DNA of 62,876 nucleotides, counting the filler, from Sluysia triapertura (Eukaryota): NCBI GenBank assembly GCA_046118255.1. It is 5 parts of 5 records of this genome, joined end to end, with 100 filler letters (N's around TTAATTAATTAA, not from the genome) between each part and the next. Parts side by side here need not be neighbours in the genome. Positions count along the whole stretch, not along the records: positions 1 to 13,143 come from JBJNIA010056993.1; positions 13,244 to 25,032 come from JBJNIA010170590.1; positions 25,133 to 37,435 come from JBJNIA010121527.1; positions 37,536 to 49,284 come from JBJNIA010173809.1; positions 49,385 to 62,876 come from JBJNIA010037259.1. One strand, written 5' to 3'. The position numbers were made by a program, and so were the translations under genes. This document shows, one piece after another, positions 1-62,876 of this stretch (position 1 is its first letter; each line of letters starts with the position of its first letter). The notes under the pieces were generated by a model. That model saw only the letters and a program-made list of their open reading frames with translations. It searched no databases and had not been told where the DNA came from.

Positions 1-36
<36 letters not shown>

Positions 37-61
37 TTAATTTAATTTAATTTAATTTTAG

Positions 62-136
62 AAAGATATCGATCATCGAATATATTCGAGTAGCAATTGG
101 ATCCAAGTGCATGTAATTCATAAAGGTGAAACAATA
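62..136 (+). CDS. Cyclic nucleotide-binding domain protein (CNBD2-like), internal exon
   Basis: Flanked by ttttag| and |gtaagt. Translates KDIDHRIYSSSNWIQVHVIHKGETI and splices in frame, across a 48-nt intron, to the next exon. Confidence 0.7.
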
Positions 137-184
137 GTAAGTCAAACATATGGTTAATGTAAATAAAATATTTTATTTTAATAG

Positions 185-319
185 GGATTGGCTCAATGTT
201 TTTATGATAATCAACCATGTTTTCTGTTAATGAGTAAAGGTGTCGAAGTGTACATGATGGAAAAGAAGTTTTTTCTAAATAACAGTGTTTATAATGATTT
301 AGTTAAAATCAAAACATCA
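185..319 (+). CDS. CNBD2-like gene, penultimate exon
   Basis: atag|GLAQCFYDNQPCFLLMSKGVEVYMMEKKFFLNNSVYNDLVKIKTS|gt. Resembles the G..FGL...P...LVS.GAE.+.+.KKFF end of a cNMP-binding fold in CNBD2-like proteins. Confidence 0.7.
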
Positions 320-504
320 GTTTAGTATTCATTTTGGTTTATATTTAAATTCTTTTTAAAAACTAATTTAAAATTGACAAAATTTTGAATAAATATTTTT
401 TTAATTTACAACATTATGAAATTATAATTATGAAATTGAATCAAATTAATACGATATTGATGCTACGCTAAAAGGAACATTATGGCAGATAACTTATCAG
501 TGCA

Positions 505-690
505 GATAACTATATTATCAAACATTTAAAAAAAGTGCACAGAAGGCCGCCAAATTTTGAGGAACGATTGGACAACAACATTACCGGAAATATATACATT
601 TATTGGGATTTTATATGCTCGCGGAGCGTACGAGGCAAAAAAATTTAAAATTGAGTTATTTATGGTCAACAAAGTGGGTCCATCACTTGT
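505..690 (+). mobile_element. piggyBac transposase relic inside the CNBD intron
   Basis: KCTEGRQILRNDWTTTLPEIYTFIGILYARGAYEAK-(frameshift)-NLKLSYLWSTKW fits the PGBD E+.AFIG+L.ARG....LWS..WG motif. Confidence 0.75.
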
Positions 691-1170
691 ATCAGTTCTT
701 CCTTGATTTTATAGTTCTATATGTTTCTGACTCATCTTTTGATCTACAGTTGGGCAATCCCGACATAAATACAACTTAAAAATTTAAAAATAATGAAACT
801 GTTTCTACAATGTTTTAATTTTTAATAATAATTACATTCAAAATTATTGAATGCTTTTCGTAAACAAAATGTATTTTGAAGTATTGTTTATATCAAGTAT
901 TTTGAAAATTTGTTTAATTATTATTATATTAAATTACGCAGCTCAGTTATTTCAAAATTATTTTGAAAATTCAATCTAAATAAAATAATTGAACAAATCA
1001 TTTTTGGAACACATCGTTCTGAAATAAATACAGATATAGTATATATTTTTAAATAATTGATTTACAACATGAAAATAATTAAAATGTAATTCATTTCTAA
1101 TAATAGGAATTACTTAAATAATAATTAAAGGTAATATTTTATTACGTTTATAAATTTGTTATTAATTTAG

Positions 1171-1293
1171 GTATTGCCTTTTCCATCAGATGAAAAATTA
1201 CGAACATTGATTAAAGAAAAACGTAATTGGGACGCTTTTAAAAAGAAAACATTAAATAATACATTGAAATCATTAACATTGAGAAATAATTAA
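1171..1293 (+). CDS. CNBD2-like gene, last exon
   Basis: tttag|VLPFPSDEKLRTLIKEKRNWDAFKKKTLNNTLKSLTLRNN*. Matches the P(Y/F)PSDE.L......W..(Y/F)K tail of CNBD2-like proteins and joins exon 185-319 in phase 0. Confidence 0.7.
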   Translation, partial: VLPFPSDEKLRTLIKEKRNWDAFKKKTLNNTLKSLTLRNN

Positions 1294-1967
1294 ACGTTTC
1301 GATTGTCTAAGTATTAGTATTATTATTTCTTTATAAATTTTTGATCTTATGATCTTGTGTCTTTTAAAATATAATTATTTACAATATTTTACAAACAATG
1401 ATTATACGTATTAGTTAATTTAACGTTGTAATAAATATATCTTAATTATTACCTATATTATTATCACTTAATTATCTCTTAATTTGATTTTTGTCATCGA
1501 TATTCGAGAGTTATTTTTGTTTCTTTTTTGTATTCATTAAAATAAGAAATAACATTTGGCCCTTAAAATATATTTTGCTTTGCTTGGACTTTTATCTTAA
1601 ATTTATTTATTATATCTTAAAATTTAGTACTAGAAATTGAATGAGTTTTGTAATAATTTTATCTAATAAAGTATCTAAATTAACCTTAATGCACTTAAAA
1701 AAGAAACTAACAGTATTTTTTGCTGCAATTTAAATTTTTACAATTTTAATTATTCATAGTGTGTTTGATATATGACCTAATACTTAAAAATGTTAAGTCT
1801 GAAAATGTGATTATAATGAAATATAACTCTAAAATTTGGTCTACAACACAACTACAACACAACCACTACATAACTTTGTGTATACTTCTAGTTGTTTATT
1901 TATTGAATCTGTTACAAATATAATAAAATCAATGTCGTACCATTCAACTTTTTGGTTGAATTCATTA

Positions 1968-2430
1968 TGGGATGGTCAACCTTTTCATTCAAAATTCAAC
2001 TATTATTACATAATAAATATCACATTTCTTAACATTTCACATATTACTTTTTCAGACTTATTTAAATTTTAAATACTTTAGATCATTTTTAATTCACAAT
2101 TTCACAACATTAAAATCATAATTTACATCTAAACTTTTCAAATGTACATTTTAAAGTTAATACAAAGCATTTTAAGTTCACAATTCTTCAACACTCAATC
2201 AATAACATCATTGAAAAACATTAAATTCATATTTCAAGATCATTTTAAACATTCTAATCAAAATAGAATTTTATTTAAATTAATTTTATTTATGTTCCAA
2301 GAAAAGAAGTTTAAGATTTATATGTTAAATTTAGTTTTATTGTAAAAAGTTAGCAATACACAAATAGAGAAAAAAGATTCAATGTCATTTTCATATAAAA
2401 TTTCTTAAAAAAGAAAATAGATTAATTATT
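1968..2430 (+). repeat. C/A-rich leader repeat, subfamily R1, copy D
   Basis: Starts tgggatggtcaacc. 2073-2150 aligns with 7871-7950 (cacaatt.cacaacat..aaatca.aatt). Weak copy of the conserved block at about 2366-2420. Confidence 0.55.
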
Positions 2431-2451
2431 TATTTATTTTTAATTTCGTAA

Positions 2452-3260
2452 AATGAATTGAGCATGTCGTACACGTACTTATAAAAATTCTTTATTGATG
2501 CAAAATTCTGGAGCTTGTTCAACTAATAAACCAATATTAAATGTGCAAGAAGTTCCTGTTACAGCTCGTCCTTATGTTAGTATTAAAAATGAAGCTTATA
2601 TTCTTGATGTCTCTTTATTGGACATTTCCTAAATACAGAAATAGGAAAATACCTATTGATTATATTTGTGATGAAAATATGTGCCATGAAAAAGCACCGT
2701 TTTACGGCATATGGCGTTATGAAAGATGCACGTGTTTTAATGATCTTTTTGATGCAAAATTTAAGATTAGTGAATCAATAAGTCAGTATTTACGTCCTTC
2801 TGTAAGTGGTCGAAATTTTTCTGTTGAATAAATTATACAATATGAAATTTGACGATATAAAAGATAAATCCAGTTAACAGTACGAATGTATCAAGATTAA
2901 TACCAGCAAAGTAAATAAGTCACTTTGCATTTATCAATCAACTGAAACAGGTGAATGTGTCAAATATGATAGAAATTTCATTTTTTTTCTCATGGACATT
3001 TCGAACTGCAACGCCCTATTGACTGTATGCCAAATGTTGATGATCATCATGGATGAGTTCAAGGCTTATTATCAAGTTTAGGAATCACATCAGAATTAGA
3101 AAAATCATTCAGCAAGTGTGTTACAATTATCAGTGATTTTCAGATTCACAATTCATTCAGTTTTCCAAATCATGACATATCATCGATTTTTCTTGATGAT
3201 TATTACATTATATGTTTAATTTTATTTAGAGAATTTTATGGAATCAGTCTCATGGCATAT
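2452..3260 (+). pseudogene. Decayed coding sequence of unknown family downstream of leader D
   Basis: Codon-like, higher-GC tract: MN*ACRTRTYKNSLLMQNSGACSTN...; KIPIDYICDENMCHEKAPFYGIWRYERCTCFNDL.... Multiple stops and frameshifts. Confidence 0.45.
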
Positions 3261-3567
3261 TCAACAAAAATAAAACATTTTAATCAATTTATTAAAAAAA
3301 TTAAATTTTGTAAAGTTTTATGTAATATATGTTTTTATTGTTTTAATCATAATTGTTTAATAAATTATATTAAGACAATTAAATTAATTTTATTAACAAA
3401 ATATTTAAATAAGTATAATTCCTTAACTAAATGTTATAGAACGATAATAACCCAAACATTCCATGTATTTATCGTGCAAAGTATATTTTGCGATTTTGAG
3501 GATTACAAATTGATGAATTTTTGTGGTTTTATAGTTTTTACCATGCTATAAGTATGTGATATTAATG

Positions 3568-3860
3568 TGTGGTGAACTCAACTCGAAAACATAACTAAAA
3601 AGAAACTTCAACCCAAACTACCATAACTAGTAAAAACTCAACAAATTTCATATAACAACACTGATAACACACACAACAACTCAAAATTCAACAAACTTTC
3701 ACAATAACCATAACAATGATAACAATACCTAATTTTACGCATTTATTATTATTGTTGTAATCGAAAATGTTGTCATTAATCTATATTTACTATTACTTCC
3801 ATTGCTACGTATCTATTATTATTGTTATTAACTGAAAACTCATTAAAATTTTTATCTTCA
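3568..3860 (+). repeat. C/A-rich leader repeat, subfamily R2
   Basis: Starts tgtggtgaactcaac, has a C/A-rich strand, and shares ttacgcatttatt with the reverse complement of about 55058-55070. Confidence 0.5.
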
Positions 3861-5339
3861 AAATGCTTGCAATAGTTATTCTGTATAAAACTACACCAGT
3901 ACTAAAAAATAAACTCTAAGTTAATTGCAATCGGTACCGAAACATGTCAAAATACAACTTAAAGATGATATGAAAAAAAATTAGGTATTGATCGTGTTAT
4001 TGCAACCAGATCTAGTTAATGAAACTGTGCAAATAAAATGTAAAAATGGAACTGGTGTAAAGGTGTAAAATCTTTTCACAAAATGGATATTCATTGTTTA
4101 ATACAAGAGCATCGATTCAGAATAATAAATTTGTCAATATAAATTCTGCTATTAATAGTGATCATTGTTAATTTGCATGTAATCTTCTGGAAATTATTAT
4201 GAAGAACAGACACAACCACAAAAATCACAACAATTAGAATCAAATAATGAAGAAAATACATCATAATTTAAGCTATATCTTGCTAATTATTAATAAAAGT
4301 ATAACAAATTTTAAAATTATTGTGCCATCGATTTTTATTTGTACTAAACTTTGCAGTTAAAAATGTTTATATATTATGCTTTTTTAACAAATGACGATGT
4401 TGAAGATGAAGATGAAAATACTAATCACGGCAATATTGTACAGCATATGGATGATGAAACCAATGTTCGTGATAATGAAGATATCTTAGAATTAGACGAT
4501 TTGCCTGAAAAGGAAATCCACATTCATATCATCAATGTCATCATCATCATCTATCTACGTGAACCATTCAGATTTAGCTGCATTTCAACAATGTCATTTA
4601 TCAAAATTTAATTCCCAAAAGTTATTATTAGAACCATAATTTCAAAATATCAACTACAAGAAATATCATGACAAATACGTTTGTGTTGTCATTTGAAAAC
4701 AATTTAGTTTCTTATTGTCCGTCTCAATTATATGGGTCTCTTTTTTTATTTTTCTGGAGATATTATTTGTTAATAATTTTGTAATAATTTACATTTTATT
4801 ATTATGATTATTATTATGATTATTAAAAATAAAAATCAATATGATGTAGTAAAATTCTCTTATTAATTGTTTATCAAAAAGGTCAAGGAGTGAAACATTT
4901 AGATTTTCATCTGACATAAGTCTAAGAAACGTATTAGATAATTGTAAACCTGAACGTAAGGATTTGTCAACAATATCGAAATTAATGATCAAATTCATTA
5001 TCCATTTTAACAGATGGTTCTATTTTAAGCACTTCCATTTATATTTGTGTTATTTCATTGATATTGTCGATTTTTTGGGATTTGTGGTATTGATTTGTTT
5101 AGTGTTGTTTAACAGCAATTTAATGTGATTCTTGACCTTTATCAGAATTCTTATCTACAAAAAAGAAAAAGTAAAACAACCTAGACAGATTAGATAATAA
5201 GATTAGTTAAACTTATTGTGGAGGGTTATTTTATTAAAAGATTATTAAAATTATCAAACTTTTTAACAAGAATTAAACAAATTAACGAAATATTAAACAA
5301 ATGAAATAGGCTTAAGGCCTTTTAAAAAACTCCAACAAA

Positions 5340-5903
5340 AAGCATATATTTATAAAATCACAACTCATTCCAATTCGATAAAATGTCCAACAATAAAACT
5401 AACTCTAGTATAACAAATATAGCTGCATATAATTGAAACATAATTGTTAAAGTTGATGAAAAACAATCATTTGGTATAAAAATAAATGATAGTGTTATGA
5501 TCGAAATTAATATTGAAAATTTAGTAACCCAATAGTCATTATGAATATTATCACGAAGTAATGTCGAATTACTTACTCGGAGTAACAATAGTGACATTAT
5601 GAAAAACATAAAACGATATATTGCACTGAAATAAGTAATGAAACTACAATTTGTCTTTAATACACCGTATTCCAACTTTATGTTTGGGTTACATAATAAA
5701 AGTATTTTTCGTCATATTACATTATAATCTTCAAACAAACATGAAAATGATAGTGAGCAAATTAGTAAGTAAATCATAAGATAAATGAGTCGAGTGACTG
5801 TTGATGCAATACAATTATTACCACCGTACTTACAACGAATGATTGAGGTGGAACTAGCATAACAAATTACTGATGAAGATAAACATTCAATAAAGCAACA
5901 CAT
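5340..5903 (-). pseudogene. SERINC: Serine incorporator (SERINC/TMS-TDE) N-terminal pseudogene
   Basis: ORFs 5712..5903 and 5358..5675 are in the same frame, separated by one TGA. Motifs STVTRLIY, YR, R..IHN.YW..KF, FIP...F, FVILELVLLLD..SNWNEL*. Short internal deletion, truncated after WNEL, no introns. Confidence 0.88.
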
Positions 5904-6129
5904 TTCATTTTTGTCATTAATTCAAAAAAATCAATAATACTTATTTTTGTATTAACTTGAATGATGATACCAATTATAATGTTACAATAAAATCGCAACG
6001 TAATTTTCTAAAACTGATATTAAAATGCATTTTACATTAGGATATTGACATTTATTTTGTTAATGATTGAGAAAAAATGTAATATTATGTAATAAAATGT
6101 CCAGAATTTCCCATAAAGTTTTATTTATA

Positions 6130-7135
6130 ATTTCGTAGCATGGAAAGTGAAAAAGATCACTCATTTTTTATATATAATGCTTCTTCAATGTTAAGTGTTT
6201 TATTATGTACAGTTCATTAACGTCTTTTGGTGTTATAAATTTAAGATTTGGAGTTTTATTGAAATACTCAAGTTGAGTTCCAAATTGCAATTAATTAATA
6301 TCTGTTGATTTTATTTTTTGAAACGACTTAACTGTGCGTTTATCTGATTTATGATTTTTGTTTTTTTACTACATTAACAGGATTAATAGAATTAATAGAT
6401 TTTAATGATTCAATAATTTTGGCACTTTGTGATTTGATTTCATTATATTTAATACTTTCTGAAAACGTAAAGGAATTGTCCAATATTGCGCTTTTGTTCT
6501 TGGTTCAATATATGAAATACCTAGGTCGCATTTTTTAATTAAAATATTCGACGAAGAATGTTTCGGTACATTTGTTGTAATTTGATCCAAGCGTTGCAAG
6601 TTAACAATTTTAGAATCTATTACTTGTGTGTCATTCTGTATCTGATGGGCAGACATACAAAAAAGTTATTTTATATTACTTTGCTTTTCTTGTATTAGAA
6701 CAAACATTGTTATTTTTACTTCTAATAATTTGTTGAAAATATAAATATCCAATTTTATTTGATTTTTTGTTTAATGGAATTGGGATACTTTAAATTATTT
6801 TCTTGGCTTTATCTTTAGTATCAACAATATCTACTGAACCGGTGTACGAATTTTAACGTGTTTATATGACCTTCGTCGCATCATAGTTAATGTTCAATAT
6901 TTATGAAAAAATTTTTTAAAGTCGATTCTGCATGCTTCCTTTTATCTATGTAGTCTGTCATTGTCTTCGACAAAGTTGTGCAAGTTAACATATTTATATG
7001 ATTCAGCAAAAGTTTCTATTCGTCAATATTCTACCGGGAAGACACCGATCAAGATATCTATATTGATTTTTGCAAGTTTACACCAAGCGTTTGTCCAAAA
7101 ATGATTCCAATACTGGATCAGAATCGCATAAATAT
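6130..7135 (-). pseudogene. Decayed coding sequence of unknown family
   Basis: WNHFWTNAWCKLAKINIDILIGVFPVEY*RIETFAESYKYVNLHNFVEDNDRLHR*KEACRIDFKKFFHKY* followed by ORF 6402..6656. Stops and frameshifts throughout. Confidence 0.45.
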
Positions 7136-7169
7136 ACATATACATATTCACACAAACAAAAGAATAAAA

Positions 7170-7440
7170 GAAATGAAGTTTAAAACAGAAATCATAATGA
7201 TAACTATAATATAATTATTATATTATATGTTGATGATATTGTGATGTTACTATGCAAAAATTATTATAAGAATTATTAATATGATTGGATTTATAATAAC
7301 AATAACTATAGTTCACGATACTTATATACATTGACTATGTTTGTTTTTTAAATGAGTTAAGTAGTTTATTTAGTGTTCTCTATACGTAGGAAATGTTTTT
7401 ATTTGATGAAGTGTTGAAATTTTGATATGATTTTTCTACA
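7170..7440 (-). repeat. C/A-rich leader repeat, subfamily R2 (5' truncated)
   Basis: 7310-7430 aligns colinearly with 55160-55285 (ttatataca.tgac.atgtt...aatga...agta.ttt.tttagtg...gta.gaaatgtt...tgatgaa...ttttgatatga). Confidence 0.7.
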
Positions 7441-7774
7441 CTTATGTTATAAAATACATTTTTTTTAAATTTTAAATTTCTCTATTGATAAATGAAACAA
7501 ATTAATGAAATGTGACTAAACTTTTAAAAGAAAATACTGAATCAAATAATTAATATTGAATCAAAAACATTACTCGTAATTAAGCCTTCGGTTTTTAGAA
7601 TTAACGTGACGACAAAATTTAATAAGTCATTATTGATTTAAAATCCTGAAGAAGTGTCCACCTTTAAGGTCATAAGCTACTTTCTGTAGGTAAACCCAAT
7701 AAAGTTTTATTTTTAATGTTAATTAAAGCACAATCTAAATAAAATTCTGCAAATTTAAATTTTGAGTAAAATTT

Positions 7775-9065
7775 TAGTGTCCAACCTTTACAACCACTAA
7801 AATTTTATTAAAAATTAATATCGTTTCTTCTCTTTTATCATACTTTAACAATCATACATTCATCTCTTACATACTTTTTAAAATCAATTTATATCCACAA
7901 TTCCACAACATACAAATCACAATTACACTCAACGTTACCAATTTACATTAACTAATCCACCAAAACATGTACTCGACATTCACAATAATCCAACAACAAA
8001 CGCATTCGAGATAATCTACTCAATACTTTAGAACCCTTCATTTTACACTATACTTTAATATTTAATACTTAATATTTAACAATATTTATTTAATAGTTTA
8101 TCTGCTTAAACTAAATCACAGTCACAAACTTATAACACATAAACCACAATTACATTTAATACCATTTGATAACACCAGCAAATCTAATTGAAACATATAA
8201 AACACCTACTTCACATCTTCGAATAAATTACATCTTAAATTCACTATTCGTCTATGCATAATCATCAACAACACAGTACAACAATACCAAAAACATCAAA
8301 CAAACAAATCGCACAAAACATTGTATAATAACATCTTAAATGTACCAAGAGTTGTATTTTAGTTGCCTTTCTATATTTATCAAATTACAATCTTCTCAAT
8401 AAGCCTTATCCACGATCTTCCAATACTTAAATCTTGTTTTCAATTATAAACTTCTATCAATATCTAATATCTTATTCTAACATTCTCTATTTCATTTTAT
8501 GATTCAAATCAATTAATATATCTTTAAAGATTAATTATATTTATCAATTCTTTCGAAACAATTATTACTCAGAAATTTAGTCCCAAATAAATTTTTATTT
8601 CATTTCAATATCTTAGAAATCTTTAAGAATTTAAGGAAAATCGTATATAGTTTTATAGAATTCAATTTTATACAACAAAATAATAACGATAACTCGAGCA
8701 CCTTGTTATCGTCGCTATTTCACTTAATTTTATCAATTTTTGTTTCATTTTTTGTCTTTTATATGTTAAGAAATAAGGACTTAAGAGAAAGAAAGATTAT
8801 GTAAGTTATAAAAAAGAAAATTTATGCGTTGTTTTTAATTTTCTTTTTATTAATAATAATAACAATATTGTTATTGTTATTATATTATTATCAATTATTA
8901 AATTAATTATTATTTAAATTTTTATGACACAAAATTGATTACTACCATCACCAGTGTTGACAGTGCTCATCACAATTTTCATTAACGTGTCAACACTGAT
9001 GATGACCAACCAGTCATTATTTTTCTACATGGAGTTCGTTGTTCTGGCCATCATCCAATCAGGAT
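7775..9065 (+). repeat. C/A-rich leader repeat, subfamily R1, copy A, with hairpin/CCAAT module
   Basis: C/A-rich strand; gaaagattatgt (8791) and agaaaatttatgc (8815); actaccatcaccagtg; 17-bp inverted repeat 8946-8962/8988-9004; CCAATCAG at 9055. Confidence 0.7.
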
Positions 9066-9267
9066 TAATTTTATTGAAATGTACATTAGTAAACCCTAAT
9101 TTGATGACCAAATAATAAACTTGAAACCAAAAAAACTAAAAATAAAAATAAAAATTATAAGTGAATAAAGAATAAGTGAAGAGATACCACAATTATATTA
9201 TTAAATTTATCAAAAATCAGTTCTTTCAATTAATAAAAAATTTTTCTAGTTTGATGTTACTTTAATA

Positions 9268-10560
9268 ATGACAATTCAATCAACGCATAAAAAAGTAAAA
9301 AGAGGCCATCAAAAGTTAAAGTTAATTCATTTAAATGAGCCTCTCAAATATGTTCCTGTGTGGAGACTTAATTGTTCATTTACACAAATCAACCATGCAA
9401 AATCAAGAGCTGTTTTATTAAACAATGATTATAAACCTGATCGTGAACAAAAGTTCACGATCAATCTTTTAACAAAGAAAATATGCCTAGCCGATATAAA
9501 TTCAAAAATTATTATATTTCGATATATCAAAGTTTGAAACGACTATTTAATATTAATGATCCGAATTATCTTTATGCTTTTACTAAAAAGAAACCAGAAT
9601 GGAGTCCGAATAAGAAATCTCTGTTGACATATGATCATCATTTTTTGTCGAGATTATAACTAGCGATGATGTTGAACAAGTATATTATTTATTAGAAGCG
9701 TATCATACATACAATTTTGATTCGTATGGAAAAGTTCTTAACCTCTTGATTTAACTATGTATCGAATAATAGTATTTGATCAAATTTACAAAAAGACTAA
9801 AACGATAGTATTATCAAAATCAGTTCGCAAACGCATTCCAATTAAAGATAATACAGCAAGGATCCAAACATATGTTAAAAAGTTATTAGATGAATCATAC
9901 TTTAATTATAGCGATTGTTCTGCGAATTCACAAAACACTCTCATTCGGTTTGACTGCGCCAAACTAACCACTGAAAGTGATGTTATGTTCAATTCTATTA
10001 AGATTTATGTCTCAAACGAAGTTCCTAATCATGCAGATATTTTAAATTCTCTCATAATGATGTTGATCAACAAAAAGTATGATATTGCGATTCAGTATCC
10101 GTCAATCCAAAAGCAAGCAAAATCAATCAAAATTAATTACGATCGTCTCGTCGTTGAATTGGACAATTTAAAACCGGCGTTTATTTCAATTAAATCTTTT
10201 ATTGATGAAACTTTTTATATTACAATCGAAATGACTATTGCCGGACCGAAAATTAAGTATCAATTCCATTTATATCTTCAGTTTAACTGTTCGTTTATAT
10301 ATTGATCTAGTGAGGACACGAAGTTTCATCAATTCCAATATTACCCAAAAAGCTAACCATAACGGTCATGTTAAGATCATGTCTTTGGCAATTTTTGATT
10401 GTTTTCATATAATTTATTGTCTTATTATGTTGTACTTTTTAGATTACGCGCACAGTATTTGGATTTACGAAGTGCCACGTGGTGCAGCGAAAAATTCAAC
10501 AATCAAAAGTTCAACATTCAAAAGCAATTTAAAGTTTTCATATCTATTCTTTTGTATATT
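9268..10560 (+). pseudogene. Orphan gene family member A (frameshifted)
   Basis: ORFs 9268..9537, 9757..10305 and 10238.. are linked by frameshifts. Shares ordered motifs with 22450-23170 (EI...DV.Q++; VSNE..N....L......KK; LTVR++.+L). Confidence 0.6.
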
Positions 10561-13143
10561 AAATAAAATTTCCTGTGTAGGTTATTATAAAAACTTTGTC
10601 ATTTATATAAGTCAAGAGAAACTAACATTTAAAAGAACTAAATATATGTTAAGAAAAGTTAAGAAATGATGTACTTACAATTATTGAATGATAAATTTTC
10701 TAATAGTAATTTCGTCATAAGAATATGCAATTCGGTAGATCTAATATTAAATTGACATTTAACAAATATATAATTGTTAATATCTATCTAAAAACTTTAA
10801 ATAAAATTAGAACTCTAAAAGTTTATACAGGATACGAATTTATTTCATTAATTTCGAAACTCGGCCAAATAGCAACATTACTCAGTTGCTGTCCGACTTC
10901 AAAACAAACTTTTTCCCAAAATTTAAGAAAAAACAAGAGGTTGTAATAGGAGGATAATTTAATAAAAAATAAATGAATAATCTAATGAAAGCGGATAATT
11001 TGTTGAAGCACTAAATGCATTCAATTTTAAAATCACAAGTGTAGAAATATACATTTATTAATATTTCATTTATTAACAATTCATATTGTTAGAAATGTTA
11101 ATATGTAAATGTAAATGGATTGTTAGATATATCTAGCTATTTTTATTTACTTTTAAAGAAGATTTGAAGAATAAAAATTGTGTTTGATATGAAAAGATTG
11201 AAAATCGAAACTAATCAGAAATTGAAAATTGAACAGCTGAATACAGACATATCCAGTAAGAGATTGAAAAAATAATACATTTTGCATATGACATAGATAG
11301 ATACATAGACAGATAGATAAGCGTAAAAAATGTTGTAGATGTGATAAATTTGTTGAATTCGGAAATAATTCGATTATGAAGAATAAAACGATTCAAAATT
11401 AGTAAAATAATGACGAAATAAATAAATTGTTTATTTGGTTGAGATAAACGTTGAAATATAAGTTTTAATTTAAATTCTCTATATTATTTGAAGTTTATAA
11501 ACATTTATTTATTTAAATGCACGAAAATTTAAATAAAAAAATAAATAATGCTTACAAAACATCAAAAGAAAATTTGTCACACTTAACAAAATATTTTATT
11601 TTAATTATTATAATGCTGCACTTCCTGGAAAAATTATTGTTCCAGATGTATATTTCACATGTACCAAAGTTAATATTAAATCTAGTGCTCAAATATAATC
11701 AAATATTTTTACCTTTCAAATAACACTAGTGATATTCTATTCAAATTTCTGATGCTTATATATTGTTTTTCTTTATTTAGAATTTATAGTCAATAACTAT
11801 TCACTTATCATCATTTGAGATCTTTGCTAACCTGCATCTATCTAATCCAATTTAACTCCTTAATAATTTATTTGTAACGGATCCTATAGAGTATATAATA
11901 TATACACTAATTATTTACACTTTTTATTATCGCTTTGATACTATAATTGTACCGCGTTTTATAATTCATATTATAATTATAACTATGTATTTTATTCATT
12001 TATATTCACCCTGCTAGTATTTGTTTGGCTAATAGTATTCACTTTTTAGTGGATTTTCCGGGTTTTAATGGCGTCTGTGTCTAAACCATGATCTTGTTTG
12101 GAAGCTAACTTAGTATGATAGGTACTTTGCCTTTTTTTCTTCATGTTAGTTTCATAAAATCTGGCTTCCACTTTGGTGTTAAAATGTGTTTATTATTACT
12201 TTTGCTGTTTATGAAAACGTAATATAGTATTTTTAAACGTTCTGAGTTATAAAGTAAATGCTCATTGATATTTCATTATTTTAAAGTAACTGCAATGCAG
12301 TCTTATTTAAAATATTTCTATTTTCAAAAAATTTTCAAACTTGGGTTATCAAACTTTAGTTGATTTTGTAATAATAATAAATTTTCAGTAACATTATTAT
12401 TAAACAAATTCAATCTAACTAAACGATAATTAGTTTTACAACATATAATACAAAAATGTTGAAATTTATTTTGAAATCTAAGCATGAATAATTTATCAAT
12501 AAAAATTGATTACAAAATTTATTGCTGAGCTTTTTGAAATTAATTCATTGTTTTGCAACATATGTATCAAATATTAAAACTAACAAGAAGATAATGTGCA
12601 CCATCTATTTATGTTTTTTATGCTTAACTGAATTACGTTAAGAAATACCATACGTTTTCAACTTCACATTGGGGCATTAAACTATTTCAGTTTGATAAAG
12701 AAATTTAAAATTTAGAAAATAAGCAACAAAACATTTAAATATAAAATAAAATAGCTTTTATCTTTATTAAATATACAGAACAGAAATAAATTAAACACAG
12801 TGTAAAGAATAAACAACAAAGTGTGAGAAATTAAAGAGTAAAGCAATAGAATAAATCGAGAATTTATTGTGAGTTCACCAATGTATTGGGCTTACCAATT
12901 AAGGCCAGCCGTTGGATTTTGATAAATTAAAACAAAGTCTCAAAAGTGTAGGGTGTATTAAAAACTTTTAGCTGCCTGGAGGTAAATGATGGTATAAGAT
13001 TTATTTAAAAGAATTAATAACAATAATCAAGTTTATAAAATGATTTTTCGTCGATTCCTTTATATGAAATCTTTAAATGTTATTGTAAATCATAAAACGA
13101 CTAATTTTATATTTGGAACTATGTAATTTGTAATTTATGAAAA

Positions 13144-13243
13144 NNNNNNNNNNNNNNNNNNNNNNNNNNNNNNNNNNNNNNNNNNNNTTAATTAATTAAN
13201 NNNNNNNNNNNNNNNNNNNNNNNNNNNNNNNNNNNNNNNNNNN
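13144..13243. other. Assembly gap with artificial six-frame-stop linker
   Basis: N44-TTAATTAATTAA-N44, identical at four places in the window. Confidence 0.97.
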
Positions 13244-13267
13244 ATAATAATAATAATAATAATAATA

Positions 13268-13315
<48 letters not shown>

Positions 13316-13316
13316 G
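13244..13316. repeat. (AAT)n(ATT)n inverted microsatellite
   Basis: An AAT run switches directly to an ATT run. Confidence 0.9.
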
Positions 13317-13737
13317 AAATAGTTACTGGTGAATTTAACTATTTAACAATTCACAATTTTTGAATACTCATAATAGGTGAAAGTTAACTGCTGAAATTTG
13401 ACAAAGGAAAAACATTATTGAAAGTTATTTTGAAATTTATTAGTAAGCTATGGACATTTATTTTACATGATTATAATTATAAATTAGTTAAGAACTTAAA
13501 AATAATAAATTATAGTTTCATTTATATTCGATTCACTAAGTGAATCATAAAATACCACTTAAAATCCAATATTTTTAGCGAACGATTCAATGAGGTTTAA
13601 ATTTCAATTTTAAAATCTGGAAAATTTAAATTAAATTAAAATTTGTGATAAAACTATCACATACATTTTTTTCTTTTTCCATATATCTATATCGCTTATC
13701 CTCTGTAAATTTTTGTTTTTGATTAAAATATTAATTA

Positions 13738-16700
13738 CACTAGAACTCACAAAACTGGAACTAAATAAAATCTTTATTCATCTATTGCGTTGTCTTCTCT
13801 TTTCAACGCACATGCTTGCATAAGGATTATTCTCTATGATTATAAGCACAGTCTTTATTGACTTCTCTACATCATCCAATGGTATCTGTTCGCAATTTTC
13901 GTTTTGAACAAGTATACTCTGATCAATAGTTTCTGTTTCAATTATTTCATCATAATTTATCTATGCTTCAGCATCATTTGCATCAAGCGGATTCATAAAT
14001 GAGCTATTTTTTGTGAGCTGGCTAATGTTAATGATTTGCAGAGCTACTGAGTTAACTTCAAACTTTTCGGTTTATTATTGTACTTAACTTCACATCTACA
14101 CCCCACAATCACAAACGCATTTCATCACAAATCGACACTTCATACATAAATAAAATGCTAAACAAGTTACTCGATTCATTTAATATGTAAACACAGTCAT
14201 AATTTACAATTACCACAGATTTATAGTTATTGTTATCATAATCACTTTCACAATAATAGTTTTTATAATACTTTTCACATAATAATAATTTTTACAATAA
14301 TAATAACTTTAACATAATAATAATTCCGTATTGTTATAATTTTCTAATTATTGTTATTATAACTATTGTTCTCTTACTGCTGGTACGCATGTATGTTTAT
14401 TTTTATGCACGTTTTTATTCTACCTTATAATCCATTATAACATAATTCATTAAACAATACAAACATTTATCTAATATGCATTGTTACAATTATCTCAATT
14501 TTTGTGTAAATGCGTTCATCTTATGTATATATTTTTGCTGTTTCTTATATTTTAATAATACTACTTCCACCTTTGCAATTTTTACAATTTTTTATTTCGT
14601 CGGTTTCTTTTCATTTGTTATTTCTGGCAATTCACTATTGTTATTTGCATTTTGTCTCTATTGTCATTGTTCTTATTTTCTATTATATATATTTTGACCT
14701 ATTTTGAACGGAAGGAAAACTACATAATTTAATAAGTTCAACAAATAGTATATTTTTCGTTCCTTTCATTGTAACTACCTACCTGTATTTGACAAGACTT
14801 TTCATTGCTTTCTTAATGATGACATTCACGTTAATAAAAGCAAATATACCTCTAGAAGAGTGCCGTTGGAATTTGATGAAAGTATAATGAGCTATTTTAG
14901 AAAGGAAATGCAATATGAAATTGTATCTGAAGCTCTATTATAAATAAATAAACTTGTATTCGTTTTATTGTGATTGTTATAGTTATAAAGCATTTTGACG
15001 ATTTACCTGACACACTGAAAGAACTTTATTATTTGTATTATTGATTATTTTAATATTATAATTATTATATTTATGATTATAATTAATATTATTGTTTATA
15101 ATTAATATTATTTTTGTCAAAAAAATAATTTTTTTAATAATTACCTATTTATTATAAAAATTGTTTTTATTATTAATATTTTTATGCTGATTATTATTTT
15201 ATTACACCTATTAATTAAAAATTGTTAATTTGAAAAAATTAATATTAATTAAAATATAAGGTAAAATAAATCAATGTATCTAAATGTTATTATGCTTCTA
15301 TTAACAATTCTAATAATGTTTACTAATAATGTTTATTAAAGTTTATTATGATAGTCGTGAAATTACTTTCGATTATTATCATGCTTATATCACTTATGGT
15401 TCTTCAGATTGTGTAGATGCTTGTAAATATTTGAGATGTCGAGTATATTTTGTGCATGTCTTATTTGTGTGAATAAGCAACACGAAGTAATTATTTTATT
15501 TGTGACAATTACTTTTATTATGCAACTAACAATATCAAAAGATCTTATACTCATGGTTTAATTTTAATATTTGTATTATTTATTAATTTTTTGTTATTAA
15601 ATATAAATTTTTGATTAAATTAGTTAATTTGTTCATGCTAATATCTTTTATCACTGTTATTATTAAAAAAATTAAAAATAAAAATACTTGAAATTTTAGT
15701 GTTTCTGTTTGTTAATTTAAAAGTTTTAAATTTTGCTACTAAATCAAAAAGATTGGAATTTATTAAATTGACTAAGCCTTCCAAAATTACTATTTTCTGA
15801 AACAGAGTGACATGAATACAATTTATTCCATGCGTGTTTTAATGTGCTAACTTGTACGGAGTTCCATGCGCTTGCTAGACAATAAATTGCATCTTTAATG
15901 GTTAACATGCGTTGAAATTCTCTTGGGCCAATACCACTATTCATCATCCTTAACATGAAATTTTCTTTGTAAAAAGATTTCATAATCCAATTAATTCCTT
16001 GATCCATTAGTTGTATCAAACTGGTCACGCTTGGTGGTAGATAACAGGCCAAAATATTTTCACAAGATAACAGCAATTTGGATTCATGAGGATATGCTTT
16101 ACAGTTATCTAAGAGGAACAGTTGCTCTTTCCTAATGTTTCAAATCGTTTCTGTACAGCTACAACAAATTTGTTAAAAAAACCCATCTGTAAATAAATCC
16201 ATTCATTCTTCGATGACTTGTAAGAGACTGGTAAATGAGATAATCCTCGCAATGATCGGGGACATTTAGATTTTCCAATAACAAGAAGTTCTAGTTTGTG
16301 TTCCTGACGCATTAGTGCATATCAATACTGTTATCCTCTCTTTATTTAATTGGAATCCTTTTGCTTTTACTGCGTCTGATCCTGCTAAAGTTTTCTAAAG
16401 TAAACACTTCGAACAAAATCCAGTTTCATCGGTATTGTAGATTTCTTCTGATACCATGTCTGCTCTTAAAATTTCGCAGCCATCCTTGGCTACATTTATC
16501 AGTATTTCAATTTTCATTTCCTTCTGGATAATATTGGCTTGTGAAATTAACATTGGGGCTGATATTGTTAGCCCCTCTTGTCGCTTTGACACGAACCATT
16601 TATACAATCTCTCATCAAGTTTAGTCCTTTTCAAGTTGCGAATAGTTTTACTTTCACACCCTTTCATTTTATTTGACAACGATGATGTAGCTTGCAATAT

Positions 16701-17054
16701 CTTATGTTTCTGTTTTATTAAGTTGAAAAAAGTAGTTAGGCCAATCTTGTATTCATCTAATATGAAATTGCTTTCGTTTGATTTCGATGCCATTATATGG
16801 GTATGCAAAGTATTAAGTTAGATACTAAAATACTCTGTCAAACAAAATCTGTAAAGAAAAAGAAATAAGCACAATAATGAATAAAAAATGGTGGTCAATA
16901 ATATTTAAACAAAACACAATTATCAGTCCTACTAAAATTGTAGTAAAAATATAAGCTACAACTATGTTCCAATTTAATGAAGTTGTTCTCGTTTCAGGAT
17001 CTCCAGTTTCAAAAGTCCCAGTTTGATAATGTTCCAGTTTTGGGAGTTCTAGTG
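13738..17054 (-). mobile_element. pogo/Tigger DNA transposon, decayed and interrupted by a 1.7-kb insertion
   Basis: 24-bp TIRs CACTAGAACTC(A/C)CAAAACTGGAAC at 13738-13761 and 17031-17054, each flanked by TA. CENP-B HTH (KLDERLYKWFVSKRQEGLTISAPML), IYNTDETG, HKLELLVIGKSKCPR and DDE_1 PPSVTSLIQLMDQGI motifs. The C-terminal remnant lies at about 13780-14070. Confidence 0.92.
14088..15758 (+). mobile_element. R2-leader element inserted into the Tigger transposase
   Basis: 14088-14290 aligns with the reverse complement of 55120-55295 (aatcacaaac.catttcatcacaaat...ctaaacaa.ttactcga.tcatt). Tigger coding sequence resumes on both sides. Confidence 0.65.
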
Positions 17055-17386
17055 TATTTGATTTGTCTACTTAATTTCATTTATTAAATTGATTTGCATT
17101 TAAATTTATTAAAGAGAAATTGTAGATTACATAAAAATATTAACTACAGAGACCCTACGTTAAGATTAAAATATTTCAAAATTTCAAAAGTCGCAGACAC
17201 GCTTACTGAACACTACTATAAGTCATAACTCGAATCCGTAAAACAATCATTACATTTGTGGGTTTTTACTTTTCTGTAATAAAGCCCAGTAATAGCTATG
17301 GTAATACTTATACTAATAATAATAATAATAATAATAATTATTATTATTATTATTATTATTATTATCATTAGAAGAGTAATAATAAC

Positions 17387-17650
17387 TTGAAGGCTACTGT
17401 ATTGTTCAACAATATTTAACTTTTCTTCTTCAGCTTCTTGCAATTTTTTACGCAATTTTTCTTCATTTTTTCTTGTTTTTTCTAATTCTTTTGCCGACTG
17501 TTCTAATAATCTTTCTTGATCTGCAGCTTTTTCTAACAAATTTTCTCCACCTACAATTATTTTTCTTTGCAAATCCATCATTCTTCTGCGAAGATTTTGA
17601 TGCTCTTGTTGGGCCTTGAATACTTTATCTTCTTTTTCTTGTAAGGCCTT
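17387..17650 (-). CDS. KIF3A: Kinesin-II motor subunit (KIF3A-like) coiled-coil stalk exon
   Basis: ttattatttcag|KALQEKEDKVFKAQQEHQNLRRRMMDLQRKIIVGGENLLEKAADQERLLEQS...LNIVEQYSSLQ|gt. 264 nt, uninterrupted. Matches KIF3A KAQQEHQ...KVIVGG.DLL.KA..QE.LLE.S...EKY.SLQ. Confidence 0.88.
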
Positions 17651-19654
17651 CTGAAATAATAAAGACAATCAAATAATTATTAAAAAATAAAATCAATTTA
17701 AAAAATGCATAATTAAGTCTATATAAGTTTTGGTTATAGAATATCTTAGAATCGCTATAATTAACAAATTTTATGAAACAGTTTTCCAGCATTTTTAATT
17801 AGTAATTTTACTAAAACTAAATAAAATATTTTAAAGAAAATAACAACTTTATAACTTTATCAGAAACGCGTTAAAACTCTTAAAAACTCGAGAAATGTCT
17901 TCATAAACACTAAAAAGCAAACAAATTAAAAATATGAAATTAGTGTAGAGTTTATAAAACAATGTAAAATTATAAATTATAAAAAATTAGTTAAGGTTCA
18001 TTTCAAAATGATTTAATAATTATAAATCATTAGAAAAAATAAATTATTTTGAAATAAAATTATTGTAGAGATAATAAACTGTTTTCAAGTGAAATTATTT
18101 TAGAAAAATATTATTATTTTTTATAAATAGAAAAAATTAAAAAACAGCTGCAACAACTGTGTACAACATTTAATATTCTAATTTCAGTTAAGTTAAGGTG
18201 CACCTGCAACGGCTAATTTTAAGAATACTATGAGTAAGGATTTTTAGCATTAATAAACACAGAATAATAATTAACAATTCAGTAATAATAATTAGTTATT
18301 TAAGTGCTTCTTATGTCATATTAAGGTTATTAGTTCAATCAGTTCCAGTTGAAAAAGTTATAAAATTAATTTAATCGAATCCTCAAATCGACAATCTTCG
18401 ACAAGAATACCAATTAATCCGGTTTTATCATAGATTGATTTTGTAAGTTGTTTGTTGTAAGTTCGCTCCTCTACAGGAGTCAATATATTACTTGGACTTT
18501 TGATAATTGAGGTTAACTAGGCTTATCATAAAATGTATTCCAAAATATAATTGATTAATAAGTTCCTATTGGAATAAACTATTATCATTACAATTTGTAA
18601 AAAGTTGTTATCGTCGTGATTTTGTTATTAAACTTTGTAATACATATATTTGTACTCTTATTATCTCTTTGATTGACATAGTAAGAATTTAGAGATTAAT
18701 AATACCCTCAAAGAATTTCAGCAGTAGTATTAAGAATAAGAAAAGATAAATTTTACAATAGCATTAAGGTAAGAAAGAATTAAAAGTAAAGGAAAATTGC
18801 GTATAGGGACATATTTCTACAGATACGTCGCTAGACATTAGTGTAAATCGTAGACCCTTAATATTATTTTACAACATTTCCATACATAAAAAATCTTGCA
18901 TTAACATGCAAACATGAATAGTGAGGCAGAAATTCTTTTTAATTAATTAGCACTCACATATATTTAAAGAATAAACTTAAGAGTCAATAAATCATAGAAA
19001 TCCCCGTAAAAATGAATACTAACAAACGCAAACAAATATTAGGAAAGTGGACATAAATGAATAAAGTACGCAGAGAAAATACATAGCCATAACGATAATA
19101 TGAATTCTAATTAACCTATATGTAAAGAAAAGTGGCAGTAGAACCACAGCATTAGATCTAATACATGTAAATTATTATAGAACTAAATTGGTTAGGTAGT
19201 AGATTATGGAATTAAAGGTAAGCTGATTATAGTGAAAATGCTACATGATGGAAATTGATTAATAATTTGTTATATAATTTTGCAGAAATATCATAAAATG
19301 TTGGAACAATATTTAAATCATTTTAATTATTGTAACAGTTTTAATTCATTTTAGTTACAGTATACATTACTCATTGTAAAGTTAATTGTTGGATAGATTA
19401 TTAATTCATTTTGAAATAAGTGCAGCAATTAAAATGAATTTTCTCGGGCTTAAGCCCTTGTAGTTTTATTTATTTAAATAAATTGTGCTTCAAATAATTA
19501 AAAGAAATTTTGTAACAGCAAAAAAATTTTATTTATTAAATATTACAGTGAAAAAATAAAAATAAATTAATAGTCCCTAGATGTGTGATACTTTTCGAAG
19601 CAATCAGAAATATGTAATGCAAGATATTAAGAACACATAACTTAAGGCAAATAT

Positions 19655-19697
19655 AAGTTACACGAGTCAGACTCGTGATTATTGCACAAGGGGTTAA
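19655..19697. mobile_element. piggyBac-like terminus
   Basis: Ends ...gcacaagggg|TTAA with the subterminal palindrome cacgagtcagactcgtg (19661-19677). Confidence 0.4.
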
Positions 19698-20629
19698 TTT
19701 GACTTTTTATTAAGTAATTTTTATTATAAATGATCTTTTTTTATTTATATAAATCAAACATCAGTTACGTTTTATGTTGAATCTAGATTAGTAAGATAAT
19801 AAAATTTGAACTCACATTTTAATCTCTGTCAAACAAAAAATGAGTTAAAAGTATTCACAATAACAAGTAAAGTTTAAAATTTAATTAAACTAAGCGTTTT
19901 CAGTGTAACCATTTCATATATTTTTCCAAAAGAAGCAGTGCTGTAAAATAAAATAAAATGAGAAAAAATTAAACTTATTCTTACAAATTCATCAAAACAT
20001 ATGAATGATTTGAATAATAATTATTATTATAACGCAATAATAATTATTATAATAACATAATAATCATTATAATTCACAATCTGTTTCTGATGATAAAATT
20101 AAAATAATATTCTAAATAAATATTTTATTCAAGCAATTCTAAATAAATCGAGTTGAATGAGTTTACTGATAAAGTAATTACTACACTTTATGAAATTAAT
20201 AGTTGCTGATTTATTTGTTAGTATTAATGATAAGTATAGAAAAATATTATTTATCTCGGAAAATGTGATTTTCAAATGAAGCTCATATACATTTAAATGA
20301 ATACATTTGTGGTATCCCAGACACACTCATAAACTTACATAAAACTCATTCACAAACTAATTCTATTAATATCGAGATTGTCCTTACTTACATTGTCTCC
20401 ATCATCCTCATCAGCACTATTCCGAAGGTTTAAACTCTTCGCGTTATATTTTTTACCATTTTTCTTTTCGTGGCAACTACTCATTTTATGATTTTATAAT
20501 TTTTCTTTTATATTTTTATTTTTTTGTTCAAATATTCAAAAATTAATAAAGCCATGTAAAAATGATTTTAACGATCTTTTAAAATTAAAGTCTTCTTGAG
20601 AATGAAGTCAAGATGTATCAAATTTATGT

Positions 20630-21468
20630 GATAGAAATAAATTTTCAAATGTTTACAAAAGGTATCACATATTAATATGACTTTAATTCATGCAAGCGTG
20701 TCATTTGGAAATTTAAGACTCAAATATTGAATATCGATAATGTACTAATTTTTCTTGAAATTTGCTGCAAAAGAAGGTGCATAATTTAAAAACCTGTAAG
20801 AAATCTAATAATGTCGACGATATTATTTGTTTACCCAAAACTATACACAAAATTGATTCTGATCAGTGTCGAAACCGTGTTAGTGAATTTGTTTCAGGAG
20901 TATTTTCAGATATATTTGTAATAAGTCGTTTTCTGGAGCATTGCAATATTGACATAACTGCTAAATACAGATGATGCAAATAATTTTTCTTGGCCAAACT
21001 TACAATTACGTACTGTTACTCAAATTCATACAATAAATTGTTTAGTTGAAAATATTGATAAAGGAAATAAAGTATGTCGTTCAGAAATTCTTCGATTGGC
21101 AGAAATACAAGCTTATGATTACCATATGAATACCGAGGTGTCTTATCATTGTAAAATTATACCATCATGAAATGGTTTGGTATACGAAAGCTTGTTAAAA
21201 CACCAGTTTCACAAAAGTATGAGTAATTCAGGTTTATCAGCTTTAGTTGTAAAACAAAGAAGTAAACTAAATGATTCTAAAACCAGAATAAGTTTATTAG
21301 AAAAATGTTGAATAGACATTGTAAAATATGAGCGTATAATTAGATATAAGGATAATATTATAGATATGAAAACTATTTTAAAATGCTTATGACAAGTTAG
21401 AAATAATTTAACCAAGTTGTGTCTGGCAGAAGTTGAAGAAGTAGGAAGAACAGATATTTCTGAAGATG
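20630..21468 (+). pseudogene. Decayed coding sequence of unknown family
   Basis: ICLPKTIHKIDSDQCRNRVSEFVSGVF...; SWPNLQLRTVTQIHTINCLVENIDKGNKVCRSEILRLAEIQAYDYH; ...NNLTKLCLAEVEEVGRTDISED. Stops and frameshifts; cut off by leader B. Confidence 0.45.
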
Positions 21469-22310
21469 TGTGGTGGCCAACTACTAATCTTAAAAAATAA
21501 ATTTCACAAAAATTCTAACACACTAAAATCTCATAACAAAGAATACCATCTATTTACATAAGCAATTCATTAAATATTTATTCGACATCTCATAACATCT
21601 AAATCACAATAACATCTTAAACCATTAAATCACATTAGAAATACATCTAAAATATTGTCTTTTATTCCAAAATAACCCAATCACTATCACATTCGAAAGT
21701 AATCTACAAACGTCTTCAACGCTATCCAAACATCCTAAATTCACGATCTTGTACCATTAATTACAACAGTTTAACATTACTCTCTTACAAAACACCAAAA
21801 CACATTCATCTCTCATTTCAATGTTTACACTTCCGAAATATTTAAGTTGTAATCATTTACACTTTAAAAACATTTTAGAAAGAAACATTATACTATTTTG
21901 AACAATAAAACCTATCCTAACGTTCACAAGTCATCAATTACATTTAATTTTCTTTAATTATTTCAAATATATCGAGAAAACTAAGATTCAAAAAGAAAGA
22001 TCATGTTAATTTCAAAGATGAAAGACAATAAAGAATTTATGCAGTAATAACAATAATAATAATAATAACATTATTGTTATTATTATTATCATTTTTATTT
22101 TTATTATTATATTTTTAATTAATCATTAAATCCATTAATTTTGTAACTACCACTACCAGTGGAAACTCTTTTGACATTCATTGACAGTTAATATCGATCA
22201 ATTGCCTCTCTTTACTTTCTGTTAATTTATATTGGTCATCCAACCAAAACTTCAAGCACACCTATTATTATGAATACACTGTTGGTTGGATGACCAATCA
22301 GCAATTGCAA
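21469..22310 (+). repeat. C/A-rich leader repeat, subfamily R1, copy B, with hairpin/CCAAT module
   Basis: Starts tgtggtggccaact; gaaagatcatgt (21995); aagaatttatgc (22031); actaccactaccagtg; tgacagttaa; perfect 17-bp inverted repeat 22231-22247/22282-22298. Confidence 0.75.
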
Positions 22311-22439
22311 ATAAATTAAATATCAATTACTTTAAATGCATTGTAAGATAGAATAACGCAACACAATTGTAACCGCTAATTTAGATATTCTTTTTAAAAT
22401 AATTAGTAAATAAAAGATTTTTATGTAACTAAAAAAATG

Positions 22440-24600
22440 AATTTTAAAAATAGAGCACTGTAATGAATCAATTAATATTTTTAAAACGTATATATAGATA
22501 AGTTCATTGCGATTCTTTACATCCTGCAATTCTCACAGAATCGCTCAAAAAGTTTTTTTAGTAGATGTGAAATTTATAACGAAGTTGATGTTTTTCAAAT
22601 ATTTCACTATTTTTTGAATCATCCTACAAAAACCATGGAATTACTATCTGAAAAGGATGTAAATGATTTTGTAAATAGTTTAGGTAGTAGCGAACCTAAA
22701 TAAATAAACGTATTTCATTTATTAAATGTTATTATTCGTGAAATAACACCTTTAGAAAGGATTCGATATGTTTTAAATCCTTCAGTTACGACAATTCAAT
22801 CCAAATCATATGAAGTATAATTTAACGTTTCTAATGAATTTTTAAATATTCGAAAATATCTTTATATGTGTTTAGAAAAATATGTTCGTAAGAAGATAAA
22901 AAAATTACATATGAAATTTAACCAAAGTTATTCGCATTCTGAGTGGATGTGTTATATAAAGAATTTTAGTGATTGAGATTCATTCTTGTTATATACTATT
23001 AATTATTATGATCAAAGTCGAATAGGAGACTTTACAGTATACGTAAACGTCGTATTAACAGTACGAGTATTCCCGGAATTATTACCGGAATCTGATCAAA
23101 ATTATTCTATATTCTCAATCGCTGATCTTAACATTAATAAAGTTGCCGATTCATTATCTAAATGTCTTTGAGCTGCTTTGATCTTTTATTACACATGAGT
23201 TAGCTTTACAAACTTAACTACTCTTTTAAATACGCTAACCATTAACAATAACATAGTTGACTTGAATCTGAGGAAGAACTCAACTTATATGTTCAATGTC
23301 CTCAATATTGATGATGAGAAATCTATCATAATTGATGATAATGAATATAGTTTGTCATAAAGTGCACAGAGTCCAACTCTAATTCCTTTGAGCGCTATGG
23401 CACTACTAGACAAGATATTTTTGAATTCAAGTCTGATGTCAATACAAAACATTACCAATCAGTGTCAAAAGATTATGATGTAACAAAGAGTGAAAAGTAT
23501 AACAAAGAGCTTCCTTGCAATTTTTACCATAAATCACGTGAAAGTATTACGCAATCGGAGAACAATTCTACTATTCAAATGAATCTACATTATGATACTA
23601 TCAAAAGTATGCAAAATTCAAATCTATTTATTGGTTTATTCATATGTCCTTATGGAAGTGATTAAACAGTACATGCTTGAGATATCCAAACAGTTGTATG
23701 CATGCCGACACTATCGGTCAATTGGAGAATCTACATTTTCAAGAAGATAACTTGAACCATCGTTTCCGACTCACAAGTTTATTACAATCTGTCAACGCAC
23801 GTGATCATTCGAATATTGCCAACCTTGGTGACTTTATAAATGTAAATTTTATTTATTTTTATCTTAGTAACAACTTAACTATTAGTTTTATTTTAGAAAG
23901 GGAAATAAGGACAATGGACTATAAAGAAGACACTATAAATTCAAGGAACAATTTAGAAATAAAAATTTTTATATCAAATACAATCTTTTGTGTGTTCAGT
24001 TTCAATATGTTCGCTATAATATTCTTTAATCTAAATTCATATTTCTACGTAAAAATAAAATTTTTTAAAAGTACAAATAAAAACATCATCGTGAATGTGG
24101 TGGTAAATACGATATTAAATTTAAATATTATAAATAACTTACAATCACAAGATGTAATATTGTCCAATACAATATTGCTTTCAAACTGTCAGTTGGAAAT
24201 TACTGTTTATTATTCAAATAGTATTCATTCAAGTCAAATACTGTTATTTTTGTTAAAGCGTGGCATGCATGAAAAATTAATGTTTGGAACATATACTGAG
24301 CCACACAATTTTGAAAGTTTAAGTTATTCAACAACCGATTTTTTGGAAACAATTTTAGAAGCAAGTGCTCAAAAAAATTTCAAATTATCAGCTTATATAG
24401 ATGTATTCATTCATGTAAGTAAATTTTATATATTTTATCAAAAAGCCATTTTTATTTATTGATGGCTTGTGTATGATTTTCATTTTAAAATTAGTAAGCT
24501 CATCCCAAATGACGTTAATGAAAACGCATATGAGTTTGAAAAGTAATAGTTCTGATTTTGAACTTAAAGTGAATGAACTTGAAATTAAAAAATATACATT
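22440..24600 (+). pseudogene. Orphan gene family member B (multiple stops, intron-like segments)
   Basis: Long codon-like tract including ORFs 22986.., 23462.. and 23677... Intron-like gtaaat...ttttag at 23842-23896. Motif similarity to 9268-10560. Confidence 0.6.
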
Positions 24601-25032
24601 ATTTATATACATAATTAATCCTTTTATTACAGTATCTGTGTCTACTTAAGCTGAAACATTTTTAAACAATTTAATTTTTATTTCGATGTTTGGGTCAATA
24701 AATGTTACCGATTTTTCTCTTTTATTTTCGTTATGATTTTATGTTTAAATTAATCCTAGGCCTTAAGCTGAATTTTGATTTTAGCATTTTTTAAATTTTT
24801 CTTATAGATTTGGACCTTAAGTCCCATCTTAACTTTAGATTAATTATAATAATTTAGATTAATAATAATAATTTAAGTGGCAATATAATCAAACTGGACC
24901 TTAAGTCCTTACTGAATAAGTTTTTAAAAACAAAGAGTTCAGTTTCTAACTTGACAATAATTCATAAACTTGCATCAAACTCACCTACAAATATTTCATA
25001 CACATCATAACCTCACCACTTTTCATACAGAA

Positions 25033-25132
25033 NNNNNNNNNNNNNNNNNNNNNNNNNNNNNNNNNNNNNNNNNNNNTTAATTAATTAANNNNNNNNNNNN
25101 NNNNNNNNNNNNNNNNNNNNNNNNNNNNNNNN
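25033..25132. other. Assembly gap with artificial linker
   Basis: N44-TTAATTAATTAA-N44. Confidence 0.97.
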
Positions 25133-25144
25133 TTTAGAAATGTT

Positions 25145-25199
25145 TAAAATGCTTTTGAGTATTACTTTGCAGTAGACATAAGCGTAATATAAATTAATA

Positions 25200-25233
<34 letters not shown>

Positions 25234-25235
25234 TT
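25145..25235 (+). mobile_element. L2/CR1-like LINE 3' tail with (ATT)n
   Basis: gcttttgagtattactttgcagtagacataagcgtaatataaatt(att)n, near-identical to 51538-51586. Confidence 0.65.
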
Positions 25236-25929
25236 AAATTTATATTATAGTAAAGTTATTGAAATAATATCTTATATTGGAGTAGATTTAAAAATGTTAG
25301 GACTAAATTAATATTAGAATAAATATGAGAAATTATTGAATACTGAAATCACTGAAATGATTATTGAAATTTATTACAAAACTACTACTATATAAGGACT
25401 AATAAATCAGAAAACAACTTATAACAATTATTGTCAGGTTCATATTGATATTATTAAAGACTATTGTCAGGCTAAATTATGTTGTATTTAATTGTGACGA
25501 TAACATAGAAAATATAATATTCAACCATTAACTTATGGAGTAAATAAATATGAATTTTAATATTATTTAAAAATAACCAAACTAAAATTACGTGCAATAT
25601 TTTATTTTGTAGTTATAATATTATAATCTTGGTGTTAGAGCATTCATATTGTAATAAATAACCTTCGTGTCTTTAATTTCTGAATTCTTTCATTTGGAGG
25701 AAGAAAGTTTGAACTTTAAATATATAAAATTAATATAGCACTTCCATCTCTTACATCATGATAGAGTAAAGACTTTAAACTTTCAAAATAAATTATCATT
25801 TTTAATTAAAACTAAGTAACACATAATCTAAAAATAATTTTACGTAGTGGGATTAATAATAAACAGACAGTAACAACCCAAACACAAAATAAATTTTAAG
25901 AAAAAGAGTTAAATTAAATAATCTAACAA

Positions 25930-26200
25930 TAATAAAAAATTAATTTCTATTGCGCTTGTATCTACTATAAATACGAAAGAGCGCTTAATATAAATCATTC
26001 ATATTTCTGAAATAAAAAGAACTTCCTTTTTTCTTAAATATTTCATAATCTTCCAGTAATTTAAAATTTCCTGGTACTAGCTTACATATTTTTGCACAAA
26101 CGATGTTATTATCACTATGGATTATGTATAAATTAGTTAGATAGGGTATATAAAAATATTTAATCGGGATGTGTTCTTGAATCATAAAGACATACAGATG
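25930..26200 (-). mobile_element. L2/CR1-like LINE 3' fragment
   Basis: PYLTNLY...KLVPGNFKLLEDYEIFKK. Homologous to 31380-31700, including the 3' UTR aagcgc...agcgcaata. Confidence 0.7.
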
Positions 26201-26383
26201 AAATCATCTGTCAAGCCTGCGTTTGAAATTAAATTAATAATAAATATTAAATAAAAAATAAATTTATGGAATTCATGAAATTAATAATAAAAAATTAATA
26301 GAATTAATAGAATTAATAATTAAAAATACAAAAAGTAATTATAGAAAGAGATAAAATTGATAAAATTTATAGTAGTTAATGTG

Positions 26384-26426
<43 letters not shown>

Positions 26427-27559
26427 GTAGTAGTAGTAGTAGTAGTAGTAATACAGATGATAAAGAGATAAACTGAGCTCAAGAAGAAAAATGGTAATGA
26501 AACATTGCCGGTTATGTAAGAAATTTTTAGATAGCATGAGAAAAAGGCTAGGAAAACGTTTAAATGTATTATGGTATAAATTTGGTAAAAGTACATTTGT
26601 TAATTAATTTAATTAAAGTGCGTTTTGTAAAATAACTTTGAAAAAGCTATACATTGAATAGAAGGTGTTGTAACAAATTATTAGCAGAAGAATTGATTTT
26701 TGCAAATTTATGGAGATAACGCAAGAATTTTTTATTTTAATTAATTTTAACGTCTTAACAAAAAATTACTGATAATAAAATAACGTGATAAATTAAAAAT
26801 ATTTATAGAATGATTCTGAATCTGTTACTTATTTAATCATTTTTCAGTTTACAAAAAAATTACTCTTTTTCACGAAAATTGTAATTTACAAAGTTTTGAT
26901 AATAAATTATCTTTTATTTTTTTTAATATTTAACACCTGATAATTATTTATATTGGTTTCAGTACCACTCGATTTCAATTTCAAATAAAGATAAAATGCA
27001 AAATATATCGAAAAGTAAAGTAGTTTACGAACTTCAGTAGAAAACATTCTAGTGCTTTATAAATGAAAATATTATTAATTCAACTTGATGATATTAAATG
27101 TCATTTTAAAAAAATAAATATTTATTTTATTTAATTAATTGCAGAATCAGTTTAGACATAAAACAAAATGAATAAATAATAGAAAGATAAAATCGCACAA
27201 CCTCTTAAAATTTCACTTATCAAAATATACGATCACTATTTAATTATTCGTACATTATATATTATTAATTTGATTATATTATAATTATTATTTACATCAA
27301 TTAAAAATATACTGAATATATTTTGAAAACCCGTACCATAATAACCTCAAAATAAGCATTTTATAATGAACAAAAATCAAAACTAAATGAGAGAAAATAA
27401 AACTGAAACAAAAGCATAGATCCATTTTTGTCGTACTTAATTAATGAGTGAAAATGATTACGGATCAAATAATAGCATCAGAACACAAAATCTATGATTT
27501 TGTGGAAATATAGAAATAATTATTACTCCCAAGATAACAGAAACCAAGTAAATGAATAT

Positions 27560-28260
27560 GAATGCTGTTAAATTCAGCGATTTAGAAGTGTCTGACATAA
27601 AGAATAAAATAAAGGAAGCCGCGACCAAGATAAAATAAAATCGAAACTTTGGAACGGTGTTCCCTTTTAGCCCATGTTGTAAAAGTTGGTGATATTAAAC
27701 TTTGCATTAAGTTTAGGTATAAGAATACAAAAATGCCACTTTGCAAGAAATACCTTTAAAATTGAATGATGCCAAAGGATTCGCACTACTTAACGAAAAA
27801 AAAGATATTACTAAATCGTAATGTATCAAGATAATAGAACCTATTAATTTTTTGTACTCCATTTGTATAACAAAGATTCAATGTTGCTCAATGTTATTAT
27901 CAATGAAGATAAATTCATAAATTGAACCATGTCCTGAGAAAATAAGGGCAATCAGATTATACGCAATAACGATTAACCGTGGTGAATTGTACTAGTTTTC
28001 GGACTCACTAGTTTTAGTCAGAAATTCTAACCCGAAATGTAATGAAATAAATCTTGCAAAAAATGTTTTTCAAAGGTTAAAATTAAGTAATGTAAACTAT
28101 ATGCGTTATTTAGCGATTAAGAAAATAGTACTACAAAGTTTTGTACTCATGATGTAGAATTCGCTATTATCAAATAGAAACGAGTGTTTGAGTATGCAAA
28201 CATAACTCTTACAAAATATCTGATGAGTCAGTTTGCCTAATATATACGCTTTATACCAAT
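27560..28260 (+). mobile_element. Ty3/gypsy reverse transcriptase-RNase H relic
   Basis: VVKVGDIKLCIKFR; MP-TLQEIPLKLNDAKGFALL; YY*I...CTPF; IEPCPEKIRAI...EL..F; RYYQIE.ECL. The YxDD segment is deleted. Confidence 0.75.
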
Positions 28261-29119
28261 TCTGGAAACGTGCTATTAGGATTTATACTTATCAAAAAAA
28301 CTTAAAATGTATACTTAGTTATCACTTGAAATCAGTTACACGAAAACTTTATAATTAATTACTTTATATTACGTAACGCTAGCCTTCTATGAAAATATAA
28401 ATTACACAAGCATTTTAAAGGTCCTGTACATAAAACTAATTAATGAATTTAGTTAATTACTCTACCATTTTAAGGTGTAGATCAAAAAATATCATAATAA
28501 TTTAGAGATTACATTAGCCGTATTAAGGTCTAGTGGTAAAATTGATTTTAGTTTAATGATAATAAATTAAACGAACTCCTTAAAGTATATTACGAAACAA
28601 AACTTATAAAAAGGAACTTATACAATTTATGCAGAATTATAATAAATATAATTTGAACAGTTCAATTTCAGTTGACTGGCTAAAATATATTCTAAAATTT
28701 TTGTGTTAAATTTAACTTAAAGCTGACCTATTTATACCAAATTGGCTTGCGCCATTTGTGAAATCATTATTTTTGATTATAATTAATCCATTTAAAGAAA
28801 TCTTTATTTATTAAGATTAATCAATTTAAACAAAAGCTATTAAAAATATTATATTTTAAATTAAAATTTTATTTTATTATAAATTTTAAACTTTTATTTT
28901 ATTGAATTTATTATAAATTTATATTTAATTAAAAATACACAAAATATCAAATAATAAATACAAGTTATTTAATAAAATTAAAAATACATGAAATATCAAA
29001 TAATAAATAAAATATTTTACACCTTGACAAGTTTATTATTGGAAGTGGAACATTTTAAGTTATTTCTAATTGATAATAAGTTAATCATATTAACTGTTGC
29101 TATCTTTATTCCGGAAATT

Positions 29120-29520
29120 AACTGATAAATTAATTGATATTCGAGTCCAGCGTCCTAAGGTGAAGATGATCCTGGCACGATCCAACTTATAAATAAACGC
29201 AGTTTCATCTCGATAGAAGAAATATACCGAAATTATGAAAATGACGAATTCGATACATTAAAATAAGCACAACAATAAATACAAATAAAAATCTTGTGAT
29301 TTGACTGCAGACTATAATTACTGTTAATTTTGAGAAAAATATTACTGCAGTAAACAAATGAAGGTTACACTGATGCTACAAAAATGATCAAGTTGGTCAA
29401 AACTTTTTAACAATGCCCTAAAATGCAGAGAAACGGAGCCTTTTACATCATATCTTCGTAACACTAAAAACCGCTTAACTAGAACATAGGTGCTTGGATA
29501 CAATATCAATGGGCTTCATT
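29120..29520 (+). mobile_element. Possible gypsy integrase-region relic, continuing 27560-28260
   Basis: IRVQR; NEGYTDATKMIKLVKT..QC resembles the HHCC zinc-finger region. Confidence 0.35.
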
Positions 29521-30471
29521 GGATCACCATAAAGAATATAAAATTATATATTCTTAGGTGTCAAAAAACAGACCCGAGCACTTTAATCTTACATTTGAAT
29601 TCCACAAAAGATATTTAAAAATAAGAAAAGAATTTGATATAAATTAAATACGAAATATTACAATCAAATGATAGTAGAAATATTACGTTTAGATCGACTG
29701 TTATTTGAATACTATTTGACGTGAGGTTCATTATATATGTAAAGACTGCTCTGATTCACTTATGTGTTTTATGGCTCTAAAATAAGCGGCGTTATCAGTT
29801 AATTTATGATTAAATGTATTATGCTGATAAATCTTTTAATGTGATTGAAATAATCATGGTAAGATTTAAGTCTCAAAATAAAATTTTCTGATGCTACGTT
29901 GCAAAGCGTATGCTTTGGGAGTAAAATTTGAGAATAATAAAAATCTTGCGATAAATGAAATACTCATATATAAATTAAATTAATAAAATTATTTTAGTTG
30001 AGAAGATAATGAATAAATATTTATAAGAAATACTTATTTATTTCTAAGAATCCACATTGTATATTTTTTGAAAAACAATTTATAACATGAAAGCATTTTA
30101 CAAATAAAAATATTTTCAATAAATCTTGAATAGTATACATATTGTGAAAAAGTGAGTATTAATATTCCGGTTTATAGTCGATAACAAAAATAAAGCCAGA
30201 AACCAATAGACAAATGTGAAGAAAGAAGACACGAATCCGTAACATTTAATTAGCATCTATAAAATATTACGGCTATTCCAGTTTTCTTTACTTGCTAATT
30301 AAGTAAAGTGAGTTCAGATTACTTGCACTCTCTTTCTTAATTTCAGAACATTTAATTGTTTCTTTTAAATCTTCTGAAAGAATATTTTTAAATTAGTAAG
30401 ACTTAATAGTTCTATTATAATTAACATTTTATTTTAAGATTAAAATAATTTTGCGACAAAATTATTTTCAG

Positions 30472-30484
30472 AATAATAATAATG

Positions 30485-30533
<49 letters not shown>
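30472..30533. repeat. (AAT)n microsatellite
   Basis: Seen directly. Confidence 0.95.
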
Positions 30534-30534
<1 letters not shown>

Positions 30535-31379
30535 TGATGTAGTAGAAACAATAATTATTAAATAAATATTAGGAGTTTTGTGATTTATTGAAGATATTGC
30601 TTAATGTAAATATATTTGGATATCCACATAAAAGCAGAAATATTGATAGAAATTTTCAAAGTAATAATAGATCAACAAATTTAGAGAAAAAAATAAAATT
30701 TTAAAGCAATTAATCATTTCTAAATCATTAGATTTTAAAAGAAAAATAAAATTTTCAAAGAATTTGCGCCAATATGATTAATATAGAAAAAGTTTCATTA
30801 TTTTAGTTTCTAAGACTATACATTTTTGGTTATTTCGTAATATTTTTTATATAATCCAATCACAATCCACTATATTTGTTGAACTAAATATTGGCTGCTC
30901 GATTAGGATTTTTTATTAGACTGGTTTGCATGACAATTATCAGTCAAAAATGCATAAATTTAAAAGAAAATAGAAAATAATCATTATTATTAAATAATAA
31001 CTATATATAATCAAATACAATCTGAAAACCTACACTAATATTAATCTACTTTTAAGTATCTTTTACAAAATTCCATGACATATTTCAATGCCATTTTTTT
31101 GGTGATACATAAAATTCACAGAGTACAGTGAGATAAGAATACTTGTTCTATACAGTGATTAAAACTAGAAATTCCAATAACATTTTTATTAAAATTTTAT
31201 AAATATTCCGTACAATTTAAAATCAGTTCCGCTTAATAAAACGTGAATTTTTATTTATTATTTTCCATTTTAATTTTGCGTTAGTCAAACCTCATATAGA
31301 AAGAAGAACCATTCTAGGATTGTACACTGATGTTTTCAGCCAGAATCATTATCATCATCATCATCAACATTCCAAGGAA

Positions 31380-31710
31380 GATATGTTAAGGAATTACACT
31401 GGTTGCCAATAAAAGCAAGAATAGAATTTAAAATCATGACAATAATATTTTTTAGAAATAATACGAAAATGGGAAAGATGAATATTTCATTGAGGCATGA
31501 TAATCTATACAGAATCCACAGTGATAACAAGCTAGGTGATAGGTTGTATAACCAGTTACCAGAGAATGTCAAATTACTGGAAGATTATGGAATATTTAAG
31601 AAAAGACATAGTTCTTCCTGTTTCAGAAATATTATAATGAATGATTTACTTTAAGCGCAGTAGATATGAGCACAATATAAATTAATATATTATTATTATT
31701 ATATTATATT
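31380..31710 (+). mobile_element. L2/CR1-like LINE 3' end
   Basis: LHWLPIKARIEFKIMTIIF...LGDR.LYNQLPENVKLLEDYGIFKK is the L2-clade C-terminal motif. Followed by the 3' UTR and an ATT-rich tail. Confidence 0.8.
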
Positions 31711-32089
31711 ATATCATTTGTGAGTCGATGTATTTTATGTCAATAAATTGTTTAATGAGTCACTATAAACGAGATTTTTATATCAATAAAAAACTCATAG
31801 GGAGTATCACAAATAAAACTGACTAACTTAATTGTAAACAAATTCATAATATATAAATTATCCAGGAGAGTCAACATTACATATGTAGTTTTCCATTTTT
31901 ATTTATCAACCTATCAAACTTGCCTATTCTTAATCTAACAAATACAAACATTATGAAGATAAATATAACAGTTTTATTATACTCGTTTGTTGGATCTAAA
32001 AAACATTATAAAGTTTCTATCAATATATATTAAAATACAAGTTTTTATTAAGTAACTTTTTGTTATCAAATAATTATCACATCATGAGA

Positions 32090-32520
32090 TCTTTCTGAAT
32101 AGCTGCCGTTCCTAGGAACATTAAATTCTGATTGATTGGAATAGTGAACTAGTTGATCTTACAATATTTTAAGATTCATATACTCTTTCTTAAATTTCTG
32201 ATTCAATCTTTATACAGCTCCAACATTTAATAGTTTTGTAGTTTCAATTTCAATTCAAATAATTTGCGTTTATTGAATTACATAAAATTTATAATGTGCA
32301 CTTTGTAATGTGCCCAACTTTTACGTAATCTAAGTATGGAGGGGACGTGTACTATGTTTATGCAGTGTTTCATTACGAGATACACTTTCACGAGATACAA
32401 AATATATGTTAAAAATTTTTCGAAATGTAGACCCATAAAAAAATAAATTTCCAAACCCAACTTTTGATTGTTGCATCTACAAGTTCATTACGTTCAGTTA
32501 CAAGTATAAGTTTATTAAGT
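32090..32520 (-). mobile_element. Possible retroelement/GIN-type integrase core relic
   Basis: TTKLLNVGAV*RLNQKFK resembles TT.Y.PQ.NG.VER.N..LK. Confidence 0.35.
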
Positions 32521-34045
32521 CAAGATATCACGAACGACCGGTTTAGTGGCCATTCCTAATAAATATTAGGTTTTAGATAAAACTAATTCATAAGTTAACA
32601 TTTAAACAGCATTACTTAAGATGTCATCAATTGAATTAATTAAAAATAGGATAATTTTATTAATTCCAATCTAATAATCAAAACAAATTAATTCCATTAA
32701 CGTTCACAAATACAACATTTAATTCGAATACAGTCAAATTGGTGATAGTCAATTTGATGAGTGTTAACATGAAAAAAAGATTTATTCAAAAACATTGGTC
32801 TTATATAAATTATATTTTTTATTACTTTAGGGTTTAATTCTTTGCGGTTCAGTGATGATAATAAATGAGTTTGAAAATTCACCCAATATTATAAATATAT
32901 TCATATGTTGGAGTGGAATTAAAATAAATTTAGAAAGAATACTTATAAGTATGTCCAGTGGCGCTGAACAGTTGATCGTAAAAGGTTAACACTACTAGTT
33001 TGCACAAAATTATCTGTTCTAGATTATTATTATTATAGAAGTATCACCTTACTGGAATTGTAATATTTTATTATTATATCACAAATTGCTCTAGTTATCG
33101 TAATATTATGAATGAGATAACGTTTATTCCGTATACATTCTATTAATCCAATCTACTTATAATTAGCCTAAGCGTATAGTTAGATCTAAGCGTATTTCTG
33201 ACAGGAAAGATGAGAATGCAAATTTCGGCAGTTAATGTCATTTCAAACTGGTTCAAACGTAATTAATTTAGATTAAATTAATCTAGTTATAATTATCAAT
33301 CCATATGACGTTAATGACAGTTAATCAATGAATATTCAATATAATTAGAATTAAATATTATTGTACTAATAATTCCACTTTTATCTGTCAAGATACAACA
33401 AATAATGTTTTCTATTATTATTATTATAATATGACTAATGCATTTTTTAATTCCAATCTAGAGTAACTAATTTATACTTAATTTCTTCATATAATTAAAT
33501 TATACTATGGCCAAATTCTTTCTACAGTTAATGTCATATAAATAATTCTAATATGTGCACGGTATTTATTATTTCATTTATATACTCTTTGTATTTATGT
33601 ATTGATTTGTTTTAGTTCGCGTTTGTGTTTATTCGTTTTTTCATTGATAGTTTAATAAAATAGATAGACATTTCGATTTTTCCGGTGATACTATCTGATG
33701 AGTAACTTTCTCTATTTGCTAATTAAGTGGGGCAAGTTTCAATAAATTTTTCTTGCACTTTTCTTTTTGGTTTTATTTTAAAGCTACTGATACATTCTTT
33801 TACAATTACTAAGATGTACTTTTGTTAACTTGCTATAAAAATTATTACTTTAAAATTTAATTAATTTACCATAAAATTAAATTATTAAAAATTGTTCTCA
33901 CAGTATAATTTAAAAGATTATGCAAATAATTTATTTATCATTTTAATATCCGTAAACAAGACCGTTATGAATGATATTGTTTACCTTAACATTGCTTTGT
34001 AGTGTTGGGGTAAAATTGACTATAATAAAATAAATTTGTTAGACA

Positions 34046-34104
34046 GGGCTGACAGCTCAGTGGTAGAGCAGCGAAGGTCCCGGGCTCGATCCCCGGTCAG
34101 TCCA
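34046..34104 (+). pseudogene. tRNA-Ala-derived relic lacking the anticodon arm
   Basis: Acceptor stem GGGCTGA/TCAGTCC with G3:U70 and A73; D arm GCTC/GAGC; T arm CCGGG/CCCGG. Only AGCGAAGGTC lies between the D and T arms. Followed by TTTT. Confidence 0.8.
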
Positions 34105-35999
34105 TTTTATGAAGTCTAACAGTAGCATAACTCAGATGCAGTTAATCGATTTTTCTATTAAATTACACGTAACTCGAATAAATTTATTACAGTTCGGCTT
34201 AATTAATAGATCCACACTATTAATCAATTTTCATAAAGTCAATATCCCAATATTAGTAGTAGTTTTGGTTTTGTCTTCTTACTTGGTGAGTTCAATAAAT
34301 CTCTTGCACAATGTACGAACTTTATATATGTTCAATCACAAATTATTATTATTATCAATGTTTACAAAACTTTAAATAATATCGTGAATCTTTTTCAACT
34401 CGTCTCTGTTGTTAGAGATAGAAGTACGAAGTTATAAATTTCAAAATTCTTCATCTCTACTTACTACTTAATAAAATAACAATTTAGTCAATTAACATAT
34501 ATTTTCTAAAATGTACTACACTTACATTTTGTTACAAAAGGAAAAATTTTTTTACAAGACCACACGTAATAAAATAGTTCAGTTTAATTTTGTCGTCGAA
34601 TGTCGTGCAACTTATTTAATTAAATTATTTTTGTATATTATCATTAGAAATTCCAGGTCAATATATTTTTCAAAGTGTTACAGAAACAGCTGCACATGTG
34701 TTACATGTATTTAAATAAATACTATCGTTTTTGCTAATTATTTGATACTAAAACAATATTATTATATTTACATTTTCACTAGTCAAAAAATATCTTTTCT
34801 ACCTTATTGTTAAGTTTTTTATTTAACCATTTCTGTACGGAATATCGTAAGGAAGAACTGTTCTGCATGACTAGGGCATTTTACTTAACGTATAACATTC
34901 TCTTACATCGATGTACTCCAACAGTATGAACACGTTTCAATAAGTTGTAACGAACTTACTTCGCTCAGCGTAAGTATGCACAAAAATGAGCTTATATGTG
35001 CGTTTGTTTTACTAATTCAGTTAAATGTTACAGTTAGTAGCACTTAATCATTTGCTGCTTATTACTTTAGAATTAAGTAGAACACGTAATTAAAGAAAAA
35101 TTGTCACCAATTACTTCAATTAATTATTCTTTACTAATGATTAGTGACTCACTTTAAAATAATTCGTAAACTTTAAATAAATATAAACTTTATAAAAGTT
35201 TTAGTACTAATTCTTTTAAAATTAGCCCCCTTTTTACAATAACCTCTAATTATTTAAACTAATATTTTAACTAATATTAGTTAAATGATTTTAAAACTTT
35301 ACCTAATCAATCTTTATCTGAAAAATCATCTTCTATGGAAGAGATGGAAGTGCAAAATTTTAAAAGTTGGTAATTCAAACATTGTTTTTAAAATGAAGAT
35401 TCAAGAAGAAAGTGACATCATCAGAAAATTACATCATCAATTTAATTTTATAAAATTTAAAACATTGAATTATGACAATTATTATATTGATATAAAAAAT
35501 TTAAAAAATTACTGAAATAATGTTTATCAAGATAAAACTTTTCAAGTTACGATAATAATATAATAGTAATAATAATAACAATTATATAATAATAGTAGTA
35601 GTAGAGGATGATAATAGCGCTTATGCTTCTTAATAAAATATAAACCTAAAGTTCAATTATGAGAATAGAATTCATTTACTGATAAATGTGTAATCGATAT
35701 TTACAAACAAAAATTACACTCACACACACAAATTAGACAAGTTTGTAAAAAATTTTTACTTCGATACAAAGTAGATTTAAGTATGTAAGTTTTTATTGAT
35801 TGTATTTATCGTTACATTATTGAACATACTTCAATTGAAATAAATTTTACATCATTTATTAATCTTAAAATATAAATAATAATATATAATAATAGAAGTT
35901 ATGTTTTATACTTTCAAATCTACACGATATACAATGTAAAATAAAGTAACTCTAATTTCAAGACCATGCTTATAAAACATTTTAAAATGAAAATTTATA

Positions 36000-37020
36000 A
36001 TTCTTGCCAAATGATTTCTACAATTATTGCAACAGATTTTTTTGAAACAAAAGGTGCATTCGTTGTCTAATTATCATAATTCATGTTATCATTCAAGTTT
36101 AGTAGTGATAATTCTGGATATTACATTGAAAATTCATATTGAGCCCTATATCGATATTGTAATTTAATATTCATTCATGTTGTCCGATTCAAATAGATTT
36201 TTAATGTCATAGCTAATTCTTGGCAAAATTCATTACACGCCTTTTACTTCTTTACGTATTCTTTAATTTCATGACTCATTTTCGGTCAGCAGCAGTACAC
36301 TTTTACTAACTCAGTCGCTTTTGTAATATCAATGACATCTTTTACTCATAATTTCAATAATGTATCGTCAAATCTCAATCTTCCATTTTCTATTGCGACA
36401 GAATTTTTTAACATAAACTTAGTGTACTGTTCATTTTGCAAAATAAGTACAATTTCATCTACATATAAATAAATTTTCTTAAGTATTTGTTTGGCCATAA
36501 TATAATTCATTTAGTAATTATATGCCAGTTTGTAAATTTGTGCTCGTTAGTATTCGTTTTTCATCTCCCTTACAAAAATCATGGGCTTTTTTTCGTTCTT
36601 CTGGTGCCACCATTTTTTCTTTAACCTTTTTTAATTTTTTAATTACATGTAACAAGTTTCAATCGATGTTTCTCGGTTTCTGCTTTGATTTTCTTAAGTT
36701 TTCTTTTTCATATCAGAATACTTCCACTAATTCTAAAAATTATTGAGGTATTATTTTACAATCAAAAATATATTTCATTTGTAATTTGCTTTTAAGATTA
36801 TTTGATTAATTCTTTTATTTTCAGACTTTGAGCACCATAAAAATTATGTCATGATCTTTACCACGAGCATATTTAGCACAATAATTTTTTCTAAATTTCT
36901 AGCATCACATTTAAAGTTTCATCAATAGGTAAATCAAAATGTTTTCAACATATATTCATTCATAATTTCTGCACATTCTTCCTCATCAATGATCCCTCTA
37001 AGCTCCCCGCACAGTATGTT
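36000..37020 (-). mobile_element. Ty3/gypsy gag-integrase relic
   Basis: ITKATELVKVYCC*PKMSHEIKEYVKK*KACNE corresponds to the integrase zinc finger WWP.M...I..YV..C..C. A degenerate DN...F.S core follows downstream. Confidence 0.65.
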
Positions 37021-37279
37021 ATTATTTTCAAAATAAAAATTAATTTACAGCGTTTTGCAATTTAATATTAACATTTTTGAAAATTAATATTAACATAAAT
37101 ATTTTTCAAATAAATCAAATTAGCTAAATGATATAAATACTATTTTTAAAATATGTATATTATTATTTTGAAAAATATTTATTTTTATAGTAATTTGAAA
37201 ACATGTTAATATTTAATTGAAAAACCGTCTAATAAAATTTGTAAATTTTAAATTTCAGTCATTATTTTTAAATTATTGC

Positions 37280-37435
37280 TTAACCTTTGTCCGTCAACCG
37301 ATTGTGACGTTTTAGTCAACCTGGGGGGTTAATTTTACCCCCCAGAATTTTAACCACTGTTTACGTTAACGTAGTATTACATCATACTGAAGAGAGCTGT
37401 GAAAAGCGGTTGTATCATATTTGCTTGATTGCTTT
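37280..37435 (+). mobile_element. piggyBac-like terminus running into the gap
   Basis: TTAA|CCTTT... with the subterminal palindrome ctggggggttaattttaccccccag (37321-37345). Confidence 0.5.
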
Positions 37436-37535
37436 NNNNNNNNNNNNNNNNNNNNNNNNNNNNNNNNNNNNNNNNNNNNTTAATTAATTAANNNNNNNNN
37501 NNNNNNNNNNNNNNNNNNNNNNNNNNNNNNNNNNN
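37436..37535. other. Assembly gap with artificial linker
   Basis: N44-TTAATTAATTAA-N44. Confidence 0.97.
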
Positions 37536-38149
37536 TTTATACATATCAATCAATATTGTTTAAAGGATATGGAGTAAATTTTATGTTTCGTTTCTTTTCA
37601 ACAAGTGAACAAATTCGGAAATCATCTTTAAGTTGAGCACAAGAAAAATGAAGAATAACAGTTTTAATATCTATATTTTCATTTATCTACTCTAAAAAAT
37701 AAATGCAATAAAAATGTAAAACTACGTTATATAATCACAATAATTGTAATAATTTTTATAAGACGAATAAAATCAAACAAACTTTCTTTTATATTTGCAA
37801 GTTTATGTCTGGCTGACGGCGATTTTATTTGTTTATGATTTGAAGGTGATATTTCTTCTGTTGTAGAAGTTGGTTTCGAACTATTTTGAGATCGAGTTTG
37901 CTTATTCTGAACTTCGGGATTAAAATCCGATATAGAGGACGAATCATCTGATGAATTTTCAACAAAATTTCTTGAACTGCAACAAAGTTTACATCATCAA
38001 AGTTAAATCAATCTTTGTCACAAACTTATTTTTTATTTTATATTTAATTTTAAGTAAAAAAATTTAAATAAATATTTGAAATTTTAAACTATGTTAAATT
38101 TACTATTTTAATTCATACAATAATAGCTTAATTTTTACACAAAATTTAC

Positions 38150-38865
38150 ATTTTATAGTGTGTCATAATGCATTTCAAAACATTATCCAATTATGAAGCC
38201 GCAGTTTTTCAGTACAAGATTCATCATCAAATTAACAAAAAGTTCCTTTATCATCACTGCGTTTTTATGAGATTCAAAAGATTTCTGATTTAGTTAAGTT
38301 TATTTTTTAAAAACTTTGATATGCAATTTTTCTCCAGGTTTTGAGCAGCATAACAGAACTTTTGCACACTTTGCTATTTTAGCGCTAGAGTTTTTTGATA
38401 AGACTTTTATTAGGCATATATTTATAAATTAAAGCGGTTTCATCGTAATTAAATATGTTCCCACCATTATACTGTTCATACATTTCTTTAAGTGTATTAA
38501 AGAATTGGTCTTATGTGTAATTAGCAAAAGCTGACTCACCTACTAACTTTCTGAAATGAAAATATTTCTTTGTTTAAATTTATGGAGTCCTCCCAGAAGC
38601 CTCAACGTCTGAAATTTTTTCGATTTTTAAGGCAAAAACTCGTCTTATAGGTCCAGAAATAGGAGTGCTGTAACTTATTAACCTATCAAACATGTCAATT
38701 ACTTCGCATTCTACTTCTAAGTGTTTCTAACAATATTTCAGTATTGAATATTGATTGTCTCTTTCTTTCCATGTCTTTGATTTATGCAAGTTTCTGCTGG
38801 AATGATTCTTTCTTTAATAGTTAGAAAATAATTTTCTTCTGATTATCATTTAATTTTGCCATTTT
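38150..38865 (-). mobile_element. Second pogo/Tigger transposase relic
   Basis: TPISGPI; EASG; LHKFKQR; RKLVGESA; NIFNYDETALIYKYMPNKSL; VLLCCSKPGEKL. Frameshifted. Confidence 0.8.
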
Positions 38866-41764
38866 TGTTGGATAAAAAATAAATAATTAAATAATATTTT
38901 TCAATTTATTTTTTGTCCAGTGGTCACATTTTTAAATAAATTTTTAAGGTAACATTCAAAATATCCTTTATATTTTAAAACGATATTTCAAATGGTGGCT
39001 ATTTTAAGGTAGTCACTTTTGAGTGTTTTCTCATAAAATCAGCTTAGTACAAATATTTTAAGCAATTTTTCTTGTTATATTTTAAGTAAATAATAAAATT
39101 ATCAATAATTTATAAACTAAAAATTAATATTAATAAAAATACAAATTTTTATACTTTTCTTACTAATAGACAATATTCCATAACAATAAATTCTTTTAAT
39201 AAATTTATGATGTGCATTTCTTCATGAATATATACGCTTGAAATCCTTCAGAAAAATTAAAACAAACTATTTTAGTTTTTTTCTTAATTTTACAATACAA
39301 TTATTTTAAAAAATATCAATAAAGAGATTAATAAAAACAAATCAATGAATGGAATAGCGAAAACTAAATCCACATCATTCAATCTAATAGCAAAAAATTA
39401 TGAGAGCTATTTTTTGGAAATTAAAAATGAATTTCAATAATTTATGCTCTATATTGTTTGATTTAAGTTTTCTATTAAATCTGTAGAAAATAATTTTATT
39501 TTTGATAGACAATTATATTACTATTATTATTATTGTTGTTGTTATTACTATTACAATCATCATCATCATAATCAGATATTGCACCATACGTTTTCTACAT
39601 CATTCATAATTTATGTTTTATTCCATTTGTGCATAACAGTTTCATTAACATATGTTTAATTAAATCTATAATTAATTATGATATATTGACATTAAAATAT
39701 CTTTAAATTAAATTTAAGCTATTTTTATAAATATAATCATATGCACGTTAATTATGAATTCGTTAAATAATTGAATAAATACATTTGATTTTTTTCATCT
39801 TTTTTCATTTATGAATAAATAGTCAAAAATAAAACTTTGGTGTTCGTTTTATTTTCAAATTTACTATTTTTTATTTAACTAATATTAACTTTAATTAACT
39901 AATATTAACTGAAACAAGTTAATTTTTATTCTTTTCGAATAAGAAAATATAATATGCCAAATATGTTGAAGAATTTGTTTATAACAGATATACAATTATA
40001 AAGTGAACTTTTCTTCCCAAATATAAAAAATACAAATAAATATATTAAGAGAATAACAAAGGTTAAATAAAAAATTTAAAGACAATATAAGTAAAAGTAA
40101 TATAATCATGACTCAATTTTAATAGCGATTATAAACACAAGATGAAAAGTAAGAAAAATATCGATTTTTATATTAAACGAAATTACAATCTTGATTTTAT
40201 AAGTATATACTAACACTTAAACATTTAACAAATATAATTCATAGAACAGTGTTAATTGATATTTTCTCATGTACCATTAATTATAATAATTATTATTATT
40301 ATAATTATTATAAATACTGTAATTATTTAAATACATTTGTAATTTCAGTACATGTACCAGATAAAAACATTCATATAAAAATAAATATTAATTATCTGTC
40401 AATCACAAAATAATATAATAAATGATTATTTTTACAATTATAACTATTATAACTACTACTATTATTATTATTATTTATTAAAATAATTTATTATTTAGAT
40501 TTTAACAATTATTTAAATTTTACATAACATTTTGTTGTTAGCATTATGATTACGCATTTACATATTTTAACAATTAATAAAATATACAGCTGAAAATTTT
40601 TTCATTATGTAAATGATAATCATTTGAATGTAATTTAATAAAACATTGCAACTTAAAAAATTAGTATTTGATTAAAACAAAGCAACATTATTATTTATAG
40701 CATTTAAAAAAGGAAAATCCAATATAAAAATTATTCATTTTTTGATAATTCTATGAAAACAGTTTTTATTTCAGTTTTGTTGCTTTCGTTAGTCAATAAA
40801 AATAAACAAAATCAATAATAAAAGCAATAAAATATTTCAAAAATAGTTACATAAATAATATTGTGAGATTATAAAATTACAAAAAATCAAAATAACTAAA
40901 AATAAAAACTTAGTACAATAGAAATGGAAAAAATGAATACTAAATCCAAATACAAAAGCATTTACTTAATTTAATTCTATTAACATTTATCTGCTTTGAT
41001 GGATATTAAATTTAGCTTATTCATTATATAGACACCTGATTCACACCATCATTAGTATTATATAATCATTTGAATAATTAGTTAAATAATAAAGAACGTA
41101 AGCCACAATTTCGTTAATGTCTTAGTTAATGTATAGTTAAATTCTATTCTAAATTAAAATCATTAAAATTATATTAAGTTAAGATAATTACATTTGATTC
41201 CTTTCCGATTAACAAACAAATTGGTTTAACACAAACACTAATACCAAATAAAACTTAAATTTCAAGCTTTTGTGTCAAATAGCTATAGCAAATATCTGTA
41301 ATATATTCCTGAAAGGAAGTAATTAATAATAGCATCAAGCGTAATTTCTAAAGTTTTTAATTACAATGTGTATATAGATAACCAAATATAAAAAATAATT
41401 AATTATAATAGTCAATCACGAAACAAAAATATATGCAAAATCGATTTCACTTTAAAATTATTGATTGAAAATATTAATTACAATCGAAATTACTACAAAT
41501 AAATATTTTATATCATAAAATTATAAATTGTTTTTAAAACTAAAAATCAAACTAATCAAAATTTAGTTTTGAATACTCAAAATATGATTTCACATTTTGT
41601 AATGATATTGCAAAATATAAAATTATACATATAAATAAAGTAATACATATTTTTCAGAAGTTGGAAAATGGTACTTTTATTTTGAGTTTGTAAATAAATA
41701 AAATCCATAAGATGACAAATAAAGATCTGTGATTGGTAAAATTATGTTGAAATATAATGTCTAT

Positions 41765-42100
41765 TAAGACACTGTGTGCGGGGAACGTACTTTTACGTTT
41801 TTCGCAGTTTGTCACTGGAGAACTGGTTACTTAAAAATTCGTATTTGGCAGATTTGTGCTAGAGAGCGAGTATAATATAAATACGATGGGCATTATGCGC
41901 ATAGTGTTTGTGTTTCTAGGCACCGTTTGCATTGTTTCTTCCCAGAGGTTTTGCTTGTTGAATTAGTCGATCTTTTGCTGGCTCACCAAAAAAATGCCTG
42001 CTGGATGCTTAACCGCATGTCAAGTGTTAATTTGCTTAAATAAGATTATTGAAGATAATTTTATTTCGAAAGCTTCAGCTGAAAACTAATAATTAAACAT
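41765..42100 (+). mobile_element. Possible piggyBac-like 5' end fragment
   Basis: TTAA followed by a GC-richer leader with the palindrome aacgta..tacgtt, then MPAGCLTACQVL..L..I.E, like piggyBac N-termini. Confidence 0.3.
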
Positions 42101-42471
42101 CAATGAAGATAAACTAATAATTGATAAAAATTGTCCAGTACAATCGTTAAAATCAACTAATCGAAATTAACTACTCATAACTACACTTTTCAATGACTTT
42201 TTTTACTATTTAGTCCATTTAATTAAAGGTAATGTTTACATTAGAAATAAATCATAATTACTCATTGAAATATATTTATTGTTGAAGTAAGAACAACTTT
42301 AAGTAAATAAATACTCAATATTTTATTTTAAAGATATTATTGAATTATAAAAAATATTATTTATATAGAATTTATAAAGGATAATGAGTAAACATCTTCT
42401 ATATCTGCGGTGCATATCATTTAGGTTTTCACTACAATTATTATTACTATGTTCATTTTTCAGAACCAATT

Positions 42472-42681
42472 ATGAATTGGACCGATAAGCGAAATGACTT
42501 TGTTCAAACGTTTTACGAAAACAACTTATCTATAATAACTCAACTTATAGGAAAAACTCCAAGGTTCCACATTTAAGTGATAAATTTTAAAACCCATTAA
42601 AAGAAATAATTTGTACAATTTTAAAAAAACACTTATTTTTTTATTTATTTAAAACTTGACTGTTTTCGGTTCCACCCAGTA
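42472..42681 (+). mobile_element. Internally deleted Tc1/mariner-like (DUF4817-type) relic
   Basis: MNWTDKRNDFVQTFYENN resembles the DUF4817 N-terminus. Ends ...ccacccag|TA like a CAGGGTG-type TIR. Confidence 0.4.
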
Positions 42682-43110
42682 TTAAATAAAATATTGTCAT
42701 AAAATCTTTAAAATATTTAATCAAAGTTCAATTTTAACAAATTTCCTTTTTTGATTAACGTCATTGAGTTTAGGAAATAGAAAATTTATTTCTAAAAGTT
42801 GAATTTATAGTGTTTGATAACCTAATATTTTCAAGATATCTATTTTACATTTTAACTAACTGTGATGAGCTAACCTCGTATTTATTATAAACTCAGCTTT
42901 TATAAACTTTTGCAAACTTTCATAATAACTACTAAATATTAGCTAATTCGTTTAAAAGAACTAAATAATTTTAAGCGTACCTTTCATTCACTATGTTAAC
43001 AAAGCCTTAAAAATTTTAACGTTTTTTTAAACATTTCTTTGAGACACTAATATCTAATTAAATCATCATTATTTTATATTTGATCATTTAATTTTATTTT
43101 TGGTTTTAAA

Positions 43111-43800
43111 ATGAATAAACCTTTTAGTGATTTTAAAACGCAAGCTTATAATCAAATGTTAATCAGAAGCCCAAGATTATCTTTTCAACGAAAGGACGAT
43201 TGTATTACAGAATCCAAACTGATTGATGTGAAACAAAAATATATTGATATTGAAATTAACATTGTTTATGAATTAATTTACAAAAATTCATTTGATAATA
43301 AAATATCTAATAAATTTTCATTGTGTTTTCTGCAGGCGCGTAATATGAAATAGTGATATAATTAAAACACTTATTGTTTGTATTGAATCAACTATTATTA
43401 ATGATGTAAATTTTAATTCGAATTTTGAAAACAATTTAAATGCTGTAGTGAACTATTTGTTTAAAATGTGTAATAAAGCTGCTTGAATCGAAAAAAGCGA
43501 ACTTCGTGATATATGCATTCTGTGTTCGAGTGATTTAACAAGCACAAATGGAATTGAGTTGAGGTTGGTGAAACAATAACGTTTCGAAAACAATTCTATT
43601 TGTATTATAAATGAAAATTTTAATTTGAATGAAAATTCTGAATCAGTTGATCAGTTTGAATATAAAGATTATACCGACAAAAATTTAAATGTAAATGTAT
43701 GCCAGAACAAAAATTGCATAAACAATGTAAATTTAACTTCAAAGTTAGTTAACGACACCAGCAGTCCCAAGTCAAAAAGTCATCTGACTAATGGTTAAAC
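43111..43800 (+). pseudogene. Decayed coding sequence of unknown family
   Basis: ORF 43111..43353 and a downstream codon-like tract (SELRDICILCSSDL...) with stops. Confidence 0.3.
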
Positions 43801-44389
43801 TAATTGTACAGTTGTGATTGCACGAATCTATATATATATATATAGATTCTTTTAAATCATTCTTTTTATGTTAGCGTGCCGCCAAATTTATTTGTTATTA
43901 AATGCCGCGACAAGAAAAAAGTTCAGGATCACTTACTAAACTAAACTAAAAATGATAAATATCAAAATAATAAGTGTAGAGATCTAACATTATATAATCA
44001 AGAAACAAATTTTGCGTTCTGTAACCCATTAAATTGAAAAAAATTTCAACTGCAGTCATTATGTCTTTGTCTTTATTTACCAGCTCTAATTGAATATATG
44101 AATTAATTGAACATATGAATAATCATGATATTATTCGAAACAAATTAAATTAAAGTGCGAATAAAACTAAATCGACTTTCGGAAAATAAAATAAGTTTTC
44201 ATAGTCAATTGAGTAAGTTTTATTATAAATTATATATACAAATAAATGTAATATGAACAATTATGTATTTAAATAGATATAAACAATAAATGAAAATACA
44301 ACTGTGAAACATAATAACCTTAAATATTATATATCAAAATCATAAGCAATACTGAAAGTAATCATAGTGTCCTTATAATTATAACATAA

Positions 44390-44468
<79 letters not shown>
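44390..44468. repeat. (AAT)n microsatellite
   Basis: Seen directly. Confidence 0.95.
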
Positions 44469-44469
<1 letters not shown>

Positions 44470-45746
44470 GCTTTAATTTGTTTCATATTTTACAGAAATT
44501 AATAGCTTGTAATATTAACAGTAGTGCAGTAACTATTTAATCCTTTATATTGATTAATGAACAGTGAATATAACGTTAGATTATTTTTATGTTGTAACAT
44601 TATAATGAAACTGAAATTAATAAATAAAATTGTTTATTATCTAATTTACAATTTACATACTAAGCTGAAAATATGTTAATATTTATAAATATTATAATAT
44701 TTAGAAGTTGAATTATGAAATAATTATATGTATCTTATTTACAGAAATAAGATAATTTTTAACTTCCTCATAATTACACTGTTTTTGCATTATTTTTTTC
44801 CGTATTATCGAAGATAAATTTTGATATCTTATAAAACCTTAATAATCTTTACGCCTCTATTTGTAATACAATTAGATGAGTTCCACCACGACTTGAAAAA
44901 TTATTACAAATAGCTTACCTGAAAAGTTAATGTTAAATATATCCTTTAAAGCAGGTATCAATTAGCAATCTCAGAATTATATACTCAAAGAGATATCATC
45001 AATGTACTTTAGTAAACGATAGTTTATGCATTAATTTTGACTTTCATATCGCGCTTTGGGAAGATTAAACTTCAAACAATTGGATTCCATAAAATAAAAA
45101 ATTTTTGAAATGATTTAAATTTAATCATGATCATACGAATATTCGTTATAGAATGAAAAATTACAAGGTGCAAATTGAAAGTAAAATAATTTAATAAACA
45201 ATTAACAAAAAATAAAACGAATTTTATTTTTAAAATTAATTTCACAAATCAGTTTCTTAGACCAAATATCAAATATTTGTAAAATTAAAAATTGTTTACT
45301 TTATAAATTTAATGTGATCCATTCAAAATATATCCAAAAACATAAATTTATAATTTAAATATTGATTTAATAAACTTCACAACTATTATCGATTTATATT
45401 GATAATCTATAAAACTTTTTTCTACAAAAAGTATCAATTCGTGTGCACATAATACCGGCTAAAATTAGTGAACAATTAAATTAACATATTAATTAGCAAG
45501 TTTATAACTTTGTATTTATAAATTTGAACGTATAAATTTTATTTCATCGAATTTTCGGCACATACGCATTACATTAGTCATAATTTAATTTATCATTTGA
45601 TTCCTATATATAATGTGTTAGATAATCATTGAGAACAAACAAGTATTACGCAATATCTACTCAATTTAGTAATACAAAATTTGAGTTGACTTATGCTTTA
45701 TTGTTAATTTGTAAACGAGTTTAATTAACAAAAAATATACAATTAC

Positions 45747-46080
45747 CTCCGTCGAGGTGGCACAACGGGCAAATCAAATTGAGGTGCTACAGCAGCACCA
45801 AGAGAACTTCGCAAACCATTTGAATTACGATCAAAAAAAATTTACAATATTTTGTGAATTTCTGTTTTTCTGATCTATTTTTTTTATATCGAGTTGATGA
45901 TTCAGAAGACAACTCATGAGGTACTCTTGAACGAGTTTTCAATGGTAAAACCAATTCATTAATATTTTCCAAAGGCTTGGAGAATGCTGATGTATTAATA
46001 TTTTCAAGCTGATAACGCTTAGGTGCATGACAACTTTTGGTTGATGTTGATACAGTACTTTCTTCGGGTTCAATAACAAT
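45747..46080 (-). CDS. PARD3: Par-3-like gene, exon 3 (contains an apparent frameshift)
   Basis: IVIEPEE...SAFSKP...LPLKTRSRVP.EL...; after a shift at a T8 run, FFDRNSNGLRSSLGA (compare Par-3 FQRDNARSSLSA). Ends |gtaatt. Confidence 0.5.
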
Positions 46081-46113
46081 CTAAAATACTAATTTTCAAA
46101 TTCATAAAAATAC

Positions 46114-46218
46114 AGTATCATTATCCATTAATATTTCATCTATAACATCATTCAACGTAACCAGTTCATTTGTTCTTTTGAGTCGTAAGCGAACATTGTT
46201 CACAAGCAATTTTAACTC
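46114..46218 (-). CDS. PARD3: Par-3-like gene, exon 2
   Basis: ag|ELKLLVNNVRLRLKRTNELVTLNDVIDEILMDNDT|gt, comparable to Par-3 ILDLDD.+.DV.DDKD. Flanked by 60-nt and 33-nt GT-AG introns, both phase 0. Confidence 0.6.
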
Positions 46219-46278
46219 CTAAAACATCGTGTAAATTACAAGAATTAATATGTAGCATTTTAAAAAAATTATGCAAAC

Positions 46279-46395
46279 CTGAGAAAAATGAGAATTAAAT
46301 TTATTGCAAGCACTTTCATAGATGTCTTGAACTTTTAATGATTCTGGTAGTGTTACGCTTTCTATATGTCCTTTGTAATAAACACTTATGTTCAT
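46279..46395 (-). CDS. PARD3: Par-3/Bazooka-like gene, exon 1 (N-terminal PB1-like domain)
   Basis: MNISVYYKGHIESVTLPESLKVQDIYESACNKFNSHFSQ|gt fits the Par3/HAL N-terminal domain pattern M.V.V.F....V....+.V.+L...A..R. Confidence 0.6.
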
Positions 46396-48749
46396 TGTGA
46401 AATTAAATAAAATTAAAAAAATCTAAGGCATTTTTTAAATTTTATATATCATTGTTTATCGCGGACCATTTTAAAAATAAATAAAATCACAAATTTTACT
46501 ACTACCAAACGTACGCCTGAAATTCAGTTAAATTGATGCATTAAAACAAATAACGAAATTAAATGAATATAATTGTATTATTATTTTTGCTTAGCAACTG
46601 CTTCAGTAGGTAAAATTTTAAAGCTTATGCCTATTCCTTTAAAAAATAATATATAATTTAAAGAAATATATACAAAATAAATATACTTTTATATGTAAAT
46701 TAGGAATTTTCATAAAATTAAGTGTTCAGGATAAAATATTAGTTTTTATACATAAGAATTTTGAAGGATACTTTTGTTACAGTTTTATTTTTCACCTTAG
46801 ATCTTCTAACAAACTTATTAATAAATTTCAATTCTACTTTTCGGCTCTTGAATCTTTTATCTTTAAATTTCGGATGACTAATTATAATTTTATAAATTTT
46901 ATTTATAAAGTTATTACGTTTCAAGTACCAATTAATCACTCGTGAATTTAAAACCTGTCAAATTTTTTTATTGCTTTGCATTGATATAGTCGTGTGGATA
47001 AGGAAATTAAACATTCAGTGCCGATATGATTATTAAAACTCAACTTTGAAAATTCAATACTACTAATCCAAAGTAAAACTTTATCAAAAAACTACTGTTT
47101 GAAGTATTATAAGATAGGTATAAGTATTTTAAATTAATTGATGTAGCCATTAAATCACATAATGCTATGAGTTAAAGTTATTATAATTACATTTGTGCAA
47201 TTCGAAAGTGTTTCACTAACATTTTGTGAACATAAAAGAGTTAATAGATTATAAATCAAATTTAATTCTGATATATTATTAGAACGTAGCATTAATCAAA
47301 ACAAAATAGTGCCAATATCACCGAGACACTTATCAACTAGGTTAACATTTGTGATTGTTTTATTATGTATTTGTACTAAGTTTTTAAAGTTAACATTTTC
47401 TATTATGAAAAGCTTGAAACCACTTGAATTAGTTCTTACACATGCTACATTAATAATACTAAACAAACTCAAGTCATTTAATTTAATCTCATTATATCTT
47501 CTAAAACTCATTATATCTTCCTTTTTTCAATATCAGTTTTAACGAGATGCATCTCTATGGGAAGAATGTCTGATTAAATTTTAAGGTGCTGGTGGTTACT
47601 GCGGAAGAAAACATGTTTACGCATGGGTTGAGCATGTACTCTAAAATGATCGGATGGTCAGTGGATACGGAAGAATAAAGTATGTTATTAATATTAGTTA
47701 TCAACTTATAAATTGCCAATTTTTTAACAAAATATAATATTTACACCTAAATGGTTTACGCAATGAATTTTTAATTTCCTTTAAACATAAATTATTATTA
47801 ATCTCTAGTTTTAAGATTATGAGTATAAATTTAGATATAATTTGAGTTTATAACATTAGGTGTAAATTAATAAACGCTCGTTAATTAATGTAATTTTAGG
47901 GGAAAAATTCCTTATCAATTGAAGAAAAATAAAACACAGAATAACAGAAGGTATCAATGAAGTAGTTCTTATTATGTACAAATGTTACTTCACGTCATAG
48001 CCAAGTTCCCTTTCAGCGACATCTCCATTATCTTTATTTGGTCTGGATAAAGCAACATTTTGGATTCACCTGAATATGTCACACTTTTTTTATATAGTCT
48101 TGCCTCGGTTTTTTTTCTTTACCTTAGTAAAAAAATATTTTTTATTCATTGGATCCGTGTACAGTCTACGGCTTACTACTCAATGAGGGCGTGACTGTAA
48201 GTGCGACATAAACAAAATTCTTTACAAAACTTTTATTAACTTAGAAGGTCCATTTATGCTTTGTCTATGGTCTTTATTATATAAACAACACATTGAACAA
48301 AACAATTTTTTATTTAAATGAATGTATAAAATATAACACATATATCAAACGTAAAAATTGTTAAAATGTATCAACAAACAATTTATAACTGGTATCAAAT
48401 TGTTCAGAATGGTAGTAATAATAAGTAATTAAACTATTAGAAGTTTCATTCTAATAATAATTCTTTAATTTTAAAAAGATTTTAAAATTGTATTAACACA
48501 ATCTTCAAATGCAAAATATTTAAGTAGATTTTAAGTTTCACGTAAATGAAACTGACCTTAATATAACTTAATATAAATGACCTTAAAAAAACTTACGTTT
48601 ATCATCATAATAGAATTGTTCTGGATAATCGATATAAAAAATAAATTCCAAATTGAATTAACTGACGTCTTGAATTATCTTTTTAACTTTTTCATTGGGA
48701 GCCTTTTAGTTAGATAGAGAAAAGAATGTACTAACTATTTTAACTAAAA

Positions 48750-49155
48750 TCTCTGCCCGAAGGCTGTACAAATAATGATTTTATTTTCAGACTAGATAGT
48801 TCTTCAGATTCTTGCTTGGGATTTTTCTTTTGATTCACAGGGTTAGATTTTGCTGCCTGATCTAGAACGTGGACTGAAGCATTTCCTGGAGGTGGAGCTT
48901 TATTGGCTATAGTTAGTGATTGTCTGATTGTTGGGTACCGGCACAAGACATGGTTCGTGTATATTCAATATGACATCTTTACCATTCCCATAGAAATATC
49001 TACAAGTAATTTATTTACAGACGATTTACTCAATTTGAAAGTTTTAAGTATGTCAATATTCTCGGGGCTCATTGTGCCCAGAGCCGGAACGATTAAGGTA
49101 AAGATTTTGACCTTACGCCTGACGATTCTGCCAAGATGTACAAGATTCCTACATT
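48750..49155 (-). mobile_element. RLE-type non-LTR retrotransposon (NeSL/R2/R4-like) C-terminal fragment
   Basis: KVKIFTLIVPALGTMSPENIDILKTFKLSKSSVNKLLVDISMGMVKMSY*IYTNH matches the V..+.V.ALG.......L......+....S..I...H tail of restriction-like endonuclease LINEs. Confidence 0.6.
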
Positions 49156-49284
49156 AGATATATTGATTTGAAATGCTTGTTGAAAGGTTGAAGTTATTTT
49201 GATTTTTAATGATGATTGCGAAATAAATTTACATATATTATAATGTTATTACGAATGATTGAGGATGATGGGTATGGTTGTGTG

Positions 49285-49384
49285 NNNNNNNNNNNNNNNN
49301 NNNNNNNNNNNNNNNNNNNNNNNNNNNNTTAATTAATTAANNNNNNNNNNNNNNNNNNNNNNNNNNNNNNNNNNNNNNNNNNNN
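49285..49384. other. Assembly gap with artificial linker
   Basis: N44-TTAATTAATTAA-N44. Confidence 0.97.
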
Positions 49385-49465
49385 AAGAACTTTGACAGTT
49401 GTTGTAAAACTGCTTTTTCTATCAATTTTGATAAGAGCGTTATATTTGATATGGGTCTGTATCAA
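49385..49465 (-). mobile_element. L2/CR1 LINE reverse transcriptase fragment
   Basis: YRPISNITLLSKLIEKAVLQQLSKF is the canonical start of the CR1/L2 RT domain. Confidence 0.8.
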
Positions 49466-50937
49466 TGTCTAAAGTTGAAGTATATATTTTAAGTGAAATA
49501 AAAATTAAAAGAAATTATGAACGAGGATTGATCATTAAAGAATTTAAGAATAATAAAACTAAAGTTATCTCTAAAATATCAGAAGATTACTCTTGATTGT
49601 TGTCTGTAACAACCATAATTAATTTAAACATTCTTCGAGTTCTTCTTTATACATCTTCACACCCATGAATAAATTAAATGCCATAACACATATTCGGTCA
49701 TCAAACGAAGTAGTAACTGATGAAAAAGATATGAAACATACGTTCTTTGTCAACACAAAATCTTCAACTAAGAATAAAATGCTTGAAATTTATGAAATTA
49801 AAGGAAATTATAAATTCTCTGTAACCAAATTAATAAAATTAGTAGTTTTCTTTCAACTAAAAACTATAAATATAATTAATTCATTCATATATAAAACAAT
49901 ATCTTGGTATATCACCTACCCTCTAAATTGGTGTCTGGAGAACACCACCACAACATTATTTTCTAATAAAGGAATACATACATAAGTAAGGATATTGACG
50001 GTTTAACATTTAATGTAAGGTAAAATGTAGAATATAATCGTTCATACAAGAAACTTCAAACTAGAAATAAAAATAATATTCTTAATTTCTCCAATAAAGA
50101 CTAATCGTATGTCTGTAAGTAAAGAATTGTAATAATACTTTTAAAAATCCAAAAGAAAATTTAAGAGACAATACAACAAGATTCTCAAATCAAGGTTAAG
50201 TATAATAAGATTTGCTGGTATTTCCTTATACTTATTTAATTCTAAAGGTCCGCTTGCGATGTACGCTTTAATCCTAAGGAGATGCACTCGTAAGTAACAT
50301 CACGTAAACTTAAAAAAGCTTTTCTTGTAATTGAAATATATGCAATTGTGTACTCTTTTCTTGTAATTAATAACAAAGATTGTAAATCTAGTCTATTATA
50401 ATTTCTGAGGGTTTTTATTTTAAAGTGTTTTTGTGTTTTTATGTGTTTTATATTCTTATATATCAATATTTTAAAAATGTTTTTATTATTATTATTATAA
50501 TTAAAATAAAATAAAATAATTTAAATAAATTTAAATAAAATTATTTTAAATAATTAATTTTAAATCAAAGAAAATTGTTTTAATAAATTAAAATTTTTTA
50601 AAATAAAGAAATTTGTTCTTCAAATTAAATAAATCTATTTTTAGAAAAAATTATTTTAGGAAAAATATTAATCATCAAGAAGAGAAAATTAGTATAAATA
50701 GGAAGATAAAATTTTAAACAAGTAAGCAAAAGAATTATAATAAATTAGAATAGAAAGTTTAGAGAACTGAAATAGATCAACATTTTGGAAAGTCAATTAT
50801 TTAATTTGGACCCAGATATTTTTCTATTTGTACCATGTTATCAAACTACAAGTAATTTTTGTTACATAAGTTTTAATAATATCACCTTAATTAGGGATAT
50901 TTAAAATTTTACTCAAACTAAAGTAAACATTTTCTAT

Positions 50938-51292
50938 CAACACCTTAATCTAAAAAGGGGTGAGAAATTTTTATCTAAAATCGAATTTTCAATTAACTTT
51001 AGAGTTAAATTGTTAAAGTACGTATCATTATTATAAACATTTTTGTACGCGTTTAGTTTTTTGTATAATAAACATTTAGATAGTTAGACAGCTTTCTGTT
51101 TTCTTTTGAGAAGTTAATAAAGTAATTTAAACAACACAACTAAATAAAATATTAAACTCTATTTTCATTCAACAACACCTTAATCTAAAGAAGGGTTGTG
51201 TAAAATCATAAAATCACACTTTTCATACAACATCTCATTAAGAGAGTTGTGAAATCTATTTTCTTTAACAACACCTTAATAAAAGGGTTGTG
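50938..51292. repeat. Four dispersed hairpin-like direct repeats CAACACCTTAATCTAAAGAAGGGTTGTG
   Basis: Copies at 50938, 51173, 51228 (diverged) and 51269. Confidence 0.7.
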
Positions 51293-51519
51293 GAACATAA
51301 CTAAAATCTAACGACTTAATTAGTCAAGATAAGTTTTATTAAGTTGTATTGCAAGAGATTTAATTGTAGACAAACATTAAGAGTAATAACTCGAACCAGT
51401 CGATTTACTTAGGCTTTAAGTTAAGTTTTAAAATTCCAAAACCTAATAATACGTCTCCAAGTTTGGTATGAAACGTATATATTAGGCGAACCGACCTATC
51501 GGATAATTTGTTAAGTATG

Positions 51520-51590
51520 ATGAATGATTTAATTTAAGCGCTTTTGAGTACTTACTTTGCAGTAGAAATGAGCGCAATATAAATTAAAAA
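51520..51590 (+). mobile_element. L2/CR1-like LINE 3' UTR fragment
   Basis: tgaatgattt..ttaagcgcttttgagtacttactttgcagtagaaatgagcgcaatataaatt matches 25145-25200 and 31638-31685. Confidence 0.65.
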
Positions 51591-52149
51591 TCATCAAAAA
51601 CATTAAAACGATTTTTATAGATATCGTTTGAATTAAATTTTCTGGTCACTTATAAATTAAGAATCAGCTATTAATTAAAAAATTTAATACAACTAATAAT
51701 CGATTAAAATTAAACCATAATACCAGAAAAAATGAATATCATTTCTCAAAATGAAATAATTTAGCAAACAGAATATCTTCAATATAGGAAAGTTTCGAAG
51801 GAGTACATAAATGTAACTTTATTTTTTAGTTTTATTATAATGGAATGAATTGATGCACTTTTTAAAACATTTTATTTTTTCTTTTCTTTAACTTACAAAA
51901 TAATGAGTTTGTGATGGTTTGATGAAGAGAATATGATTATAATTATTTAAAATTAATACACTATAATTGAATATTTGTAAAATTGAATTTAATTTTTTAA
52001 AATTTACTATTAAAACTTATTGTACTCAGAAATATTACGTTTTCTCATTAAGTTAATTAAGAAAATTATTCTAACATTTAGCAAATTAAAAAAAACACAA
52101 TTGAAGGCCTAATTTTATTAATGTTGCAAGAAATGTTATTGTTGATCGA

Positions 52150-52764
52150 TCTTCCCACATGCATCTTGCCAGACCATGTTTCGACTATTGAATAAAAATA
52201 TATAATTAAGTTATCATCATGATAATCATGTTTCATCCGCTTGTAGAATATTAACACTACCAATTTTTATCGACGATTCTATACCGTCAATGTCTAATTT
52301 TATCCAGTTAGATTCAGTACTAAATTGTATTAATGTTTCACATGATGTTCTACAAGTATTTCTTTCTATAATATCATTTGACGTAGCACAGACTAATTCG
52401 ACATTAACAAATTGTGGATTACGTAGCAGAAATTCGAACTTCTTTTCAATCTGGTCATAGCATTTTGTTAAATAAATTTGTATTCGTTTAAAATTCGTGA
52501 ATCTTTCGCCATGTCTTCGAATAATCGAGAACTTAACATTTTATCTACACCGCAAATCATTAAATATTGAATGGAATAAAAACTTATTTAATCTGATTAG
52601 TGTAATGAAGCATCATTAAAATCCGATCAGGAGTGGCTAATATAAAATGAAAATAAGAAATACTAAGTTCTGTTAGTTGATCAGTCATATCTATATTTCC
52701 AGTTAAACACATTATTTTTAGATTTAATCCTTCAATCGTTTTCATTGATTTACCACACTCTTGG
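52150..52764 (-). pseudogene. DEAD-box RNA helicase internal fragment
   Basis: GLNLKIMCLTG..D...Q...L....HFILATPDRI (motif Ib); ..VDKML (motif II remnant); LLRNPQFVNV; VLIF (motif IV); MH.G. Contains stops. Confidence 0.75.
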
Positions 52765-53498
52765 ATTAGCTTTCCTTCTAAATTCATAAGTAAAATCTCA
52801 AAAGGTTGAATCTTTTCTACATTTAAACCGTATCTTTCTGGATCTTGTTTAGCAGAGGTAAAAATCCTCTTATATGATTCCCAGTAATCAGAAAACGCAC
52901 TAGGATTTATGAGATTAGCATCAAATGATATTAGAACAAAAAATAAGGACGACATTGTTTTATGTATAGTCTTAAATTTTAAGTTAGATGCATCACTCAA
53001 GAAAGCTTAATGACTTGATTTTGTGTCCAATCCAGTGAGTTGTATTGTTTTTTAATACCTTCATTCGCGCGGTTAACGTAACTCATTATATTGTTTAACG
53101 TTGGCGTAAACGTATCCATCATGACGGAACATATAACAATTCATCATCTTTTGGTTTTTTACATTCACGACAAAGCTGGTAGAAGTTTAATGAGCTTCTT
53201 TTAACAAATATTCCATTTCAGAATACACAGTAGATAAAACAATTACTTTATTAAAAATATTATTATCAGAATTAACCAAGCTAAGAAATGTAGTAGACTC
53301 ATAACAATCGTAATTCATTTTAATTGGTTATAAATAAGAATCAATATTAAATTTTCCATAGCCTTCATGAATATCTATTTGTTCATCTATATGTTTATTA
53401 AATTCGGATAAAAATGGTTCATATTATCGCTTAACATTTTCTTCAGCTGATTTGAATGAACCATCGTTGAATTTTTCAAACTTCCATTCATTATACAT
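52765..53498 (-). pseudogene. WASHC4: WASH complex subunit 4 (SWIP/KIAA1033) N-terminal fragment
   Basis: MYNEWKFEKFNDGS; PIKMNYDCYESTTFLSLVNSDNNIFNKVI; FKTIHKTMSSLFFVLISFD...DYWESYKRIFTSAKQDPERYGLNVEKIQPFEILLMNLEGKL align with roughly the first 260 residues of WASHC4. Frameshifts and stops. Confidence 0.88.
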
Positions 53499-53619
53499 AT
53501 TACAATTGTTTTTATTTTTGTCCACGAAAAAATATTAAAAAAATTGTTTTTAATAAAATTTCTTACAAATTATCGCATCTATCGATAAAGTTTTATTTCT
53601 AGCCATTATTAAAACTAAT

Positions 53620-54639
53620 TTGTGTACTGTCACTGGCTGACCAATCAGAGTAAGAGTTGATGAAGTATTTGTAATTTTAGTTGGTCAGCTAGTAAAAGTG
53701 TTAATCAATAATAATGCGATGATGATGTGTGATTAACTGTCATCAATTGACAGTTAACAAAGTAACACAAGAATGATTTTTAAAAGGAAGATGAAGGCAT
53801 CAACCAAATTTTACAAATAATTGCAAATACACTTAATTAATGATGATTATAATAAAAATTAATTGATGATTAAAATAAAATTTTAAATTAAAGCATAAAT
53901 TCTTTTCTTAGACGTAAAACATGAGCTTTCTATTGTTTATTTTTGTTATTCTGGACATAATTAAGATATATTTATTACTATAATTGTTATAGAAGATGAA
54001 TGTTAAAAGGTGGTGAACTTGTAATGTTTTAATTCGTGCTTTTACATTTACAATGAAATTTAGCTGTTATTTGACTGTTATTCTAATTCTGTAAGGTAAT
54101 GGATGAATGTTTTACAAGAAATTTTTAACGTTTTAAACTATAAAATGATTTTGATGAATCTGAACGAAATAAAATATGGTGACGATTTTAATGCCTTTTA
54201 AAGTAATTGTAAGATGCAAAGGAATGTGGTTATGGTTATGCTGTTATAGGACTATGAGTAAAATATTTATTATTAATTATTTGATGTTTGTTATTACTCT
54301 GAAAGTGTATGTACTTTTATGTTATGAGTATGAAATAAGGATGTTTTGAACAGGTTAGGATAAAGTTTTAGTGGGAGTAGAGGAAACAAAATGTAGATAG
54401 GTTTAGATGTCATGGAATGTGATTTTAGGTGAAGTGTGTTGAATTAAATTTAAAATATTTCGATTAATTTTTAAAGTACTTCTTTGTTGATTTTCGATGT
54501 TGAGTATGATTTGGATGATATGAGATTTCGTGTTTAGATTGTTTGGAGGTATTACAAATTGTGAAATGTTCTGAATTGTGATTTTACTATATATTGTTAA
54601 AATAAAATAAAATTTTAAAATATTGAGTTGACCACCACA
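53620..54639 (-). repeat. C/A-rich leader repeat, subfamily R1, copy C, with hairpin/CCAAT module
   Basis: Starts tgtggtggtcaact; gaaagctcatgt and aagaatttatgc (53893-53930); hairpins 53733-53757 and 53632-53644/53681-53693. Confidence 0.75.
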
Positions 54640-54899
54640 TGGTTCAGCCTCAGTATGCGGGTTACTTTCTATGGAGAGACCGTACATATTTATAATAACA
54701 GTATTTTTAATTAATGATAATAATTTTAATTATGACAACAATAAAAATAATATTAATAATAAGAATAGCAATTTCAATAATTATAATAACAATTGTGATT
54801 GTTAATATAATTACAATAATAACAATGATAATAATAAAAGATTCGTTAAGTTGATTAATATTTTATTGTTTAGATTTTTCTCAATTTTAAACCTAGTTA

Positions 54900-55299
54900 A
54901 ATTGTTTAAAGTTAAAATTAAAATGTTTATTGTTACTCTTTTCGATAATTGTTAAATAAAATAACGCTCTCATTAAAATGATGTCAGGATAATTATGATA
55001 AATGATAATTGTAATTATTATAATAATAATTGTATCAATAACGATAACAATTATGAGAATAAATGCGTAATTTAATGTGATAATGTTGATAGAGTTATAG
55101 TGATATGAAATTATTATGAGAGTCATTATTGTGGTAAAAGTTATGATAACAAAAACATAACTAATGATAATTATATACAATGACCATGTTTACGTTTTGA
55201 ATGACTCGAGTAATTTGTTTAGTGCTTTGTTTATGTAAGAAATGTTCATTTGTGATGAAATGTGTTTGTGATTTTGATATGAAAATGTGGAGTTCACTA
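54900..55299 (-). repeat. C/A-rich leader repeat, subfamily R2
   Basis: Aligns with 14088-14290 and 7310-7430. Starts tagtgaactccac. Confidence 0.72.
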
Positions 55300-57599
55300 A
55301 ACAAATAATGAGAATGATTTGAACGAGTAGTATATATCGAAATGTTAATACTACAATTGGGTTAGGTATGCAATATTTAAAACATTTTCTATTAATGTTT
55401 ACCAATGAATAATAGAATATTATAACATAGTTTTATAGAAATTGATATCTGAAATAAGAATAAAAATAGTAATGAAAAGAAATTTTGATAATAGATCAAT
55501 TTTTGTTTTTAATGATCATAATTGAACCTAACACAAAACTGCCATTGTCACTTGAAGTTCACAGATCATTACTGAAAATTGAACATATAATAATGAATTA
55601 AAACTGAAATTTAAGTGTAATAAATACAATGGTTTTAAAATAAAACAGCACAATTTTTTAATTACTTATTTAATAATTTTTATTACCTATTTTCATTATT
55701 GAAAACATTGTTCAATGTAAATTTCAAAATATTACAATGACGATACGATGACATCTACATTATTATATCCTTGAAGTTTATGCAATTTTTTTATCGTAGA
55801 AATTTTATTTTATATATATTTTTTTCATTACAAAAATAAAGTATTATTGGTAAAGTACATTGGTAAAGGAATTAGATTGCAAAATTTCTAAGTATCTAAC
55901 AAAGAATATAATGTATAAAGTTTAAATCAACTTTTTAATTGAAAGAAAATAGAATTCAGAATATCAGTTAACTTTTTTATATAACAGTGACAGAAAATAT
56001 TGATTTTATTATAATTTGGTGTGTTGCGTTATTAGCTGTATTATTATTTACAGTTATTATTTTAAACTTCTGTAAAACTTCAATAAAATAATTTTATACA
56101 GAAGCGATTTATTTTTGCCGCTTTAATTTTCTCTCCACGCAGTCTTTAATGATAAACTTATTAATATAATTATGGACAATTAAAAATATTAGTTCACAAC
56201 CAACAAAATTAAATTCATTAAGTATGAAATTGTTCTCGATAATACTTGGAAATGTATAAAAATTTCATTGTTTTAGATTCATATTAACTAATTTTTTATT
56301 TTTTGTGTTTTTCGAAATTTATCATTGTTTTAACGTTTAATTATTCTTTTTCGTCTTAATATATGAACAATTGTTGATATCATTGAAATGCGGCCACATC
56401 TCGAATTCATTGAATTCGTTACAATAAAATGGATGTAATTATTCTCTAAAAAGAAACAAAATTTCAAATTGAATCATGAAATAGTCACCGTACATATAAA
56501 TATGTCAAAAAAATAATTTAGTTTAAAAATCGAATTGAAGGCAAATATTTTTAAGTTTTAAAAGTTCGATCATTATTTAATTAGCAAAATCGTAATAAAA
56601 ATGTGTTTGGAATGAATTATAAATTGGTAATTTTTGAAAAGTCAAACGCAAAAACATTTAATTATAATTCAGAAATTTTCTATAAATTAGATGAATAATG
56701 AATTTATTTCTACCGAGAAAATATTTTCAGAAAGCATTTTAATTTATTGTTGTATTTTTTTCTATACATTTATAAGTAAGGGGACAATATTAGCAATATC
56801 AAATAACTCACGAAAATAAGTAAAATTTTATTTTTTTACAATAATTATTTTGTTTTATGTTAATGAAAATAATACAATTTATATATTTGAAATTTCAAAG
56901 TAACAAGAATTTGAAAACATACAATAGTTAAACAAACAAACAAACCCAATAATCTGAGTTAGAAATATTCGAAAACGAGATAGAAATCATAAAAAGGTGC
57001 TAGATCGCCTAAATTGTTTAATGTAATTACTAATAAAGACAAAAGTTCTTAGGACATATTGGTGATATTGAACTTTATCCGGAAAAGTAGAGGCTATCGT
57101 TATTTATGCAATCCAACTAACCACGCGGCTATAGAATAAATTAGTTAGGCAAATAGAATGTTTATATTTATATTTTGTGATATTACAAAAGTAGCCAACC
57201 ATTTATATATCTATCATGTAAACTATGTGACGTTACAATTAGAAATACAATAGAAAAGGTGCGGAACATTTTAGATTACTACTGATTGATATTAACTGAT
57301 AATATCAGATAGTGGTATTATTGAATAATTATATTCTCTCTAGAGGACGTAATTTCAGATAATATATCAAGATTCCAATTTCACTAGATAGAAAATCAGA
57401 CTGTGTAGATGATTCTGATACGATAAATCTTATAGACAAACATTTTAATTCCATCGAGAGAAATCATAATGTCAATCTGTTTATATAACTTCCACTGTTA
57501 TTATATTAAAAATCTTAACTTTATTAAAATTGTTTAAATATTCATATTGTTGTTAAATTCAATTTACAATCTTGTAATAAATGTTGAAATTTTTGCAAC

Positions 57600-57910
57600 G
57601 TACGACATTATTGGTGAAACATGTCAAAACACTTATCCCAAAGTGAAGGTAATTGCGCAAAAATCATTACGGGTTTTCATAAAGATAAACCCACAACAAA
57701 GTACTCGATCATTAATAATTAATCTTGGGATTTCACAATCAACGGTAATATATCAGTTACATTCAACAGGTAAGCAAGTAAGTAGGCTTAAAGAATTGTA
57801 CCAATATTTAAACTAACAGAATCTCAGAAATGGAATTTATGAAATCCTATTAGAAAATCCACTAGATAAAAGATTTTTCAAGCGAAATGTTATCTGATGC
57901 ACAAAAAGAA
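57600..57910 (+). mobile_element. mariner (Mos1-like) transposase relic
   Basis: LRVFIKINPQQSTRSLIINLGISQSTVIYQLHSTGK...ILLENPLDKRFFKR, the second HTH and linker of mariner transposases. Confidence 0.75.
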
Positions 57911-59992
57911 ATAGTTACAGAAATAGTTAATACTAAAATAAATTAATTATAAGTAATATTTAATTTAAGTCAAATTTAATATTAGTGTTTATGATTAATT
58001 TTAATTTTTTGCTTTAATATAAGATTGGCAAAAAAATGGAATTTAGAGTTTTTATTTGTGTTTATCCGACTACAACTTTCGGTTATTTGAACACATTTAT
58101 ACAGTCGCATGTTCGGGTAATTTGATCAAGTTAAAGAAACGTCTTAAAAATCTTCTTGATTCAAATCTTAAAAATCTATAAATCGCACATACTTATGCTT
58201 AGAGTAACAAATATAACTTTAGAATTGTCTATAATATTCCATGTTTAAAATTAACTTTAAGAGCGATGCTTTATATTAAACGTATTTTTACATATATATT
58301 TAAAATGAAGTTTTAGAAATAAGATTTTATTTATCTATTTATGAGAGTTTTTAAAATTTTAATTAATATTTCACGTGTATTTAAAGCGAGATTTCCAAAA
58401 GGCGATAACTAAATACAATCGATAATTAGTATTTCTCACAAACTAATAAAATATACACGACATAAATAGAATACTTATAAAATTTTACAAATTTAAAGAT
58501 TGTATATCTTCAAATGTATATTTTATTTTAAAATATATATTGTATATATATTGTAAAAATATATATTGTAAATATATTGTATATATATTTTAAAATGAAT
58601 TTTATAGAGCTATTTAAAATGCTCTTTAGAAATACGAAGTATAGTCAAACAACTGACGAGAATTAGGCCTGCCAATGAATTGGATGTATCCAGCTTCATT
58701 GAAGTAGTTGAAGTAATTTATGCTAATTTTAATATTTGAGACAATTAATTAAAATAACATTTAAAATAACAAAATAACTTTCCAGGCCTTTACCTTGTTC
58801 AACAAAATTCGAACTGAGCTTAAGGCTCTTAATTATGAACTCAAACATAAATGAAAACTTAGAAATTCAAAATAAGACTTCAGATCTATTTTATTATCAT
58901 AGACTTTAAAAATGTGAATTATAAGAAATCATTTTCAGACTCTGATTTGAAAATAAATTTTTAAAAAATCGAATATGTAGCAAAACTTGGTTAGGATATA
59001 TAAATAATTTGTGCCCATTCTTATGTTTTTTGTTATTTTATTTGGATAATTCCCTAAAAATTTGGAAATTTTAAAGGTTAACTCCTTAAGCTTCTCAGAT
59101 TAGGAATTTCATCAATACATTTCAAATGATAATTAGTCAAACTAAGTTCTTTAATTAAATAAGGTATTTGTATTAGGATTAGGTTTATCCTTAAACATTG
59201 TTGACACATATTGTGATTTAACAAAGAGTGAAATAATATTAAAACACAAAGAAAATTATAGAATGTATAATAATAATAGGAAAAATATTAATATTGTTAA
59301 TATCTAAACTAAAATCTAAAAATAGAACTTCTTGTCTATAAATAATGTGTGTTCATAGAAAATAAATTAATAATGTAATAATATGTTAATCGATTTCTCT
59401 AAACATAATGTAATAACAGTTTTCATATTCTAAAAATAAATATTTTAAATAATTCTTTTAAAAAATGGTATTATTATTATTTATTATTATCATTATTTTT
59501 ATTATTTTGTTATTAATCTTTATTTATTGTATCAAAATCATTATTAATATTATATTTTTTCTATTAATAACTTAATCTTGCAAAATAAAACCGTCAAGGT
59601 CACAAAATTATATATATATACGTATTTGCTCAAATTTGCACAATTATACATGTGAAACTTGCTTACGAATCTCTTTATGGAAGTTGTTTCAAAATCTGAA
59701 CGTCGGATATTACCTTACAAAATTTATCTAGTATTTTACTTTGGACACATTCGACTTCGATTTTGCGGCCGTTCACTGAAAAAACCTATTTGTCTACTGG
59801 AGTGATTATTATAAATAACTGTTAGTTTGATTTATTAGGTTTCTTTTCAATTTTAAATGACGGTAAACTTTGCACTTAATTTTACTATAACCATTTTTTC
59901 ATAAGCCCCTTTCTTTTTAAGAGGGAGGTAATACATTATAGAAATAAAATAATTACAAAAAGATTATATTATAATCTTAACAAGTTGAATAT

Positions 59993-59995
<3 letters not shown>

Positions 59996-60039
<44 letters not shown>
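59996..60039. repeat. (TA)n microsatellite
   Basis: Seen directly. Confidence 0.95.
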
Positions 60040-60041
<2 letters not shown>

Positions 60042-62323
60042 CCTGTTGTATAAACTTACATTTTTTAAATAATATACTTTTGATTTTAACTGATTTTTTA
60101 TTTATTGTCTCACATAAGGTCGTCGATTTTATTCGGTTGAAAATTCCACTTAAATTTTATAAAAGAAAGATGAGAAATTAAGAAACACCGTTTTTGAAAT
60201 ACGGTTGTAAAATCTACCTAAAATATCATTTGAATTTATTTTGATATATATAATTCTTTAAACGTTTCTTGTTATGTAATAAAAAGCCTGAATTAACATT
60301 AAATAAAATATACCAGCTTTGCCCAAAAGGATTTTAATTTTAAAGAGCCGATAATAGCATTACATAGCATATTAGCTTTACCCAAAAAGCATAATCGATT
60401 TAATATACTTCCATATAAGTTCTTCTAAAATACTACTTACAACTTAGCCCTTAAGTGTGTAAGTCTAAGATTGTAAGGAATTCACAAGCATAGCATAAAT
60501 TAAATCAGATTTATGCATTTAAAAAATCAATAATATAAAATAAATTAATAAAAAATTGTAATAAAAATAATAAAATTATTTAATATTAATGTTTACTACC
60601 TATTAAAGGATTTGAGCTTGGATGAAGGAAAAGTTCTTGAAGGTGTGAAAGTGTATAGAAATGTGAAAATGAAATTATGAGTAATTGGATCCGACGTAAC
60701 AGATTTGTGTAAATTTTTGAAATGATTGATCACCGCACTATTCGCTTAATTCGCTTTGTCAACTAATTGATTAGTACCAAAATTCTAATTTTGCTATCGA
60801 TTGTTAACAAAAAACTCCAGTCTTGTGATTTTACATAAGATTTATATTACAATCTTGTCGCAATACACTCTTCTGTGAATATTACAAATGTTAGTGGCAA
60901 GATAAATTATGCTCTTTACAAATTGATGCACTATTTATAGTGCTTTATTTAATTATTGACATTACGTCATCATTTATATCCTTTGACGACCTTAAATATC
61001 ATTTACAAAGACTAGAGGCCTATAGCAGCGGCAAGAGGAGTCGTTAAAATGACTTTAGTTGTTGAGGACGCTCCACTTTTCGGCGAATCCACTCCTGCTC
61101 TACGATGATTTTATCTCATCTAAATCGCTTCTGTAATTCGTGTAGAGGCACAGGTTTTCCTACATTTATTGCGTTACTTTTTCCCATACGAGATTAGGAA
61201 CCGATTTCTTTTCTCTCCAATCTCTATAAGGAAGACACAGCATGTTGTGTGTTGGTTCGCTGGAACATCTTTTGCACATGTTCCAGAGAAATTAGTCTTT
61301 GTGGCTTTCCACTATTCCTTTGATTTTTATGATAAGCTGCAAATAATACAACTTACTTGCAATCCATAATGAAGTTAAGATTTTGCCACATTGTAGAATT
61401 CGAAACTACTTGAAAGACATGCACAGAATGTGCGAAATCCAGCAATACTTCATGGGTTTATACGCGACAAGATCCTCGTGTCACTTAACCATAATCTTGT
61501 AATTGCGAATTCCTTTCGGGCGGCTTAAATGGATCATTAATTTTCCGGCTGTCGATTTGCTGGTTCGAGCTACACAAACCTTCAAGGTACTCTATCCTAC
61601 CTTACCACGCTTTTCTTGTTCGCGAATGGCAGATGAACTGATAACTCTTCTCGATTTTATTAGATTAAACGACCTTTCCTTTTTACCTCTATGCTAATCT
61701 CCGCCTCCTTCTCTCTTTACAACTCCGGCCACAGGTTCTAGCAGTATGTTTCATCACTTTTACAGAGGACAGAACACGCATCTTCATCAACACCAATAAT
61801 GACAACACAGAAAAGAATCAACAGTTTCTGGCAGAGGTGAATGTAGATCTTGATGACGAATAATCAAGAACGTGCAGTCATCATTTTTATAAACTAATTA
61901 CATCGACATCATCGTTAATCTATATATTATATAAATATGTATTGGCGTCTATTTATTTTGGTATTTTTTACAAGGAATTAGATACTATTTCTTTTGGTGC
62001 TCAATCAATTCATTTTTGGTAGTTAAATAATTTATTATTCGGTGATCAAACGATTATTTTGGCGTTTATTCCAGCTACTACTATTCTCCAATTTGGTTCC
62101 AGTGATATTCGATTGAATTTGATTTTCAATTTTGGCTGATTTAATAAATTATCCGTAAGTTTTTTATGATAAGTTCTATTTCTGTTAAGGAATACAATAT
62201 CTTACGTAAAATCTCAAATTGCAAGTTTAGTTTAGGCTAAACACAAAAATCATTTCTAAAATCATTAAAAGGTACTAGAAGTAATTCTAGTAATAATAAA
62301 TCATAATTATTATTATTATTATG

Positions 62324-62367
<44 letters not shown>

Positions 62368-62804
62368 CCTTAGTAATTTGTTGTTTTTAACCATTTTATA
62401 CTTGTCTGTTTAATAATACATCTTAGAATTTTGGAAAAACAATTTACTAGGTTTACTATTATTAACTTCGCAAATTGTACGCCTACGACAAACGGTTTAA
62501 TTGTGTCCAAAATGTAAAAGTGAGTCTATTATATATTATATGTAAGTGTTGATGAAATGAATAATAATTATTTATTTTTAGCAAAATCTAGTCAGATGAG
62601 GTTAATTTTTTATTACTAATTATTTTAGGTAAGAAATATTATTTCAGGCAACCAGAAGAAATTGGGTTAAATAAGGTGAGCTAGTTATTCTATTGTTTAA
62701 TTTTATTTAGAAAATTCCGGTTAATTAAGTTAATTTAATATTTCTTCTTATTATTTTAACCTTATCGTTATTATTTTAATTTCAGCTGCTGGTTGACAAT
62801 TTCA

Positions 62805-62876
<72 letters not shown>
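62805..62876. repeat. (ATT)n microsatellite at the window end; (AAT)n also at 1-35 and (ATT)n at 62305-62367
   Basis: Seen directly. Confidence 0.95.

Follow-up and report, generated by a model that had tools for sequence, protein, structure and literature searches.

Repeated leader-plus-cargo units with TG...CA ends and decayed host gene fragments in Sluysia triapertura

The window analysed here, 62,876 nucleotides from Sluysia triapertura, consists of five separate contigs (positions 1-13143, 13244-25032, 25133-37435, 37536-49284 and 49385-62876) joined by spacers of 44 Ns, 12 bp and 44 Ns. It belongs to an AT-rich animal genome and has a GC content of 21-31% per 2 kb. Host sequence includes a KIF3A exon with AG/GT flanks, which lies on an 11.8-kb contig without a neighbouring exon, and a GLG1-like (cysteine-rich repeat) pseudogene on the plus strand. 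No tRNA was found in the window. The first, second and fifth contigs carry non-coding, C/A-rich leaders followed by decayed coding DNA.

The leaders had initially been described as about eight diverged copies of a single sequence. A block with C in excess of G does begin at all eight positions, but the copies do not form one family. R1 comprises four copies with cores 60-65% identical; against local shuffles four of the six pairs reach z values of 4.5-8.4, the other two 1.6 and 1.9. The R2 family has three clear members (R2b, R2c and R2d; 66-72% identical, z 10.5-17.7), whereas R2a scores between -0.3 and 1.4 against them and its likeness is unsupported past the first 12 bases. None of the 16 R1-R2 pairs exceeds z 2.4. 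Judged by nucleotide comparison, R1 and R2 are two families without detectable relationship. Two motifs proposed as common features are likewise restricted: the exact opening TGTGGTG is present at the start of three of the eight copies (R1c, R1d and R2a) but not of the others, and the GAAAG...TTTATGC block occurs in three of the four R1 copies but is absent from R1a.

The R1a leader (1968-2460, plus strand) is shorter and lacks the CCAAT/hairpin block. The R1b leader (7773-9110, plus) shows high depth in public contigs up to about 8883, followed at subfamily depth by a hairpin (8952-8998) and CCAATCAG at 9055. The R1c leader (21469-22340, plus) consists of the C/A-rich block, the GAAAG...TTTATGC block (21995-22045) and an ATT linker, and ends with a perfect 17-bp hairpin (22231-22298) and CCAATCAG at 22294. 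On the minus strand, the R1d leader (53600-54639) has its GAAAG block at 53930 and ends with hairpins of 10 and 9 bp (53757-53733 and 53689-53636) and an inverted CCAATCAG at 53641. Hairpin and CCAATCAG (a CCAAT box) thus stand directly before the cargo in three R1 copies, and leader ends hold three of the window's four occurrences of CCAATCAG and three of its five perfect GC-containing stems of at least 10 bp. For R2c (14057-14488, plus) neither end could be fixed, nor could those of R2d (54905-55355, minus); R1d lies 660 bp downstream of R2d and is possibly nested in it. R2a (3568-3900, plus) is a doubtful member that shares the TGTGGTG start and the C/A skew only. A candidate ninth leader (20308-20700, plus) has a TGTGGT start and C/A skew and no significant likeness to R1 or R2. 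The R1 motif pattern was also met at four metagenomic loci of 35-43% GC, which gave no profile or blastn match and were taken as chance.

Decayed coding DNA on the strand of the leader, as proposed in the initial annotation, is apparent from the distribution of stop codons. At most two stops were present in 49% of 80 cargo windows of 300 bp read in the sense direction, as against 9% in antisense and 8% of 1018 windows elsewhere, in a comparison in which the windows overlap and the cargo zones were drawn partly from ORFs. Seven of the eight cargo zones are sense-biased. Two cargo pieces were clearly assigned. In R2b, a SERINC piece (5361-5903, minus) runs from its ATG through 181 codons with one stop; it is intron-free and 3'-truncated, colinear with residues 9-189 of human SERINC3 (Pfam E 2e-16), and its variant letters are shared in 7-31 contigs. 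In frame with it is a decayed frame of 407 codons with 16 stops (5931-7151, minus), which has no family match. In R1d, a WASHC4 N-terminal piece (52758-53498, minus) extends from an ATG over 247 codons with seven stops and without an intron-sized insertion; it matches Pfam WASH-4_N (E 4e-20) at profile positions 32-77 and 134-229 and is also 3'-truncated. Fused to it in frame is a probable internal piece of a DEAD-box helicase (52590-52757, minus). The initially noted WASHC4+DEAD-box combination is therefore firm in its first part and weak in its second (Pfam DEAD, E 0.048; PDB cgh-1, E 0.049). A word search with the fused ORF gave no longer relative. Host parent genes of the SERINC and WASHC4 pieces were not found, and the loss of introns is thus inferred from colinearity with the human protein and the Pfam profiles. 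In this the two pieces differ from the host KIF3A exon with its AG/GT flanks.

The third ORF of R1d (52229-52540, minus; 104 aa) was considered as a poxvirus capping enzyme, an assignment that was not accepted (E 0.016-0.4). The R1c cargo (22410-23480, plus) is one decayed frame of 357 codons with ten stops, followed by coding-like DNA to about 24090; a search of 1.84 billion proteins gave no relative for this frame. The R1b cargo (9230-10750, plus) is repeated and contains decayed frames including an ORF at 9742-10302, for which searches were blank; its right end lies near 10736-10855 according to contigs, and no duplication was found there. The R1a cargo (2430-3560, plus) likewise holds decayed, repeated frames, and its right end is not fixed. 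The orphan cargo frames matched nothing in Pfam or NCBIfam. They had also been thought to include members of one orphan family, a view that is not supported: among nine zones no pair has homologous proteins (best z 2.6), and one pair reached z 4.7 at the DNA level, on eight shuffles only. Most of the cargo is without identity; it could belong to the element itself or be of viral origin.

Aligning flanks had been suggested to define termini and target duplications. For three leaders this is possible: they open units of 2.2-2.7 kb that begin with TG, end with CA and are bordered by an exact target duplication of 5 bp, boundaries which the initial annotation had overlooked. At the other starts it is not, with R1a, R1b, R2a and the start at 20308 all lacking a trusted duplication. 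R1c (21469-24149, plus; 2681 bp, TGTGG...TCACA) is flanked by AGATG and sits within the GLG1-like pseudogene, the left half of which (20759-21468, plus; Pfam Cys_rich_FGFR, E 3e-5; no PDB relative) adjoins it directly. No other exact match of CA followed by this 5-mer was found except one AAGATG 6-mer inside the leader at 22014. After the duplication the GLG1 frame reopens for 102 codons, the other frames for 0 and 21. This in-frame continuation (24155-24459, plus) is recognised by its reading frame; it has no family match, and its GLG1 identity is not supported by searches. R2b (5217-7440, minus; 2224 bp, TGTAG...TCCACA) has the duplication ATAAG on the minus strand, and the multi-copy signal starts between 5258 and 5343. 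R1d (51920-54639, minus; 2720 bp, TGTGG...CATCA) with the duplication AACCA is the weakest of the three, the duplication alone having a chance probability of 0.08-0.25 and the unit ending in CATCA.

An exact 5-mer duplication following CACA occurs 1.5-3.5 kb downstream of four of the nine starts (simulated P<1e-5 for at least four; P=0.008 for at least two, counting only the two trusted ones), and a trusted 5-bp duplication is present at three of nine starts only. R1c, R2b and R1d are alike over their final 40 bases, with pairwise p values of 0.043, 0.010 and 0.007, these ends having been chosen from seven candidates (21 pairs) in AT-rich DNA; their leave-one-out ranks are 19, 109 and 11 of 6563, and the likeness weakens at 80 bases (p 0.06-0.08). 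Several further candidate ends were not adopted. A second, weaker exact match would end R2b at 4716, but inside single-copy DNA. For R2d, an end at 52413 overlaps R1d, sits in an ORF and has its flank within a 12-bp stem, and the pair 55355-49932 with the duplication CCAAT (net 2.7 kb) has a chance probability of 0.04-0.15 and an end unlike the others. Candidate ends of R2c at 16918 and 14488 were not accepted.

Leaders and most of the cargo are repeated. In contigs of one public run the summed depth, which is not equal to copy number, is about 1000-fold that of single-copy DNA for leaders and about 30-200-fold for most cargo. Single-copy unitigs have a depth of 7-18, leader sites 9,900-36,000 in 48-110 contigs, and cargo sites mostly 300-3,600 in 8-37 contigs (range 110-3,600 in 3-37 contigs). 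The R2a bin stands at 349, as against about 10,000 in other leaders. Among the eight contigs listed of 15,221 pieces, none contained the leader-cargo joint of another copy. This higher depth of the leaders could be read as a sign of ordinary solo LTRs or MITEs, 0.4-1.3 kb long, lying by chance beside separately amplified pseudogenes, and such a reading would also suit the near-single-copy DNA after R2a and a possible cargo-less form of about 400 bp in R2c and R2d. We consider it improbable: in three units leader and cargo are jointly enclosed by the duplications, the sense bias of the cargo zones is unexplained by it, and the leader-cargo border of R2b (7172-7183) has a cargo-like depth of 490-690. 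In addition, the third and fourth contigs contain neither leaders nor pseudogenes detected by Pfam above the cut-off. Repetition, sense bias and bounded units with duplications together support the initial proposal of a non-autonomous, cargo-carrying mobile family.

Pfam scans of 450 of the 855 ORFs of at least 30 aa (249 of 301 in leader and cargo zones) identified no mobilising enzyme, in agreement with the initial annotation, which had seen no transposase, reverse transcriptase or Rep/helicase attached to any copy. It had likewise reported neither Helitron TC/CTRR ends nor clear TIRs nor paired LTRs, and this is borne out in the resolved units. Neither long TIRs nor direct repeats were detected inside them (|z|<=1.7). 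A PBS, a PPT or paired LTRs were found neither in the units nor beside any copy, and no two-LTR element, gag or pol lies beside any copy; as a result, the class is assigned from the termini. R1c contains a weak direct echo of 54 bp (p 0.03) that is missing in R2b and R1d, and a model of 54-bp mini-LTRs, which fits R1c alone (0.29 and 0.18 for the others), was dropped. No direct repeat follows the cargo, and that of R1b and R2b runs into single-copy DNA. The element class, initially left open, can be narrowed, since TG...CA ends with 5-bp duplications indicate an integrase and exclude Helitrons. Helitrons and Helentrons leave no target duplication and have TC...CTRR or poly-T ends and a terminal hairpin; the hairpins here are internal. 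Capture by a Helitron/Helentron or a Penelope/Terminon element, to which hairpins, a microsatellite-like linker, head-to-tail clusters and co-oriented cargo would be congenial, is accordingly very improbable. Penelope/Terminon elements have terminal repeats that contain hammerheads; an Rfam search at E<=0.5 gave no hammerhead and one weak plant miRNA match, although decayed copies could escape it.

Processed pseudogenes made by LINEs carry a poly(A) tail and are 5'-truncated. Here, the N-termini are retained and poly(A) is absent, the longest A-run in the units being 6-7. The intron-free N-terminal cargo favours an mRNA source over genomic capture of the Pack-MULE type. MULEs make target duplications of 8-11 bp, as against 5 bp here, and long TIRs are absent from the units. 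Pack-MULE and Pack-TIR elements are similarly non-autonomous carriers of gene fragments, some of them multicopy, but they capture genomic DNA and are flanked on both sides by TIR-element sequence; the Pack-TIR survey left out intron-free cases (PMC8277862).

With no full two-LTR element seen, an integrase-moved element with short TIRs or a new element class is possible. The units may be non-autonomous TG...CA DNA transposons of the Ginger2/Tdd or GingerRoot-like 'Pack' kind, with eroded TIRs and an integrase-type transposase, which carry retrocopies or intron-poor genomic pieces. Their starts (TGTGG, TGTAG and TGTGG) conform to TGTNR, and the 5-bp duplications agree with those of TDD-4/5 (PMC2836005); gene fragments are frequent in GingerRoot elements (PMC6839031), and across copies a few pairs of left ends and reversed right ends are alike (p 0.01-0.03). 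Within the three units, however, the two ends show no complementarity over 40 bases (p 0.13, 0.16 and 0.48; a 300-base test was also null), whereas Ginger1, Ginger2/Tdd and GingerRoot have TIRs of 40-300 bp. Their duplications are 4 bp in animal Ginger and 6 bp in GingerRoot, and intron-free cargo beginning at a start codon is not expected of genomic capture or of LINE retrocopies. We therefore regard a DNA transposon as unlikely, though less so than the chance association considered above.

The reading we prefer, at an even chance, is that the units are giant solo LTRs whose R/U5 part took up host mRNAs by template switching of reverse transcriptase. The three resolved units have TG...CA ends, a duplication within the 4-6 bp range and no long terminal repeat. 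A solo LTR had initially been thought of as an identity of the leader that would speak against cargo carriage; here the whole leader-plus-cargo unit is probably one solo LTR, and the claim survives. Each unit would be a solo LTR of unusually large size, derived from a retrotransposon of the Gypsy/BEL type, with the 5' leader as U3 bearing a putative promoter at its end and the 3' part made of host mRNA fragments. The capture is predicted to occur during reverse transcription: the enzyme, primed just inside the left LTR, would copy the right end of about 40 bases, switch to a co-packaged host mRNA, proceed to the 5' end of that mRNA and transfer back to the element RNA. Such a route would yield intron-free 5' halves that lack poly(A), and repeated switches would give chimeras. 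Both progeny LTRs would then hold the cargo, which, being captured inside the LTR, would be doubled in every cycle, and each cargo would found a subfamily. LTR-LTR recombination would leave a single cargo-filled solo LTR between duplicated target bases. The enzymes may have been supplied by an interior that the element has lost or by a related autonomous element.

LTR-mediated retrocopies are one precedent for such solo LTRs. They are 3'-truncated, poly(A)-less, sometimes chimeric and re-amplifying (Tan et al. 2016; PMC5131818), with maize Bs1 and HERV-K/FAM8A1 as further cited cases; apparently intron-free, 3'-truncated mRNA pieces, multi-gene chimeras and non-autonomous re-amplification are shared with the units here. 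In the retrocopies, however, the captured piece takes the place of internal ORFs and has an LTR on either side, with few cases per genome (PMC5131818), whereas here it lies within one TG...CA unit without a second repeat and differs between nearly all long copies. Long-LTR Gypsy elements (Ogre and planarian Burro) have solo LTRs that resemble the units in TG...CA ends, 5-bp duplication and lack of TIRs, and the length of the units falls within the 1.9-6.5 kb given for Ogre LTRs (PMC6431247). Ogre and Burro are described there as carrying extra ORFs in the interior, while here host mRNA would fill 60-85% of the putative LTR and the parent element is not seen within the five contigs. Host RNA-derived sequence inside LTRs is known from Cassandra, Helenus and Ajax (PMC10886601), which make 4-5-bp duplications; these have a PBS, a PPT and short paired LTRs, and the RNA they hold is a single invariant small one (5S or tRNA), in contrast to the variable, protein-coding cargo of 1.6-1.9 kb described here.

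A different retroelement can also be envisaged, namely a new single unit of promoter-bearing leader, mRNA cargo and short right end that borrows an integrase and never has two LTRs. Every resolved copy is indeed a lone unit of 2.2-2.7 kb, the R1 copies each keep their own perfect hairpin with differing arm sequences, and no internal retrotransposon DNA occurs across the five contigs. Yet solo LTRs are usually more numerous than complete elements, and long repeats interrupt an assembly of short contigs, so that the absence of an interior is expected here; moreover, the priming or end-regeneration route has to our knowledge no known example, which counts against this reading. We consider it rather unlikely, somewhat more so than the DNA transposon. 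Leaving the choice between giant cargo-filled LTRs and single-unit integrase passengers without terminal repeats aside, we give slightly less than an even chance to a terminal repeat that serves as an exchangeable cassette for the 5' halves of host mRNAs, with thousands of promoter-bearing leaders in many subfamilies, each spreading another chimeric, intron-free fragment in units of 2-3 kb.

LTR elements are known to capture genes occasionally, in their interior; capture into the LTR itself would differ from this. If the giant solo LTRs are real, cargo would be placed straight behind the element's promoter and left as a solo LTR, a 5'-end bias would be expected from strong-stop template switching, and an animal would have a way to shuffle exons and generate multicopy pseudogenes on a mass scale. 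This would also explain units missed by LTR, TIR and Helitron finders, and inflated orphan gene counts. As a separate observation, the second contig carries a Tigger/pogo remnant at 15747-16817, on the strand opposite to R2c.

The right ends of the repeat units were sought downstream of each TG leader start as CA followed by the same five bases that precede the start. When CACA was required within 1.5-3.5 kb, four of nine starts gave a match (simulated P(>=4) <1e-5, P(>=2) 0.008). Two of the resulting duplications are trusted, AGATG for the unit R1c (21469-24149, +) and ATAAG for R2b (7440-5217, -). The matches of R2c (14088+) and R2d (55299-) were discounted because their starts are uncertain and their ends differ from those of the other units. 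For R1a (1968+), R1b (7775+), R2a (3568+) and the start at 20308 (+), the search for CA and five repeated bases gave no boundary. R1d (54639-) has one exact match within 5.2 kb, at 51920, with AACCA and the end CATCA, which is weak by itself. The last 40 bases of R1d resemble those of R1c (p 0.010) and R2b (p 0.007), and R1c resembles R2b (p 0.043); the best of the remaining 18 pairs reached 0.053. In leave-one-out ranking, the right ends of R1c, R2b and R1d came 19th, 109th and 11th of 6563, respectively. Termini and target-site duplication, left undefined in the initial annotation, are accordingly TG...CA ends with 5-bp duplications, and the units measure 2681 (R1c), 2224 (R2b) and 2720 bp (R1d). 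The R1c insertion splits a GLG1-like pseudogene: the frame after the duplication is open for 102 codons, as compared to 0 and 21 in the other two, and the searches did not confirm a GLG1 identity for this continuation. The R2b right end lies 40-125 bases beyond the edge of the multi-copy signal. Extra copies of TGTGGTGG were noticed at 24096 (+) and 49952 (-), 54 and 20 bases ahead of a candidate right end. A near-palindrome around CTTAAG recurs at 5311, 19449, 24759, 24813, 24897, 58826 and 60447, once about 100 bp inside the R2b right end and three times beyond the GLG1-like piece.

The single leader family of eight copies proposed initially divides into two. R1 is real: compared with local shuffles, z reaches 4.5-8.4 for four of the six pairs, the cores are 60-65% identical, and the copies have a sharp TG start in common. 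R2b, R2c and R2d form a second family (z 10.5-17.7, 66-72% identity). The likeness of R2a is limited to the first 12 bases, and kinship between R1 and R2 is undetectable. Profiles made from the known copies found no additional leader in the window. The GAAAG...TTTATGC block, thought common to R1, is present in R1b, R1c and R1d and missing from R1a. In these three it leads into an ATT-rich linker, then a perfect hairpin whose arms are specific to each copy (11, 17 and 10 bp, respectively) and a CCAATCAG box, an NF-Y promoter motif; these leaders hold three of the five such stems and three of the four CCAATCAG boxes of the whole window. A C/A-rich stretch at the contig end, 24940-25032 (+), may be the start of a further leader.

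That leader and cargo, the decayed coding DNA behind it, are adjacent by chance is improbable: stop-poor windows amount to 49% in the sense orientation, 9% in antisense and 8% elsewhere, and seven of eight zones show the co-orientation first described. Two cargo identities were confirmed. The SERINC piece has its ATG at 5903, aligns to residues 9-189 of human SERINC3 with zero insertions (E 1e-20) and is preceded in the same frame by 407 codons matching no family. The WASHC4 piece, with its ATG at 53498, about 150 bases 3′ of a CCAAT box, tracks the Pfam profile up to position 229 with no intron-sized gap. In most animals, both captured spans contain several introns. Poly(A) is absent. The DEAD-box piece continuing WASHC4 in frame is only probable (E 0.048-0.049). 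Protein and family searches gave no identity for the remaining cargo; the pieces are mutually unrelated, so that the suggested shared orphan family is not upheld. As first noted, a mobilising enzyme is missing: 249 of the 301 ORFs of the leader and cargo zones yielded no transposase, RT, integrase or Rep/helicase. The ORF at 52229-52540 (-) has a weak poxvirus capping-enzyme hit as its sole match; its RHGER motif resembles that of histidine phosphatases.

TG...CA ends with 5-bp duplications argue for insertion by an integrase-type enzyme, as is established for both LTR elements and Ginger (PMC2836005). An eroded Ginger-like Pack element would share this signature and is an unlikely alternative; the units fail the tests for Ginger and Pack-MULE. 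Since the ends lack TIRs, a solo LTR is the known object that fits; no long TIR or direct repeat was found inside the units, nor a convincing PBS or PPT. Their 2.2-2.7 kb fall within the size range of Ogre LTRs (PMC6431247). The cargo matches LTR template switching as outlined in PMC5131818, with the 5′ end kept, 3′ end and introns lost, and chimeras formed, but not LINE retrocopying, whose tests the units also fail; capture during first-strand synthesis is therefore proposed. The short right end would be copied first, the enzyme would then jump onto a host mRNA, run to its 5′ end and transfer back. Both LTRs of the progeny would thereby receive cargo in their R/U5, and cargo-filled solo LTRs would be left behind by recombination. 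We give this origin of the units, every step of which we infer, an even chance. A new kind of single-unit element is somewhat less likely than the Ginger-like one, and a Helitron or Penelope origin is very unlikely, the units failing the Helitron and Terminon tests.

With terminal features of a solo LTR, whose defining form is the paired LTR, the units are classed from their termini and placed in no named family. LTR-mediated retroposition works alike, but the units lack its position between two LTRs. The words 'solo' and 'strong-stop' are absent from the main text of PMC5131818, whose supplements could hold LTR-internal cases; in searches of mostly non-subscription literature, no listed title or abstract beginning describes an LTR or solo LTR that contains coding mRNA. 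This is probably LTR-mediated gene capture of a new form.

Repetition was assessed in the public run X1, which contains 63% of the words sampled from 51600-56000 and may have supplied the assembly, by aligning its contigs to 60-13143 at 80% likeness (unbranched pieces, depth 7-18). The R1a, R1b and R2b leader sites reached summed depths of 9,900-36,000 in 48-110 contigs, and the sites of three cargo blocks 110-3,600 in 3-37 contigs; DNA 3′ of R2a and beyond 10855 is near single-copy depth. As summed depth is no copy number, these values give rank only: leaders are repeated about thousandfold, cargo tens- to hundredsfold. The non-autonomous cargo-carrying family of the initial annotation is a real, amplified mobile system, observed in its ends, duplications, orientation and repetition, and more sharply bounded than first described. 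R1b peak depth stops near 8883, its hairpin/CCAAT block is cargo-like (862 at 8927, 377 at 9098), and the R2b border (490-690) is similar to R2b cargo. These border depths suggest leader-plus-cargo subfamilies, a join proven by no displayed contig. Two more very high-depth repeats lie at 687-765 (46,800 at 762) and 12733-13143 (bin 16,800), the latter resembling neither R1 nor R2.

The five contigs (11.7-13.5 kb each, with artificial spacers) have a GC content of 21-31% and CpG close to expected. An intact KIF3A exon of 87 codons lies at 17387-17647 (-), with splice sites on both flanks, AG at the acceptor and GT at the donor; it is 53-64% identical to its best relatives, the named top matches being brachiopod, mollusc and annelid proteins. 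No second KIF3A exon was found elsewhere in its contig. From this lone exon and its relatives we infer a divergent animal, probably a spiralian, with long introns, which in KIF3A probably house the R1c unit, the GLG1-like pseudogene and a decayed Tigger/pogo transposase (DDE_1, HTH_Tnp_Tc5; 15747-16817, -). Peptides at 31331-31651 (+) and 49387-49500 (-), which we take to resemble CR1/L2 LINE protein, and one at 482-710 (+), presumably piggyBac transposase-like, have no Pfam match. A third dispersed repeat family occupies 25151-26135, 28211-28306, 31501-31719 and 51415-51587, and a GC-richer block (35-41%) with stop-poor frames spans 60800-62000.
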